Origin: a candidate division FCPU426 bacterium
Lineage (GTDB): Bacteria > Oederibacteriota > Muellerivitia > Muellerivitales > Muellerivitaceae
Assembly: GCA_963796105.1 (NCBI GenBank)
Contig: CAWCKJ010000008.1
Coordinates: 64,001-128,000, forward strand
Length of the DNA: 64,000 nucleotides
Reading direction: 5' to 3'
Shown here: positions 1 to 64,000 of the stretch, piece after piece
Layout of the letters: the number at the start of each line of letters is the position of its first letter
Numbering within the stretch: the stretch's first letter is position 1
Notes under the pieces: generated by a model
What the model saw: the letters and a program-made list of their open reading frames with translations, nothing else
Told to the model about the DNA's origin: nothing
Databases searched by the model: none
Translations under genes and position numbers: made by a program

Positions 1-1
1 C

Positions 2-868
2 CTTCCCACTTGGGTGAGCTTTCTCTGGATGGGACCCCGCCAGGCTTGGTGGGGTTGGCTTTGGAACCAATTCTCCTCGATTCAGGCTTTTTCCTCGGAA
101 GTGGGAGAGAGGTTGGGCCTGGGTTTGGCGGTTTTATTGGCATGGATGGTCTTGACGGTTTGGGCCGCTAGGAAGCTTTTTAGGTTACTCTCCGAGATGA
201 AGAAAGAACCCATTGGTTTTTCAGAAACACTAAAATCTGACAGAATTTTATTTATTCTCGGACTCTTGGCCTTGCTGACATCCACTCTTTTTTGCTTGAT
301 TGGGTTGGATTATGGGGGCGGGCATTCCCCCTGGTGGTTCGTGTTCAAATGCGTGCCTGGAGCTGGCAGTATCCGAGGGGTTTCCCGCTACATCGTCTTT
401 ATCGTCCTTCCCGTCTCGGGGTTCCTGGCGTGGGCATGGCAAACCGCCTTGCGCAAGGCCTGGGAGTCGCGGAAAAACTGGATGAAATATTCCGCGTCGG
501 CTGCGCTCATTCTCTGGGCGGGAGTCGCGGTTTACGAACAAGTGGACATGCCCCCCGCCCCCGCCATGGTCAAATCGCTGGAGTTGAACCGGCTGGAATA
601 CCTCAGCGAGAAACTGCCGGCGGCCTGCAAACTCTTCTATGTCACGGTAGCGCCTGGAATTCCCTATAATGCCACGGACATTCAAGTGGACGCCATGCTC
701 ATCTCCGCCGCCAGGGGCATCAAAACCTTCAATGGATACAGCGGGAACAGCCCCGAGAATTGGTGGCTGTACCGGGTGAGAAGCCCCCATTACGGCCAGT
801 ACGTGAAAAACTGGATCAGCTTCCATAAAATCCAGGAACCGGCATGGGATCTGTTGATTGATCATTGA
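2..868 (+). CDS. 5'-truncated membrane protein (possibly YfhO-like/GT-C type); frame is open from the window edge
   Basis: Frame 2 is open from position 2; several hydrophobic helices, 'IRGVSRYIVF' and C-terminal 'TFNGYSGNSPENW'. Family assignment tentative. Confidence 0.55.
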   Translation, partial: LPTWVSFLWMGPRQAWWGWLWNQFSSIQAFSSEVGERLGLGLAVLLAWMVLTVWAARKLFRLLSEMKKEPIGFSETLKSDRILFILGLLALLTSTLFCLIGLDYGGGHSPWWFVFKCVPGAGSIRGVSRYIVFIVLPVSGFLAWAWQTALRKAWESRKNWMKYSASAALILWAGVAVYEQVDMPPAPAMVKSLELNRLEYLSEKLPAACKLFYVTVAPGIPYNATDIQVDAMLISAARGIKTFNGYSGNSPENWWLYRVRSPHYGQYVKNWISFHKIQEPAWDLLIDH

Positions 869-951
869 TAGTTGATGGCGGATCGTAAATGGGTGGGGTG
901 AATGCCGGACTTTTTTCCGGAAATGGAAATTAGAAACTAGCGAGGGATATC

Positions 952-2040
952 ATGGAGCAAGTGAAACCGAAATTATCCATCTCCTTGCGGGCGCTCACCA
1001 TGGTGGGGGCACTGCTCTTGATCTGGATTCTCTTTTCCATCACGACCAACGGGACCTTCCTTCACCCCCGCAACTTGTCGCTGCTGATGCGGCAAATGTC
1101 GGTCACTTCCATCCTCTCGGTGGCCATGGTGTTGGTGATTGTGGCGGGCCAGATCGACCTTTCAGTCGGCGCCATGTCCGGTTTCCTGGGCGCGGTTTCT
1201 GCCCTGCTTTTCGTCACTCACGGCTGGCCCCTCTGGGTTTCCCTCCTGACAACCCTCCTGTTAGGGGCGTTATTCGGCCATATCCAGGGCAGGCTGGTCA
1301 CCTGGTTCAACATACCCCCCTTCATCGTCACGCTCGGGGGAATGCTGGTTTTCCAAGGGTCGTTGTTGGGCGCCACGGGCGGGGTGGCCATCAGTCCCAC
1401 CCCTGACTATCTTTTGATCGGCCAGGCTTACCTTCCCACAACCGCAGGCTGGGTGCTGGCTTCCTTGCTGGTCCTGTTCCTGGTTTTCAAGTCCCTAAGG
1501 GCCAAATCCCGGTGGAAATACCTGGGCCTGGCGGTCCTCGCCCTGGGTTTTACCTGGACCATGAATTCCTACCAGGGCATCCCCATTCCGGTATTGCTCA
1601 TGCTGGTGCTCGCCGCGGTTTTTTCAACCATCGGACAGCAGACCCCCTTCGGGCGCCATCTCTACGCCATCGGGGGAAACAGGGAAGCGGCTTTTTATTC
1701 AGGCATTAATATAGAACGCCATTTGGTGGTGGTTTTCACGCTCATGGGCCTGATGGCGGGAGTGGCGGGGATAGTCTTGACCGCCAGGGTTGGGGCCGCC
1801 ACATCCGACGCGGGACGGATGATGGAGCTGGACGCCATCGCCGCGGCGGTCATCGGCGGGACTTCGCTGATGGGAGGGCGTGGCTCCGTCTGGGGCGCGC
1901 TCTTGGGAGCGCTTGTCATGGCGTCGCTGGACAACGGAATGAGCCTCATGAATACCGAGGCCTTCTGGCAGCCCATCATCAAGGGCGGCATCCTCATCGC
2001 GGCGGTGGCTTTGGACATGATGGGACGGAAGGGGAAGTGA
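952..2040 (+). CDS. Sugar ABC transporter permease (XylH/RbsC family)
   Basis: Motifs GQIDLSVG, IPPFIVTLG, GRHLYAIGGNREAA, ELDAIAAAVIGGTSLMGG. Confidence 0.9.
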   Translation: MEQVKPKLSISLRALTMVGALLLIWILFSITTNGTFLHPRNLSLLMRQMSVTSILSVAMVLVIVAGQIDLSVGAMSGFLGAVSALLFVTHGWPLWVSLLTTLLLGALFGHIQGRLVTWFNIPPFIVTLGGMLVFQGSLLGATGGVAISPTPDYLLIGQAYLPTTAGWVLASLLVLFLVFKSLRAKSRWKYLGLAVLALGFTWTMNSYQGIPIPVLLMLVLAAVFSTIGQQTPFGRHLYAIGGNREAAFYSGINIERHLVVVFTLMGLMAGVAGIVLTARVGAATSDAGRMMELDAIAAAVIGGTSLMGGRGSVWGALLGALVMASLDNGMSLMNTEAFWQPIIKGGILIAAVALDMMGRKGK

Positions 2041-2101
2041 TGGCCCCGGGAAGTCCCTCATTTTCCTTGCGGCCAAGCCTTTCCTGCCTTAATTTACAAG
2101 C

Positions 2102-2797
2102 ATGATGATCCAGGCCTTCCATCTCACGAAAATCCATCCCTCGGGCGTCAAAGTCCTGGACGACGCTTTTTTCTCGGCCCCCGAGGGATCTTTCACCATC
2201 TTGGAGGGGGAAGGCCGGGCGGGGAAGAGCACTTTCCTGAAGATGCTGGGCGGGGAGGAAAAACCCACTTCCGGTGTTCTCCGGGTAAACCAACTGGATC
2301 TCTATGACCTTTCTGAGGACGAAAAAAGAAAATGGCTTTCCGAGGTGGGGATGATCCTCCCGGACCTCAAATTATTCCCCGAAAAAACCGTTGGGGAAAA
2401 CATGCTTTTCATCCTCAAGGTGAAGGGCGTCCACGCCAAAGGTCAGGAGGAATCTATCCGCAAACTTCTCGAGAACGCTGGGTTGGGCTCCAAACTGGGT
2501 GCGAAACCATCTGATCTTTCCTCCGGCGAACAGAGGATGGTATTGGCGCTCAGGGCCATGATTTTCCGCCCGCGATTATTGCTGGCTGATGACCCCTTCC
2601 AAGGCCTGTCCGGCAATGCGGCCTCGGTACTCCTCAAGTTTTTCCTCGAGCTGAACAAGACCGGGACCACCGTAGTCCTCTCCGCCCAAAAAACAGATCC
2701 CTTGGAAGAGGCGCGTCCCGGCGGGGGAAAAGCCCCCTTCCAATGGCTGAGCCTCCGGGAAGGAAAGTTTTATCCCCTGCAGGAGCAGACCCCATGA
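2102..2797 (+). CDS. ftsE: Cell division ABC ATPase FtsE (degenerate catalytic motifs)
   Basis: Walker A GEGRAGKST, signature-like LSSGEQR; TGA overlaps the ftsX ATG (ATGA); ftsE-ftsX-envC-ctpA order. Confidence 0.8.
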   Translation: MMIQAFHLTKIHPSGVKVLDDAFFSAPEGSFTILEGEGRAGKSTFLKMLGGEEKPTSGVLRVNQLDLYDLSEDEKRKWLSEVGMILPDLKLFPEKTVGENMLFILKVKGVHAKGQEESIRKLLENAGLGSKLGAKPSDLSSGEQRMVLALRAMIFRPRLLLADDPFQGLSGNAASVLLKFFLELNKTGTTVVLSAQKTDPLEEARPGGGKAPFQWLSLREGKFYPLQEQTP

Positions 2798-3693
2798 ACA
2801 ATCTCGGCCGCATGGTCTTTGTTGCCCGTGAGGGAATCTCCCGTTTGGTCCGGGCCAGGGGCCTATCCACCGCCGTCATCGTGACGGTGGCGGCCACCCT
2901 CCTTCAATTGTCTGTGTTCCTCGTTATTTCAAAAATACTCGATAACGCCCTCGCCTCGGTGCGCCAAAAGTTCGAGATGGCGGTATTCCTTTCGCCCGCC
3001 GCGGGCGATTCGGACCGCAAGCGCATCCTGGACCTCCTCTCCAAGGATTCCCGCGTGGCCTCGGTCAAGGTGGTGACGAAAGAGGAGGCCCTGCGGGACT
3101 TCCGCAAGGATCCCGAGATCGACCAAATGGTGAAGGCGCTGGGCGAGAACCCCCTTCCCGATTCCCTGAGCGTGGTCTTGAGGGAACAGGCCACCGAAAG
3201 ACTCGATGACCTCGTGGAACAGCTCCGGAAGGACCCCCAGATCGAGCAGGTGGATTACGGGAAAAACGAGTGGGAGACCGTCTCCAGCCTCAGCCGTACC
3301 GTGAAGTGGATTGGGCTTTTCCTGGGGGGATTCGTGTTCCTGACGGCGCTTTTCATCATCGCCAACGCCCTCACGCTTTCCCTATGGGTGAGGAGGGAGG
3401 AATTCCTGCTGTTGGCGCGAATGGGAGCCCCCGGATGGATGCGTTGGGGACCCAATCTCCTGGAGGGAACCCTCCAGGGGATTCTCGGCGCGGTTTTGGC
3501 GGTGGTGGTCCTGGAGGCGGCGCGCCTAGGCATCCAGTGGTTCCTCGCCTCGGAGAGTTCCGCCTCGTTTTTCAGGATGCCCGACGTGGATTGGTCTGGC
3601 CTTTACCTGACGCTGGCCATCCTGGGGGCTGTCCTAGGCGCGGCAGGCGCGTTATGGGCACTGCAAAAAAAATGGGTGAAGGAAATCCTGTGA
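2794..3693 (+). CDS. ftsX: Cell division permease FtsX
   Basis: ATG at 2794 in ATGA overlap; 'VVTKEEAL', 'GENPLPDS', 'RREEFLLLARMGA...EG'. Confidence 0.88.
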   Translation: MNNLGRMVFVAREGISRLVRARGLSTAVIVTVAATLLQLSVFLVISKILDNALASVRQKFEMAVFLSPAAGDSDRKRILDLLSKDSRVASVKVVTKEEALRDFRKDPEIDQMVKALGENPLPDSLSVVLREQATERLDDLVEQLRKDPQIEQVDYGKNEWETVSSLSRTVKWIGLFLGGFVFLTALFIIANALTLSLWVRREEFLLLARMGAPGWMRWGPNLLEGTLQGILGAVLAVVVLEAARLGIQWFLASESSASFFRMPDVDWSGLYLTLAILGAVLGAAGALWALQKKWVKEIL

Positions 3694-3756
3694 TAATCCC
3701 CAAAGCCGCTCATTTCTATTTATCCCCATGCGCAGGATGAGGGGGGTTTTCACGCG

Positions 3757-5019
3757 GTGAAAATTTCTACCCAACGGTATCACAGGAATGTCACCAGGCT
3801 TTTCCTCGCAGCAATTCTTTCCCTGACCGCCCTGGCTTACGCCCAGACCGTCCCGGAAACCCAGCCCGCTCCCGCCACGCCCCAGGCCAGCATCGGGCAA
3901 ATCAAGAAAAAAATCATCCTGAACAAAAAGGGCATCGCCGCCATCCAGAAGAAATTGAAGGAGGAAAAGAAAAAACAACAGCAGGTGAAGGTCAAGGAAC
4001 GAAGCGTCCTTTTGCAATTGCAAAAGGTGGACCAGGACCTGGCTAGGCTCCGGCGGCTGAAGGAAACCAACCAACAGTACCTGGGGGAGACCCGGGGCCA
4101 GATCAGCCGTCTTCAGACGAATATCAGCCAAAACCAATATGAGCTCGGCGTAAGCCGGAACCTCTTGAAGGAGAGGCTCAACGCCCTTTACCGAATGTCG
4201 TTTCATTCCCCCTACCTGGGCGGTTTGCTCAGCTCGGAAAGTTTCGGGGACCTGGCGCGAAAGCTGAAATTCGAGCTGCTCCTGGCCGAATCCAATGAAA
4301 AGCTGCTGGGCCAGACCCTGGGGCACGAGCAGGGGCTGGAAAGGGACTCGGAGGAATGGGAGCAGGAGGAAGGCCGGCGGAAAAAAATCATGGGAGCCTT
4401 GGTCAGGCAGGAAAAAAATTACTCCACAAAAAAAAGGAACCGGACCCAATTCCTGTCCTCCATCCAGAAACAAAAGGCCCTTCATGAGCAGGCCATCCGG
4501 GAATTGAGCGAGAGGTCCAAGGGACTGCAGGAGAAAGTCTCCTTGTTCCTCAAGGAGGCGAAAGAAGCCAGGAAACCCGTTGTTTTCACCCAGCCCGCGG
4601 GTGGGTTTACCGTCCACCGGGGCAGGATTCCCTGGCCCGTGGACGGGAGGATCCCGCCGGAGTACCGCTTCGGAAAAGTCAAGAATACCGAGTTCAAGCA
4701 GGTGGTGGACAATACGGGAGTCCAGATCATGGCGCCCATGGGCTCGCCCTTTCGGGCCGTGGCGGCGGGGTTGGTGCGCTACGCGGACTGGTTTAAAGGT
4801 TATGGAAAACTAGTGATTTTGGACCATGGCGGAGGGTATTATTCTCTTTACGGCCAGGCCTCGGAATTAAGCGTTTCGGAGGGCCAGGCGGTGGCGGCGG
4901 GCGAGGTCCTCGGCGCGGTCGGGGACACGGGTTCCCTGGTGGGAAGCAGCCTTTATTTTGAGATAAGGAAGGATGGAATCCCCCTGAACCCTGAACGATG
5001 GCTCAAACGCCACTTGTAA
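3757..5019 (+). CDS. envC: EnvC-like murein hydrolase activator (coiled coil + M23 domain)
   Basis: Signal peptide, long coiled coil, 'PWPVDG', 'GYGKLVILDHG', 'LYFEIR'; M23 Zn ligands degenerate as expected for EnvC. Confidence 0.85.
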   Translation: MKISTQRYHRNVTRLFLAAILSLTALAYAQTVPETQPAPATPQASIGQIKKKIILNKKGIAAIQKKLKEEKKKQQQVKVKERSVLLQLQKVDQDLARLRRLKETNQQYLGETRGQISRLQTNISQNQYELGVSRNLLKERLNALYRMSFHSPYLGGLLSSESFGDLARKLKFELLLAESNEKLLGQTLGHEQGLERDSEEWEQEEGRRKKIMGALVRQEKNYSTKKRNRTQFLSSIQKQKALHEQAIRELSERSKGLQEKVSLFLKEAKEARKPVVFTQPAGGFTVHRGRIPWPVDGRIPPEYRFGKVKNTEFKQVVDNTGVQIMAPMGSPFRAVAAGLVRYADWFKGYGKLVILDHGGGYYSLYGQASELSVSEGQAVAAGEVLGAVGDTGSLVGSSLYFEIRKDGIPLNPERWLKRHL

Positions 5020-5036
5020 TGGGCCGCGTTGGTCTT

Positions 5037-5180
5037 TAAATTTGAAACCTCTGAACAACTATTAAAAGGCGACCAACAGAGGTTTCGACCCCAAAGATTT
5101 CAGAAGGAAATCGTGGGGTTTCCATAAATGTTTTACTGAAAAAGGAGGTGATAGCCGACTTTTTCAGAGGTTAAAATTTA
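5037..5180. repeat. Inverted-repeat element, family A copy 1 (MITE/REP-like)
   Basis: Arms TAAATTTGAAACCTCTGAA (5037) / TTCAGAGGTTAAAATTTA (ends 5180); internal hairpin GACCCCAAAGATTTC..GAAATCGTGGGGTTTCCA shared with 16709-16845. Confidence 0.75.
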
Positions 5181-5313
5181 GCGGTCACCCAGCCTCCCTG
5201 GGAGGAGGCTGTTTCATTTCCAGATCAGCTCGCCTTACCGGAAAAAATGGTTTTTCTAGTCTCAGGCAGCCTTGAGAGACTCAGGGCGCCTTAATTTTTA
5301 ATAGGAGGATTTC

Positions 5314-6870
5314 ATGAATCGCCGCCCATCCCTTTTAACCGTCGCCTTTCTCCTGCTCGCCCTGGCGGCGGTGAGTTTCACCGCAGGAGCCGTCACCCAG
5401 TTCTCAAACAATCCCAAGGAAAGCTCCGAGAAGGTTTACCAGTACCTCCAGCCCTTCACGGAAGCCCTGGAAATCATCCGCGAGAAATACGTGGACCAGA
5501 ACAAGACCATCCCAAAGGACCTCATTTACGGGGCCTTGCAGGGAATGGTGAACACCCTGGACCCCTTCAGCGAGTTCATGCCGCCTGACGCCTACAAGGA
5601 CATGCAGACCGAGACCTCCGGGAAGTTCGGGGGTTTGGGCATTGAGATCGCCATCAAGGACGAGCGCCTGACCGTCATTTCCCCGATCGAGGGGACCCCG
5701 GCCGACCGCGCCGGCATCAAGGCGGGGGACAAGATTATGAAGATCGACGGGGACAAGACCGACCTCATGAGCATCAATGACGCCGTCAAACGCCTCCGGG
5801 GCAAGATTGGAACCAAGGTGACCGTCAGCATCGGGCGCGAGGGCCTCAATGAGGCCTTTGACGTCACGCTGGTGCGGGAAGCCATCAAAATCGAGAGCAT
5901 CCACTCCTACGTCTTGTCGGGGGGGATCGGCTATGTCCGGATCAGCGAGTTCATCGACAACACCACCGAGGATTTCGTGAACGCCGTGAACGACTTGAAA
6001 AAGAAGGAGCCCCTGAAGGGCCTGATCGTGGATTTGCGCAACGACCCGGGGGGACTGCTCAACGAGGCCGTAGGCGTCGCGGACTACTTCGGCCAGGAGG
6101 GCGTGACCATCGTTTCCACCAAGGGCCGCAGCGAGAACCAGGACCAGGTCTTTACCGCCAGGGCCGGGGACAAGTTCGAGACCAAGAAACCCGTCGTGGT
6201 CATGGTGAACGAGGGAAGCGCCTCGGGAGCCGAGATCGTCGCGGGAGCCCTGAAGGATTGGAAAAGGGCTGTCTTGATAGGTTCCAAAACCTTCGGGAAA
6301 GGGTCGGTTCAAACTATCCTGCCCCTGGACAACAGCGACGGGGCGGCCTTGAGGCTGACCATGGCCAAGTACTATACCCCTTCGGGAGTCTGTATCCATG
6401 GGATCGGAATCGAGCCGGACTTGAACCTGAAGGACCACGATATTTCGGAGTCCGCCATCAAGGCCTACAGCAAGCAAATGCCGGAAAAGTACGCCAAGGA
6501 GCTCGTGAAAAAGGGGACCGACGTCACGGCCGAGACCGAAGTGACGCCTGAGATGATGGACGGCTTCTACGATTACTGCCTGGCGAACGTGAAAAAAATC
6601 GACAAGGACGAGTTGATCAAGGACGGGGATTACCTCAAAAACAGCCTGTTGGTGGAATTAATCCGGGAGAAACTGGGAGAGAAAGACGCCAGGGAATTGG
6701 CGGTCGTCCGCGACCCGCAGGTTCTCGTGGCTAAAAGCATCATCAATGACGGCGGGAAAATCAGCCCTGAGTTGTTCGCTAAATACCCGAAGAAAAAGGA
6801 CTCGACCGAGGCCGGAGAGAGGAAGCTCGAGGAAGAGCGGCTGAAAAAGAAGAAGGATACCGAGGAGTAA
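5314..6870 (+). CDS. ctpA: S41 carboxy-terminal processing protease with PDZ domain
   Basis: GKFGGLG PDZ entry, DLRNDPGG, catalytic SASGAEI and GKGSVQ; SD AGGAGG upstream. Confidence 0.93.
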   Translation: MNRRPSLLTVAFLLLALAAVSFTAGAVTQFSNNPKESSEKVYQYLQPFTEALEIIREKYVDQNKTIPKDLIYGALQGMVNTLDPFSEFMPPDAYKDMQTETSGKFGGLGIEIAIKDERLTVISPIEGTPADRAGIKAGDKIMKIDGDKTDLMSINDAVKRLRGKIGTKVTVSIGREGLNEAFDVTLVREAIKIESIHSYVLSGGIGYVRISEFIDNTTEDFVNAVNDLKKKEPLKGLIVDLRNDPGGLLNEAVGVADYFGQEGVTIVSTKGRSENQDQVFTARAGDKFETKKPVVVMVNEGSASGAEIVAGALKDWKRAVLIGSKTFGKGSVQTILPLDNSDGAALRLTMAKYYTPSGVCIHGIGIEPDLNLKDHDISESAIKAYSKQMPEKYAKELVKKGTDVTAETEVTPEMMDGFYDYCLANVKKIDKDELIKDGDYLKNSLLVELIREKLGEKDARELAVVRDPQVLVAKSIINDGGKISPELFAKYPKKKDSTEAGERKLEEERLKKKKDTEE

Positions 6871-6891
6871 AGGCGCCGGAAAGGATTCTGC

Positions 6892-8055
6892 GTGGACCAG
6901 CAGGGAAGGACATGGGGTTTCCTGAGGACTCTGCTGGTCATTGTGCTCTTGGGGGCCGCCGCCGCCGCGGTGGTCCGATGGTACCTTTCCCCGAAACAGC
7001 GGGCGGTCCCGCCCCCTCCGATACCCACCCCCGTGGCTGGTTTTTCGGGCGACCCGGCTGAGGCCACCGAGAAACTCCGTAAAGCCTTGGATGACCGCCT
7101 CAGGGAAATGGGAATTTTGAAGCTCCTGGACAAGGAAGTCGATTCGATCCCAACCACCGTCCAAGGGAAAGTGATTAACACCTACAGGGAACGATTCCGC
7201 CTGCCGAGCCGTTACAGCCCCGACGAATTGACCTCCCTTTTGGAAGAAACAGCCAAGTCCCTGGGGGCTGGCCTAGTCGGCAAGACCTCCGGCTCCACTT
7301 CTGACAATACCGGTACCCTATACTCCGACACCTTCGCCTATAACGACCAATGGAGCCCCCTGAGAATCGAGTTCGTCGGAACCCATAAGCCCCGCGTTTG
7401 CGTCGTGATTGACGACGGGGGATACCAGAAAGGGGAAGCCCTTAGGCACCTCTACGGTTTCAAGGTGCCTGTGACTTTGGCTTTGATCCCCAGCACCGAG
7501 TTCTCCAAGGAATTGGCCGGGGACGCCCCCTCCCACGGGGTGGAAGTCATCTGCCACATGCCCATGGAGGGACTTGAGAAATTCCCGGCGGGGGCTTACC
7601 CGGAGCTTCTCAAAAGGGGATTGGACGAACCGGAAGTGGAGAAAAGAATCAACCGCGCCCTAGAGGTTCTTCCCGGCTGTGAGGGGATGAACAACCACAT
7701 GGGAAGCCTGGCCACGGCCGATGGGGGACTGATGTCCGAGGTCTGCGGGGTATTGAAAAGCCGGAAGTTATTCGTGCTGGATTCCCGAACGACGGTGGAA
7801 ACCCAGTTGGAGGGGGAAGCGGCCAAGATCCACCTCGCGCGGACCCGCAGGGATGTTTTCCTGGATAACGTCGAGACTCCGGAAGCCATTGAGAAGCAGA
7901 TGAGCAAGCTGGTAGCCCTTGCCAAGAAGCACGGGTCGGCTGTGGGTATCGGGCATTTCAAGTTGAAAAGCCTGAGGGTGCTTGAGGAAGCGGTCCATGA
8001 ATGGAGTGAAAAGGGCGTCCAATTCGTGTATCTTTCCGAGGTTGTGAAGGAATAA
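6892..8055 (+). CDS. Divergent polysaccharide deacetylase family protein (YibQ-like)
   Basis: VVIDDGG, HMPME, GMNNHMGS, LDSRT, RDVFLDN, AVGIGH motifs; N-terminal membrane anchor. Confidence 0.9.
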   Translation: MDQQGRTWGFLRTLLVIVLLGAAAAAVVRWYLSPKQRAVPPPPIPTPVAGFSGDPAEATEKLRKALDDRLREMGILKLLDKEVDSIPTTVQGKVINTYRERFRLPSRYSPDELTSLLEETAKSLGAGLVGKTSGSTSDNTGTLYSDTFAYNDQWSPLRIEFVGTHKPRVCVVIDDGGYQKGEALRHLYGFKVPVTLALIPSTEFSKELAGDAPSHGVEVICHMPMEGLEKFPAGAYPELLKRGLDEPEVEKRINRALEVLPGCEGMNNHMGSLATADGGLMSEVCGVLKSRKLFVLDSRTTVETQLEGEAAKIHLARTRRDVFLDNVETPEAIEKQMSKLVALAKKHGSAVGIGHFKLKSLRVLEEAVHEWSEKGVQFVYLSEVVKE

Positions 8056-8151
8056 GAAGTTTCTAGTAGCCGTCAAAATTAAACGAAATACAGGAACAAA
8101 GATAAATAAAATCAGATTTTTTTAAAAAGCCGTTAAGCAAAACCCAATCTT

Positions 8152-8381
8152 TTGCCACGGATTCAGGGGATGCAGGGGATACACACAAATTAACAAAACT
8201 AATGATGAACGATGATAAATAGTTTTACGATCGGGTTATATGGTTTATGCTGACGGCCGATGGAAAAATTAATTTTTCCACGGTCCACAGGCAGGACCAT
8301 ATCGCCCGTAGGACGTAAATGAAAAGCTTTTGTCACGAATTAGTCTTGTTATATCCCATGAATCCCATGCATCCGTGGCTA
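8152..8381. repeat. Inverted-repeat element, family B copy 1
   Basis: Arms TTGCCACGGATTCAGGGGATGCAGGGGATA (8152-8181) / TATCCCATGAATCCCATGCATCCGTGGCTA (8352-8381), 25/30 complementary, 9-nt periodicity; internal perfect palindrome TGGAAAAATTAATTTTTCCA at 8261-8280. Confidence 0.85.
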
Positions 8382-8425
8382 ATTATTCGTTTGAACATAG
8401 TTTGAAATTTAAGGATTTTTGAAAA

Positions 8426-9454
8426 ATGTCAAAAGACCTGGTATTGGGTATCGAGTCCTCCTGCGATGAGACTTCGGTCGCGGTTGTGGAGGACGCTTAC
8501 CGGGTCCTGTCCAACGAGACGGCCACCCAGATGGACCTCCATGAAAAGTACGGCGGGGTGGTGCCGGAAGTCGCGTCGCGAAGGCACCTGGAGAGCCTGC
8601 CTTTCCTTGTGAAGACGGCCCTGGAACGCGCCCAGGCGCGCTATGAGGATCTTTCCGGAATCGCGGTGACTTCCGCCCCCGGCCTCATTGGGGCCCTTTT
8701 GGTGGGATTCTCCGCCGCAAAGGGTCTGGCCTTGCGTTTGGGAATTCCATTCATTCCAGTTCACCATGTGGAGGCCCACCTTTATGCCGTCCGGTTGGAT
8801 TCCGATCCGATCGAATTCCCGGCGTTGGGGTTGGTCGTCTCAGGCGGCCATACTGAAATCTATCAAATCGAAAGTTGGGGAAATTATCAGCGGCTTGCCG
8901 CTACCAGGGATGACGCGGCGGGCGAGGCCTTTGACAAGGTAGCGAAGCTTTTGGGTTTGGCCTATCCCGGCGGACCCGCTTTGGAGAAACTGGCCAAGAA
9001 TTCGCCCCAGACTCCCGGCCTGTTTTCCTTGTCCAAAATGAAGGATGGGAGCCAGGATTTTTCCTTCAGCGGGGTGAAGACCGCCGTGGCTTTGGATATC
9101 CGGAAAAACCCCCCGAAAAACGACCAGGAAAAAGCAGCCCTCGCTTCCAAGTTCCAAAACACCGTCCTGGCGGAAATCCAGTTGAGGGTCCGCAGGGCAT
9201 TGGTCAGCCTCAGGCCCAAGAGCTTTCTTATGGGCGGGGGGGTGGCCTGCAACCAGGGTCTCAGGGATGTCTTGAAAAAGGAGGCCGAATCGGTCAAGGC
9301 TGTTTTCAGGGTTCCTCCCCTGAAATTCTGCTCGGATAACGCCGCCATGGTCGCGGGACTGGGGGCCTACCGGCTTTCCGAGGGCAAGTTCGCGGCATTA
9401 TCGGCCAACGCCTCAGCCTCTCCTTCCTGCGCATCCCCCTTCTTGTTACAATAA
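8426..9454 (+). CDS. tsaD: tRNA N6-threonylcarbamoyltransferase TsaD
   Basis: LGIESSCDETS, GGVVPEVASRRH, HHVEAH, VSGGHT, DDAAGEAFDK, DNAAMVA. Confidence 0.97.
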   Translation: MSKDLVLGIESSCDETSVAVVEDAYRVLSNETATQMDLHEKYGGVVPEVASRRHLESLPFLVKTALERAQARYEDLSGIAVTSAPGLIGALLVGFSAAKGLALRLGIPFIPVHHVEAHLYAVRLDSDPIEFPALGLVVSGGHTEIYQIESWGNYQRLAATRDDAAGEAFDKVAKLLGLAYPGGPALEKLAKNSPQTPGLFSLSKMKDGSQDFSFSGVKTAVALDIRKNPPKNDQEKAALASKFQNTVLAEIQLRVRRALVSLRPKSFLMGGGVACNQGLRDVLKKEAESVKAVFRVPPLKFCSDNAAMVAGLGAYRLSEGKFAALSANASASPSCASPFLLQ

Positions 9455-9458
9455 ATCC

Positions 9459-10139
9459 ATGGCGGATATCCCTTTCACCGATCATTTAGGCACGGTCCTG
9501 CTGCGTTTGGGGCTGGCGGTTCTTTTCTCGGGAATCATCGGCTGGGACCGGGAGCGTCTGCGCAAACCAGCCGGTCTTCGGACCCATGTGCTCGTCGGGG
9601 TCGGTTCGGCACTAATTATGATGGTCTCTGTTTCCATGGTGGACCTCTTCCCGGGGCTTCAAAGGGTGGATCCGGGGCGGATCGCGGCCCAAGTGGTCAC
9701 GGGCATCGGTTTTCTGGGCGCGGGGACCATCCTCCACTTGAAGGAGGGCGTCGTTTCAGGGCTCACCACTGCCGCCACCCTTTGGGTGGTGTCCGGAATC
9801 GGCCTGGCGGTGGGGTGCGGTTTCTACTCCGGCGCGGTCGCGACTACCCTGCTGGTCATGCTGGCCCTATTCCTCATGAACCGGCTGGATGATTACATCG
9901 AGAGCCGCTTGTACCACAACCTCACCATCCACGCGAAGACCAGCAGCCACCTTACCGAGGACGCAAAGCAGATCATGAGGGACAATGGCGTCAAGATCCA
10001 GCGCACTGAGGTCCACTCGCCGAACCCCTCCGAGAAATTCATCGTGATCCATTTCAAACCCATTCCAGTGGCTTCCGGGCAAGGTCTTGGCCGGAGGATC
10101 GAGAGGCTTCCGGGCGTCAAGGAAGTTTCGTTTAATTAA
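9459..10139 (+). CDS. MgtC/SapB family membrane protein
   Basis: RERLRKPAGLRTH, DPGRIAAQVVTGIGFLGAG, GLTTAATLW. Confidence 0.93.
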   Translation: MADIPFTDHLGTVLLRLGLAVLFSGIIGWDRERLRKPAGLRTHVLVGVGSALIMMVSVSMVDLFPGLQRVDPGRIAAQVVTGIGFLGAGTILHLKEGVVSGLTTAATLWVVSGIGLAVGCGFYSGAVATTLLVMLALFLMNRLDDYIESRLYHNLTIHAKTSSHLTEDAKQIMRDNGVKIQRTEVHSPNPSEKFIVIHFKPIPVASGQGLGRRIERLPGVKEVSFN

Positions 10140-10154
10140 AAACCATATAACATA

Positions 10155-10464
10155 TTAACCACAGGTTCCTTCGGAACCACAAAGGGCACTGTAAGGAAAG
10201 AAATTAATATTGACTCAACTTTGGCAAATTTTGAGGACGTTGATTCTTCCCCCTTTGAAAGAGGGGGATTGAGGGGAAGTTAGACTTGTTTTGGGATTTA
10301 GCAAAAACTAATACCCCCCTATCCAACAGCGCTCATAGGGAAAAACCCCTATGTTACCCACAAACCGAAATACCCCTTTTCAAAGGGGGGAATAGCTATC
10401 TAATGTTGAGTATTGAAATATATTAACTGTGTCTCTGTGTGGTGCGAAGCACCGCTGTGGTGAA
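10155..10464. repeat. Nested inverted-repeat element (family C arms enclosing family D arms)
   Basis: Outer arms 10155-10193 / 10426-10464; inner arms TTCCCCCTTTGAAAGAGGGGG.. (10247-10283) / ..CCCCTTTTCAAAGGGGGGAA (10308-10392, split by an insert). Confidence 0.85.
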
Positions 10465-10492
10465 TAAGAATTTTTTCAGGTTCGAGGAACCA

Positions 10493-11593
10493 ATGAGCGT
10501 ATTGCCAAGAACAAATTCATCCGATATTGAGTTGACTCCGGCTCCGGTGTTAACACGTGCGCCCTGGGAAGCCATGGGCGAAGGCGCCAAGGAACTCAAA
10601 CTTGGGAAACTTAGGCTGGATGGACGTGTTTTTCTCGCCCCCATGGCGGGCTATACCGACACGGCTTTCCGAAGGCTGGCCCGGCGGCATGGGGCCGCGC
10701 TGGTGGTGACTGAAATGGTCAGTTCCCGGGCTCTCATTGAGGGAAGCGATAAGACCGGGGACCTTATGGATTTCACGGAGCCGGAAAGGCCCGTGGGAGT
10801 CCAGCTTTTCGGCGGGGACCCCGCCATCATGGGCGAGGCCGCCAAGCGGGTGGTGGAGGAGGTGAATCCCGACCTCATAGACGTGAATTTCGGGTGTCCC
10901 GTGGGAAAAATCCTTAAAAGCGACGCGGGGGCGGCGGTATTGAAAGAGCCACAAAGGGCTGGCTGGATCGTGGCCGCCATGGTGAAGGCTACCGAGGGCA
11001 GGATTCCCATCACAGTGAAGACCCGGGCGGGATTTAATACCGTGGACCAATCGGTTTTCGAGGTGCTGGACGCGGTGGAGCAAGCTGGCGCTTCAGCTCT
11101 CACTGTGCATGCCAGGACCCGCAACCAGATGTTCGAGGGTAAGGCGGATTGGTCCGTTATTTCCCGTTTGAAGGAAAAAGCGAAAATTCCCATTATCGGC
11201 AACGGCGACGTGAGGTCTTCCGAGGACGCCTACCGCCTATTCAGGGAGACCCGATGTGACGGCATCATGATCGGCCGGGGAAGCATGGGATCGCCCTGGA
11301 TCTTCGAGGAAATCAACCATTACCTGGAAACGGGTCAACCCCTCCCAACGCCGTCCTTGAAATTCAGGGTCGGAATGGCGCTGGAACAGTTGAAATGTTC
11401 CCTGGAGGTAAGGGGCCCCCGCATGGGCCTTCTGGAAATGCGGAAACATCTCACCCAGTATTTGAAGGGTTTTCCGGGAGCCAAGGAAACACGCCAAAGG
11501 CTCCTGACTTCCGATGACGCGGATTGGGTGGTGAAATCCTTAACGGAATTCCACGAGTCTTTGCCGGATGAAGATCCGGCCCAACCGGTCTGA
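10493..11593 (+). CDS. dusB: tRNA-dihydrouridine synthase DusB
   Basis: LAPMAG, TEMVS, QLFG, DVNFGCP, HARTR, GNGDV, MIGRG; ATG 10493 follows GAGG. Confidence 0.93.
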   Translation: MSVLPRTNSSDIELTPAPVLTRAPWEAMGEGAKELKLGKLRLDGRVFLAPMAGYTDTAFRRLARRHGAALVVTEMVSSRALIEGSDKTGDLMDFTEPERPVGVQLFGGDPAIMGEAAKRVVEEVNPDLIDVNFGCPVGKILKSDAGAAVLKEPQRAGWIVAAMVKATEGRIPITVKTRAGFNTVDQSVFEVLDAVEQAGASALTVHARTRNQMFEGKADWSVISRLKEKAKIPIIGNGDVRSSEDAYRLFRETRCDGIMIGRGSMGSPWIFEEINHYLETGQPLPTPSLKFRVGMALEQLKCSLEVRGPRMGLLEMRKHLTQYLKGFPGAKETRQRLLTSDDADWVVKSLTEFHESLPDEDPAQPV

Positions 11594-12149
11594 CCCCTTG
11601 GAATCCTTCCTCTACTCCCTCGATGTTTCGGTTTTCCGCTGGATCAACGCTGGCTGGTCCTGCCCCATCCTGGATTCATTTTTCGCGTTCATCACCGACA
11701 TGCGGCATTTTTATATCATCCTGATTCCTTGGGCGGTTTATCTTCTGATCTGGGGAAAAGCCAAGGGCCGCTGGTTGGTTTTAAGCCTGGCGGTAGCCAT
11801 ACTTCTTTCCGACCAGGGTTCCAGCCACTTCATCAAGTTCCTGGTGAAAAGGATCAGGCCTTGTAACGCCCTGCCGGGAGTCCTGACCCCCGCCGGGACC
11901 AGCTCGGCTTTCTCCTTTCCTTCCAGCCACGCTTCCAACATGGGGTCCGCTGGAATTTTATTATCCATGGCTTTCAAACCCTGGACCTGGTTGTTTGTCC
12001 TTATCGCCCTCCTCGTGGGCCTTTCCAGGATTTATTTGGGGCTCCATTATCCCTCGGATGTCCTGGGGGGGTATGTTTTTGGAATCCTGGTGGGTTTCTT
12101 GGTCAGGTGGGGAATCAACAAGTTGAAGATGAAGCTGGGAAAAGAATAA
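11568..12149 (+). CDS. PAP2 family membrane phosphatase (undecaprenyl-PP phosphatase-like)
   Basis: K-x6-RP (KFLVKRIRP), PSSH and SRIYLGLHYPSD motifs. Confidence 0.92.
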   Translation: MKIRPNRSDPLESFLYSLDVSVFRWINAGWSCPILDSFFAFITDMRHFYIILIPWAVYLLIWGKAKGRWLVLSLAVAILLSDQGSSHFIKFLVKRIRPCNALPGVLTPAGTSSAFSFPSSHASNMGSAGILLSMAFKPWTWLFVLIALLVGLSRIYLGLHYPSDVLGGYVFGILVGFLVRWGINKLKMKLGKE

Positions 12150-12168
12150 GAACTTCTAAAAAAAGGCT

Positions 12169-12683
12169 TTCACCACAGGCTGCCTTTGGCAGCGCACAGA
12201 GGCACAGCATTAATACCTTATAATACTAGGATCATAGACCTCCGAATTAAATAAAATCCAGTTTGTAAAGATAAGTAAAATCAGGATTCTAAAAGACGTT
12301 AAACAAAACCAAGTCTTTTGCCACGGATTCAGGGGATGCAGGGGGATAGCTACAAACAGATTCAACATAAACTACATTACACCACAGGTTTCTTTGAAAC
12401 CACAGTGTACACGGTTACAAAGCTAACAACTAAATTGGGGAATTAGCTTCAGATCATGACAAGGGCTAAGCCCTTGCGCCCGATGGGCGTTATGGTCAAG
12501 CCTGCGGACCGTGGAAAAATTAATTTTTCCATCGACCGTCAGTTGGACCATAGACCATGATCAAAATGCGTTTTAAATCCCATGAATCCCATGCATCTGT
12601 GGCTAGAGTCTATTTTGGAAAGATTTGTATTAGGATATTTCTTTACTGTGACTCTGTGTGGTGCGAAGCACCACTGTGGTTGA
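12169..12683. repeat. Nested inverted-repeat element (family C arms enclosing family B copy 2 and an extra C arm)
   Basis: C arms 12169-12207 / 12645-12683; B arms 12318-12348 / 12577-12605; second left C arm 12378-12415; palindrome TGGAAAAATTAATTTTTCCA at 12512-12531. Confidence 0.85.
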
Positions 12684-12712
12684 GTGAAGTTTTTTAAATT
12701 AAGGATTTAATT

Positions 12713-13627
12713 ATGCCTTCAAAAGATAACGAAAAAAACGCGGTTCAGCCTTCCACCCTTTATCTGGTAGGCACTCCCATCGGTAACTTGGAGGACATGA
12801 CCTTCCGGGCCCTGAAAACCCTCAAGGAAGTATCCCTTGTCGCGGCGGAAGATACCCGCAATAGCCTGAGGCTCATGACCCACTTCGGGATCAAACCCAA
12901 GAAGCTTATTTCCTGTTTTGAGCATAATGAGACGAAGCGGGTGGATGAGATTTTGAAGACCTTGGGGGAAGGGGGTTCGGTGGCCCTCGTGACGGACGCG
13001 GGAATGCCGGGAATCTCCGACCCGGGTTATTTGGTGGTGAAAGCCGTGTTGGGAAAGGGTTTTAGCGTCGTGCCAGTTCCAGGGGCATCGGCTCTTTTAG
13101 CGCTTTTGCCCGCTTCCGGTTTCCAGGCTTCTCCCTTCACTTTTATCGGGTTTTTACCTTCCAAGCCTGCTGAGCGTATGACGGCCCTGACCCAGATTCG
13201 TTCCGAGGAAAGAACACTCGTCTTTTTCGAGTCGCCCCACCGTTTGAGGGAAAGCCTGAAGGACATGATGAATGTTTTTGGCAACCGCCAAGCGGTCGTG
13301 GGAAGGGAACTCACCAAACTGCATGAGGAATTCATCCGGGGAACGCTTCAGGAACTTTGGAAGCATTTCAAGGCCAAGGCCCCAATAGGGGAATTTACCG
13401 TGGTTGTGGAGGGTGGTGAACGGATCGACCATTCCGACCAGGAAAAATGGGTGGGGGTTTCCATTGAGGACCAGCTCATCCAGTTTATGAACGAGGGGCA
13501 TTCCAAAACTGAGGCCGTCAAGGCCGTCTGCCGTATGCGCGATTTGCCCCGCGAGGTGGTTTATAAGATCGCAACGGAGATCAAATGGGAAGGGAAGGAA
13601 GAGCAACAGCCGGAAGCGCAAGAATGA
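12713..13627 (+). CDS. rsmI: 16S rRNA (cytidine1402-2'-O)-methyltransferase RsmI
   Basis: LYLVGTPIGNLEDMT, AAEDTR, DAGMPGISDPG, FESPHR, RELTKLHEE. Confidence 0.97.
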   Translation: MPSKDNEKNAVQPSTLYLVGTPIGNLEDMTFRALKTLKEVSLVAAEDTRNSLRLMTHFGIKPKKLISCFEHNETKRVDEILKTLGEGGSVALVTDAGMPGISDPGYLVVKAVLGKGFSVVPVPGASALLALLPASGFQASPFTFIGFLPSKPAERMTALTQIRSEERTLVFFESPHRLRESLKDMMNVFGNRQAVVGRELTKLHEEFIRGTLQELWKHFKAKAPIGEFTVVVEGGERIDHSDQEKWVGVSIEDQLIQFMNEGHSKTEAVKAVCRMRDLPREVVYKIATEIKWEGKEEQQPEAQE

Positions 13628-13741
13628 CTCGTCGGAAGGATTAGATTGGTATGAAAGAAAACCAAAATATCGAATGGAAAACATCATGGCGGGACGAGTT
13701 CCTGAAATGGATATGCGGTTTCGCCAACGCCGATGGCGGGA
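13481..13741 (+). repeat. Direct repeat copy 1: rsmI 3' end + spacer + 5' end of AlbA gene
   Basis: Aligns with 15088-15348 (offset 1607); 13586-13741 is identical. Confidence 0.95.
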
Positions 13742-15063
13742 GGCTGATTATCGGCCGTGATGATCATGGCCGCGTCACCGGTGTTGAGGACGTTGAGAAA
13801 CTCCTGGTGGATATTCCCAACAAGGTTCGCGACATCATGGGCATCATGGTGATGGTGAACCACCGCAAAAAAGCCGGGAAAGATTATTTGGAAATCGTAG
13901 TGGAACCCCACCTCTATCCTGTGAATTACAAGGGTGAATACTTCACTCGGAGTGGGAGTACCCTTCAAACTCTAAAGGGTGCGGCATTGGACCGTTTTCT
14001 TCTCCGAAAGCAAGGGAAGCATTGGGATGCAATACCGGTGGTTCACGCCTGGGTTGGGGATTTGGCCCGCGTAACGATCAACGAATTCCGAAAACGCGCC
14101 CGCGAGAGCCGGCGCCTGGAACCGGCAATACTCAAGGAACCGGCGCAAGGCCTTATCGAAAAACTACACCTTCTGGATGGAAAACATCTCAAGAAGGCGG
14201 CTGTGCTGTTGTTCCACCCCGATCCGGAGAATTTCGTCACCGGAGCCTTCGTTAAAATCGGTTTTTTCCGCACCAACGACGATCTTCTTTACCATGACGA
14301 GATTCACGGTGACCTTTTCAGCCAGGTGGACAAGACCCTGGAACTGCTTACAACCAAATACTTAAAGGCAGGCATCAGCTATCGGGGCGTGCAGAGGGTG
14401 GAGACGCTGCCCGTACCCGATGCCGCCTTAAGGGAGGCGGTCCTCAACGCGGTTATCCACAAGGACTACGCGAGCGGCACTCCCATCCAGATCAGCGTTT
14501 ATGACGACAAGCTGATGATTTGGAATCCCGGCGAACTGCCCCCCGCTTGGACGGTAGCGAAACTCAAAAGTAAGCATTCTTCCAAGCCTTTCAACCCCGA
14601 TGTGGCCAACGCCTTTTTTCGGGCGGGAATGATCGAGGCCTGGGGCCGGGGCATCGAACGCATTTTGGGTGCCTGCCGGGACGCTGGGTTCAGTGAGCCC
14701 CGGTTCGAATATGAGCATACCGGCCTTTGGGTGGAATTCCGGTTCTCCAAGGAAATCGTTAAAAAGAGTTTCGAACACCAGCCAGGGTTGGGGCTAGAGT
14801 CGAGGCTAGAGTCGAGGCTAGAGTCGAGGCTAGAGTCGTTGGAACAACGCGCGCTTAAGGCATTGTGGAAAAATCCTTTGGGCAAAGGTGCCCTTGCGAA
14901 GGTATTGGGACAGAAACAGGCTTCAGGCGGACTTCATAACGCTATTCGGCGGCTTTTGGAAAAACATTTTATTGAGCGCACCATTCCCGGCAAGCCCAAC
15001 AGCCGTTTGCAGGAATACCGCGTCACTGAAGAAGGAAAGACCTATTTGTCATCGAAAAGCTAA
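13651..15063 (+). CDS. AlbA_2/Schlafen-domain protein with HATPase_c_4-like domain and C-terminal HTH
   Basis: ENQNIEWK..GFANADGG (AlbA_2); ALREAVLNAVIHKDY, WNPG, IEAWGRG; C-terminal RTIPGKPNSRLQEYR. Confidence 0.85.
   Translation: MKENQNIEWKTSWRDEFLKWICGFANADGGRLIIGRDDHGRVTGVEDVEKLLVDIPNKVRDIMGIMVMVNHRKKAGKDYLEIVVEPHLYPVNYKGEYFTRSGSTLQTLKGAALDRFLLRKQGKHWDAIPVVHAWVGDLARVTINEFRKRARESRRLEPAILKEPAQGLIEKLHLLDGKHLKKAAVLLFHPDPENFVTGAFVKIGFFRTNDDLLYHDEIHGDLFSQVDKTLELLTTKYLKAGISYRGVQRVETLPVPDAALREAVLNAVIHKDYASGTPIQISVYDDKLMIWNPGELPPAWTVAKLKSKHSSKPFNPDVANAFFRAGMIEAWGRGIERILGACRDAGFSEPRFEYEHTGLWVEFRFSKEIVKKSFEHQPGLGLESRLESRLESRLESLEQRALKALWKNPLGKGALAKVLGQKQASGGLHNAIRRLLEKHFIERTIPGKPNSRLQEYRVTEEGKTYLSSKS
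14792..14838 (+). repeat. In-frame 12-bp tandem repeat GGCTAGAGTCGA x ~4 (LESR)
   Basis: Three full units and one 11-nt unit read directly. Confidence 0.95.
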
Positions 15064-15348
15064 GATGTTGGTTAGTGGACGCTGGTGCAGTTTATGAACG
15101 AGGGGCATTCCAAGACCGAGGCCGTCAAGGCTGTCTGCCGAATGCGCGGCTTGCCCCGCGAGGTGGTCTATAAGATCGCGACAGAGATTAAGTGGGAAGG
15201 GAAGGAAGAGCAACAGCCGGAAGCGCAAGAATGACTCGTCGGAAGGATTAGATTGGTATGAAAGAAAACCAAAATATCGAATGGAAAACATCATGGCGGG
15301 ACGAGTTCCTGAAATGGATATGCGGTTTCGCCAACGCCGATGGCGGGA
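15055..15348 (+). repeat. Direct repeat copy 2 (recombinant of copies 1 and 3)
   Basis: 15100-15209 identical to 16580-16689; 15193-15348 identical to 13586-13741. Confidence 0.95.
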
Positions 15349-15392
15349 AGCTTTTGATCGAATTGATGCTGAGCGGGAGTGGAACAGTATGA
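15258..15392 (+). pseudogene. 44-aa stub of the AlbA gene 5' end, stop overlapping the DUF1016 start
   Basis: MKENQNIEWKTSWRDEFLKWICGFANADGGKLLIELMLSGSGTV*; TGA at 15390-15392 overlaps ATG 15389. Confidence 0.8.
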
Positions 15393-16447
15393 GGAAAACG
15401 CGGAAAAATATTTTGAAAAATAACCAGCTTGCCGACGGGTACAAGACTTTGCTTGCGGAGGTGAAAAAGCGTGTTCGGGACGCCCAATACCAAGCCCTCA
15501 AGGCCGTCAACAAGGAATTAATCGGTCTTTATTGGGACATCGGTCAAATGATCCATGAACGCCAGAAAGGGAAGACTTGGGGTAAAGCCGTCGTCCCCCG
15601 GTTGGCGTCGGATCTTCAAAAGGAATTCCCCGGAATCAGCGGTTTTTCTTCCCAGAATTTATGGCGCATGCGGCAGTTTTACGAAACCTACCGGTTAAAG
15701 CCAAAACTCTCACCATTGGTGAGAGAAATTGGTTGGACGCACAATGTCATCATAATGATGCATTGCAAGGACGCGTTGGAGTGTGAGTTTTATATCCGCA
15801 TGACCCGAAAATACGGGTGGTCCAAGAACGTCCTGGCTTTGAAGATTGACGCAAAAACATACGAAAGCACCCTTTTGAATCAAACGAACTTCAATAAAAC
15901 CCTACCTGAGAAAATCCGGAACCAAGCTAAGCTGGCCGTGAAGGACGAATACACCTTCGATTTCCTGGAATTGGGGGAAGAACACGCTGAGCGTGAATTG
16001 GAGGCGGCGATCTTATCGAAAGTTGAAAAGTTCCTGGCCGAGATGGGCGGTAAATTCGCTTTTATGGGGAGTCAGTACCGGCTGGAAGTCGGGGAAAAAG
16101 AATATTTCATCGACTTGCTTCTTTACCACCGGGGCCTTAAATGCCTGGTGGCTTTGGAATTGAAAGTGGGCGAGTTCAAGCCCGAGTACGTTGGGAAGAT
16201 GCAGTTTTACCTGGCGGCCCTGGATGGTAAAACGCGTATTAAGGGGGAAAACCCTTCCATTGGCATGATCCTTTGCAGGACTAAGGACAGGGCCATCGTG
16301 GAATACGCTCTCAAGGAAAGCAGGAAGCCCATAGGGGTCGCTGCCTACCGCATAGTCCACAAACTACCGAAAAATCTGGCCGGCCATCTGCCCGATCCTG
16401 CCCAGGTCGAGAAAATGCTCATGAAGATAGACGATGGGGGCGGGTGA
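15389..16447 (+). CDS. DUF1016 / YhcG PD-(D/E)XK nuclease-domain protein
   Basis: AVNKELIGLYWDIG, GFSSQNLWRMRQFY, KDEYTFDFL, IDLLLYH..ALELK, GKMQFY. The 15281 start lies within the duplicated stub, so 15389 is preferred. Confidence 0.92.
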   Translation: MRKTRKNILKNNQLADGYKTLLAEVKKRVRDAQYQALKAVNKELIGLYWDIGQMIHERQKGKTWGKAVVPRLASDLQKEFPGISGFSSQNLWRMRQFYETYRLKPKLSPLVREIGWTHNVIIMMHCKDALECEFYIRMTRKYGWSKNVLALKIDAKTYESTLLNQTNFNKTLPEKIRNQAKLAVKDEYTFDFLELGEEHAERELEAAILSKVEKFLAEMGGKFAFMGSQYRLEVGEKEYFIDLLLYHRGLKCLVALELKVGEFKPEYVGKMQFYLAALDGKTRIKGENPSIGMILCRTKDRAIVEYALKESRKPIGVAAYRIVHKLPKNLAGHLPDPAQVEKMLMKIDDGGG

Positions 16448-16534
16448 TTCCGTGAAACAGCGAGAGATGTTTTCGCAAGGGGAATAGTCAAAACCCATCG
16501 ACCCTTCGATAAACTCTGAACCATAAAGCTCTTT

Positions 16535-16711
16535 AAAAGCTAAGATATCGTTTAGTGGATGCTGGTCCAGTTCATAAAAGAGGGGCATTCCAAGACCGAG
16601 GCCGTCAAGGCTGTCTGCCGAATGCGCGGCTTGCCCCGCGAGGTGGTCTATAAGATCGCGACAGAGATTAAGTGGGAAGGGAAGGAAGAAAACCAGGCAG
16701 ACGTGGATTAG
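16535..16711 (+). repeat. Direct repeat copy 3: rsmI 3' end with alternative tail (possible 50-aa ORF 16559-16711)
   Basis: Aligns with 15055-15209 (offset 1480); encodes MLVQFIKEGHSKTEAV...WEGKEENQADVD*. Confidence 0.9.
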
Positions 16712-16845
16712 CAGGCTGCTGAAAAAGTAAAAAATAGGCCCACAAAGCAGCCTGCGACCCCAAAGATTCCGCAGGAATCGTAGGGTTTCCAAAAATGTCA
16801 TCAGCTGAAAAAGTCCGTTTTGGGGACTTTTTTAGCAACCTGTTA
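16709..16845. repeat. Inverted-repeat element, family A copy 2
   Basis: Arms TAGCAGGCTGCTGAAAAAGT / ACTTTTTTAGCAACCTGTTA; same internal GACCCCAAAGATT..AATCGTAGGGTTTCCA hairpin as 5086-5124. Confidence 0.8.
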
Positions 16846-16927
16846 GGGCCAAGCCTTGAAAATGACGCAAGTGATGAAAAAAGATTTGAAGAAAAAACTG
16901 TGATGCCGATTTCAAGACCTGACCTTT

Positions 16928-17269
16928 GTGTCTGTTAAAGGGAAAATTAGGGGGAAGCATCACCATGAGGCGCACAGGGAACAACAGAAATTGGGCTTGC
17001 CGGATGCCGAGGAAACGCTGAAAAAGATCGGGAAAATGCATGGGATTATGGTGAAAGATATGGTGGTTCCGACCCGGCGGAAAAACGAAGGGCGGGAAGC
17101 GGCGGTATGGGCCTTGCGTCAGATATGCCGATTAAGTTTAGGGGAAGTGGCAAAGAAGATGGGGGTAAAATACTCTGCGGTAAGCCATGGGGTGGCAAGG
17201 ATGAAGAAACGCATTCGTGAGGAAAAGGGTCTTGAGGAAAAGATTCGTAATGCCGTTTTCAAGACCTGA
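16928..17269 (+). pseudogene. C-terminal HTH (DnaA_C-like) fragment, probably of a Y1/RAYT-like transposase gene
   Basis: R-EAAVWALRQICRLSLGEVAKKMGVKYSAVSHGVARM pattern ending FKT*; no HUH motif in the fragment; flanked by 22-bp direct repeats. Confidence 0.55.
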
Positions 17270-17274
17270 CCCTA

Positions 17275-17514
17275 ATGTTTTACGACCCATCCGGCATTGA
17301 ATCCAGGATGGCCTCGAATGTGGAATTCCGGAAGGAGTGCAGGAAGGCGGGCCTTTGGACCGCGGCAGACCTGCAGAAGCTCATGGTTTTCAATGACATC
17401 GAGGGGAAGCACATGGCGGAAAAGGAAACCGCGCCCTTGAATACCGACGACCTGCCGGTGATCGAGTACCGTTTCCGCGAGTTCAACCACGATGTGTTTT
17501 TAAGCAAACTTTGA
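17275..17514 (+). pseudogene. C-terminal fragment resembling fused MFS/spermidine synthase proteins
   Basis: APLNTDDLPVIEY motif; no N-terminal part; begins right after the 17250-17271 repeat. Confidence 0.5.
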
Positions 17515-17524
17515 GGTTCTAAGA

Positions 17525-18697
17525 GTGAAAGAAACAAAGCACCTTCATAGTTTTTGGCTCATTTCGCTTTTGGTTCCGCCGGTCCTGCTGGCGGCGTACG
17601 GATGCGGAACGGTTCAGCGGAAAACCGAAGCGCCAGCGCCGCTTCCCACGCCCCCAACCGTGACCTTTTCATTCGTGGGGGACGTGCTCCTGGATCATTG
17701 GCCGATCTCGAGAATTTATGAGGGTCTCCGGGAGAAAAACGGATGGGAGGGGGTTTATTCCTATCCCTTCGCGAAGGTCAAACCTTGTTTTGAGGGGATC
17801 GTGTTTTGCAACCTCGAGGGGCCCTTGACGGACCGGGGACCCAGGAGGTTCGCGGACAAGAACGAAAAGTCCTATTTCTCGGTGGATTCCCGTTTCGCCG
17901 AAAGCCTGAAAAAAGGGGGCGTCAACGTCGTGTCGCTTTCCAACAACCACATCAAGGACTGCGGGGAGGAAGGTGTCCTGGACAGTATCCGCAACGTGAC
18001 CGCCGCTGGAATCGCGCCGGTGGGGGCTGGAGCCAACGCCAAGGAAGCCCGCAAACCGGTCATGCTGGAACAAAACGGGTTGAAAATAGCCTTTCTCTCC
18101 TACGATCTAGTCAAACCCAAAAGCGTATGGGCCGGTGGGAAAACCCCCGGCGCGGCCCACGCGGACGCGGCGGGGGTGGCGTCCGATGTCGCGGCAGCCC
18201 GCAAAACCGCCGACCTTGTCGTGGTGAATTTCCATTGGGGGATCGAGTACCGGTCCGACTGGATCGCGGCTCCCCCCAGCGAGGACCGCGTCAAGATAGC
18301 CCACGCCGCCATTGACGCTGGGGCGCAGATCGTGGTGGGGGAGCATTCCCATACCGTTGAGAAAATCGAGACCTACAAGCACGGCTTGATCGCCTATGGG
18401 TTGGGGAACTTCGTTTTCGCGGCGGCCACGCGCGAGGGCCACCCGGTAAGCATGATCCTGAAGGTGCGGGCTGGCACCAAGGGCGTGGTTTCCTGCCAGG
18501 CGGTTCCAGTCCTGATTTCACCGCGTAAAACCCGCTACCAGCCTGTCCCGCTGGAGGGGAAAGATCTGGAGGAATTCGCCGGAAAACTGGGAATGATTTC
18601 CGGGATCAAAACCACCGTCAAGACAAACCTTCAACAACAAGATTCGGCCGCATCCACTCAAACGCCCTCGGCTTTCTTGGAAAAAAATCCGGAATAA
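17525..18697 (+). CDS. CapA family metallophosphatase lipoprotein
   Basis: Lipobox-like LLAAYGC; FVGDV, NLEGP, SNNH, HWGIEY, GEHSH, YGLGNF. Confidence 0.9.
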   Translation: MKETKHLHSFWLISLLVPPVLLAAYGCGTVQRKTEAPAPLPTPPTVTFSFVGDVLLDHWPISRIYEGLREKNGWEGVYSYPFAKVKPCFEGIVFCNLEGPLTDRGPRRFADKNEKSYFSVDSRFAESLKKGGVNVVSLSNNHIKDCGEEGVLDSIRNVTAAGIAPVGAGANAKEARKPVMLEQNGLKIAFLSYDLVKPKSVWAGGKTPGAAHADAAGVASDVAAARKTADLVVVNFHWGIEYRSDWIAAPPSEDRVKIAHAAIDAGAQIVVGEHSHTVEKIETYKHGLIAYGLGNFVFAAATREGHPVSMILKVRAGTKGVVSCQAVPVLISPRKTRYQPVPLEGKDLEEFAGKLGMISGIKTTVKTNLQQQDSAASTQTPSAFLEKNPE

Positions 18698-18729
18698 TAA
18701 ATCTTACTAGCCTATCGATTACTAATTAG

Positions 18730-19866
18730 TCATCTTGGCGGAAAATAAAAATCCAGTATTTTTTCCCAGCTCCAGCCCATTTGGGCCAGCTTCAAGGCTC
18801 CGGATTGGCAAAGCCCGACGCCGTGGCCTAGACCCCTGCCGGAAAAATGGAAGGTATCGCCTTCGCGTTTGATCTCGAATAAATCGCTTGGGAAGACCCG
18901 CCAGCCGTATTGCTTGCCGAACTCGGATTCGAAATGGACGGCGTTTTCCCGGATTTCCTTGATCTCCCCATCCGGCAATTGGAATCGCGCCGAAAGAATC
19001 TTGTTGCGGCCATGATTGGTTTTTTCCCCAACCCTGAGGATTCTCAGGATGGCTCCGGAGGGGAGCCGCGCCATGCTTCTCAGGATTGTCTCGACGTTTT
19101 TCACATCCGTGGAGGATGTCCAATGGAACAAGGGGTCGTCCTGGCAGAGAATCCTTCCTTCCCACTCGTCCGGTTCAGTCCGGCTGGGGGAGGGTTCTCC
19201 TCCCCAGAGTTGATCGGACGACTCCAATACCCCGCCACAGCAGCGATGGAAATAAATGGATTTTAAATCCCATGCCGGTGGAAAACTGAATGACGCGCCC
19301 GCGTCCGCCATTCGCTTCCAAAAGCTGAAATGGTTTGGGAGTCCTTGGTAAACCTGGCAATGGGAAAGGTCGCAGAGATCGTAGGAGTCATGGCGGCGAC
19401 GGTGGGAAGAGGCGTAAGCGCGGATAATGACGGCCAGGGCCTTCAGGTATTCCGGCTGGGAAGAGTCGAAACCGGACTCGAATGCCGTGACGCATGCCGT
19501 GTAATCCCCGATGAAGACCTGGTTCAAGATGAGAAGTTCCGGGCCTTTTTCCCCGGCTTGGGCGGTGATGAGGATCGTTCCGGGATAACTCCTGGTCAGG
19601 TTAAAAGCCCTTATTTTAACGATGGAATCCGGCGATCCCCAGGAAGCCTCCTTTTGGGCTTTGCTGTTGACCGACAAATGACCCCGTGTTAATTTGATTT
19701 GGTTCCAAGTTCCCTTATCCTCGGGGGACTGCACTTCCAGTTCTTGAAGTTTTTGTTTTTCAAGGATACGCACCAATAGAAAGCCATTTTCTCCCTGGCC
19801 GGAATAAGCCGGAAAAGCCAGGAAAAGAAGAACGACGACTCCGCTGAAGAACCATTTTTGACTCAT
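18730..19866 (-). CDS. SpoIID/LytB domain protein
   Basis: EYLKALAVIIRAYA, DLCDLSHCQVYQG, FHRCCGG, GRGLGHGVGLCQSGA, ILDFYFP. Confidence 0.9.
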   Translation of the reverse strand: MSQKWFFSGVVVLLFLAFPAYSGQGENGFLLVRILEKQKLQELEVQSPEDKGTWNQIKLTRGHLSVNSKAQKEASWGSPDSIVKIRAFNLTRSYPGTILITAQAGEKGPELLILNQVFIGDYTACVTAFESGFDSSQPEYLKALAVIIRAYASSHRRRHDSYDLCDLSHCQVYQGLPNHFSFWKRMADAGASFSFPPAWDLKSIYFHRCCGGVLESSDQLWGGEPSPSRTEPDEWEGRILCQDDPLFHWTSSTDVKNVETILRSMARLPSGAILRILRVGEKTNHGRNKILSARFQLPDGEIKEIRENAVHFESEFGKQYGWRVFPSDLFEIKREGDTFHFSGRGLGHGVGLCQSGALKLAQMGWSWEKILDFYFPPR

Positions 19867-19910
19867 TTCGCCATTATATAAGCCGGTTTGTCCGTTCCGC
19901 GAGGTGCTTT

Positions 19911-22900
19911 ATGGCTTCCAAGAAAATATTAAACGCCTGGGTTGGAATCACCGTTTTTTTGGTCCTCGCCGCCGGTCTCCCCAACTGGATGAACCATCCC
20001 AATCTTGTCCTTTTTCTCCAGAATAAAAATATCTGGTTGTTCCTGCCGATGTTCCTGACGGTGGGCCTCTTGCGCAGGTTTTACCTTCAATATTCTTTCC
20101 GTCTCGTGGAGGGATTTTTCTTCGCTGTCGTCCTTTCCTTCCTGACCCCGAAGTTTTTCGACAAGGTTCCAGCCAGTAATTCTCACTTGAAGATCGTCTG
20201 GTTGACAGCCCTGGCCTTGTTGGCTTATTCCACCATTCTTCTCGGATGGGAAATGGTTCGGGATGACCTGAAAAAATTCCCGTCGCTCGAAAAATTCCAC
20301 TCCAACGTTCTTCCGCCGGTATTCGCGGCCGCGGCCCTGGCGGTTTGCCCCATGGGACTTCCCCCCGTTTATTGGATTCCCCTCATTTTCTGGGGCGTCA
20401 CTCCCGTTCTGCGTCGGTTCTTATTGCGCCGGGACCCGGAAATCCTCAAGGCTTTTGTCCTGTATTACCTCACGGATTGGATCTACCGCAATTGGCCAGA
20501 GATACCAGTTCTTGAGACGGTCAACGGCGTCCAGCGGTTCTATAAAGGATGGGGTCCTGTGGTTCTCCTGCACCACTTCCTTCTTTCGGCCATGGTTTTT
20601 CTCTTGTGGGAGAAGCTGAAGGAAGCCAAGACCAACCGTGGAAGGATATACCTTTTGCTGTTCGCCCTGGTGCCGATGATCCCATACGATTACTTTTTTC
20701 ACGCAGATTACGGATGGCCCCTCCAGATCCTGGCTTTGGGGCTGTTGTGGGGATGGAATCCCTGGCTGAAGCCCCACGGGAAGGAAGTTTTCCTGGGTCT
20801 GGGAACCCTTGCCGGTTTTCTTTACATCCAAAGCCAGACCGGATCATTGATCATTCCCATGGTCATCCTGGTCTTGACCGCTTTAACGGCGCAAGTCCGT
20901 TCCCAATACCTGAAATTGCCCCAAGCCTTCATCCGCGCTCTCGTCCTCTACACCCTGGGCGGGTTGACGTTCCTCATGAACCCTTTTTATTCCCCGTATT
21001 TTTTCGCGAGAAACAATTGGCTCCTGGCGCTGCACCTTATCCTTTCCGGCCTGTTCCTGGTGTTCTGGGAAAAGACGCGGGAACAGAAGCACCGCAACCT
21101 CCGGGCTTGGATATGGATCTACGCCCTTCTCCCCATCCCATTCGCCCTTCTCAAGAAAAACCCGGCCTGGGCCCTTCAGGTTTTGATCATTTACCTGACG
21201 CGTCTCTATGAGGCTTACGGCATATCGGAAAAACTCGCGAATGGGGGGATGCCGAACCTGGACTGGCGGGCCAAGTGGAAAATCCTGCGTCAAAGCCCCC
21301 ATTTCCAGAAGACCGCCCGCTTCCTGAAACAGAAGGGAGTCAAGGGCGGGGAGGGCCTGGTGAAAATGGCCAAAAAACCCATGGCCCGGAGGACCGTGCT
21401 GGTCTTGGGCGGGTTGCTGGGGGTCTGGCTGATTTACCTTTTCGTTTACAACACATTCACCACCCACATCATCAGCTTCACTCCCAGGGGACTTGTCACT
21501 TCCGTCAATACGGTCATCCGGGTGAAATTCTCCGGCGACGTCCAGGTCACCAGCGCCTTGGACTCCGCCTTCCAGATCGATCCCCCCCTGCCGGGAACCA
21601 CCAGGCTGGAGGATTCCACCACCCTGGTTTTCACCCCCGCCGCCCCCCTGAAGCCCGCCACTACCTACCAGGTGCGCTTGAACGTCTCGGATAAACTTTC
21701 CTCGAAACAGTTTTTCCTCGAAAAACACGCCAATACGACCTTCTCAACCGAAGCCATGAAGGTAGTCTCCAGCAGGCTTTTCTATACCTACGACCTCGTC
21801 AAGGGGACGGAAAAGGAGCTGGTGGGCGAGATTGAGTTCAACTATCCAGTGGACATGAACCTGCTCAAGCAAAGCCTCGCGGTCTCTCGCGCGGGAAGCT
21901 CCTTGAACTATGAGCTGGAGCAGGGAACCCTCCCCACGAGGTTTTTCTTCAAGGCGGGGGGGCTGGTGCGGGAAACCGAGCCACAGGTCCTGACCGTGAC
22001 CGTGGCGGCCGGGCTTTCCTGCGTGGATTGCGGCAAACCCCTGGCCGAGAAGTACCAAAACACCATCAGTCTTCCCGCCAAGCCCAAGATGCTGGTGGAC
22101 GCCATCAAACTGCACCATGTGCCGGGAAACACCCTAATCTCCATCCTCTTCACGCTCCCGGCCTCCTCCGGCCAGGTGCGCAACAACGTGAGCATCGCCC
22201 CAGCGATCCCCTTCAAGGTGGACACGGAATACTGCTACGCGGTCTTGAAGGCGGATTTCCAGCCCAACATCGACTACACCATCCACGTGAATGCGGGGCT
22301 TCGCGCCATCTCCGGGGAAATCCTGGAGCATCCCAGCGACCAGAACATCCGGCTGGAGGACATCCAGCCTTACGTGCGTTTCGGCGACAACGGCCGGTTG
22401 ATCCCCCTGGAGGGAGGCAAGATCGTCTCGGTCAAGACCATGAACCTGGACAACTATTCGGTCAGTGTGGAGAAGGTGTTCCGCAACAACATCGTGGATT
22501 TCCTGAAAAACTGGCGGAGCTATCCGAATTATTCCTACCGCCATTCCTATCGCCGCATGGCCCAACGCCGCGCTTTTTTCCAGCGGCGGCAGCAGCAGGA
22601 TGAGGACGAGGATGAGGAAGGGGACGAGCCGGAAGAGAACAACTACCAGTCCGACTCCGGCTCAACCGCAGGGTTGGGCGCCCATGTCTGGGGCGGGAGC
22701 GTGAGGGTGAACGGGGGGCAGATCAACCAGGAAACCGAAACGGACTTGGATTTCAGCCAGTGGCACAGCCAGCCCTATAAGGGTCTTTTTGTGGTCTCCC
22801 TGAACGGGGCCAACGGCGGAGGGAGGGACTCCCGGTCCTTCCTTTGCACCGACCTGGGCATGATGCTGAAGCACTCGGGGGACGACCTTTTGGTTCAGGT

Positions 22901-25900
22901 GCTTTCCATCTCCAGGCTCACCCCGGCGGCCGGGGTGAAGTTACAGCTGATCTCTGACACCAACCAGGTTATCCAGGAGAAGGAAACGGACCTGGAGGGG
23001 AGGGTCTGGTTCAAGGATTGGAAGAACAATCCCTACCGTTTTAATCCCTTTGTGGTCGTGGCCCAGATGGGGGACGACTGGTCCTTCCTGCGCCTGGACC
23101 AGGCGCCCGTGAACCAGTCCCGGTTCGACGTGAGCGGGGATCCCTTCCAGTCCACGGGATGGGATGCCTTCCTGACTTCCGACCGGGGCCTTTACCGGCC
23201 CGGGGACAAGGCCAATTTCACGGCGGTGGTGAGGCGCGCGGACCTGGATATCCCCGAGGACCTTCCAGTGAACCTCGTCCTCAAGGATGAAAACGGGAAC
23301 CAGGTGGCCAAACTCACGGCCAAACTCAAGGATTACGGCATGGCGACTTTCAATTTCCCCATCAAGGAGGACATCACCACCGGCATGCTGAACGCCGAGC
23401 TGGGCCTGGAGAACGGGGTCCACCTGGCGAGCACCTCCATCAAGGTGGAGGAATTCATCCCCAACAAGATCAAGGTCGAGGTGCGTCCCGCCAAGAAAAC
23501 CGCCAATCCCGGGGAACAGCTCTCCTTCCGGGTAGCGGCGCGCCAGCTTTTCGGGGCGCCGGGAGTGAACCTGAAGGTTCGAACCGCCGTCCAATTGAGC
23601 CCCGTGGAATTCATCGACAAGAAGTGGAAAAGCTACCATTTCTCCGACCCCACCCGCCAGTTCACGGGGGAGAGCCTGAAGGTCCCGGACGGCTCGACCG
23701 ACGCGGCGGGCAACTTTGACGTGCAATTACCCGTGCCCATCTCCATGCTTCCGCCCTCCATGCTCCAAGCGGAGGTCTACGCCGAGGTCATGGACACGGG
23801 CGGAAGGCCTGTCGGGGCCAACGCCTCCATCCGGGTCCACCGCTATCCCTATTACCTGGGCCTCAAATGCGAGGAGGGAAAGGAAGTCGCGCCCAATAAA
23901 GAGGTCCACATCAAGTACGTGGCCATCACCCCCGACGGCGACCCGACCAAGGTGGAGAAAGCCGTCCTGCTCGTCAAGCGCAAGGTCTGGTATTCCATTT
24001 TCAGGCGTAGCGGATGGTCCGGACGGGGGTACGAGTCGGCTTATTACGAGCAGGTGGTGGACGGCAAGGAAATCGACGTGAACGGGAAAGGCTCCTACAA
24101 TTTCACGCCGGACAAGCCGGGCGAATACACCATCTACCTGGGCAACGAGGAGTCCATGCGCAGCTCCATCATGGTGGCGGTTTCCGGCCCGGAGGAAAAA
24201 GAGGAGAGCCAGCAGGAATCCGCCGACTTGGGCGAGCCGGACAAACTGTCCCTCAACTTCGACAAGACCCAGTACCAGGCGGGCGAGATCCCCAAATTGG
24301 AAGTGCGCGCGCCTTTCGCCGGGAGGCTGATCCTTTCCATCGAGCGGGAAAGGGTCTTTTACACCTCCACGGTGCCGGTCGCGGCGGGCCTTAACGTGCT
24401 GAGCCTGCCCCCGGTCGAGACCGCCTATATGCCCAACGCCTACGTGGTCGGCCTTCTAGTTCGCAAACCCACGGAGGAACTAAGGACCATGCCGATGGCC
24501 TCCTTCGGGATCGCGACCCTGGCGATGGACACCTCCAGCCATGAGATCGACTTCAAGTGGGAAGCCCCTGAGTCCGTGAAGTCCAGGGATGGAATCGATG
24601 TGGACCTGTCCACCGGCACGCCGGGGGCCAGCGTGGTCCTGGCCGCCGTGGACGAGGGAATCCTCCAGATCATCGCCTTCACCACGCCGGACCCCTTCAA
24701 GTATTTCTACCGCAAGCGGGGACTGACGACCTCCACCTTGAGCCTGTTTGATGAAATCCTTCCCGACCTGGACAGAAAGGACGCGGTGGGAGGGGACGAG
24801 GGAGAATCCTTCCAATTCCGGCACTTGAACCCAATCGAGGCCAAAAGGGTGGAGTCCTACGCGAAATTCTCGGGAATCCTCACGGCCGACAAAGAAGGAA
24901 AGGTCGCCTACCACTTCCCGACGGACAAGTTCCACGGGGAAGTAAGGGTCATGGCCCTGGGAGTCCAGGGGAATAAATTCGGCGCCTCCGCCTTCCACGT
25001 GAAGGTGGCTGACCCGGTGGTGGTGGAGCCCTCCTTGCCCAGGTTCCTCGCTCCGGGGGACCATATTGACGTGCCGGTCCTAGTCTATAACAACATGAAG
25101 AAGGCCCAGAAGATCAAGGTGAGCCTCTCCGCCAGCGGCCCGGTCGCAGTCGCCGGGGAGAAAGAACAGGATTTAAGCCTGGGCGAGGAGGGGCAGAAAC
25201 AGATCCTGTTCCACGCCAAGGCCCAAATGGACGCGGGCGTGGCCCATTTCAAGGTGACCGCCACAGATGAGGATGGGAACAATTTCGACGTGGAAACCGA
25301 GCTGGCTGTGAGGCCTGGCAACCCCTTGACGACCCAAATCAGCTTCGGCCGGCTGGGGGCAGGGGGCACCCAGCCCCTGTCGGTGCCAGGGGGTTTCATC
25401 AGCCAGGGACAGAAGGTCCGAATGACGGTTTCGTCCAGCCCCTTGCTGACCTTCCTGGGAAGCATGGATTACCTCATTCACTATCCCTACGGCTGCGCCG
25501 AGCAGAGGACCTCCCAGGCCTTCCCCCTGCTTTTCTTCAAGGATATGGGACTTTTGACCGGGCGCTTCAGCGGGAGGGCCAACGCGGTGGAAATATACGT
25601 GCAGGACGCCATCGACGACCTGGGCAAGATGCAGCTGTCCGACGGGGACTTCGCGCTCTGGCCAGGCCAGGAGGAAGCCGGCGGGGATTACCTTTCCAAT
25701 TACGTCTCGGAATTCCTGCTCACGGCGAAGAAGCTGGGCTACCAGGTCAACCAGGATGTCCTGGACAGGATCATGAACCGGCTGGGGGCCATCAAGGTCA
25801 CAGGCAAGGGCGAGGGACGGCTGGACCGGCGCAAGCAAAACGTGGAGATCGCGGACAGCGCCTACGTGCTTTACCTGAAGGTCCTGGCAGACCGGCCGGA

Positions 25901-26897
25901 CCCGGAATCCATGGCCGCCATGAAGGACCAGATGCAGGACCCGAAAGCACGCAGTTTGAGCGACCGCTGTTACCTCTCCCGGGCCTATTCCGCCCAGGGG
26001 GACCGCACGACCGCCCTATCCCTGCTTCCCGCGCATTACCTTCCCACCAGTTTGGCCCGGCTGATGAACGGGGATTGGTTCTCGCCCAACCGGGAAATGG
26101 CGCTTTACCTATTGGCCATGACCGAGGCGGACCCCCAGAACCCCGAGATCCCGAAACTCATCATCGAGTTCGGCAAGAAGCTGAAGGAATTCGGCCACGG
26201 CTGGTACGGCACGACCCAGGAGGACGCTTTCTGCTTCATGGCCATCGGTAAGGCGGTCAGGGCTACCACCCAGAGCTACCCCTTGAGCGCGCAATGGGCC
26301 GTGAAGGGGGAGGCCCCCGCCGAATTGACCGGGGAGACGGCGGTGGTGAAGGATGAAAAAATCTCGGGTAAGGAGGTGGACCTGAGGAATACCGGCGACC
26401 GGGACCTTTATTACCACCTCATGGCTGAGGGAACCAAGTTGAAATCGGAGAAGGAATCGGTGGCGAACGGCCTGACCGTCAGCCGCGAGTACCGGGACGA
26501 GAGCGGAAATACCCTGAACCTGGGTTCGATCTCCCAGGGACAATTGGTGGTGGTGACCCTGCGCGTGAAGTGCTCCAGGCCCCTGGACAACCTGGTGGTG
26601 GTGGACCTATTGCCGGCGGGGTTCGAGGTGGATAATCCGCGGCTTTCCTCGCGGGGCAACCTTTCTTTCGAACCGGAATGCAGTTTCGCGCCGGTCTTCC
26701 AGGATTTCAGGGACGACCGGGTGCTCCTCTTCTCGAAGGACGTGGAGGGGGACCAGAGTTTCTCCTATAGCGTCAGGGCGGTCACGCCCGGTTCCTTCCA
26801 GGTTCCCGGACTGGAGGCCGAGGCCATGTACGACCCCGAAGTCTACGGGCGCTCCAACGAGGGCCAAACGCTGAATATCGCCCCGGCAAAGTATTAA
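19911..26897 (+). CDS. Bacterial alpha-2-macroglobulin with N-terminal polytopic membrane domain
   Basis: DRGLYRPGD, VEEFIP, LAAVDEGIL, LPRFLAPGD, thioester YPYGCAEQ, YGTTQE, DLLPAGFE, RAVTPG, EAMYDP; directly upstream of pbpC. Confidence 0.95.
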   Translation: MASKKILNAWVGITVFLVLAAGLPNWMNHPNLVLFLQNKNIWLFLPMFLTVGLLRRFYLQYSFRLVEGFFFAVVLSFLTPKFFDKVPASNSHLKIVWLTALALLAYSTILLGWEMVRDDLKKFPSLEKFHSNVLPPVFAAAALAVCPMGLPPVYWIPLIFWGVTPVLRRFLLRRDPEILKAFVLYYLTDWIYRNWPEIPVLETVNGVQRFYKGWGPVVLLHHFLLSAMVFLLWEKLKEAKTNRGRIYLLLFALVPMIPYDYFFHADYGWPLQILALGLLWGWNPWLKPHGKEVFLGLGTLAGFLYIQSQTGSLIIPMVILVLTALTAQVRSQYLKLPQAFIRALVLYTLGGLTFLMNPFYSPYFFARNNWLLALHLILSGLFLVFWEKTREQKHRNLRAWIWIYALLPIPFALLKKNPAWALQVLIIYLTRLYEAYGISEKLANGGMPNLDWRAKWKILRQSPHFQKTARFLKQKGVKGGEGLVKMAKKPMARRTVLVLGGLLGVWLIYLFVYNTFTTHIISFTPRGLVTSVNTVIRVKFSGDVQVTSALDSAFQIDPPLPGTTRLEDSTTLVFTPAAPLKPATTYQVRLNVSDKLSSKQFFLEKHANTTFSTEAMKVVSSRLFYTYDLVKGTEKELVGEIEFNYPVDMNLLKQSLAVSRAGSSLNYELEQGTLPTRFFFKAGGLVRETEPQVLTVTVAAGLSCVDCGKPLAEKYQNTISLPAKPKMLVDAIKLHHVPGNTLISILFTLPASSGQVRNNVSIAPAIPFKVDTEYCYAVLKADFQPNIDYTIHVNAGLRAISGEILEHPSDQNIRLEDIQPYVRFGDNGRLIPLEGGKIVSVKTMNLDNYSVSVEKVFRNNIVDFLKNWRSYPNYSYRHSYRRMAQRRAFFQRRQQQDEDEDEEGDEPEENNYQSDSGSTAGLGAHVWGGSVRVNGGQINQETETDLDFSQWHSQPYKGLFVVSLNGANGGGRDSRSFLCTDLGMMLKHSGDDLLVQVLSISRLTPAAGVKLQLISDTNQVIQEKETDLEGRVWFKDWKNNPYRFNPFVVVAQMGDDWSFLRLDQAPVNQSRFDVSGDPFQSTGWDAFLTSDRGLYRPGDKANFTAVVRRADLDIPEDLPVNLVLKDENGNQVAKLTAKLKDYGMATFNFPIKEDITTGMLNAELGLENGVHLASTSIKVEEFIPNKIKVEVRPAKKTANPGEQLSFRVAARQLFGAPGVNLKVRTAVQLSPVEFIDKKWKSYHFSDPTRQFTGESLKVPDGSTDAAGNFDVQLPVPISMLPPSMLQAEVYAEVMDTGGRPVGANASIRVHRYPYYLGLKCEEGKEVAPNKEVHIKYVAITPDGDPTKVEKAVLLVKRKVWYSIFRRSGWSGRGYESAYYEQVVDGKEIDVNGKGSYNFTPDKPGEYTIYLGNEESMRSSIMVAVSGPEEKEESQQESADLGEPDKLSLNFDKTQYQAGEIPKLEVRAPFAGRLILSIERERVFYTSTVPVAAGLNVLSLPPVETAYMPNAYVVGLLVRKPTEELRTMPMASFGIATLAMDTSSHEIDFKWEAPESVKSRDGIDVDLSTGTPGASVVLAAVDEGILQIIAFTTPDPFKYFYRKRGLTTSTLSLFDEILPDLDRKDAVGGDEGESFQFRHLNPIEAKRVESYAKFSGILTADKEGKVAYHFPTDKFHGEVRVMALGVQGNKFGASAFHVKVADPVVVEPSLPRFLAPGDHIDVPVLVYNNMKKAQKIKVSLSASGPVAVAGEKEQDLSLGEEGQKQILFHAKAQMDAGVAHFKVTATDEDGNNFDVETELAVRPGNPLTTQISFGRLGAGGTQPLSVPGGFISQGQKVRMTVSSSPLLTFLGSMDYLIHYPYGCAEQRTSQAFPLLFFKDMGLLTGRFSGRANAVEIYVQDAIDDLGKMQLSDGDFALWPGQEEAGGDYLSNYVSEFLLTAKKLGYQVNQDVLDRIMNRLGAIKVTGKGEGRLDRRKQNVEIADSAYVLYLKVLADRPDPESMAAMKDQMQDPKARSLSDRCYLSRAYSAQGDRTTALSLLPAHYLPTSLARLMNGDWFSPNREMALYLLAMTEADPQNPEIPKLIIEFGKKLKEFGHGWYGTTQEDAFCFMAIGKAVRATTQSYPLSAQWAVKGEAPAELTGETAVVKDEKISGKEVDLRNTGDRDLYYHLMAEGTKLKSEKESVANGLTVSREYRDESGNTLNLGSISQGQLVVVTLRVKCSRPLDNLVVVDLLPAGFEVDNPRLSSRGNLSFEPECSFAPVFQDFRDDRVLLFSKDVEGDQSFSYSVRAVTPGSFQVPGLEAEAMYDPEVYGRSNEGQTLNIAPAKY

Positions 26898-27018
26898 TTC
26901 CGCATCGAAAACTCGAAGTGGAATGCGATTAACGAATAAATTGCGATTCCTTTGGAAAACCCTATGGGGTAAATCCCCGACTAAAAAAAGATAGCCTGCC
27001 CCTGGAAAAAACGCTGTA

Positions 27019-29388
27019 ATGAAAACCATGAAATGGCCCTTTAGCAATCACAAGCGGTTCGTCCTCTGGTTTTTACTTTGCCTGCTCGGGTTTTATGTCC
27101 TGCTCCGCGCCGCGCCTGTTCCGCTCAAAAAACTTCACGGCGACTATTCCACGGCCTACCTGGCTTCCGATGGAAGCCTTTTGCGTCTTACCCTTTCCAG
27201 AAGCGGCAAGTACCGCCTACCCTTGAGGCTCGATGAAATCTCGCCCCAAGTTGTCCGGGGCTTCACGGCCTACGAGGACCGGTGGTTTTTCTGGCATTAC
27301 GGTGTGAACCCCGTGGCTTTGCTCCGGGCCCTCATCTTGGATTTGACGCACCACAAGATCCTCTCGGGAGCTTCCACCATTACCATGCAGGTGGCCAAGC
27401 TGATGGACCGCAGGCCCAGGACTTTCTGGGCCAAGGGGATCGAGGCATTCCGGGCCATGCAGTTGGAGGCCCGCTATTCCAAGAAACAAATCCTCGAGTT
27501 CTACCTGAACAGCGTCCCCATGGGGGGGAACATCGAGGGAGTGGGGGCGGCGTCGCTTCTTTACTTCGGCAAGCCGGCCAAGCTGCTTTCCTGGGGCGAA
27601 ACTGCCCTTTTGATCAGTCTTCCCCGGTCGCCCGCGGCGAGGCGGCCTGACCGATTCCCGGAAAAGGCGAGGGAGGGAAGGGACAAGGTCCTTGGACAAA
27701 TCCTTCCTATTGTAAAGCCTCCCCAAAGCGAGGCGGAAGAGGCCTACCATTCCATCCTGCCAAAAGGCCGGTATTTAAATCCCAACCCCGCTCCCAACCT
27801 GGTTGAAAGGGCGGCCCAATTATCCAGCCATGCCCCTGGGGTGGTCCAGACGGCCTTGCGGCCCAATTTGCAGGGGTTGGCGATGAAAATGCTGGTGAGT
27901 GCCGTCGCTCCCATAAGAAATCAGGGGGTCCATAACGGAGCGGTCATTATGGTGGACAACCATACGATGAAAGTAGTGGCTTACGTGGGAAGCCCGGATT
28001 TTCACGACTCCCAGGGAGGACAGGTGAACGGGGCCAACATCCCCCGGTCGCCGGGATCGGCCTTAAAACCTTTCCTGTACGGATTGGCGATGGACCGCGG
28101 GTTGATCACGCCTAAGACCATGCTATTCGATATTCCGCGCGATTACGGCGGTTTTAAACCGGCCAATTATGAGGGCAAATACGGCGGGCTGGTTCCGGCG
28201 GAGGACGCCTTGGCCCGTTCCCTGAACATTCCCGCAGTGGGGTTGGAATCCAGCTTGGAATCCATGGGTAACGACGGTTTGGAATTCTGGATCAAGCAAG
28301 CCGGTTGTATCGGGCGGGATCGGGGCCAACTGGAACCTGGATTGTCAGTGGTGTTAGGGGCCTATCCCATGACGGTGGAGGAAATGGTCCGGATTTACGC
28401 GGCCCTGGCCAATGGAGGAAGAATGAGAAGCCTGAGGTTTTTTGAGGATGAGTCCCAAGTCCCGGAGAAGGGAAAGGAGGTTCTTTCCCGGGAAGCCAGC
28501 TACATGGTTTCCGAAATGCTGGCCAAGGTGGAGAGGACGGATATTCCCGCCTCCTGGGAATTTTCCCCCACCCGCGGCAAAGTGGCCTTTAAGACCGGCA
28601 CTTCTTTCGGCCATCGAGACGCCTGGTGCGTCGGATATAACCCGGATTACACCATCGGAGTCTGGCTCGGCAACACGGATAACCAGGGGTCGCCCGCCTT
28701 GATCGGCCATGATGCCGCGGCCCCGGTGGTCATCAATCTCTTCAACGCCCTGACCCGATCCAATGATTCCTGGTTCCAGAGGCCGCCGGGAGTCCAGAAC
28801 CGGAAAATTTGCGCCCTCTCGGGCCAGCCCACGGGCGAGGATTGCAAGGACGTGATCGAGGACATGTTCATACCGGGCGTCAGCGACAACCATCCCTGCC
28901 AGGTTCACCGGAAAGTTTGGATCAGGAAAAAGGACGGAAAAGAGGTTTGCCGCTATTGCATGACGGGCAAACCCGAGGAGTATTACTCCAAAATTTACGA
29001 GATTTGGCCTCCCGACGTGACGCGGTACCTCAGGAGCCACGGTAAAAAATTCGAGGCCATCCCCAGGCATAATCCCGATTGCGCGTATTTCTACTCCCGC
29101 TTCACGCCCCATATCCAATCGCCCAAATCCGATGGGAAATATGAGATTCAGCAGGGGATACCCCTGGAAGGCCAGAGGATGACGTTTTCGGTCCAAGCTG
29201 GCCCGGACGTGGACGAGGTTTATTGGTTCGTGAACGGACGGCTTGTGGGACAGGGAAAACCAGACAAGCTCTTTTTTTGGATCCCTGAACAGGGAAAGTG
29301 GGAGGTCTCGGTATTGGATTCCCAGGGCCGCGCAGACAAGGTGAATATCCTGGTTTTCGACAAGAAGCTGGAGGGTAAAAAGCAATAA
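27019..29388 (+). CDS. pbpC: Penicillin-binding protein 1C
   Basis: EDRWF, GASTITMQVAK, SPGSALKPF, SLN, KTGTS, C-terminal BiPBP-like domain; follows the A2M gene. Confidence 0.95.
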   Translation: MKTMKWPFSNHKRFVLWFLLCLLGFYVLLRAAPVPLKKLHGDYSTAYLASDGSLLRLTLSRSGKYRLPLRLDEISPQVVRGFTAYEDRWFFWHYGVNPVALLRALILDLTHHKILSGASTITMQVAKLMDRRPRTFWAKGIEAFRAMQLEARYSKKQILEFYLNSVPMGGNIEGVGAASLLYFGKPAKLLSWGETALLISLPRSPAARRPDRFPEKAREGRDKVLGQILPIVKPPQSEAEEAYHSILPKGRYLNPNPAPNLVERAAQLSSHAPGVVQTALRPNLQGLAMKMLVSAVAPIRNQGVHNGAVIMVDNHTMKVVAYVGSPDFHDSQGGQVNGANIPRSPGSALKPFLYGLAMDRGLITPKTMLFDIPRDYGGFKPANYEGKYGGLVPAEDALARSLNIPAVGLESSLESMGNDGLEFWIKQAGCIGRDRGQLEPGLSVVLGAYPMTVEEMVRIYAALANGGRMRSLRFFEDESQVPEKGKEVLSREASYMVSEMLAKVERTDIPASWEFSPTRGKVAFKTGTSFGHRDAWCVGYNPDYTIGVWLGNTDNQGSPALIGHDAAAPVVINLFNALTRSNDSWFQRPPGVQNRKICALSGQPTGEDCKDVIEDMFIPGVSDNHPCQVHRKVWIRKKDGKEVCRYCMTGKPEEYYSKIYEIWPPDVTRYLRSHGKKFEAIPRHNPDCAYFYSRFTPHIQSPKSDGKYEIQQGIPLEGQRMTFSVQAGPDVDEVYWFVNGRLVGQGKPDKLFFWIPEQGKWEVSVLDSQGRADKVNILVFDKKLEGKKQ

Positions 29389-29428
29389 ACAGAGGGGGAA
29401 GATTAATAAAATCAATAGACCGCAGGTG

Positions 29429-30414
29429 TATGTTTATGCACAAAGTGACCGTGCTGTAATGGGTTTTGCTAAGGCACATGCGGTCAAAGCACGGTGAAAT
29501 AAGGAATCGGGATCATGACGACGGTTGAACCGATAGGCATATTCACTTAGATACCGGCCTAAATACTTAGCATCAACGCCATGATGAGTTCCAATGATCC
29601 AGGCCTTGGCGTTGGAAATGAACCGGTGTACCCAGGGCAACCAACTTTCCAACTCTTTCGGGTCATTGGCCATCACCCGGTAGTCTGCCTCCACTCCTTT
29701 GAGTTCACGCAAGGCTGGCGAAGCATCTGTGTTGAGGAAAGAGCCTTTTTCCATAGTCTGATTCACGAATTCCTGGCTCTCCCACTTGGTTTCCATAGCT
29801 ACCTTCACCTTGGCAAAACCCGCTTTTTCCTTCTTGCAACCATTCTCATCCACCCATTCCTTGCTTTCCACCGCCACCAAGACTTCCACTTGGTTTTCCT
29901 TGGCCTTTTTCCCAAAAACCGCCCCATCCAACTCAATGACGCCCTTTAGAGTATAGCTTTCGTCCTTTTGCCTAAGACCTTCCCGGATCTTATGCAATAG
30001 AAGCCATGCCGAATGATCCGAAAGATTTAAATGCCGCTTCAGTTCCAGGGCCGAAATACCCCGTTTGCCCTGCATCATCAAACTGATGGCCCTGACCCAG
30101 GTTAAAAGAGGCAGCTTGGAGCTTTCAAAAATCGTCCCGGCGCGAAGCCGAAGACGTTTCCGGCAATAGTCACATTCCCTCACTTCAGGCTTGGCCTGGT
30201 GTTGCCAGAAGCTTTCGCCCTCACATTGGGGACAAACAAAGTCTTTCCCGCCGAAACGGCATCTCCACACCCATTGGCGGGCTTCTTCTTCCGTGTGGAT
30301 TTTCCTCAGAATTTTAATGCTTTTCATCCGCTGGTAGCTCATGTACCACCTCCCGTAGCGGACAGTATACCTATGTATTCCTTTATTTCAAGGGTCACTT
30401 AATACAGAAGCATG
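29429..30414 (-). mobile_element. IS1595 family (ISSod11-like) element, copy 1, 986 bp
   Basis: 8-bp TSD CGCAGGTG at 29421-29428 and 30415-30422; imperfect terminal inverted repeats. Confidence 0.95.
29434..30342 (-). CDS. IS1595 family transposase
   Basis: CPQC..ECDYC Zn ribbon, IELDG, NTD, LPWVH, YLSEYAYRFNRR. Confidence 0.95.
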   Translation of the reverse strand: MSYQRMKSIKILRKIHTEEEARQWVWRCRFGGKDFVCPQCEGESFWQHQAKPEVRECDYCRKRLRLRAGTIFESSKLPLLTWVRAISLMMQGKRGISALELKRHLNLSDHSAWLLLHKIREGLRQKDESYTLKGVIELDGAVFGKKAKENQVEVLVAVESKEWVDENGCKKEKAGFAKVKVAMETKWESQEFVNQTMEKGSFLNTDASPALRELKGVEADYRVMANDPKELESWLPWVHRFISNAKAWIIGTHHGVDAKYLGRYLSEYAYRFNRRHDPDSLFHRALTACALAKPITARSLCA

Positions 30415-30424
30415 CGCAGGTGCT

Positions 30425-30454
30425 TTGTACAAAGGCAAACAATTTTTATATGAT
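30425..30454 (+). promoter_or_regulatory. Candidate sigma70 promoter for the M50-phoH-pdxA-rsmA operon
   Basis: TTGTAC-N18-TATGAT. Confidence 0.5.
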
Positions 30455-30505
30455 ATTTATCGGTAAAAAGAGTTGTTGTAACTTTTCCTCGAAAAGGCGG
30501 AAGAA

Positions 30506-31204
30506 TTGTCGATTAAGAAAAACCTGACCTCATTCCTGATAAAGCTGATCCTGGGTGTTCTTTTGCTTTGGCTGTGCGGCGGGATGGGGGTGGTCCTGGG
30601 AAAAGCCTACACGCGCCTGCCCTGGTCCGACAGGACCACCTGGGTCTTTTTCATCGGCTTCGGGTCTTACCTCATCCTGCACTTCGTCCTGTATAAACCC
30701 ATCCTGAGCCACGTGATGGCCCACGAATTGACCCACGCCCTGGCCGCCGTCCTCATGGGAGGAAAAGTCACGGCCATCCACGCCACCACGAGCGGCGGTT
30801 CCACCACCGTCAATAAGTCCAACATTCTCATCAGTTTGGCGCCTTACATATTCCCCCTTTACACGGTTGTAACCGTGGGGTTGTACTTGTTGGCGGCACA
30901 GCCGTTCAAGATTTACCTGATGGGGCTCATAGGTTTTACCTACGCATTCCACCTGGCGCTGACCGCTTATTCCCTGACTCACCCCCAGACCGACTTGAAG
31001 GAGGGTGGGATGGCGTTTTCCTTGATTTTCATTTTGGCGGGAAATATGATTGGTGCAATGCTACTGACCTCACTTGTTTGGCCGCAAGTATTGCCCCTTT
31101 CCAGCGCGTTTCCTGAAACGTTTCGATGGTCCTGGCGGCTGGCCCTTGGAACGTACCATTGGTTCAAGCCGCATCCCATCCCCCCGGAGGCCCATGTCCC
31201 ATGA
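30506..31204 (+). CDS. M50-like membrane metallopeptidase
   Basis: HELTH (HExxH) in hydrophobic context, LAPY motif, downstream TD. Confidence 0.75.
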   Translation: MSIKKNLTSFLIKLILGVLLLWLCGGMGVVLGKAYTRLPWSDRTTWVFFIGFGSYLILHFVLYKPILSHVMAHELTHALAAVLMGGKVTAIHATTSGGSTTVNKSNILISLAPYIFPLYTVVTVGLYLLAAQPFKIYLMGLIGFTYAFHLALTAYSLTHPQTDLKEGGMAFSLIFILAGNMIGAMLLTSLVWPQVLPLSSAFPETFRWSWRLALGTYHWFKPHPIPPEAHVP

Positions 31205-32529
31205 AAAAAACTTTTGTATTGGACACGAACGTATTGATCCACAATCCGAAGGCCATCGAGTCCTTCGCGGACAATATCGTGGTCATTCCTCTGGGGGTCA
31301 TCGAGGAGCTGGATACCTTCAAGAAATACCAGGATGAGCGGGGGAGGAACGCCCGTGAGGTGGCGCGCCTTTTGGATGATCTACGTTTAAAGGGCCATTT
31401 GCCGGAGGGGGTGCCGCTTCCCAACGGGGGCCTCTTGAAAGTGGATATAAGCACCCCCAACGGCCATTTGCCGGCGTCGCTTTCCGGAATGAAGATCGAT
31501 AACAACATTATTGGCATAGCTTTGGCCCTGAAACAAAAGGGCGAGAACGTCCATTTCGTCACCAAGGACATCAACGTCAGGGTCAAGGCGGACGCCTTGG
31601 GCGTGGAAGCCGAAGATTTCGAGACCAATAAGGTCAACATTGACGAGTTATACGCGGGATGGGCCACCCTGACAGTGGGGGACGCCCAAATCGACGAATT
31701 CTACAAGACTGGAAAGCTATCCATTCAGGACCGCTTGGCCGATAACGTCTTTTACGAGAACCAGTTCCTGCTATTGAAAAGCGATATCCATGAGACCAAG
31801 ACGGCCCGAGGTGTTTACCGCGAGGGCTTGAAGGAAGTCCAAGCCCTCTGGTTCAAGGACCCGGAGGCCTGGGGGATCAAGGCCCTGAACCTGGAGCAAA
31901 ATTTCGCCTTGAACCTGCTTTTAAACGACCGAATCACCATCGTGACCCTGGTGGGAACAGCCGGCACTGGAAAAACCCTCCTGGCCCTTGCGGCGGGACT
32001 CTTGAAAACCATGGACGAGAAAAAATACCGCCGGATCCTGGTATCCCGGCCCATCGTGCCTTTGGGCAAGGACATCGGCTTCCTGCCCGGTTCCAAGGAC
32101 GAGAAGCTCACCAACTGGATGCAGCCCATTTTCGACAATTTGGAGTTCATCCTGGACAAGGGCCACCTCCAAAATGAGGCGGAGGACGTGGACGACAAGG
32201 TCCAATACCTCCTGGATTCCCACAAGCTGGAACTGGAGGCCCTTACCTATATCCGGGGCCGGTCCATCCCCAAGCAGTTCATGATCGTGGACGAGGCCCA
32301 GAACCTCACCCCCCATGAGATCAAGACCATCGTTTCCCGCGCTGGCGTGGGCACCAAGATCATCCTTACTGGCGACCCCTACCAGATCGACAATCCCTAC
32401 TTGGATTCCTCCTCCAACGGCATCGTGTACCTGGCCGAGAGGTTCAAGGGGAACGAGATGTTCGGGCATGTCACCCTCTCCAAGAGCGAGCGCTCCCCGC
32501 TGGCGGCGCTAGCGGCGAAAGTACTATAA
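31201..32529 (+). CDS. PhoH2 family protein (PIN + PhoH ATPase)
   Basis: FVLDTNVL, VTKDINVRVKA, GTAGTGKT, YIRGRS, DEAQN, GDPYQID; ATGA overlap with the upstream gene. Confidence 0.95.
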   Translation: MKKTFVLDTNVLIHNPKAIESFADNIVVIPLGVIEELDTFKKYQDERGRNAREVARLLDDLRLKGHLPEGVPLPNGGLLKVDISTPNGHLPASLSGMKIDNNIIGIALALKQKGENVHFVTKDINVRVKADALGVEAEDFETNKVNIDELYAGWATLTVGDAQIDEFYKTGKLSIQDRLADNVFYENQFLLLKSDIHETKTARGVYREGLKEVQALWFKDPEAWGIKALNLEQNFALNLLLNDRITIVTLVGTAGTGKTLLALAAGLLKTMDEKKYRRILVSRPIVPLGKDIGFLPGSKDEKLTNWMQPIFDNLEFILDKGHLQNEAEDVDDKVQYLLDSHKLELEALTYIRGRSIPKQFMIVDEAQNLTPHEIKTIVSRAGVGTKIILTGDPYQIDNPYLDSSSNGIVYLAERFKGNEMFGHVTLSKSERSPLAALAAKVL

Positions 32530-32533
32530 AAGG

Positions 32534-33018
32534 CAATTTTGAATTATGAATTTTGAATTATAAATTGATGTAGATTTTCAAAATGCGAAAATCAGGACAT
32601 TTTATTGGTGGCCCAAAAACAAAATATAATTCAAACCAAATCCTTCAATTTCGCGTTAAAGATTGTCAAACTTTGTAAAACACTTCAAAGGACCTCTGAG
32701 TTTCTCGCGTCCAAGCAATTATTCAGGTCTGGAACAAGCATCGGGGCAAACATTGAAGAAGCATTAGCGGCCGCAAGTCGAAAAGATTTCGCCTCGAAGA
32801 TGACGATTGCCTTGAAAGAAGCCCGGGAGACCCTATATTGGCTTCGATTGATCCAAGAATCTCAGTTGGTTGAGGGAAACTACTCGTCACAAATTAGTGA
32901 CATAACAGAAATAATAAAAATCCTGACGTCTATTGTTAAAACGACGGTTGAAAAATCATGAAAAAAAGCAAAGCTTTTTCACATCAATTCATAATTCATA
33001 ATTCAAAATTCAAAATTG
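32534..33018. repeat. Heptamer-repeat inverted arms flanking the four-helix-bundle gene
   Basis: 32534-32571 and 32981-33018 are reverse complements at 35/38 positions; units TGAATT(A/T). Confidence 0.92.
32605..32961 (+). CDS. Four helix bundle protein (23S rRNA IVP / bAvd-like family)
   Basis: KSFNFAL, QLFRSGTSIGANIEEA, IALKEARETLYWL. Confidence 0.92.
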   Translation: MVAQKQNIIQTKSFNFALKIVKLCKTLQRTSEFLASKQLFRSGTSIGANIEEALAAASRKDFASKMTIALKEARETLYWLRLIQESQLVEGNYSSQISDITEIIKILTSIVKTTVEKS

Positions 33019-34010
33019 ATGGCGCTCCTTGTGTTGCCATCTCAATGGGTGATCCCGCGGGCGTTGGGCCTGAAGTAACCCTCAAGGCAGTAGCTAGGTT
33101 ATTTAAAAATTCCCGAAGTCGTTTTTGTCTAGTCGGGGATTACCGTTTCCTGGTCTCGTGCGCTAAAAGATTCAAAACCAGACTGCCGCTGTTACAACTA
33201 AGGGAAGAAGACCCATTGATAGTCCCCAAAGGCAAGGTGGGAGTTTTAGACTTGGGCGGGGCGGAAAAGGCCCAATGGGGAAAAATCTCCGCTTCCTCGG
33301 GGACGGCGGCGGTGCATTACATCCTCAAGGGCGCGAAACTGGCCCTGGAGGGTAAAGTTGCCGCCTTGGTGACAGCCCCCATCCACAAGGAAGCCATACA
33401 CAAGGCAGGCTGCGTGTTTCCGGGGCATACCGAACTTCTGGCCCATCTCTCAAACACCAAAAAATACGCCATGATGATGGCGGGGGGGCCTTTCCGAATT
33501 GTCCTGCAATCCATCCATGTTTCCCTTAGGGAAAGCCTGTTCGACGTGACTCGCTCCAAGGTTTGGGAGAAATTGGAGATAACCCAAAAGACCATGACCC
33601 AGTGGTTTGGCATCAAAAATCCCCGGATCGCGGTTGCGGCTTTGAATCCCCACGCGGGAGAGAATGGGGCCTTTGGCAATGAGGAAATTAAGGTTTTGAA
33701 ACCCGTGGTGGCGGCAGCCAGAAGGAAAGGTTGGAATGTCACGGGCCCCCATCCTCCCGATACGCTTTATTACTGGGCCTCCAAGGGAAAATACGACGCG
33801 GTGCTTTGCATGTACCACGACCAGGGACTGATCCCCTTCAAGCTGATGGCTTTCGACATCGGGGTCAACCTGACGCTGGGACTGCCCTTTATCCGGACCT
33901 CGCCGGACCACGGCACTGCTTTTGATATCGCCGGGAAGGGAATAGCGGACCCCTCCAGCATGGTTTCCGCCATCAGAATGGCCGAGACGCTGGCCTTGAA
34001 AACCCGATGA
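32958..34010 (+). CDS. pdxA: 4-hydroxythreonine-4-phosphate dehydrogenase PdxA
   Basis: MGDPAGVGPE, TAPIHK, GHTE, LNPHAGE, MYHDQGL, RTSPDHGTAFDIAG. Confidence 0.95.
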   Translation: MKKSKAFSHQFIIHNSKFKIDGAPCVAISMGDPAGVGPEVTLKAVARLFKNSRSRFCLVGDYRFLVSCAKRFKTRLPLLQLREEDPLIVPKGKVGVLDLGGAEKAQWGKISASSGTAAVHYILKGAKLALEGKVAALVTAPIHKEAIHKAGCVFPGHTELLAHLSNTKKYAMMMAGGPFRIVLQSIHVSLRESLFDVTRSKVWEKLEITQKTMTQWFGIKNPRIAVAALNPHAGENGAFGNEEIKVLKPVVAAARRKGWNVTGPHPPDTLYYWASKGKYDAVLCMYHDQGLIPFKLMAFDIGVNLTLGLPFIRTSPDHGTAFDIAGKGIADPSSMVSAIRMAETLALKTR

Positions 34011-34846
34011 GCCGGATCACCCAGCTATTCAAGGAATATTCCTACCGCCCCAGAAAGTCAGCCGGCCAGAATTTCCTGACTGATCCCGGAATCCTGAAAC
34101 AAATCGACGAGGTCATCCAATGCCCGGAAGGGGATTTGCTGTTGGAAGTGGGGGGAGGGTACGGAACCCTGACCGCGAAACTGGCGGCGAAGGGAAGGCC
34201 TTTGACGGTCGTGGAGGTGGACCACAAGCTTTTCGCCATGCTGGAACAAAGGTTCAAGGACGTTCCCCAGTTGAGTTTGGTGAAGGCCGATATCCTCAAG
34301 CTGGATTTGGTTCCCTTGGCGCCCCTGCCACCTGCAAAAATCACGGTTGCTGGGAATATCCCCTACTATCTCACGACCTCCTTGATGACCAGGTTCCTGG
34401 CCCAATACCACGGCGTTATCCGGAAAATTTACCTGATGGTGCAGAAAGAAGTGGCCTCCAGGCTGGTCGCGGAGCCGGGAACCAAGGCCTATGGGGCCCT
34501 GACGATCTGCGCCCAGTACTATTCCATCCCCAAAATGCTATTAGATGTTCCGGCCCGGTGTTTTAAGCCCAGGCCGAAAGTGGACTCAGCTTTCATTGAG
34601 CTTGAGGTGAAAAACGACCTGCCACTGGATGAAGCGGGGGAGAAAAGACTCTTCGCCCTGACGCGGGCCATATTTCAAAGCCGACGAAAAATATTGTCAA
34701 ATTCTTTGAAATCCCTTGGGAAAACCCAGGAGCAATCCAGCAAGGCTATGGAAAAATTGGGATTGGACCCGCAAATGCGCGGTGAACGATTGGATTTGGG
34801 GAAGTTGATTGAGCTATCCAAAGCCCTGGAGGGCGCGGAATTGTAA
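34007..34846 (+). CDS. rsmA: 16S rRNA adenine dimethyltransferase RsmA/KsgA
   Basis: GQNFL, EVGGGYG, GNIPYY, MVQKEVA, PRPKVDSA. Confidence 0.95.
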   Translation: MSRITQLFKEYSYRPRKSAGQNFLTDPGILKQIDEVIQCPEGDLLLEVGGGYGTLTAKLAAKGRPLTVVEVDHKLFAMLEQRFKDVPQLSLVKADILKLDLVPLAPLPPAKITVAGNIPYYLTTSLMTRFLAQYHGVIRKIYLMVQKEVASRLVAEPGTKAYGALTICAQYYSIPKMLLDVPARCFKPRPKVDSAFIELEVKNDLPLDEAGEKRLFALTRAIFQSRRKILSNSLKSLGKTQEQSSKAMEKLGLDPQMRGERLDLGKLIELSKALEGAEL

Positions 34847-34869
34847 CCCCTTGGGGCGCGTGTTAAGAT
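34841..34869 (+). promoter_or_regulatory. Candidate sigma70 promoter for glmS
   Basis: TTGTAA-N17-TAAGAT with TGn extended -10. Confidence 0.6.
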
Positions 34870-35053
34870 GCGGTTCAATTGTTGGTTTTTAAGTTTTTAG
34901 AAGTCATTGTGCCGATTGTCTTTTAATATATTATTTGGAAATCGGTACTATACCGACCACTTTAAAAGATTTATGGATGGTCGGCATGCGACGAGTGGCC
35001 GCTGAATAGGCGGACAATAACGAAGAAGCAACCCCAGTGCCTGGAGTTTGACC

Positions 35054-36904
35054 ATGTGCGGAATTGTCGGTTATACAGGTCCCAAAGCCGCCGCGCCCCT
35101 TTTATTGGAGGGCTTGGCCAAGTTGGAATACCGAGGCTATGATTCCGCCGGCCTTGCCCTGATTACCCCCCATCAGAAAGTCAAAATCATCAAGAAGGCC
35201 GGAAAAATCGGCAACTTGATGAAGGCTGTGAAGGAAGCAAGCCTTCCCGCCGTCATCACGGCTGGGATCGGCCATACCCGCTGGGCCACCCACGGCCATC
35301 CCACGGACCAGAACGCCCATCCCCATATCGACTGCAAGGGTGAAATCGCGGTTGTTCATAACGGTATAGTGGAGAACTTCCAGGAACTCAAAACCAAACT
35401 GCAATCCAAGGGCCATGTTTTCAAATCCCAGACGGATTCGGAAGTCCTGGCCCACTTGATGGAGGAGGGGTTGAAAAGCAGAAAATGGAAGGACGCTGTC
35501 CGATGGGCTCTTTCCCAAATCAAGGGGACCTATTCGGTGGTGGCGGTTTATGAGGGAGAGCCGGAAACCCTGATCGGGGCCAGGTTCGGGGGTGGGGGGC
35601 TGGTGGTGGGATTGGGCCGTGATGAAAATTACCTCGCTTCTGATGTTCCCGCACTCTTGGCCCGCACCAGGAAGGTTTTTTACCTGGATGACAACGAAAT
35701 GGTGTCGATCACGAGGTCTGGAACTCAAGTCACCAGCGTATTGAACGGCAAACCCATTCAAAAAAAGACCTTGGAAATCGAGTGGATCGCCGAGCAGGCC
35801 GAAAAGGGCGGTTACCCCTATTTCATGCTGAAAGAGATCATGGAACAGCCCCGCGCCTTGTTGGATACCTTTACCGGCCGGTTAGATCCCGAGACGGGAC
35901 AGGTTTTCCTGGAAGGAAAGTTTTGGACTTCTCCTTTCATCAAAAAATTCAAGAAGATGACACTTTTGGCCATGGGGACATCCTATTACGCCGCCTTAGT
36001 TGGCAAGTTTATCCTGGAAAAGTACCTTGGGATTCCGGTGGAAGTGGACAGCGCCTCGGAATTTCGTTACCGGAACCCCGTGATCGGGAAGGACTGCCTG
36101 GCGGTGGTCATTACCCAAAGCGGGGAGACTGTGGACACGTTGGTAGCCTTAAGGGAGGCAAAGGCCAAGGGCGCCAAGGTGGCGGCTATCTGCAATGTGA
36201 TGGGAAGTTCAGCGACCCGGGAAGCGGATGGAGTTTTATTGACGAGGGCTGGCCCCGAGATAGGGGTTGCCTCTACCAAGGCTTTTACCTGCCAGTTGGC
36301 CGCCTTTGGGTTGCTGGCCCTATATTTGGCCGGGGTCCGTAAGTCGCTAAAACCCAAGGAGTTGAGGACCAAGGCAAAAGAACTCTCGCGTTTGCCCCTT
36401 TTGGCGTCCTCAATATTGAAACAAAGGAAAGCCATTGCGAAATTAGCGGCAAAGTATGCCCATTATTTTAATTTCCTCTATATCGGAAGGGGAAACCTCT
36501 ATCCGATAGCCCTGGAAGGCGCGTTAAAGTTGAAAGAAATTTCCTACATCCACGCGGAGGGTTACCCTGGGGGGGAGATGAAGCATGGCCCTATTGCCTT
36601 GATTGATGAAAAGATGCCTGTAGTAGCTCTTGCCTTAAAATCCCATGAAATCTACGAAAAGATCCTCAACAATATTGAGGAGGTCAAGGCTCGGTCGGGA
36701 AAATTGATCGCTTTGGTTGAAAAAGGGGACAAGATAGTGTCTCACAAGGCGGATGATGTGATTGAAATTCCTGTTGGAGCCGAGGATATTTCCCCTATTC
36801 TAGCGGTTATACCTCTTCAGCTTTTGGCTTATGAAATCGCCTTGAAAAAGGGTCGAGAAATCGACCAACCCAGGAACTTAGCTAAGAGTGTGACTGTAGA
36901 ATAG
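35054..36904 (+). CDS. glmS: Glutamine-fructose-6-phosphate transaminase
   Basis: MCGIVG, LEYRGYDSAG, GHTRWATHG, QSGET, VASTKAF, PRNLAKSVTVE. Confidence 0.98.
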   Translation: MCGIVGYTGPKAAAPLLLEGLAKLEYRGYDSAGLALITPHQKVKIIKKAGKIGNLMKAVKEASLPAVITAGIGHTRWATHGHPTDQNAHPHIDCKGEIAVVHNGIVENFQELKTKLQSKGHVFKSQTDSEVLAHLMEEGLKSRKWKDAVRWALSQIKGTYSVVAVYEGEPETLIGARFGGGGLVVGLGRDENYLASDVPALLARTRKVFYLDDNEMVSITRSGTQVTSVLNGKPIQKKTLEIEWIAEQAEKGGYPYFMLKEIMEQPRALLDTFTGRLDPETGQVFLEGKFWTSPFIKKFKKMTLLAMGTSYYAALVGKFILEKYLGIPVEVDSASEFRYRNPVIGKDCLAVVITQSGETVDTLVALREAKAKGAKVAAICNVMGSSATREADGVLLTRAGPEIGVASTKAFTCQLAAFGLLALYLAGVRKSLKPKELRTKAKELSRLPLLASSILKQRKAIAKLAAKYAHYFNFLYIGRGNLYPIALEGALKLKEISYIHAEGYPGGEMKHGPIALIDEKMPVVALALKSHEIYEKILNNIEEVKARSGKLIALVEKGDKIVSHKADDVIEIPVGAEDISPILAVIPLQLLAYEIALKKGREIDQPRNLAKSVTVE

Positions 36905-37130
36905 TAATAGGTAAACTAATCTAGTTAAAGATAGATAATCAGCCACGAAACTCCGAATCAAAAAATGCTATTTCCAAGTTCTAAGCAAAAATTCGAGCCT
37001 TTTTATTGGAATTAATTTAGATTTTTTCTTCAAAAACCCCATATTTTGAAAGCAAATAGCTATATAACCACAGCCTATGGTGGTATTGGTCTTTTTATAC
37101 CCTTTTTCATGCTTCTGTATTAAGTGACCC

Positions 37131-37158
37131 TTGAAATAAAGGAATACATAGGTATACT
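37131..37158 (+). promoter_or_regulatory. IS1595 transposase promoter candidate
   Basis: TTGAAA-N16-TATACT, conserved in all three IS1595 elements including the divergent one. Confidence 0.6.
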
Positions 37159-37878
37159 GTCCGCTACGGGAGGTGGTACATGAGCTACCAGCGGATGAAA
37201 AGCATTAAAATTCTGAGGAAAATCCACACGGAAGAAGAAGCCCGCCAATGGGTGTGGAGATGCCGTTTCGGCGGGAAAGACTTTGTTTGTCCCCAATGTG
37301 AGGGCGAAAGCTTCTGGCAACACCAGGCCAAGCCTGAAGTGAGGGAATGTGACTATTGCCGGAAACGTCTTCGGCTTCGCGCCGGGACGATTTTTGAAAG
37401 CTCCAAGCTGCCTCTTTTAACCTGGGTCAGGGCCATCAGTTTGATGATGCAGGGCAAACGGGGTATTTCGGCCCTGGAACTGAAGCGGCATTTAAATCTT
37501 TCGGATCATTCGGCATGGCTTCTATTGCATAAGATCCGGGAAGGTCTTAGGCAAAAGGACGAAAGCTATACTCTAAAGGGCGTCATTGAGTTGGATGGGG
37601 CGGTTTTTGGGAAAAAGGCCAAGGAAAACCAAGTGGAAGTCTTGGTGGCGGTGGAAAGCAAGGAATGGGTGGATGAGAATGGTTGCAAGAAGGAAAAAGC
37701 GGGTTTTGCCAAGGTTGTCATTGGCCGCGAGCTTTAACCCCCTAGCTGGCCAAGCACTTTGACCCCACCTCTGGCCAGTCACTTTGACCCCCTGTCTGGC
37801 CACCGACTTTGACCCCCTTGCCAAGGGCCTCTCTAACCGTCATTCCTTTCTTTTTTCACTTCATGTGAGGAGAACGGC

Positions 37879-39435
37879 ATGACCCGACAAGGGAGGCAGA
37901 GCGACATGGCGACTATTCGTGAGATTTTGAGGACTTACCAGGCCTTGGGCGGGTTCAAACCCACTGCCCGGGCCCTGGGATGCAATAAGCACACGGTCAA
38001 GCAATACGTGCGTTGGGCGAAAGAACATGGCTTTCTCCAAGGGGAACTTCCCCTGGAAAAGGATTTGGCGAAGGCTTGGGAAGACGGCGAAAAATCCACG
38101 CCCGTTCCCGCTCATGCCTTGGAGGCCCTCAAGGGAATCATCCAAGAATGGTTGAAGGAAGATTTCACCTTGATTCGCATCCAGGAGATGCTTCAAGAGC
38201 GGCACGGGTGGAAGGGGAGTTACTCGACCCTGAAGAGGTATACGGAGCCTTTTCGCAATGAGAAACCCGCCTACGTGAGGCTGGAGGTTGCGCCCGGCGA
38301 GGAGGCCCAAGTGGATTTCGGGCTTTTGGGCCGCTTGTGGGACGAGACGCGTGGCAAGCAAGCCAAGGCCTGGGTTTTCGTGATGACCCTTTCCCATTCC
38401 CGGCATATGTACGCCGAGATTGTATTCGCACAGGACGTGAGAACCTGGATCGCCTGCCACCGCCGGGCTTTCGAGTTCTTCAATTCAGTCCCTAAAAAAA
38501 TCGTAATCGATAACCTGAAAAGCGCCATCGTCAAGGCGGCCCTCTATGATCCCTTGGCCAACCGTACCTACGTGGAATGCGCCAACCATTACGGCTTCAT
38601 CATCTCCCCTTGCCGCGTCGCCACTCCACGCCACAAGGGTAAAGTTGAACGCGGCGTGCCCTATGTCCGTAATTCCTTCTTCAAGGGTCGTTCCTTCCAG
38701 GGCCGCACCGATGCCAACCATCAACTCCGCGATTGGGTGATGAACAAGGCAGGTTTACGGGATCATGGCACCACCCGGCTTCAACCCTTGGCCGTCTTCC
38801 AGAGCGTGGAACAGAAGGCCCTTTTGCCCCTGCCTACCGCGGCTTACCATCCAACTTTCTTCAAAGAAGCCACTCTGCACCCCGATTGCCACGTAGTCGT
38901 GGAAGGTTCCTATTACTCGGCTCCCTACCGTCTTCGGGGCCAAAAACTACTGGCCCAATTAACCGACACCACCGTTGATATATTTCTCAAACACGAATGC
39001 GTGGCTTCCCACGCCAAGGCCACACGCAAGGGAACCTGGCGCACCAACCCGGGCCACTATCCCCCTGAAAAAGCGGTCTTCTTGGAACGAACCCCACAAT
39101 GGTGCCTCAAACAGGCCCAGGCCATTGGACCTAATACCCATCAATTAATCCAACTCCTGCTGGAACACTCCCACCCCCTGGACCATCTGCGCAAAGCCCA
39201 GGGCATTCTGCGCTTGAGGGAAAAGTACCTGCCTTCCCGTCTGGAGGCAGCCTGTCTAAGGGCCCTCCATTTCGGAAACTACACGTACCAATCCATCAAA
39301 AACATCCTTCAAAAGAACCTCGATCAAAACCCGTTGGACCCGCCGTCGGATCCTTCACTCAAACCCCAGTCGTCTTTCGATTTCGCCCGGCCCGCGGAGG
39401 ATTTCCTCCGTGCCTTGGCTCTGGATAAAAATTGA
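37879..39435 (+). CDS. istA: IS21 transposase IstA
   Basis: PGEEAQVDFG, IDNLK, KGKVERGV, YYSAPY. Confidence 0.95.
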   Translation: MTRQGRQSDMATIREILRTYQALGGFKPTARALGCNKHTVKQYVRWAKEHGFLQGELPLEKDLAKAWEDGEKSTPVPAHALEALKGIIQEWLKEDFTLIRIQEMLQERHGWKGSYSTLKRYTEPFRNEKPAYVRLEVAPGEEAQVDFGLLGRLWDETRGKQAKAWVFVMTLSHSRHMYAEIVFAQDVRTWIACHRRAFEFFNSVPKKIVIDNLKSAIVKAALYDPLANRTYVECANHYGFIISPCRVATPRHKGKVERGVPYVRNSFFKGRSFQGRTDANHQLRDWVMNKAGLRDHGTTRLQPLAVFQSVEQKALLPLPTAAYHPTFFKEATLHPDCHVVVEGSYYSAPYRLRGQKLLAQLTDTTVDIFLKHECVASHAKATRKGTWRTNPGHYPPEKAVFLERTPQWCLKQAQAIGPNTHQLIQLLLEHSHPLDHLRKAQGILRLREKYLPSRLEAACLRALHFGNYTYQSIKNILQKNLDQNPLDPPSDPSLKPQSSFDFARPAEDFLRALALDKN

Positions 39436-39448
39436 GGAGGAAGCATAT

Positions 39449-40228
39449 ATGGAAAATAAACATCAGTTGGAGCCGCACCTGAGAAGGTTAAAACTCGCAG
39501 GTATGTTGGAGACGCTGGAAATCCGAAACCAGCAGGCCATTGAATCCCAGATCGGTTATATGGATTTCCTGGGCCAGTTGCTGTTGGATGAGCTGGAGCG
39601 CCGCCAAGTGGGCCAACTCCAAAGAAGGCTGAAAAAGGCGGGCTTCTCAACCCATATGACTCTAACGGGGTTCGATTTCGCCTTCAACCCGGCCATCAAC
39701 CGGCAACAAATCCTGGATTTGGGTACTTGTTCTTTCGTGGAGCGAAAAGAGAACCTATTTTTCATCGGTCCCTCAGGTGTGGGCAAAACCCATTTGGCCT
39801 GCGCTTTGGCCCATGAAGTCTGCCGCAAGGGTTATGAGGTACTCTTTATCAAGACCTCGCATGCGGCCCAACGATTAGCGGCCTCGCGCGGGGACGGTAC
39901 CTGGGAAAACCGATTCGCATCCTTCCTGAAACCCGACCTCTTGATCCTGGACGACTGGGGTCTCAAGCCCTTCGACACCAAGGTCGCCGAGGATTTTTAC
40001 GACATCATCTGTGAGCGTTATGAAAAGGGCTCCTTGATTTTTACCACCAACCGCAGTCTGCGGGAGTGGCCGGAGCTTTTCGGCGACGCCCTCCTAGCCT
40101 CGGCTGCCATGGACCGCCTGGTCCACCATGCCACTGCCGTCGTCATTCAGGGCCCTTCCTTTCGGACCCGTTCCATGCGCGAAGAAATGAAAAAAGAACA
40201 CAGCAGGGAAAAAGAGGCAAAACTATGA
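39449..40228 (+). CDS. istB: IS21 helper ATPase IstB
   Basis: GPSGVGKTH, LILDDWG, TTN, AMDRLVHH; ATG 39449 follows GAGGAGG. Confidence 0.95.
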   Translation: MENKHQLEPHLRRLKLAGMLETLEIRNQQAIESQIGYMDFLGQLLLDELERRQVGQLQRRLKKAGFSTHMTLTGFDFAFNPAINRQQILDLGTCSFVERKENLFFIGPSGVGKTHLACALAHEVCRKGYEVLFIKTSHAAQRLAASRGDGTWENRFASFLKPDLLILDDWGLKPFDTKVAEDFYDIICERYEKGSLIFTTNRSLREWPELFGDALLASAAMDRLVHHATAVVIQGPSFRTRSMREEMKKEHSREKEAKL

Positions 40229-40881
40229 GAAACCCATCGTTCGATGCTGTCTTATTCGTGCAATCTTGCGCCTATTGGTTACGGGATTTGCGCGGGACTT
40301 CGTATCATCCAATGTTGGGGAAGCAAAACGCATCTTGTGAAAGGAGTTTGATGGGTCTAAATTAATCTAAAAAAGAGGCCCCGCAAGGCAGGGGTCGAAG
40401 TCCCCGAAACAGGCACCCCTCGAAGTGCCCAAAAGAGGGGGGGCAAAGTAGGCGGCCAGGGGGGTTAAAGTGGCTGGCCAGTGACAAAGGTGAAGGTAGC
40501 TATGGAAACCAAGTGGGAGAGCCAGGAATTCGTGAATCAGACTATGGAAAAAGGCTCTTTCCTCAACACAGATGCTTCGCCAGCCTTGCGTGAACTCAAA
40601 GGAGTGGAGGCAGACTACCGGGTGATGGCCAATGACCCGAAAGAGTTGGAAAGTTGGTTGCCCTGGGTACACCGGTTCATTTCCAACGCCAAGGCCTGGA
40701 TCATTGGAACTCATCATGGCGTTGATGCTAAGTATTTAGGCCGGTATCTAAGTGAATATGCCTATCGGTTCAACCGTCGTCATGATCCCGATTCCTTATT
40801 TCACCGTGCTTTGACCGCATGTGCCTTAGCAAAACCCATTACAGCACGGTCACTTTGTGCATAAGCATACCCTTTTTCGTC

Positions 40882-40910
40882 TTGACATGGGTCACCTCAA
40901 TCCTTATATT
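40882..40910 (+). promoter_or_regulatory. sigma70 promoter for the outer-membrane protein gene
   Basis: TTGACA-N17-TATATT. Confidence 0.75.
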
Positions 40911-40928
40911 CGGGCCAATTGTTTACAG

Positions 40929-41224
40929 TTCTCCGGGTTTACCAAGCCAAATATCGCTCGGAGAGGGTTAAAAACCATAGGTTTCGATGTCCGGGGCCTA
41001 TGATCTTCGACCCAAGCGGATTGTGACCACAACCGTTTGGCCGTCGAGGAATTTGTCGAGGGTGGCACTTTTTTGGGAAGTGAACCACGCTCGTATAGTT
41101 CTTCTGCAGTGCGGGAGCGGTTGTAACGCTTCCATGAAGTTCGCAGGTCGGGTGTGGCACTCTTCCCTGAGGAGTGCAGGCCCAAAAGAGGGAAGGCTGG
41201 AGTCCCCCCGGGGATGACGGCCTT
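40929..41224 (+). ncRNA. Putative highly structured 5' leader RNA (seven hairpins), family unknown
   Basis: Consecutive stems at 40930-40964, 40976-41002, 41004-41050, 41057-41093, 41103-41147, 41150-41183, 41193-41224, with many G-U pairs on the + strand. Confidence 0.55.
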
Positions 41225-41248
41225 AAAAAAAGAATAAGGAGAGAGAGA

Positions 41249-42625
41249 ATGAAGAAAGGACTTTTAATGTTGCTGTTGTCCGGCATCATGGCCTTCGGAT
41301 TTTCGGTGAAAGTTTCTGCCGATACCCGCTTGGATTCCATGTCCGCCGACGTAAGGCAGGTCGATGATCTGGATATCATCTGGATGTATCCAAATAAGGT
41401 ATTGCAATACAAGGATACGGTGGATTTCCGCTTGAACAACATTCAAGGCGCCTATTCCTATGAGACCGTATGGGGTCAGGGATACGAGGAATGGGGTGGA
41501 ATACTCAAGGATACCGGTGATGCCGGAGTCTTGGGTTTATACATCAACCGTCCCTTGAATTATGGCACTGAATATGCCGGTTATGAGGGTTATTGGAACA
41601 CCACCGACAACGCCGGTGATAATAGGTTTGCCAATTATGGCTTACCCTGGACCACTCCTTGGCAATTAGCTGGTTCCAGCCCTTATTTCCCGATGCCTAC
41701 CAATAAATTCGACCTTTTCTGGGCCAAGAACGTATCAGCGGGAGACTTGGGAATTCAAGTCAACTATGCCGATGCTAATCCGAACAACACGGGTTATTGG
41801 AACGGTCAGAACCTGACGGTTTCTTCCCAGTTGATCGGCATCAACATCGGGTTGGGAACCACCTTAGGTTCCTTCAACCAAGCCAACTTTCACTTAAGCG
41901 GTGAGGTCGGTGGAATTGACAACGAGGCGATCTTTCACGAAGCCCCTGCGATGTCCTTGAAGAGCAATGGGATATGGCAATGGCAATTGGGTGGTTTGAT
42001 CCAAACCGACCTCAGCACAGATGATGTTTTGAAGTTGGCACTGGATTTGACAGCTGACCAGTTCGGCTGGGCGGCTTTTACCCAATCTGCTGGAAAAGGT
42101 TTTGAGGAAGCTGATCAGAACCAAGCCGTTACGGCTCTTGTTGGGAACATAGCCATGAACCACAAAATCAGCGGCGGCAAGGGATTGATCAACGCCGGCT
42201 TGATGTTGGGGTGGCAAGGTTATAGCGAAACTGATACGGCTGGGGATATCCTCCAAGACGATTCATGGTTTGTTTTGGCCAATATTTCGGCTGAAACACC
42301 GCTCACCAGCTGGTTGACTTGGCGTTGCGGCTTGATGAAGCCTCTCATTGATTGGGAATATACGAACTATGGAAATGGTGATCATTTCGTCAATGACCCG
42401 ACTGCCCATTATGCTTGGGGCCAGCGTAACTATTCAGTGTTCAGCACTGGCTTGGGTTTCACCGTGGAAAACTGGACTCTGGATACTCAGATGTCAGTTC
42501 AAGCGTTGGACAACCTGATCAGCGATCCGAGCTTGGGTGGTGTGTTTTATGGAACCAACACCCCTGCCGGAAATGGCTATCCCATTGTTGAAATGGTGCA
42601 GGCCGATTTGAAGTACAAGTTCTAA
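41249..42625 (+). CDS. Putative outer-membrane beta-barrel protein
   Basis: ATG 41249 after AAGGAG; MKK signal peptide ending VSA; Gly/Asn/aromatic-rich alternating strands; C-terminal ADLKYKF beta-signal. Confidence 0.7.
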   Translation: MKKGLLMLLLSGIMAFGFSVKVSADTRLDSMSADVRQVDDLDIIWMYPNKVLQYKDTVDFRLNNIQGAYSYETVWGQGYEEWGGILKDTGDAGVLGLYINRPLNYGTEYAGYEGYWNTTDNAGDNRFANYGLPWTTPWQLAGSSPYFPMPTNKFDLFWAKNVSAGDLGIQVNYADANPNNTGYWNGQNLTVSSQLIGINIGLGTTLGSFNQANFHLSGEVGGIDNEAIFHEAPAMSLKSNGIWQWQLGGLIQTDLSTDDVLKLALDLTADQFGWAAFTQSAGKGFEEADQNQAVTALVGNIAMNHKISGGKGLINAGLMLGWQGYSETDTAGDILQDDSWFVLANISAETPLTSWLTWRCGLMKPLIDWEYTNYGNGDHFVNDPTAHYAWGQRNYSVFSTGLGFTVENWTLDTQMSVQALDNLISDPSLGGVFYGTNTPAGNGYPIVEMVQADLKYKF

Positions 42626-42634
42626 ATTAACTTT

Positions 42635-42672
42635 AAAAAGCCCTTCTCCTTCTGGAGAAGGGCTTTTTTTTT
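42635..42672 (+). terminator. Intrinsic terminator (possibly bidirectional)
   Basis: AAAAAGCCCTTCTCC-TTCT-GGAGAAGGGCTTTTTTTTT. Confidence 0.92.
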
Positions 42673-42748
42673 ACCCGATTGCCTATTCCGGTGGGTTCCT
42701 TTAAGATTGCCCGACGGATTGTAAATCGAGTTTTTGGAGAGTAATGGA

Positions 42749-43570
42749 ATGAACCAACGTCTTTTCTTGGTATTATTGATCTCTTTATTGTTATTCAATG
42801 TTCAATTTGCTTTTGGCCAGGATGAACCGACGCCCGCGTCCACGTCTGTTTCAACAACCGATTCTGGTACGGACTCATCTAAATTCATTACCGAAAAACA
42901 AAAACTCGAATTGGAAAAGATGAAGTTGGAAAATGAAAAACTCCAATTAGAGCTTAACCAAATCAAGTCCCAGGCCATCCAGGCCCCCACACCGGTGCCG
43001 ACCAAAAAGGAAAAGGCAGACAAGGCGGAAATCGAGGCCTTTCAATTAGATGAGTCTAAAAAAGCCGAGGCCTTGGCCAAGGACAACAAGGACAAGGAAG
43101 ATCTTTTGATTCTTGACTTAGTGAATAGCGAAGTCTGGTTCAAGGGGACAAGATATAGCCTTCACGAGGTGAATAACCTGGTTACGGACCAAGGATGGAA
43201 GATGTCGAAAAAAATCGAAGCGTATAGTTCCTGGGGCCGCCCCAGAAGGCTTTATGTTTATCAAAACTTGACCCTATTAAAATATGACGGAAATGAAAAG
43301 GGAATTGTTACCCTGTCACAACCCCAAAAAGCTGGGGACCTGCGGTTTTTAACCACCAATAATATATCTTTCGACTCCAAGAGCTCGGAGGTGAGGGACA
43401 GCTTTCCGAACCTTTTCTACAAATTTGACGGACAGGGCGAAAAGGACAAACAAAAGGTTTTGAAATATAACCATAGCCGGGGATTGAGTTTTGACGACCG
43501 CATAGAGGTTTTATTCGACCAGCAAGATAAGATGACCGAGATACGATGCGGAGTGTTGGGCGAGCGTTAA
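42749..43570 (+). CDS. Hypothetical exported protein with N-terminal coiled coil
   Basis: Signal peptide ending AFG, PTP linkers, heptad segment; no family recognised. Confidence 0.7.
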   Translation: MNQRLFLVLLISLLLFNVQFAFGQDEPTPASTSVSTTDSGTDSSKFITEKQKLELEKMKLENEKLQLELNQIKSQAIQAPTPVPTKKEKADKAEIEAFQLDESKKAEALAKDNKDKEDLLILDLVNSEVWFKGTRYSLHEVNNLVTDQGWKMSKKIEAYSSWGRPRRLYVYQNLTLLKYDGNEKGIVTLSQPQKAGDLRFLTTNNISFDSKSSEVRDSFPNLFYKFDGQGEKDKQKVLKYNHSRGLSFDDRIEVLFDQQDKMTEIRCGVLGER

Positions 43571-43646
43571 TATAGAATAATCCAATGAGTCAAAGCATAT
43601 GCGATGGCTATTCATCATATAACTTCATGGTAAATCAACTAATCCC

Positions 43647-44552
43647 TTAAAGTTTTTCTAAGACTAATAATCTATCTAGACCCTGAAGGTCTTGGATTAG
43701 GGTTTTCTTGAATTTTGAATCCTCGAAAAGTTGGGTTATCAATATCGCCTGTTTTGAATGCAATTCAAAACAAGCGACTCCCTTCGGTGACAAACGATTC
43801 CAAAGATCAATTTGTATTTCTTTGTACGCATTAAGACCATTCGAACCGGCGAATAACGCCACTTCCGGCTCAAATTCAGAAACTTCAGGTGAAAGTTCTT
43901 TTTTTTCACTTTCCGCTAAATACGGCGGGTTGCTGACAATCATTTTAAAGCGCTTGGGGTCTGATTCTTCCAAGGCGAAAAACCAGGAACCTTTTCTCCA
44001 GCAAATATCAGGCGTTCCTAATTGGATACTGTTTTCTTTTGCGATTTCCAAAGCCGTTTCAGAATTTTCAACAGCCCAAACCTTGCATGGAATTGATTTC
44101 GCGATGGATATGGAGATACATCCGCTGCCAGTCCCGAGGTCCAGAACAGTCCGTTCGTCCTCTGGAATTTCACACAGGAATTTAACGGCGTTTTCCACCA
44201 ATATTTCTGTTTCTGGGCGTGGAATTAAAACAGCGGGGGTCACTTTGAAATTCAAACCGTAAAATTCCCTTGTTCCGATAATGTATTGCAGAGGCTCATG
44301 ATTAGAACGGCGTTTTATCAATTCACGGATGGTGGAAAGTTCAGAGGGAACCAAAGGCCGGTCAAATTGGAGATAAACCTTAAGGCGGTCGAGCCCTAAG
44401 GCGTGAGCCACCAAGCATTCCGCGTCAAACCTGGCGTTTTCAAACCCTTTTTGCTTTAGGTAAGGGACCGCCCATTGAATGATCTTGAGGGGAGTCCAAT
44501 TCGCGTTTTCCATATTTACTCGATGAAAAAATGATAAAGAATCAGTCGGCAT
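43647..44552 (-). CDS. prmC: Release factor glutamine methyltransferase PrmC (start may be 44513)
   Basis: EPLQYI, VLIPRPETE, DLGTGSG, SNPPY. Confidence 0.95.
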   Translation of the reverse strand: MPTDSLSFFHRVNMENANWTPLKIIQWAVPYLKQKGFENARFDAECLVAHALGLDRLKVYLQFDRPLVPSELSTIRELIKRRSNHEPLQYIIGTREFYGLNFKVTPAVLIPRPETEILVENAVKFLCEIPEDERTVLDLGTGSGCISISIAKSIPCKVWAVENSETALEIAKENSIQLGTPDICWRKGSWFFALEESDPKRFKMIVSNPPYLAESEKKELSPEVSEFEPEVALFAGSNGLNAYKEIQIDLWNRLSPKGVACFELHSKQAILITQLFEDSKFKKTLIQDLQGLDRLLVLEKL

Positions 44553-45609
44553 CCACCAATTGTTCTTCCTGATAGGCGAGGCTTAAGGCATCAATAAATA
44601 CTTTAATATCCCCATCCATGATTTTATCCAGCTGATAAAGGGTTAAGCCGACACGATGGTCCGAAATGCGGTTTTGAGGATAATTGTAAGTCCGGATTTT
44701 CTCGCTCCTGTCCCCGCTACCAATTTGGGTTTTTCTGGTACTTGATATTTTCTCCTGGGATTCCGTTTCCTTTTTTTCCTTCACCCGCGCGTATAGAACC
44801 TTCATGGCCTTTGCCTTGTTTTTCAATTGGGAGCGCTCATCCTGGCATTGAACCACGAGGCCGGTGGGAATATGGGTGATCCGAACCGCGGAATAGGTGG
44901 TGTTGACGCTTTGGCCGCCAGCGCCGGAGGAACAAAAGGTGTCGATCCGAAGGTCGGCGTCCTTGATTTGGATCTCCTCCTCGTCCACTTCCGGCAATAC
45001 GGCGACAGTCGCGGCGGAGGTATGGATTCTTCCGGAAGTTTCAGTTTGGGGTATTCTTTGGACCCGATGGGTTCCGCTCTCGAAACGGAAGAGGCCGTAA
45101 GCGCCTTTGCCGATGATTGAAAAGATGATTTCCTTGAACCCGCCTATTTCCGTCGGGCTGCTGGAAATCAGCTCGGTTTTCATGCCGATTTTTTCTATGT
45201 ATTTCGAATACATCCTGAAAAGATCAGCCGCGAAAAGAGCCGCCTCATCCCCGCCGGTCCCTGCCCTGATTTCCATAATCGCGTTCTTATCCCCGGATGG
45301 ATCCTTGGGAGTGAGCAGAATTTTCAATTCGCTTTCTATTCGATTTATCCTATCGTCCAAATCGGCAAGCTCCGTTTGCGCAAGCGATTTCATTTCGGAA
45401 TCGTTTCCGGCAATTAAAAGGCGTGTGTCCTCTCTTTCCTGCTGGGCCTTTCGGTATTCCCCGATTTTTCCCATCAAGGGTCCCATGTCGGAATATTCCT
45501 TGCTTATTTTTTGGAACTCCTTGGAATTGGCCTTGTAAACCTGAGTCGTCAGCTGTCCGGATAATTCCAGGTAGCGTTGTTCCGCTTTTTTCAATTTTAT
45601 ATCAATCAT
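44542..45609 (-). CDS. prfA: Peptide chain release factor 1
   Basis: GTGGDEA, PQT (PxT) motif, GAGGQ, RSEKIRTYN. Confidence 0.97.
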   Translation of the reverse strand: MIDIKLKKAEQRYLELSGQLTTQVYKANSKEFQKISKEYSDMGPLMGKIGEYRKAQQEREDTRLLIAGNDSEMKSLAQTELADLDDRINRIESELKILLTPKDPSGDKNAIMEIRAGTGGDEAALFAADLFRMYSKYIEKIGMKTELISSSPTEIGGFKEIIFSIIGKGAYGLFRFESGTHRVQRIPQTETSGRIHTSAATVAVLPEVDEEEIQIKDADLRIDTFCSSGAGGQSVNTTYSAVRITHIPTGLVVQCQDERSQLKNKAKAMKVLYARVKEKKETESQEKISSTRKTQIGSGDRSEKIRTYNYPQNRISDHRVGLTLYQLDKIMDGDIKVFIDALSLAYQEEQLVDAD

Positions 45610-45654
45610 TTCATCAGCCTGTCAGGAATGGATTTTTAATTGGGGCCTAGACGA

Positions 45655-45689
45655 ATAAAAATAGTCCCAATGATCATTGGGACTATTTT
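45655..45689 (-). terminator. Perfect 32-bp palindrome / terminator after rpmE
   Basis: AAAATAGTCCCAATGATCATTGGGACTATTTT (45658-45689), U-tract on the minus strand. Confidence 0.75.
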
Positions 45690-45705
45690 ATGTTGGTGTG
45701 ATTAA

Positions 45706-46017
45706 CTATGAATTTCTATCGGCGGGAGGAGGGGCGGCCAAGCGTTTGGACTTCTTCGCGGCGGCGGCGACGGCTTTCGCTTCCTCGCGGGCTTTATGTT
45801 CGGCTTGAACAGTAGCGGCCGTCGCCGATTTTTTCTGGAATTTCTCAACCCGGCCGGCTATATCCAGGTATTTCATTTTTCCGGTGAAGAAAGGATGACA
45901 AGCCGAGCAAACCTCGACTGAATAGGCTTCGCCTTTCGTGGAGGCTGTTTCGATGACATTACCGCACGCGCAAGAGATCTTGGTCTGAAAGTATTTGGGA
46001 TGAATTCCCGGTTTCAT
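45706..46017 (-). CDS. rpmE: 50S ribosomal protein L31 (Zn-binding type) with Ala/Lys-rich tail
   Basis: [29 protein letters not shown]. Confidence 0.96.
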
Positions 46018-46324
46018 GGTAAAGCTCCGTATGCATTTGAATTGTTGAATTGCGTTTAACTCGCTTTAACAACAGTGGCATAGTTTATTCAAAAAACAAA
46101 AAAAATCAATATTCGATTCTAAAAGGGTTTAGACAATATAGGCGTAAAAGGGCGTAGAGCAAGCGCCTTAAAGGAATATAACATGAGGTGATGTTGTTGC
46201 CAAAATCACTTTTTGCTGAAAAGTGGCTGAATGATGATGGGAATTTCTATATAGTACTTTTGCTTTTAAACAGTATTTGATTGAAAAGCCTGTTGTTGGA
46301 TTAAATCAATAGAGGTGAAAAACG

Positions 46325-46657
46325 ATGGACACGCTTTACGCACAAACAACTTCGCCGGCTGCGGCCTCCGCGCCGGGAGCCTCATCCACGACCGCAGGGT
46401 TGATCTCTTTTTTCCCCATAGTTTTGATAATGGTATTGTTTTATTTCCTAATGATCCATCCCCAAAATAAAGAACGGAAAAAAAAGGAGGAAATGCTGAA
46501 TAATATCCAACGAGGCGACAGGGTCCTAACCAGGGGTGGAGTTTTCGCCACGGTTGCGGATATCAAAGAAAAAATTCTGATTCTTAAGATAAACGAAAAC
46601 ACGAAAATAGAAGTTGACCGTGCTTACATTGATTCAGTCCAGAAACAAGGGGTGTAA
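46325..46657 (+). CDS. yajC: Preprotein translocase subunit YajC
   Basis: FYFLMIHPQ, GDRVLTRGG. Confidence 0.92.
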   Translation: MDTLYAQTTSPAAASAPGASSTTAGLISFFPIVLIMVLFYFLMIHPQNKERKKKEEMLNNIQRGDRVLTRGGVFATVADIKEKILILKINENTKIEVDRAYIDSVQKQGV

Positions 46658-46913
46658 AAGCAAGTCGGATCCAAATGATAATTTAGACTTAAGGGTAAAC
46701 AACTAACCGTGTGATGGACATTCTAGTCAACAAATTAATTTTACCCAATATGAGAATTGCCTGATTTTTAAAGAATTTGTTTTATAAAATATTTTGGGCA
46801 ATGTCTGACAAAGCAAGAGTTCATGGAATTTTCTCAAATGAAAATTTGCGTTGTTATTTATTTTTAAACCGTTTGAGTTGATTTAAAGGGATTTCTTTGT
46901 TTTTAGGTTTATA

Positions 46914-48557
46914 CCTGAATTTTGCGCCTAATAAAAAAACCATCTAGGAAACCATTATAGGATAAGGGTTGCGAAGCCAACTCATCCTAAAAGAGGGTCC
47001 CCCAGATGGTGAAACGTCAAGATACGCCTCAGAAATCAAACCCGCAAGTCCAGAAAAAAGCCAATCGAAACGGGAGAATCGCGCCCAAGATTACGGCCAA
47101 TACTCCCGTAGGTATTTGCGAAGACCGCCTAACAGCTTTTGGCGGATTGTTGGCATTGGCGAAGATGTTCGACCTTCTTGATTTTGAGCGGGAATTCAAA
47201 AAACACTATGCCGCACCTAAACGCCTTCCGAATTTGGGCCACTACCGGATGGTAAGCGGCATCCTAATGCTTCTTTTCATCGGGTTCCAAAGACTTGGCC
47301 ATTTTGCCTACCTGCGGGGTGAGGTCATGCTGTGCGGTTTACTGCGGGTTCCCTTGTTGCCGGTAGTGACAACTTTTTGGAGATACCTGAGGTCGCTGGG
47401 GATCGGGCAGTCGGCATCGTTGCTGAATCTGAGTGGGGCGTTACGGGCCAAGGTTTGGGGACAGGTGAAATATGCCCCCAAGAAGGTGGAGATCAACATC
47501 GATACCACCACCGCAACGGTCTACGGAAATATCGAGGGAAGCCGAAAAGGATACAACCCCAAGCACCGGGGCAAGAAGGGACTGAGGCCCATTCTGTGTT
47601 TTCTCCAGGAAACCCGGGAATATTTGTGCGGAACCCAAAGACGCGGAACCACCCTTAGTTCTGAGGAAGTGGCCCGCCAAATTAGACAATTCCGGCGACT
47701 CTTGCCGTCCTGTGTCCGGACGATTCTGGTGCGCGGTGACGGTGAAATGATCGGCTGGGAAAGCGTGAAAGCCTGTGAAAAAGAAGGGTTTTCTTTCATC
47801 TTCGGGAACAAGCGGCATGACCCGCCTTTCACGAAAAAGGGTTGGTACCGCCATGGAGAACACGAATACAACGAATGTGTCCATCAACCCATAGGCTGGC
47901 AACAACCAGTCCGGTTTGTGGCGATGAGGACGCTGGATGAAAAAGCGCGGGAGAAACAATTGAGCCTTCCTGAAATGGAAGGATATGTCTACCGAATCTT
48001 CGCGACCAACTGTCTGGGAGCACCCCATCGGGTGGTTGAGGAATACGACCTGCGCGCGGATGTGGAAAACCTGATTGGTGAGGCGCAACGGGAGGGGTTA
48101 TTAGCAATTCCCTCTAAGAGTTTCCAAAGCCACCATGCTTTTTTCCAGATCGTGATGCTGGCTTACAACCTCTGGAGGTGGATGAAACTAATGGTGGGCC
48201 ATTGTGGAAAAGAAAAGCGACCGGGAAAGAAGCCACAGGAGAAGGAACAGATCACCATGCCGGACCATACCCTTCGGATCGCACGTTTGAAGATGCTCTT
48301 TGTAGCCGCCCGAATCCAGTATCACGGCCATCGGGATGTGGTGAGGTATTCAATCCATGATGATAGGACAGCGGGCCTATTGGGTTTCCTCAAATACCTT
48401 GATCGAAAACGATTGGAAAGACCCAGGGCGGCCTAGAAGTGGCTTGGTGCAAAAAATTCTTTGCACATAAGTTCACTTCTGATGAAAATGGCCACTGTCG
48501 GGTCCCGATTCAGGCCGATCTGGCCACGGAATCGGTAAACTCGGTGCAAAATTCAGG
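46914..48557 (+). mobile_element. IS1380 family element, 1644 bp
   Basis: TIRs CCTGAATTTTGCGCC / GGTGCAAAATTCAGG; 5-bp TSD TTATA (46909-46913, 48558-48562). Confidence 0.92.
47006..48436 (+). CDS. IS1380 family transposase
   Basis: LTAFGGL, IDTT..YGNIEG..GYN, VRGDGE, YDLRADVENLI, LAYNL. Confidence 0.9.
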   Translation: MVKRQDTPQKSNPQVQKKANRNGRIAPKITANTPVGICEDRLTAFGGLLALAKMFDLLDFEREFKKHYAAPKRLPNLGHYRMVSGILMLLFIGFQRLGHFAYLRGEVMLCGLLRVPLLPVVTTFWRYLRSLGIGQSASLLNLSGALRAKVWGQVKYAPKKVEINIDTTTATVYGNIEGSRKGYNPKHRGKKGLRPILCFLQETREYLCGTQRRGTTLSSEEVARQIRQFRRLLPSCVRTILVRGDGEMIGWESVKACEKEGFSFIFGNKRHDPPFTKKGWYRHGEHEYNECVHQPIGWQQPVRFVAMRTLDEKAREKQLSLPEMEGYVYRIFATNCLGAPHRVVEEYDLRADVENLIGEAQREGLLAIPSKSFQSHHAFFQIVMLAYNLWRWMKLMVGHCGKEKRPGKKPQEKEQITMPDHTLRIARLKMLFVAARIQYHGHRDVVRYSIHDDRTAGLLGFLKYLDRKRLERPRAA

Positions 48558-48620
48558 TTATAATTAATATATGAAAAAGCGAATATTGAATGTCCTTCTA
48601 AAAAAACGGAAAAGTGAATT

Positions 48621-49160
48621 ATGAATGAAATTATGACCGCCCAGGAATTATCGGCTTACCTTAAAATCACTACTACAACCATTTATAAATTGGCACAGCA
48701 GGGCGTGATTCCCGCTTTTAAAATTGGAAGTGAATGGCGGTTTAAAAAAGAATTAATTGATCGTTGGCTTGAGAAAGGGATCGGGACTAATCAAAAAAAA
48801 GTTTTGGTTGTGGATGATGAAACGGCCATTTGCGAATTGTTTTTGAGGGCGTTGGATAAAAAGAGTTATTCCGTGGACATGGCGCATTCTGGCCTAGAGG
48901 CTATCACCGCAGCCTCCCGAATTTCCTATGATTTTATTTTCCTGGATTTAAAAATGCTCGGCATGAATGGGGTGGAAGTATTCAAGGAAATCAAAAAACT
49001 AAATTTAAGATCCCTCGTTGTAATTGTGACTGCTTACCCGGATAGCGAACTTCTTGTGGAAGCCATGAAACTAGGACCTCTTACTGTTGTTTTAAAGCCT
49101 TTTGACCTTTCTGAAATTCAAAGATCAGTTGAATCTTTGGTTTTGATGACCTCCCGATAA
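48621..49160 (+). CDS. Response regulator: excisionase-like HTH (HTH_17) + receiver domain
   Basis: IMTAQELSAYLK..IPAFKIGSEWRF; VLVVDDE, FLDLKM, VTAY, KPF. Confidence 0.9.
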   Translation: MNEIMTAQELSAYLKITTTTIYKLAQQGVIPAFKIGSEWRFKKELIDRWLEKGIGTNQKKVLVVDDETAICELFLRALDKKSYSVDMAHSGLEAITAASRISYDFIFLDLKMLGMNGVEVFKEIKKLNLRSLVVIVTAYPDSELLVEAMKLGPLTVVLKPFDLSEIQRSVESLVLMTSR

Positions 49161-49436
49161 ATTCCTGGATAATAGATGTTCCGTTTTTTCTGCCTTTTTA
49201 GACCAAACCCCAACAAGGAATAATTGCAGTGTTTTCAGGAATTTCCTGAAAAAAATATATGATTAATAAAAAAGTGGAATATATTTGTACTGGGGAGGCT
49301 TTTTAATGATTTTAAATTATGTTTCTATGGTTGTTTAGAAATTTAGAAAATCAAATAATAAAATTAAGAATTTAATATTATTTTACTTTAAGGTTTGGAA
49401 TGTTTTCGTTGTTAAAAGGCATAGGAAAAACAGAAT

Positions 49437-50159
49437 ATGAAACATCAGACACATTCGAAATCAATTTCCGGATTTAGGAGAGTCAACCATAAGGGCTTGA
49501 TTTCTCCATGCCTAATAGGGTTGACAGGAGGATTGAGTGCTGGAAAAAGTCTTGCTTTAAACATAATTAAATCCAAGGGAATCCCAACTCTCCAAACGGA
49601 TACGATAGGACATGATTGTTTAAAAAATGATAAAACAATAAATCAAATTACTAAGAGGTTAGGCAAAGGAATACTTGATTCCCGTCATGGGATTGATCGG
49701 CAAAAACTTGCGAAGTTGGTTTTTAATCATCCTAGCAAACTGCGAATTTTAAACCACTTATTACATCCTTTGATTATGAAAAAAGTCGAAAGATGGCTTG
49801 CGGAATTGACCACAAACAAAAAGAAGCCTTTTACCGCAGTGGTAGAAATACCCCTTTTATTCGAGTGTGGGTATGAACGAATTTTTGACGGTGTATTAAG
49901 CGTTTCCGCCTCGAAAATCACTCGACATAAGCGCTTTAATGCGAAAAAAAGTACAATGGGCGATATTACGAAAAGGGAGAAATCGCAATGGGCCCAAAAC
50001 AGAAAGAATAATAAAGCGAATTGGGTGATTTTCAACAATGGATCCCGGAATGCTTTAAAATATTCAATACTTGAATGGTTGAGAACGATTCGGTCTCTTG
50101 CTGAACAGCAATTTCCTTACGGGGTTTTTACCGCAAGGAAATATTTCGGGAAAAAATAA
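49437..50159 (+). CDS. coaE: Dephospho-CoA kinase
   Basis: IGLTGGLSAGKS, IDRQKL, LLHP, EIPLLFE; start uncertain. Confidence 0.9.
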   Translation: MKHQTHSKSISGFRRVNHKGLISPCLIGLTGGLSAGKSLALNIIKSKGIPTLQTDTIGHDCLKNDKTINQITKRLGKGILDSRHGIDRQKLAKLVFNHPSKLRILNHLLHPLIMKKVERWLAELTTNKKKPFTAVVEIPLLFECGYERIFDGVLSVSASKITRHKRFNAKKSTMGDITKREKSQWAQNRKNNKANWVIFNNGSRNALKYSILEWLRTIRSLAEQQFPYGVFTARKYFGKK

Positions 50160-51616
50160 TGGAATCAAAAAACATATTTTTGTTTATTGCGAATTGGACG
50201 AATTATAGGAAGTGGACTTTAGTTCTAAGTTTGTTTTTTATAATCATTCTTACGAGTTATTTTATTTTTCAACATAATGGAAATCTTTTTTCCGGCCTTC
50301 TCCTATTCTATGTTCCACTTACTCTTTCGGCTGTCATTCTTAATATAACCGTAACAACCGTCTTAACTGTTTTCATGATCCTTTTTTCGCTTTATTTTCT
50401 GACCGCGATTTCCGCCCCGGCTTGGGAACCCGCCATTTTAATATTAAGCGCGGCTATCAATTATTTTTATTGGTATTACTGGATTAGGGATAAAGAAAAT
50501 CAGGAATTCCATTATTTGAAATCAATGGAAGATTTGGAATTGAACTCCAATGATACACATTTATCCCATGAAAAAGTGAAAGTCGCTTTTCAAGCTAATC
50601 AAATCAAGATCCAACGTTATACCGCGCTTAATGAGTTAGCGCGAAGTCTCGCGATGGTTTTCAAAACTCAAGATGTTGTGATTCTTTTGATTGAAACAAT
50701 ATCAAAAACGTTTATGGCTCCAGGAGGGGTTTACACTCTGCTTTTATTTGACAGTAGTATTGGCAAATCCCTGCATGCGGTTCGTTACAGCGTGGACACC
50801 GAAATGGATGTGCGGTTGAATAGAGAAAGATTGAACCCGAATGAGGCCTTTAACGCCTGGGTGATTGCCCAGTTCAAGCCCCTTTTTGTAAGCGACACTT
50901 TCAATGATTTTCGATTCCAGAATCTGATCGCTGAAAGTGGGGTTCAAAGCCTGGTTTCAGCGCCGCTTATGGCCGGCAATGTGATATTGGGGCTCATTAG
51001 AATGGAAAGTTGCTTTGGGGGTGTTTTCCGGCAAGACGACGCGAGGCTTCTATCTAATTTCGCGGATCTTGGAACCGTCGCCCTGGAACACGTGGCTCTT
51101 TATAGACAAACAATCGAATTGGCTATTACCGATGGATTGACAGGGTTATATGTTCAACGCTATTACAAGGAAAGAGTGCGGGATGAGGTATACCGAGCTT
51201 TGGAACATAAGCTTCCTTTGAGTTTATTAATGATAGATGTGGATAATTTCAAGAGTTATAACGATCGGTATGGCCATTTGGTAGGAGACAGGGTTTTAAA
51301 AGTTGTGGCTCAAGTATTAAAAGAAACCGTGAGGACTGTTGATTTAGTCGCTCGTTATGGGGGAGAGGAGTTCTCCGTCCTATTGTTAAAAACACCAGGT
51401 CTAGGGGCGCAAACGGTCGCAGAGAGAATTCTGCAAAAAGTGGCGGAACAAGAAATCATTGCGGCTGGTCAGACAACCCACATCACCGTAAGCATCGGAG
51501 TAGCCGAGTTAAGGGATACTTATAAAGATGTTGAATCTTTTATCCGTCCCGCTGATCAAGCCCTTTATCAAGCGAAAGCTGATGGAAAAAATTGTGTTCG
51601 ACTTTCTAACGAATAA
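50159..51616 (+). CDS. Membrane-anchored GAF-GGDEF diguanylate cyclase 1
   Basis: TM region, GAF, TDGLTG, DVDNFK, RTVD I-site, RYGGEEF. Confidence 0.93.
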   Translation: MESKNIFLFIANWTNYRKWTLVLSLFFIIILTSYFIFQHNGNLFSGLLLFYVPLTLSAVILNITVTTVLTVFMILFSLYFLTAISAPAWEPAILILSAAINYFYWYYWIRDKENQEFHYLKSMEDLELNSNDTHLSHEKVKVAFQANQIKIQRYTALNELARSLAMVFKTQDVVILLIETISKTFMAPGGVYTLLLFDSSIGKSLHAVRYSVDTEMDVRLNRERLNPNEAFNAWVIAQFKPLFVSDTFNDFRFQNLIAESGVQSLVSAPLMAGNVILGLIRMESCFGGVFRQDDARLLSNFADLGTVALEHVALYRQTIELAITDGLTGLYVQRYYKERVRDEVYRALEHKLPLSLLMIDVDNFKSYNDRYGHLVGDRVLKVVAQVLKETVRTVDLVARYGGEEFSVLLLKTPGLGAQTVAERILQKVAEQEIIAAGQTTHITVSIGVAELRDTYKDVESFIRPADQALYQAKADGKNCVRLSNE

Positions 51617-51650
51617 CCATGTATACCCTTTGGTTCAGTTGAATTAATGA

Positions 51651-53057
51651 ATGGAGTTTTTAGTGTCTGAAATTTTAAAAAGACTTCTCGGAGCTATTTT
51701 GGGACTCGCCTTTCTAGCCCTCGGACTTGACCCCAATCGGGGAGTAATTTATTTTTCGTTGCCAATTTTTTTCATGATTCCCATGCGTTATAAATTTCCC
51801 ACAATTGCCATGTGGTTTTTTATTGTTTTTGTTGTTGGGTCATTAATCGGGGAATTCGGGTTCAATCATTTCAACACTTTTTTGATTTACCCTGAAATAG
51901 CGGCAATTGTGTTTTTATTCCTGACCCCAAATTATATAAGGGCGAGAAAGGAAATAGCTGAAATGACCTTCACTACCTCGTTTGCCTCTAAACAAAATGA
52001 ATTTAACATTCTTAAAATTGAGGCGGAGGGCCTAAAAAAAGAAAACAATCAAATTGAAAAGCAACTTCGGCAGATTGAGCATTTATATGATGTCATCAAG
52101 GAAGCGGGAAGTACCCTTAATGTGCAAGAAATGATTGAGCTCGCGAAGGAATTTACGGAACGGATGTTCGATCTGCCCCATTTTATAATTGCGGCTCTTA
52201 CAAATGATGGGAGGAAATTCGAGGTTCAAATTTCCTCCGGCTGTGATGATATATTTTTAAAATCGTTAGAAATAGATTTGGAGTCTGACGAAATTGGATC
52301 GGTTTTGGCCCGAGAAAAAAAACCTGTTTGGTTTTCGAGCTTTAGCGAGGATTCTCGGTTTTCCAAATTGGTTCATTACTCTATTCGAGCTTTCTTATTC
52401 TTGCCTTTTCTCGTTCAAGACCGTGTCATTGGTTTTCTTTGCTCATATTCTTTAAATAATGATTTTTTAGATGGCGAGAAATTTTCAAATTTACAGGTCT
52501 TCTGCAATCAAATTTCCATAGGACTCCAGAAATCCATGCTATATGAACGGGTTCAAAAACTTTCTATTACCGACGGTCTTACGAAACTCTATTCATACCG
52601 TTATTTCAAGCAACGACTGGAAGAGGAACTGATATTGGCAAACCGTTATTCCTCTCAGTTAAGTCTTTTAATACTCGATATCGATCATTTTAAGCATTAT
52701 AACGACACTTTTGGCCACGTAGCGGGAGACCATGTTTTAATGGAGGTGGCGAAAATATTAAAAGAACAATCCGATATCACTCATTTAGCCGCACGATATG
52801 GGGGTGAAGAAATGGTTTTGGTAGCTTCCGAAACTACGAAAGAACAAGCCATGGATTTGGCTGAAAAAATCCGGGAAAAAATCGAGAGCCACTCTGTTGC
52901 GGTTGGAAAAGAAACTACTAACGTGACGGTTTCAATTGGGGTGGCGACCTTTCCTCAAGATTCTCAAACGAATTTAGACTTAATCGCCAAAGCCGATAAA
53001 GCTTTATATGCGGCTAAATCGCGTGGTCGGAATAGGATTGTAGCCTATCCAATTTAA
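51651..53057 (+). CDS. Membrane-anchored GAF-GGDEF diguanylate cyclase 2
   Basis: TM region, coiled coil, GAF, TDGLT, DIDHFK, RYGGEEM; no RxxD. Confidence 0.9.
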   Translation: MEFLVSEILKRLLGAILGLAFLALGLDPNRGVIYFSLPIFFMIPMRYKFPTIAMWFFIVFVVGSLIGEFGFNHFNTFLIYPEIAAIVFLFLTPNYIRARKEIAEMTFTTSFASKQNEFNILKIEAEGLKKENNQIEKQLRQIEHLYDVIKEAGSTLNVQEMIELAKEFTERMFDLPHFIIAALTNDGRKFEVQISSGCDDIFLKSLEIDLESDEIGSVLAREKKPVWFSSFSEDSRFSKLVHYSIRAFLFLPFLVQDRVIGFLCSYSLNNDFLDGEKFSNLQVFCNQISIGLQKSMLYERVQKLSITDGLTKLYSYRYFKQRLEEELILANRYSSQLSLLILDIDHFKHYNDTFGHVAGDHVLMEVAKILKEQSDITHLAARYGGEEMVLVASETTKEQAMDLAEKIREKIESHSVAVGKETTNVTVSIGVATFPQDSQTNLDLIAKADKALYAAKSRGRNRIVAYPI

Positions 53058-53087
53058 ACGGTAAAATGTAAAGACCCGGAAAAAAAG

Positions 53088-53116
53088 TTGACACCCTATA
53101 AAGCCTTCAGTAGGAT
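53088..53116 (+). promoter_or_regulatory. sigma70 promoter for rho
   Basis: TTGACA-N17-TAGGAT preceded by an A-tract. Confidence 0.7.
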
Positions 53117-53357
53117 GTTGCCGTTGGTGAAAGTTCCTTTTCTTATCTCTTTTACTCCCGACATTGGTCCCTTGATTTCATAATCGTTCTTTTGACGCAA
53201 TGTAAATAGGGAATTCCCAGATTAGCATATTTAAGCCATTTCGACCCCGAAATTTTCATGGATGAATTCACATTAAAAATCAATCCGATTTAAAAATACG
53301 ATTGTTACCCGACAATTTTCGTTTGGGAAACAATGAACGGAAAGGAAATTAGCAGTT

Positions 53358-54617
53358 ATGGATATAGCTGATTTAAAAAAGAAAAATATAGCTGAGTTGA
53401 CTGATGTCGCCCGGGAGTTGAAGATTGAAGATGTCGGATCCATGAAAAAACAGGATTTGATATTCAAAATTCTTGAAACACAGACGCAAAGAAACGGGGT
53501 CATTAACGCTGAGGGAGTACTAGAAATTCTTCCTGATGGTTTTGGCTTCCTGAGATCTGCCAACTACAATTATTTGCCGGGCCCGGATGACATCTATGTT
53601 TCCCCATCTCAAATTCGAAGGTTTAATTTGCGAACAGGCGATACGGTTACCGGTCAAGTTCGCCCGCCAAAAGAAGGTGAAAGATATTTTGCTCTTTTAA
53701 AAGTCGATAGTATTAATTTCGAGCCGCCTGAAGCTATAAAACACAAGGTACTGTTCGATAATCTTACCCCGATTTACCCCAATAAAAGAATTTGGCTTGA
53801 AACGACGCAAGAAGATCTTTCCATGAGAGTTATGGATCTTTTAATCCCGTTGGGAAAAGGCCAGAGGGGTTTAGTGGTTTCGCCGCCGCGCGCAGGAAAG
53901 ACAATTTTATTGCAAAAAATCGCCAACAGCATCACGAAAAACCACCCTGAGGTGTATTTGATCGTTCTTTTAATTGACGAACGACCAGAAGAAGTGACTG
54001 ATATGCAACGTTCTGTAAAAGGGGAAGTTGTTTCATCGACTTTTGATGAACCGCCGGAGCGCCATGTAACTGTTGCGGAAATAATTATCGAGAAAGCCAA
54101 ACGTTTAGTGGAGCATAAAAAAGATGTGGTCATTCTTCTGGATTCCATTACTCGTTTGGGTAGAGCCTATAACACTATTGTCCCGCCTTCTGGGAAGGTT
54201 TTATCCGGGGGTGTGGATTCTAACGCTCTTCAACGGCCAAAACGTTTTTTCGGGGCTGCTCGAGACATTGAAGAAGGGGGTAGCTTGACCATTATCGCTA
54301 CGGCGCTCATAGATACAGGAAGCCGAATGGATGAAGTGATTTTCGAAGAATTCAAGGGAACTGGAAACATGGAAATCATTTTGGATAGGAAACTTGCAGA
54401 CAGACGCGTATTTCCCGCATTTGACATTACTCGATCAGGAACTCGCCGTGAAGAACTCTTGTTAACAGAGGAGGAATTAAACAAAGTTTGGATTTTGAGA
54501 AAAATTCTCAATCCAAACAATCCTGTTGAAGCAATGGAATTTCTTCTTGATAAAATGAGACGTGCGAAAACCAACAAAGCCTTTTTGGATTCCATGAAGG
54601 GGACGGTAAACGATTAA
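53358..54617 (+). CDS. rho: Transcription termination factor Rho
   Basis: [42 protein letters not shown]. Confidence 0.99.
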
Positions 54618-54620
54618 ATC

Positions 54621-55550
54621 ATGGAGCCGCTTCTGAGGCGAGTTTATATTGCTGTTTCATCAATCCTTCTAATTCTTTGGTTTTCTATGTTGTTCTTTGC
54701 TGGCAATGATTACGAGACGAAAATATATGATTGGTTAATACCATCATCGTCAGTATATACCAAAGAATTACAAGACTTTATTCCGACCTTAACAGTTAAA
54801 GGTGTTGGATTTACGATTTATCATACAAAATCCGGAGAAACTTTTTCCGCGTTGGCCTCTCGATTTCATGTTTCGGAACAAGCCCTTCGTAGTTTGAATC
54901 AGGCTAATTTCAATGTTGAGCCTGGATCCGATACCGCTGTTATTATTCCTTCTAAAAATGGAATTTATCATATCGTGAGGCAGGGGCAAGGGCTTGCGGA
55001 TATTGCCCGAGCTTATAGGGCTCCGTTAAAGGAAATATTGAGGGCTAACCAAATAAAAGGGGACGAGGATCTTCGACCGGGAGAGATTTTGTTTCTCCCG
55101 CAGGCTCGTTATATAACCAGGAATGATTTTCACTGGATAACATTATGTTCAATTCAGTCGCAAAAAGGTTTTCTTAAACCCACGACAGGACGATTCGCGG
55201 ATGGATTTGGGATGCGCAGGCATCCGATAACAGGGAAAATGGCATTTCATTATGGTTTGGATTTGGCTCCTGGTTGGCGGGCAAGGGTAGTGGCTTCCCA
55301 GGATGGGCGAGTTGATTTTGCTGGAATTAAACCTGGTTTTGGCAGATTAATTGTTTTAAATCATGGAAATGGCCTTACCTCCTGGTATGCCCACTTGGAT
55401 CAGATTTTCGTGAAATTAAAGGAAAATGTGAAAAAGGGAACTTTAATTGGAAAAGTTGGAAAAAGCGGAAAAGTTACAGGGCCTCACCTGCATTTTGAAA
55501 TAAGGCTTAATGGGAAGCCCCAAAACCCGTTGCTTTATTTGGCAAAATAA
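54621..55550 (+). CDS. LysM-LysM-M23 peptidase
   Basis: Two LysM-like repeats, HYGLD, YAHL, TGPHLHFE. Confidence 0.92.
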   Translation: MEPLLRRVYIAVSSILLILWFSMLFFAGNDYETKIYDWLIPSSSVYTKELQDFIPTLTVKGVGFTIYHTKSGETFSALASRFHVSEQALRSLNQANFNVEPGSDTAVIIPSKNGIYHIVRQGQGLADIARAYRAPLKEILRANQIKGDEDLRPGEILFLPQARYITRNDFHWITLCSIQSQKGFLKPTTGRFADGFGMRRHPITGKMAFHYGLDLAPGWRARVVASQDGRVDFAGIKPGFGRLIVLNHGNGLTSWYAHLDQIFVKLKENVKKGTLIGKVGKSGKVTGPHLHFEIRLNGKPQNPLLYLAK

Positions 55551-55675
55551 TTCTCATGGTGTTTAACTATTAAAAAAGGATTAGGAAGAATTAATACATG
55601 ATTTAGGAAATATTTCTTGATTATTGTGCATTATGGGAAGAAAGAGTATTTAGCTTTTTTCAAATATAAAATTTT

Positions 55676-56663
55676 CATGCCTATCCGAACAACGCTTGCG
55701 CAGTAATGGGTTTTGCCAAAGCGCAAGCGGTTAAGGCCCGGTGAAATAAGGAATCTGGGTCATGGCGACGATTGAACCGATAAGTATATTCGCTCAAGTA
55801 TCCAGGCAGATATTTCACGTTGACTCCATGATGGGTTCCTAGGATCCAAGCCTTGGCGTTGGAAATGAATCGGTGGACCCAAGGTAACCAGTGATTTAAC
55901 ACCACTGGGTCATTGGCTGTTACCTGGTACTCCACATCCACGTTTTCCAAGTTTCTCAAGCTGGGACTGGCATCCGTGTTTATCATGGCGCCTTTCTGGA
56001 TTGCTTGATCGACGAATGCTTGGGCTTCCCACTTGGTTTCTGCGGTCACCTTTATCTTTGCAAAACCCGCTTTCTCTTTTTTGCGCCCTTTCTCATCTAT
56101 CCATTCTTTGCTTTCAACCGCCACCAGCACTTCAGCCTGGTTTTCCTTTTCTCTCTTGCCGAATACAGCCCCATCCAACTCAATGATTTCCTTGAGTTGG
56201 TAATTTTCATCCCTTTGTCGAAGACTTTCCCGAATCTTATGCAACATCCTCCAAACGGTATCGTAGGAGGGCATTCCCAATTGCCGCTGAAGTTCCAGGG
56301 CTGAAATGCCCCTTTTCCCTTGCATCACCAATCCAATCATCCTCAACCAGGTTAAGATTGGGATCTTGGATTTCCGGAAGATCGTTCCGGCTCGAAGCCG
56401 TATTTGCTTTCGACAATAGTCACATTCCCGCACTTCGGGGCGGTTTTTGTGTTGCCAGAAACTTTCTCCTTCACATTGTGGGCAAACAAAGTCTTTTCCG
56501 GCAAAACGGCTCTTCCACACCCATTGACGTGCCTTTTCTTCTGTATCGATTTCCTTGAAAATCTCAATCCCCTTCATCCGTTGGTAGTTCATAATTTGCC
56601 CCTCCAACAATGAGTATACTCCTGTATTCCTTTATTTCAACAGGTACCGTTTGGAGAGGCATT
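55676..56663 (-). mobile_element. IS1595 family element (diverged relative of copies 1/2), 988 bp
   Basis: 8-bp TSD AAAATTTT (55668-55675, 56664-56671); ends CATGCCTATCCGAAC / GTTTGGAGAGGCATT. Confidence 0.93.
55681..56592 (-). CDS. IS1595 family transposase
   Basis: Homologous over its full length to 29434-30342; ATG 56592 follows GGAGG. Confidence 0.94.
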   Translation of the reverse strand: MNYQRMKGIEIFKEIDTEEKARQWVWKSRFAGKDFVCPQCEGESFWQHKNRPEVRECDYCRKQIRLRAGTIFRKSKIPILTWLRMIGLVMQGKRGISALELQRQLGMPSYDTVWRMLHKIRESLRQRDENYQLKEIIELDGAVFGKREKENQAEVLVAVESKEWIDEKGRKKEKAGFAKIKVTAETKWEAQAFVDQAIQKGAMINTDASPSLRNLENVDVEYQVTANDPVVLNHWLPWVHRFISNAKAWILGTHHGVNVKYLPGYLSEYTYRFNRRHDPDSLFHRALTACALAKPITAQALFG

Positions 56664-56746
56664 AAAATTTTATGTCGCTAGGGGAGTTCAATCAGAATGA
56701 AAAATCGCCTCATCAAATTGGTCTCTGCGAAAACAGCAAAGAAAGA

Positions 56747-56776
56747 TTGACTTGTTTAAAGATGAATCTGTATAAT
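56747..56776 (+). promoter_or_regulatory. sigma70 promoter for rpoBC
   Basis: TTGACT-N18-TATAAT. Confidence 0.7.
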
Positions 56777-56860
56777 CCTTTCTCTTTGTCCCAAGAAAGA
56801 AAACTCCTAATCCGTGTTTTTAAAAGTTTTACATTCCTGCCATGATCCGGAGGATTTTCG

Positions 56861-59800
56861 GTGAAAAAAGTTAAATTTGGTCGTCGTGAACGAATAGATT
56901 TTAGCCGGATACCCATCATTATGGATATGCCGGATTTAATCGAATTTCAAAGAAAATCATATGAAGCTTTTTTGCAAAAAGATTTTTTAGCCGAAGAAAG
57001 GCAAGATCAAGGCCTCCAATCTGTTTTTAGTAGTGTTTTTCCAATTTGGGATTTCAATGAAGTTTCCTCCCTAGAGTTTGTTTCTTATTCACTCCTGGAA
57101 CCAAAGTATAACGTCCGTGAATGTCAGGAACGAGGGATGACCTATTCTGTGCCAATGAAAGTCACTTTGCGTTTGGTTATTCGGGAGGAAGATCCTGAGA
57201 CTGGAACAAAAAAAGTAAAAGATATTCGCGAACAAGAAGTCTTTTTTTGCGATTTGCCCATGATGACAAATCGCGGCACATTTATGATCAATGGCGCTGA
57301 AAGAGTTATCGTTTCACAATTACACCGATCGCCTGGGGTAACTTTTGACGAAGATGAAGGGAAATTTTCTTCAGCCGGAAAGAAAATGTATATGGCAAGC
57401 GTGATTCCTTATCATGGGTCCTGGCTTGAGTTTGAGTTTGATGTTAACGGAATACTTTACGCCCGCATTGATCGAAAAAGAAAATTTGTTGCCAGCACAT
57501 TGCTTCGTGCATGGGGTTTTTCAACAGATGAGGATATTTTAAAAATTTTCTTTGAATTAGAAAATTACGAGGTTTCTGAAAAAAAGCTCTTAGGAAAAAC
57601 AGCCGCACAGGACGTGACTAGTCCGGAAACTGGGGAGGTGGTTGTTGAAGCGGGCGCTGATTTTACGCCCGAGGTAATAGGTGTATTGAAGAAATTAGGA
57701 ATAAAACAAGTTAAGGCTGTTTCCGCGAACCCGAATGATGTTTCGATTTTAAACACATTACGGAAAGATAACACACATTCGACTGAATCGGCATTGGTGG
57801 AAATTTACAAAAAAATTAGGCCGGGTGATCCTCCGACTTTGGAAAATGCCAAGAACTTAATGGAGAATTTGTTTTTTAATAAAAAGCGTTATGATTTGGC
57901 GCGTGTTGGTCGATATAAATTAAATAAAAAACTCGGGTTAAAAACCACATTGGATCAACGCATTATTTCTAAAGACGACCTAGTTTATGTTATTCGATAT
58001 CTTTTTAATCTTTGCAATGGACAGGGTGAAAAAGATGACATTGATCATTTGGGCAACCGCCGCATACGAACGGCTGGCGAACTTCTGGAAAATAAACTTA
58101 GGCTAGGCTTTACACGGATGGAAAGGGCGGTTAGGGAGCGTATGTCCATTGTGGATATGGATATGAACCCCATGCCGAGTCAACTTATTTCCACAAAACC
58201 AATTACTGCAGCTGTAAAAGAATTTTTTGGGACCTCCCAGCTATCACAATTTATGGATCAGACAAATCCCTTGGCGGAGTTGACCCATAAAAGGCGTCTT
58301 TCCGCATTGGGCCCTGGTGGTTTAAACAGAGAACGCGCCGGGTTTGAAGTTAGAGACGTTCATCATACTCATTATGGAAGAGTATGCCCGATCGAAACCC
58401 CAGAAGGGCCTAATATTGGCTTAATTGCTTCATTGTCTACTTATGCTCAAATAAACGAGTTCGGTTTTGTTACTACTCCTTTGCGAAAAGTTGATGGGGG
58501 CCGGGTTGGCAAAAAAATCGAATTTCTACCAGCAGATGATGCCGACAAATACATTATCGCGCAAGCAAACTCTCCTTTGGATGAAAGTAATAAGTTTTCG
58601 AATGAGATTATTTCAGCGAGATTTAAAGATGATTTTCCGTTAGTTTCTTCCCATGAAATTCATTACATGGATGTTTCGCCCCGTCAGCTATTTTCGGTTG
58701 CGACCTCTCTTATTCCTTTTTTGGAGCATGATGATGCTAATCGAGCTCTCATGGGATCTAATATGCAACGGCAGGCGGTTCCATTGATACGAACCGAGGC
58801 ACCCTTAGTTGGGACGGGAATGGAATATAAAGCTGCTTATGATTCGGGAGTTTTAGTAATAGCTAAACGTGATGGAATTGTTGCAGGTGTTTCATCTGAT
58901 GAAATAATAATTTTCGCGGATGAGGGAGATGAAACTGGTTCCGTGGATATTTATAAGCTGATTAAATACAAACGATCCAACCAAGATACTTGTATTAATC
59001 AAAGACCTATTGTTAAGAAAAATGAAAAAATAAAAAAAGGTGATGTTATTGCCGATGGGCCATCAACAGACCAAGGAGAGTTAGCCTTGGGGAGAAATCT
59101 TTTGGTGGCTTTTATGCCTTGGAGGGGTTTCAACTTTGAGGACGCTATCATTGTTTCTGAAAAGCTGGTCAGGGAAGATTATTTCACTTCTGTCCACATT
59201 GAGGAGTTTGAGCTGGAAGCTCGCGATACTAAATTGGGAAAAGAAGAAATCACTCGAGACATACCTAATGTCGGAGATGATGCCCTTAAAGATTTGGATG
59301 AAGAGGGAATAATACGTATTGGCGCAGAGGTTGTTCCTGGCGATATTTTGGTTGGAAAAGTTACTCCCAAGGGCGAAACGGAATTAACCCCGGAAGAAAA
59401 ACTGCTTCGAGCTATATTTGGCGAAAAGGCGGGGGATGTACGGGATGCTTCTTTAAGGGTTCCCCCGGGAGTCGAGGGAAAAGTAATTGATATTAAAGTT
59501 TTTAAAAGAAAAGAAAAAGATGAAAAAGTAAAGGGACGGGATGCCTCGATGGTTAAATCCATCGAAAAAGAAGCTCTTCATCGGAATAAACAGTTGGAAA
59601 AAGAAACCTTAAGCCGGATTGAAAATTTGAGGAATCAGTATTCTGAAAAAGTTAAAAATCTAAATAAAGCAGAAAGCCTTGAACTGCAGGATAACTTAAA
59701 TGAGGAAGAGAAAAGATTAAAAGAAGTATTAGAAAATCGGTACAAGGAAATTGAACGCGATAAAAACAATGAAATAGAAAAAATAAAAAGAGGGGATGAA

Positions 59801-60565
59801 CTTGCTCCGGGAGTTATTAAATTAGTAAAAGTTTATATAGCCAAGAAAAGAAAGCTGTCGGTAGGCGACAAAATGGCTGGTCGACACGGAAACAAGGGTG
59901 TTGTTTCAAAAATAGTGCCGGAAGAAGATATGCCTTATTTGCCGGACGGCCGGCCGGTAGATATTATTCTAAATCCCCTTGGGGTTCCCTCTCGCATGAA
60001 TGTTGGACAGATATTGGAAACTCATTTGGGCTGGGCAGCTCATGAAGGTGGGTATCATGTTGCTTCCCCAGTATTTGATGGCGCAAAAGAAGAGGAAATA
60101 AAAAAAGCTCTTATTGAACAAAAATTGCCGGAGTCAGGAAAAATTAGGCTATATGACGGTATGACGGGTGAACCTTTTGATCAGGAAGTGACAGTTGGTT
60201 ATATATATATTCTTAAATTAGCTCATTTGGTGGACGACAAAATTCATGCGCGTTCAATTGGGCCATATTCCCTAATAACCCAACAACCACTTGGAGGAAA
60301 AGCGCAATTTGGTGGACAACGTTTTGGGGAAATGGAAGTTTGGGCTTTAGAAGCCTATGGGGCAGCCTACACCTTACAAGAACTTTTAACTGTTAAATCT
60401 GATGATGTTCAAGGAAGGACCAAAATTTATGAGGCGATTGTTAAGGGGAAAAATGCTCCAGAACCCGGAATTCCGGAGTCTTTCAACGTATTGGTCAAAG
60501 AATTGCAGGGTCTATGCTTAGATGTCAAACTCTTAAAAAATCCAAATAAAATATCTAATAATTGA
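56861..60565 (+). CDS. rpoB: RNA polymerase beta subunit
   Basis: [42 protein letters not shown]. Confidence 0.99.
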
Positions 60566-60577
60566 AGGAGTTTAACT

Positions 60578-63500
60578 TTGAGCCAGTTGAAATCCAACAA
60601 CACTGAGAATAATGAAGAGCTTAAGGTGCAGATTACTGAAGGTGCATTAATAAGCGATAAAAAAACAGTCTTAGAGAATTTACTAAGGGAAACACCTCAT
60701 TTTGAAGCCATAAAAATAGGCCTTTCTTCGCCCGAAACGATTCGTTCCTGGTCTCATGGAGAAGTAAAAAAACCAGAAACCATTAATTATCGAACATTTA
60801 AGCCCGAGAAAAATGGGTTGTTTTGCGAAAAAATATTCGGGCCAACTAAGGATTGGGAATGTACTTGCGGAAAATACAAGCGAATCAAATATAAAGATGT
60901 TATTTGTGATCGTTGCGGAGTCGAAGTGACCCAGGCCAAAGTAAGGCGTGAACGAATGGGACATATTGAATTGGCCTGTTTGGTTTCCCACATTTGGTAT
61001 TTAAAAGGTGTGCCTTCAAGGATGGGATATCTTTTAGAGATGTCAACACGTAATTTAGAAAGAATAATTTATTACGAATCCTATGTGGTTATAGAACCAG
61101 GAAAAGCTCCAATTGATGTTGGCCAATTACTTTCGGAAGATGAATATCAGAAATTACGTTTGGAATATGGCGCATCCTTAAAAGCGAAAATGGGGGCCGA
61201 GGCGATCCGAGATTTGATTAGATCCGTTGATTTGGCTGATTTGGATAAAAAACTTCGTGTTCAGATGAAACAAACCAACAGTGAGCAAAAAAGAAAGACC
61301 ATCATTAAGAGATTGAAGGTGATCGAAAATTTTTTGAAAAGTGATAACAAACCGGAATGGATGTTCCTTGAAGTTTTGCCGGTAATTCCGCCTGAACTTC
61401 GGCCGTTGGTGCCGCTTGATGGTGGTCGCTTTGCTACTTCTGATTTAAACGATCTTTACCGGCGTGTAATAAATAGAAATAATCGATTGAAAAAACTTTT
61501 AGAATTACATGCACCTGAAGTTATTGTTCGCAATGAAAAGCGAATGTTACAAGAAGCAGTGGATGCATTGCTGGATAATGGGCGGAGAGGACATGCCGTT
61601 CGGGGTCCTGGGAACCGGCCTCTTAAATCACTTTCGGATATGTTGAAGGGAAAACAGGGGCGGTTTCGTCAAAACCTATTGGGTAAACGCGTTGATTATT
61701 CTGGGCGTTCTGTAATTGTAGTTGGGCCGGAATTAAAGATGCATCAGTGTGGATTGCCGAAGAAAATGGCATTGGAACTCTTTAAACCTTTTATAATAAA
61801 AAAACTAGAAGATCGGGGATATGTTCATACCATTAAAAGCGCTCGAAAAATGGTTGAAAGAGTAAAACCGGAAGTTTGGGATATTCTTGCTGAGGTTATT
61901 CGTGACCATCATGTCCTTTTAAATCGAGCGCCTACGTTACATCGACAAGGCATTCAGGCTTTTCAGCCTGTTTTAATTGAAGGGCGTGCTATTCAGATCC
62001 ATCCCTTAGTTTGTACTGCATTTAACGCGGATTTTGACGGGGATCAAATGGCGGTACATGTTCCACTTTCAAGCGAAGCACAAATGGAAGCAAGATTTCT
62101 AATGCTTTCGACAAACAATATTAACTCAACTTCCAATGGGCGTCCCATTGTTACTCCTACACAAGACATTGTTTTGGGGTCCTATTACCTTACTAAGGAA
62201 AAACCGGGAGATGTTGGAGAAGGAAGGGTTTTTTCCGCAGCTAAGGAGGTACTTATTGCGTTTGAAGAAAAAAAAGTAGGAAAACATGCAAGGATAAAAG
62301 TAAGGATCAATGGAAAAATTATTGACACTACTGTCGGAAGGGTTCTTTTTAATCAAGTCATTCCTACAGGGTTACCCTATAACAACCAAGTCATGAACAA
62401 AAAAGAATTAGGCGATTTGGTTGCTTTGTGCTATGAAAAACTCGGCTCGGAACCGACAGTCAAGCTTCTCGATGATGTTAAGGAGTTAGGATTCAAATAT
62501 GCCACTACAGCTGGGATAACCGTTTCTATCGATGATATGAAAATACCAAAAGATAAAGTTGATATATTAAAAAGATCCTATAAGGAAGTCGCGGAAATCG
62601 AAAATCAATACAAAAAAGGAATAATTACTGCGGGTGAGCGTTATAACAAAGTAATTGATATTTGGACCCATACAACCGATGAAATAGCCGAAGTTATGTT
62701 TGAGAATTTAAAAAAAGATAATCATGGGTTTAATCCCATTTATATGATGGCAGATTCTGGAGCACGTGGTTCTAAGATGCAAATTCGACAGCTTGCCGGA
62801 ATGCGGGGGCTAATGGCTAAGCCTCTCCAAAAAATTACCGGGTCAATTGGTGAAATCATCGAATCCCCTATTACAGCTAATTTCCGTGAAGGATTGACGG
62901 TTTTGGAATACTTTATTTCCACACATGGAGCTCGTAAAGGTTTAGCGGATACTGCCCTTAAAACCGCGGATGCGGGTTACTTAACACGTCGTTTAGTGGA
63001 TGTGGCACAAGAAGTCATCATCAATGCTGAGGATTGCGGGACGCTAAATGGAGTAAGGGTAGGTGCCATTAAAGAAGGTATAGAAATAATCGAACCTTTG
63101 AAAGATCGTATCGCTGGTCGGATAGCGGTCGATAATGTCGCTAATCTCCTAACTTCCGAAGTAATCATTCGATCTGGACAAGTGATTACTGAAAATGTTG
63201 CCGACAAACTTGAGGAAGCTGGAATTGAACAAATTAGAGTGCGTTCAGTTTTAACCTGTGAATTGGAACGGGGAGTTTGCGCAAAGTGTTATGGTTTAAA
63301 TTTGGCGAATGGCAAACTAGTTCAAATGGGTGAGGCGGTTGGTATTATTGCGGCTCAATCTATTGGCGAACCAGGTACTCAATTGACCCTGAGAACTTTC
63401 CATGTTGGTGGAGCAGCCAGTAGGGCATTGGAACAATCTAAAATTGAGTCACATAGGACTGGTAAAGTTCGGTTCCACAATTTGAAACTAGTGGAAAACC

Positions 63501-64000
63501 GGGCAAGGGATTTAATTGTATTAAACCGTAATGGTGAGATTTCTATATATGATGAAAAAGGACGTATCGTTGAAAATTACGTCGTCCCATTTGGGTCAAC
63601 TTTGAAAGTTCATGAAGGTGATGCTGTGAGAGAAAATCAAATGTTGGCGCACTGGGATCTTTATAAGGTGCCGATATTTTCCGAAGTTAGCGGTAATTTA
63701 AAATTACAAGATGTTATCAGGGGGGTTACTGTTCGGGAGGAAATTGATTCCACGACAGGTCTTAAAGAACGAGCCATAATGGAGTATAAAGACGAAAATT
63801 TATCACCACGTTGTCTTATTATCAATCCAGAAACAGGCGAAGCGATAAAGAGTTATCGGCTACCAACAGGTTCTTTAATTAATGTCGCAGATGGTGACAA
63901 AGTTATGGCTGGTGATATTCTCGCAAAGATACCTCGCGAAATCTCTAAAACACGTGACATTACTGGGGGGCTTCCACGAGTTGCCGAGCTTTTTGAGGCT
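60578..64000 (+). CDS. rpoC: RNA polymerase beta' subunit, 3'-truncated by the window end (absent from the ORF track)
   Basis: TTG 60578 after AAGGAG; translated by eye: [35 protein letters not shown] near 62020-62050, [13 protein letters not shown] near 63365-63403 followed by a trigger-loop insertion. Start could be GTG 60626. Confidence 0.97.

Follow-up and report, generated by a model that had tools for sequence, protein, structure and literature searches.

What are the AT-rich spacers that separate neighbouring genes at this locus, and how did they come to be there? In the window, by which we mean the whole 64,000-nt stretch of DNA analysed, the initial annotation described six of them and read them as one modular cassette system that is directed to junctions between co-transcribed core genes and gains or loses small cargo genes. 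The six spacers are present at 5037-5180, 8152-8381, 10155-10464, 12169-12683, 16709-16845 and 32534-33018, and they are AT-richer than their surroundings, with a GC content of 0.35-0.45 versus about 0.55-0.60 for the flanking genes. They fold much more stably than shuffled sequence, with z values of -4.1 to -6.7 against mononucleotide shuffles and, for the first four, of -4.3 to -8.3 against dinucleotide shuffles; the fold z of 12169-12683 is -7.97. Arms of all five types (A, B, C, D and heptamer) were located, and the nestings B>E<B, C>D<C and C>B>E<B<C are as had been described (arm pairing was counted by scripts). Also in agreement with that description, no transposase gene lies inside the six spacers and a single one, 32534-33018, bears a gene (32605-32961). 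Rfam matches within the window are absent. The placing of the spacers in housekeeping operons stands only in part, as 16709-16845 belongs to an inserted region, where the 3' end of rsmI, present there for the third time, stands before it and a Y1 (TIRYT-type) transposase element fragment comes after it. We think that the six spacers are probably piles of independent gene-less mobile repeats and that no single system made them.

Arm types and partner proteins

B and C are assigned to gene-less GxxExxY cassettes, D to gene-less DUF559 cassettes and the heptamer family to four-helix-bundle cassettes. The empty B cassette at 8154-8379, at the junction of a divergent polysaccharide deacetylase gene and tsaD, has the 9-mer arms of GxxExxY cassettes. 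Its conserved AT-rich outer flank runs on upstream of the left arm; the conserved outer flanks of B are ragged and reach beyond the arms. Two empty C cassettes are found, one at 10158-10461 between mgtC and dusB, with the ACCAC-type arms of GxxExxY cassettes, and the other at 12172-12680 between a PAP2 gene and rsmI; in a comparison of 16 genomes, these two genes overlap each other in 11. The C cassette at 12172-12680 encloses a B cassette (12320-12603), inside which are a module E and, from 12381, an arm of the C type that stands alone. The sole B-armed GxxExxY gene of the host genome of the window (G000, 96.8% complete; other G-numbers are genomes of relatives) appears frameshifted near its start. 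The B-arm pattern has 7 matches in viral contigs, without a closing arm or a GxxExxY gene, and these were taken as chance.

The C cassette at 10158-10461 encloses an empty D cassette (10249-10390) with the pyrimidine-purine-purine arms of one DUF559 clade and a BoxC/triplex-motif-like anatomy. Around it, family J, which often encloses D and has 34 matches of at least 15 nt in the host genome, is represented by a left arm (10214-10229) and by a mere remnant of the right arm near 10405. Module F, a hairpin of about 46 nt (10327-10372, minus strand), is inserted in the right arm of D; it has 23 matches of at least 25 nt in the host genome and occurs also inside A1 and A2 copies. The host genome holds 37 paired D elements, yet no DUF559 gene was found in it. 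A three-tract build (pyrimidine-loop-purine-loop-purine) is present in 50 of 74 D arms and resembles that of the BoxC/PIT/TM-ECO triplex repeats (Holder et al. 2015, PMC4666352), although the arm sequence differs from TM-ECO, whose letter consensus the D arms do not share. In the relatives, a flank matches the TM-ECO consensus with a second loop of 2-4 nt at 21 of 30 DUF559 loci; the available part of PMC4666352 has 0 occurrences of DUF559.

The partners that the initial annotation had named for such arms (four-helix bundle, GxxExxY and DUF559) are confirmed among the relatives, with the domains PF13366/TIGR04256, PF04480 and PF05635/TIGR02436. In relatives of the host family, genes lie within inverted arms at 29/30 GxxExxY, 29/30 DUF559 and 22/25 IVP loci, compared with 1.5% of 200 random genes of the host genome; each family was represented by its top-scoring 30 loci, which come from related genomes and are not independent. 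Arms of different protein families cross-match in 0-1% of pairs. GxxExxY proteins with B arms (7 rows from 7 genomes) group in a single clade with a support of 100/100, and DUF559 proteins with D arms (5 rows, 4 genomes) in another with 100/97. G000, G013 and G073 also contain members of the other clade; the clades follow arm type and not host. The IVP protein clades track heptamer type as well. This pairing of one protein clade with each arm type implies that the genes are dedicated partners, and the swappable cargo initially proposed is not borne out. An integron-like exchange was also rejected, the arms being family- and clade-specific in a search that started at these three groups of proteins and went outward.

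The gene-bearing cassette at the phoH-pdxA junction

The gene-bearing cassette of the window consists of a left heptamer arm (32537-32559, plus strand), a gene for a 118-aa four-helix-bundle protein (23S-IVP/S23p; TIGR02436, PF05635; 32605-32961, plus strand) and a right heptamer arm (32986-33015, minus strand). The gene is under purifying selection (dN/dS of about 0.04 to the relative G001). Among 16 genomes, the phoH-pdxA junction is filled in 5, empty in 8 and occupied by other elements in 3. Two species whose genes differ with a median pS of 0.55 share the cassette at 96% identity. Compared with G001, identity stands at 92-98% over 32200-33000 and falls to 71-74% directly past the right arm. 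Homing into this junction is a hint only, because 8% of control genes match the rise in identity seen at the 3' end of phoH and because some spacers without an element are likewise near-identical between the two species. The available part of MacGregor 2015 (PMC4679880) describes heptamer direct repeats and mentions no four-helix-bundle or IVS genes.

Spread and turnover

The arm families recur across the host genome and its relatives, as the initial annotation had anticipated, and the host genome has 165 paired elements, nearly all of them empty. Gain and loss at orthologous junctions is fast. In the comparison of the host genome with G001, an element is found in 63 of 389 orthologous spacers, and the family is common to both in just 7; empty, filled and absent alleles exist and some spacers hold other families. 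Sites with the same arms kept and the gene lost were not seen. Filled cassettes are oriented in sense with both neighbours in 56 cases and antisense in 3, while the orientation bias of empty copies is weak (28 versus 16 for B, 18 versus 23 for G). Targeting of co-transcribed core-gene junctions was not upheld, with arms at 8.7% of the junctions between co-oriented genes, at 13.9% of those between convergent genes and at 9.8% of those between divergent genes.

How the cassettes may spread

A published system offers an analogy. SsnA cuts single-stranded DNA adjoining its flanking hairpin, and neither double-stranded DNA nor RNA, and in the view of its authors it may be an element that is mobile or has been domesticated (Chenal et al. 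2025, PMC11893778). Ssn with its SRM/NTS repeats has in common with the present cassettes a small single-domain gene between hairpin repeats, many gene-less copies and no transposase. The differences are that the partners here are GxxExxY, DUF559 and four-helix-bundle proteins, not GIY-YIG (cd10448), that the arms consist of periodic arrays of 7-9-mers or of triplex-like motifs, and that several families nest. On this analogy, we favour the reading that B, C, D and heptamer elements are stripped cassettes of an Ssn/REPtron-like kind, in whose full form a dedicated small protein would recognise its own arms, probably as folded single strands, and spread them without a transposase.

The nuclease would nick single-stranded DNA beside the arm, as SsnA does on the NTS hairpin, and host repair or recombination would then copy the arm-bounded segment into a new site. 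Such a nick-and-copy process would explain the missing target site duplications (TSDs) and the ragged outer ends of B. Copies without a gene would depend on movement in trans. As the four-helix-bundle protein is not a nuclease, it would act as binder or adaptor for a separate cutting partner. We propose that nesting arises because, in a compact operon, no other place of landing that does no harm is as large as an element already there, with module G additionally favouring the arms of other elements, and that filled cassettes survive mainly in sense because they borrow operon transcription. Against this reading, a small nuclease by itself leaves insertion at new, non-homologous sites unexplained. 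Moreover, given the missing DUF559 gene and the apparently frameshifted B-armed GxxExxY gene, the proposed movers are not intact in the host genome now.

A different explanation, which we consider unlikely, places the process in RNA: the arms would be transcript stems, cut by RNase III or bound by the encoded protein, and the elements would spread through an RNA step or be retained for their processing of operon mRNA. The heptamer cassette is indeed built like the Coxiella IVS, which has a 28-bp terminal stem, heptamer repeats and an S23p ORF (PMC4990558). The likeness to such ORF-bearing 23S rRNA IVSs is in the inverted heptamer stem around a PF05635 four-helix-bundle gene; the window cassette differs by lying outside rRNA and by its dispersed empty forms. 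The predominance of sense orientation in filled cassettes points in the same direction, and the sense-strand excess of G.U over A.C in GxxExxY arms (45:23, p 0.01, one of nine tests) fits RNA as well, and empty B leans the same way (27:16, p 0.13). However, DUF559 (38:42) and IVP (38:37) arms have no such bias, sense and antisense strands fold about equally, empty copies are without junction-type preference and only weakly biased in orientation, and SsnA is inactive on RNA. The modelled 118-aa protein resembles, weakly (TM 0.72-0.75, E 0.14-0.19), the Avd chains of the ribonucleoprotein of diversity-generating retroelements (DGR), but the host genome (96.8% complete) has 0 matches to the reverse transcriptase domain PF00078, for which reason a DGR with the four-helix bundle as Avd was rejected.

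Inserted modules and the search for movers

Module E, a branched palindrome of 112-113 nt with GATC ends, is nested in B at 8229-8341 and, inverted with respect to this copy, at 12452-12562. There are about 37 copies of E in the host genome, 0 in G001 and 1 weak match among 30 relatives, and the search for an autonomous form found none. Module G, a twin-hairpin unit of 76-81 nt with 190 HMM loci, has YG as its precise point of insertion within the arms of other elements. Its copy in the window (34910-34988, plus strand), outside the range covered by the initial annotation, lies in the spacer between rsmA and glmS, where it follows a TG in an arm of the CGTC type. The inner junction of G reads GTAC/GTAT-like. 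The stems covary: in 60 distinct units, they pair better with their own arm (0.89/0.83) than across units (0.82/0.73), pairing being required by the detector. The targets of G fall in predicted stems in 46% of 39 sites versus 28% of 120 random TG sites, which is a modest effect. A search for an autonomous G gave one metagenome match, again an empty unit, at a TG in a C arm.

As an intergenic high-copy doublet of inverted hairpins, G resembles tail-to-tail REP dimers and the REP/REPIN/BIME elements that are associated with RAYT (TnpA-REP; PMC8266576, PMC3733652, PMC6006769), and it is also REP-like in its conserved mismatch, tandem arrays and fixed-dinucleotide ends (YG); TnpA-Mb, described among these sources, cuts at CT and CA. 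Unlike REP/RAYT, G has no GTAG/CGTC tag, no G-flanked RAYT gene was found, and it prefers the arms of other elements. Y1 transposases were rejected as movers, because 14 of the 16 PF01797 matches in the host genome are of the TIRYT type, of about 318 aa, with their own GGGGTCAG-type ends; the remaining 2 are IS200-like. G064, G069 and G073 contain G, yet these incomplete genomes have no PF01797 match. The host genome has one match to IS110 and two to serine recombinases, which were not linked to any arm family, and a mover for modules E, F, G and J was not found.

These searches bear on the explanation that one common host or mobile enzyme, either RAYT-like or recombination-based, moves the hairpins while the genes ride along as passengers. 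B and D abound in a host genome where their cognate genes are not intact, no catalytic activity is known for the IVP protein, and long linkage by itself would align arm type with protein clade. Nevertheless, four unrelated arm designs each keep to a single family of proteins, of which three have nuclease folds, 0 of 30 Y1-transposase loci of the host family carry G or any of these arms, and a GIY-YIG protein of the same design is known to recognise its own arms (PMC11893778). We regard passenger genes as rather improbable.

Family A and insertion sequences

A1 and A2 are ordinary IS5-type MITEs. The A1 copy (5044-5174, between envC and ctpA) is flanked by the 5-bp TSD AATTT at 5039-5043 and 5175-5179, and the A2 copy (16712-16842) by TTAG at 16708-16711, which is the stop codon of the duplicated rsmI 3' end, and at 16843-16846. 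The statement that no TSDs are evident was therefore mistaken, and the placing of one family at two loci is correct as to a core common to both, the loci themselves belonging to two sister families. The A1 terminal repeat is also present on seven 1171-bp IS5 elements in G071, and the one ORF checked there matches NF033581 above cut-off. For A2-type loci, a partner arm was found in 43 of 80 fetched; 16 span 1.3-1.8 kb, and their ORFs match NF033581 in 15 of 16 cases, 14 above cut-off. A 5-bp match is found at 10 of 18 distinct A1 copies versus 1.3 expected, and the C/T of the A2-type YTAG agrees between left and right in 42 of 43 (TAG itself is within the search pattern). Five A2-type transposase queries gave just two weak fragments in the host genome and no intact cognate transposase. 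Identical terminal repeats, TSDs and a short non-coding high-copy form are those of IS5-family elements (NF033581) and their MITEs, from which nothing essential differs; A copies also hold inserted hairpin modules (F, G and others). The initial annotation had named IS termini with TSDs as evidence against its own model, and family A has them, so it is separate from the other families.

That all families derive in this way from yet-unmatched insertion sequences is very doubtful, even if it holds for A1 and A2 and the host genome is IS-rich (56 IS1595-type copies and others). In relatives, the genes that lie between B, C, D and heptamer arms are not transposase genes, and there is no signal of 5-bp duplications at B (1/15), C (1/18), D (1/9) and E (1/9) arms, in a search that covered 19 nt outside the arms, beyond which B extends. 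Multi-copy IS families of the host genome with definable ends have termini unlike G, E or the B, C, D and heptamer arms. For these four families, the derivation is already largely refuted.

One modular system that targets co-transcribed core-gene junctions and swaps cargo is hardly credible. In its favour, nesting is real and common genome-wide and conserved operon junctions are struck repeatedly by different families; against it, A is IS-derived, cargo is clade-specific and co-oriented junctions show no excess.

Novelty and significance

Taking up again the reading of protein-dependent cassettes, it is possible, if tentative, that they belong to a broad class of mobile DNA, hitherto undescribed, which has no transposase and whose arms, as folded single strands, are read sequence-specifically by their own proteins. 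Such a class would span at least four unrelated folds (PD-(D/E)XK GxxExxY, Vsr-like DUF559, GIY-YIG and Avd-like four-helix bundle) and would include hundreds of gene-less copies, made in bursts that these proteins drive, homing to the same operon junctions across species, and a 77-nt twin-hairpin element parasitising stems and recombining precisely at YG. If this were so, GxxExxY and DUF559 would be new families of site-specific single-stranded DNA nucleases, with targets legible from their flanks. The novelty is tempered by the ordinary MITE nature of A and by the GIY-YIG and rRNA-IVS cases already published; these two were the only such cases found in the papers searched. The available part of PMC11893778 has term counts of 0 for DUF559 and four-helix bundle.

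The GxxExxY, DUF559 and 23S-IVP families are very common but have no known function; likewise, no origin is known for the heptamer, 9-mer and BoxC-type repeats, which are also common. Small dispersed repeats were reportedly treated for Nostoc by Elhai et al. in 2008. In our opinion, the clade-for-clade pairing is of practical value, since it predicts a substrate for each protein and thus permits a simple binding or cutting assay, as for Ssn. Element turnover explains how compact operon junctions of one bacterial family change within a genus. The host genome has a GIY-YIG gene of its own (C4:166527) with CGTC-type arms on both sides; these flanks do not match the degenerate published SRM pattern, which has 36 matches elsewhere in the genome.

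Anatomy of the six spacers

The six AT-rich spacers described in the initial annotation (5037–5180, 8152–8381, 10155–10464, 12169–12683, 16709–16845 and 32534–33018) were all recovered, and they are AT-richer than the flanking genes. Their fold z-scores range from −4.1 to −6.7 against mononucleotide shuffles; the first four gave −4.3 to −8.3 against dinucleotide shuffles, and 12169–12683 gave −7.97 against shuffled sequence. An Rfam search of the whole window returned no match. The first spacer lies between envC and ctpA, the second between the divergent polysaccharide deacetylase and tsaD genes, the third between mgtC and dusB, the fourth between PAP2 and rsmI, and the sixth between phoH and pdxA. 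The fifth is unlike the others, being located downstream of the third copy of the rsmI 3' end, within an inserted region. The only gene within the six spacers (32605–32961) encodes a four-helix-bundle / 23S-IVP protein (IVP) about 50% identical to the solved structure 2RLD; its fold matches to DGR Avd chains are only weak. Taken as a whole, the original observation was partly confirmed, and its interpretation is partly supported.

The surroundings of rsmI deserve some description. Its 3' end is present in triplicate (13448–13627, 15055–15234 and 16535–16711), with a copy after both the Schlafen/AlbA-RecG-C gene (13651–15063) and the DUF1016/YhcG gene (15281–16447), as if these genes had been inserted successively at the rsmI end. 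An M50-like gene follows rsmI in 12 relatives and is found at 30506 in the window. The IS1595-family transposase at 29434–30342 belongs to a set of 56 similar copies in G000, the genome from which the window comes, and positions 46000–64000 form a long low-GC stretch (GC 0.32–0.52 per 500 nt).

Pairing of arms and small genes

The best 30 loci per protein family were fetched from 31 genomes of the host family; 25 of the 30 IVP loci were scored, leaving out four weak loci and one with a short flank. Inverted arms surround 29 of 30 GxxExxY genes, 29 of 30 DUF559 genes and 22 of 25 IVP genes; the rate among 200 random G000 genes is 1.5%. The GxxExxY arms are arrays of 8–9-mers, families B and C among them, and those of the IVP genes consist of repeated heptamers or octamers; D arms occur at five DUF559 loci and the BoxC/TM-ECO motif at most others (21/30 match). 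Arm matches between different protein families amount to 0–1%. The two arms around one gene are each other's best partners at 15/30 GxxExxY and 16/25 IVP loci, and at only 6/30 DUF559 loci.

The protein trees, for which arm labels had been fixed beforehand from the flank scan, follow the same division. B-armed GxxExxY proteins from seven genomes form a single clade (support 100/100), as do D-armed DUF559 proteins from four genomes (100/97, three fragmentary rows left out), and the IVP clades track heptamer type; some genomes with members of the B- or D-armed clade also contain members of the other clade. Since arm type pairs with protein clade, gene and arms travel as a unit. Swappable cargo is therefore not what we see: each arm family is tied to one protein family or clade, and the small gene is a dedicated partner of its arms, tree clustering alone being no proof of co-evolution.

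Related systems in the literature comprise Ssn/SRM, ORF-bearing 23S IVS, REP/RAYT, BoxC and IS5 MITEs. Among the matches listed in combined-term full-text searches, only the Ssn paper (PMC11893778) is of this design. A full-text search for TIGR02436, with most subscription journals and supplements outside its reach, found nothing, and the GxxExxY matches listed are, judged by their listings, not about repeats. What the window adds is five arm families sorted side by side in one operon, the pairing of arms and proteins at clade level, and the exact insertion register of module G, a smaller repeat module nested in arms.

Distribution, targeting and proposed mechanism

In profile searches of G000 (4.98 Mb, 96.8% complete), A1 and A2 gave 60 and 22 arms, B, C and D gave 140, 144 and 95, and the heptamer family gave 91. 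Together they form 165 paired elements, almost all of them gene-less; the palindromic module E has about 37 copies. By the calls of a simple custom gene caller, just 3 of 589 arms of at least 16 bits lie inside long genes. Arms are present at 8.7% of the junctions between co-oriented genes, at 13.9% of convergent and at 9.8% of divergent ones, so that empty elements have no preference for operon junctions and the supposed targeting of junctions between co-transcribed core genes does not hold. Gene-bearing cassettes in relatives are sense to both neighbours in 56 cases and antisense to both in 3 (15 mixed, 12 unscored), which fits a dependence on host transcription.

Within 19 nt outside the arms, no signal of target duplications was found for B, C, D or E, and the heptamer family gave 3 of 7, with repeat-like matches. 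The stated absence of duplications thus stands for B, C and D over this distance and fails for A1, the window copy included. The conserved outer flanks of family B are ragged, those on the left measuring at most about 90 nt, and the family's true ends are therefore not fixed.

The anatomy, arm–gene pairing and turnover are observed here, as are the MITE nature of family A and the YG rule of module G; for the mechanism, we lean slightly towards an Ssn-like model. SsnA binds and nicks its cognate arm as folded single-stranded DNA (PMC11893778, section 8); by analogy, the nuclease-fold proteins would bind and nick their cognate arms in the same form, and host repair would copy the arm-bounded segment to another site. 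Empty copies would be mobilised in trans, and nesting would reflect harmless landing places. G000 contains two IVP genes, each in heptamer arms of differing sequence, and two GxxExxY genes, of which the B-armed one appears to be frameshifted and the other lies among C arms; no DUF559 gene was found in this 96.8% complete genome. The Ssn-like model is weakened because G000 has neither a DUF559 gene nor an intact B-armed gene, and because the IVP protein is not a nuclease. Alternatively, the arms may act at the RNA level, a reading compatible with the G·U excess of 45:23 on the sense strand of the GxxExxY arms; against this, DUF559 and IVP arms have no such excess, and no reverse transcriptase was found in G000 (96.8% complete).

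The single GIY-YIG gene of G000 lies in CGTC-type arms. This small gene and its inverted arms (contig C4, 166527–166745; L267) form an Ssn-like cassette, yet the flanks fail the published SRM pattern.

Family A as IS5-type MITEs

An exact search of the genome collection with the A2 arm gave 121 stretches, and DNA was fetched for 80. The partner arm is present in 43 of these, 16 of which span 1.3–1.8 kb. Among the 16 ORFs of these long elements, 15 match the IS5 family model NF033581, 14 of them above its cut-off. The flanking YTAG has the same C or T on both sides in 42/43 elements. Ten of the 18 distinct A1 copies have a variable 5-bp target duplication, where 1.3 would be expected, and in another genome (G071) the A1 end occurs on seven elements of 1171 bp, of which the one checked encodes an IS5 transposase. 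Family A therefore consists of ordinary IS5-type MITEs; its IS5 termini and target duplications, which the initial annotation itself had named as grounds for refutation, remove it from the cassette system proposed there. In other phyla, A2-type MITEs at three loci (L158, L190, L205) enclose C-like or CGTC-type hairpin elements, and thus nesting inside IS5 MITEs is not confined to this lineage.

Module G and the nesting of spacers

The nesting of repeats was borne out, and smaller modules account for much of it. Module G is a 76–81 nt unit of two hairpins side by side; a strict detector finds 75 units distributed over 67 sites and a profile 190 loci, and tandem arrays occur. When it is excised and one YG kept, 52 of the 67 sites yield a sequence that G000 also has elsewhere (at least three matches for 38 of them); excision in four other registers yields none. 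The pyrimidine of YG is present at 31/31 distinct targets, the detector having presupposed the terminal motif and the G, not the pyrimidine. The dinucleotides left and right agree in 74/75 units, many copies having spread together with their host element. At one orthologous B arm (pair 61), a same-genus genome (G001) is empty and G000 carries the module at the exact YG register. Forty of the 67 sites touch a B, C, heptamer or E arm, and the remainder include arms of A, F and CGTC type, the window copy at 34910–34988 being an example. The module is present in 24 of 30 host-family relatives; elsewhere in the phylum, 68 genomes gave only weak matches, in 2 of them.

Module G behaves as a REPIN or tail-to-tail REP dimer would and, by this analogy, would have moved by dinucleotide-specific strand transfer; TnpA-Mb cleaves at CT and CA (PMC8266576). 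No RAYT linked to module G was found, and no partner was identified for modules E, F and J.

Several other features were noted around these units. In G001, at pairs 0 and 59, the module sits exactly at a start codon and leaves ATG on both sides, the G000 counterpart being without it. In some units (G000 C2:103509, C2:154128, C2:160930, C2:161268 and C2:164526) the hairpins are separated by an additional piece of about 55 nt that has CAGG-like termini and is bordered by TA at either side; judged by eye, it resembles a further small MITE of the IS5 type. G000 also contains about 14 Y1 transposase elements of the TIRYT type, which have GGGGTCAG-type ends (window 16928–17269; C2:159178, C3:193643, C3:665009, C7:100369, C11:133902 and others); several adjoin tandem-repeat arrays of differing units, one of them an 8-copy array of module G.

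Turnover at orthologous junctions

The corresponding operon of relatives is compact: the PAP2 gene runs into rsmI in 11 of 16 genomes, the mgtC–dusB gap is at most 19 bp in 7 of 10, and the dpd–tsaD gap is 2–6 bp in 4 of 15; other relatives have different hairpin families at these three junctions. Empty, filled and otherwise occupied alleles were found at phoH–pdxA, where 16 genomes comprise five with the IVP cassette, eight empty and three with another element. The five proteins form one clade (92/91) and their hosts lie dispersed over the PhoH tree (four changes), which points either to a single old insertion lost repeatedly or to re-entry of the cassette at the same site.

In a comparison covering about 1.2 of the 4.4 Mb of G001, an element is present in 63 of 389 spacers orthologous with G000, with a family in common at only 7. 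The IVP cassettes of both genomes are 96% identical, with a dS of 0.17; phoH has 0.71 and pdxA 1.0, and the median pS across the genome is 0.55. This hints at recent exchange, which the controls do not firm up. Identity or near-identity between both genomes is also seen in five of the 150 genes sampled and in several spacers free of elements, pointing to recent DNA exchange. At dpd–tsaD, the junction occupied by family B in the window, genome G006 (L025) has a 719-bp insert with no hairpin arms noted and seemingly two small ORFs.
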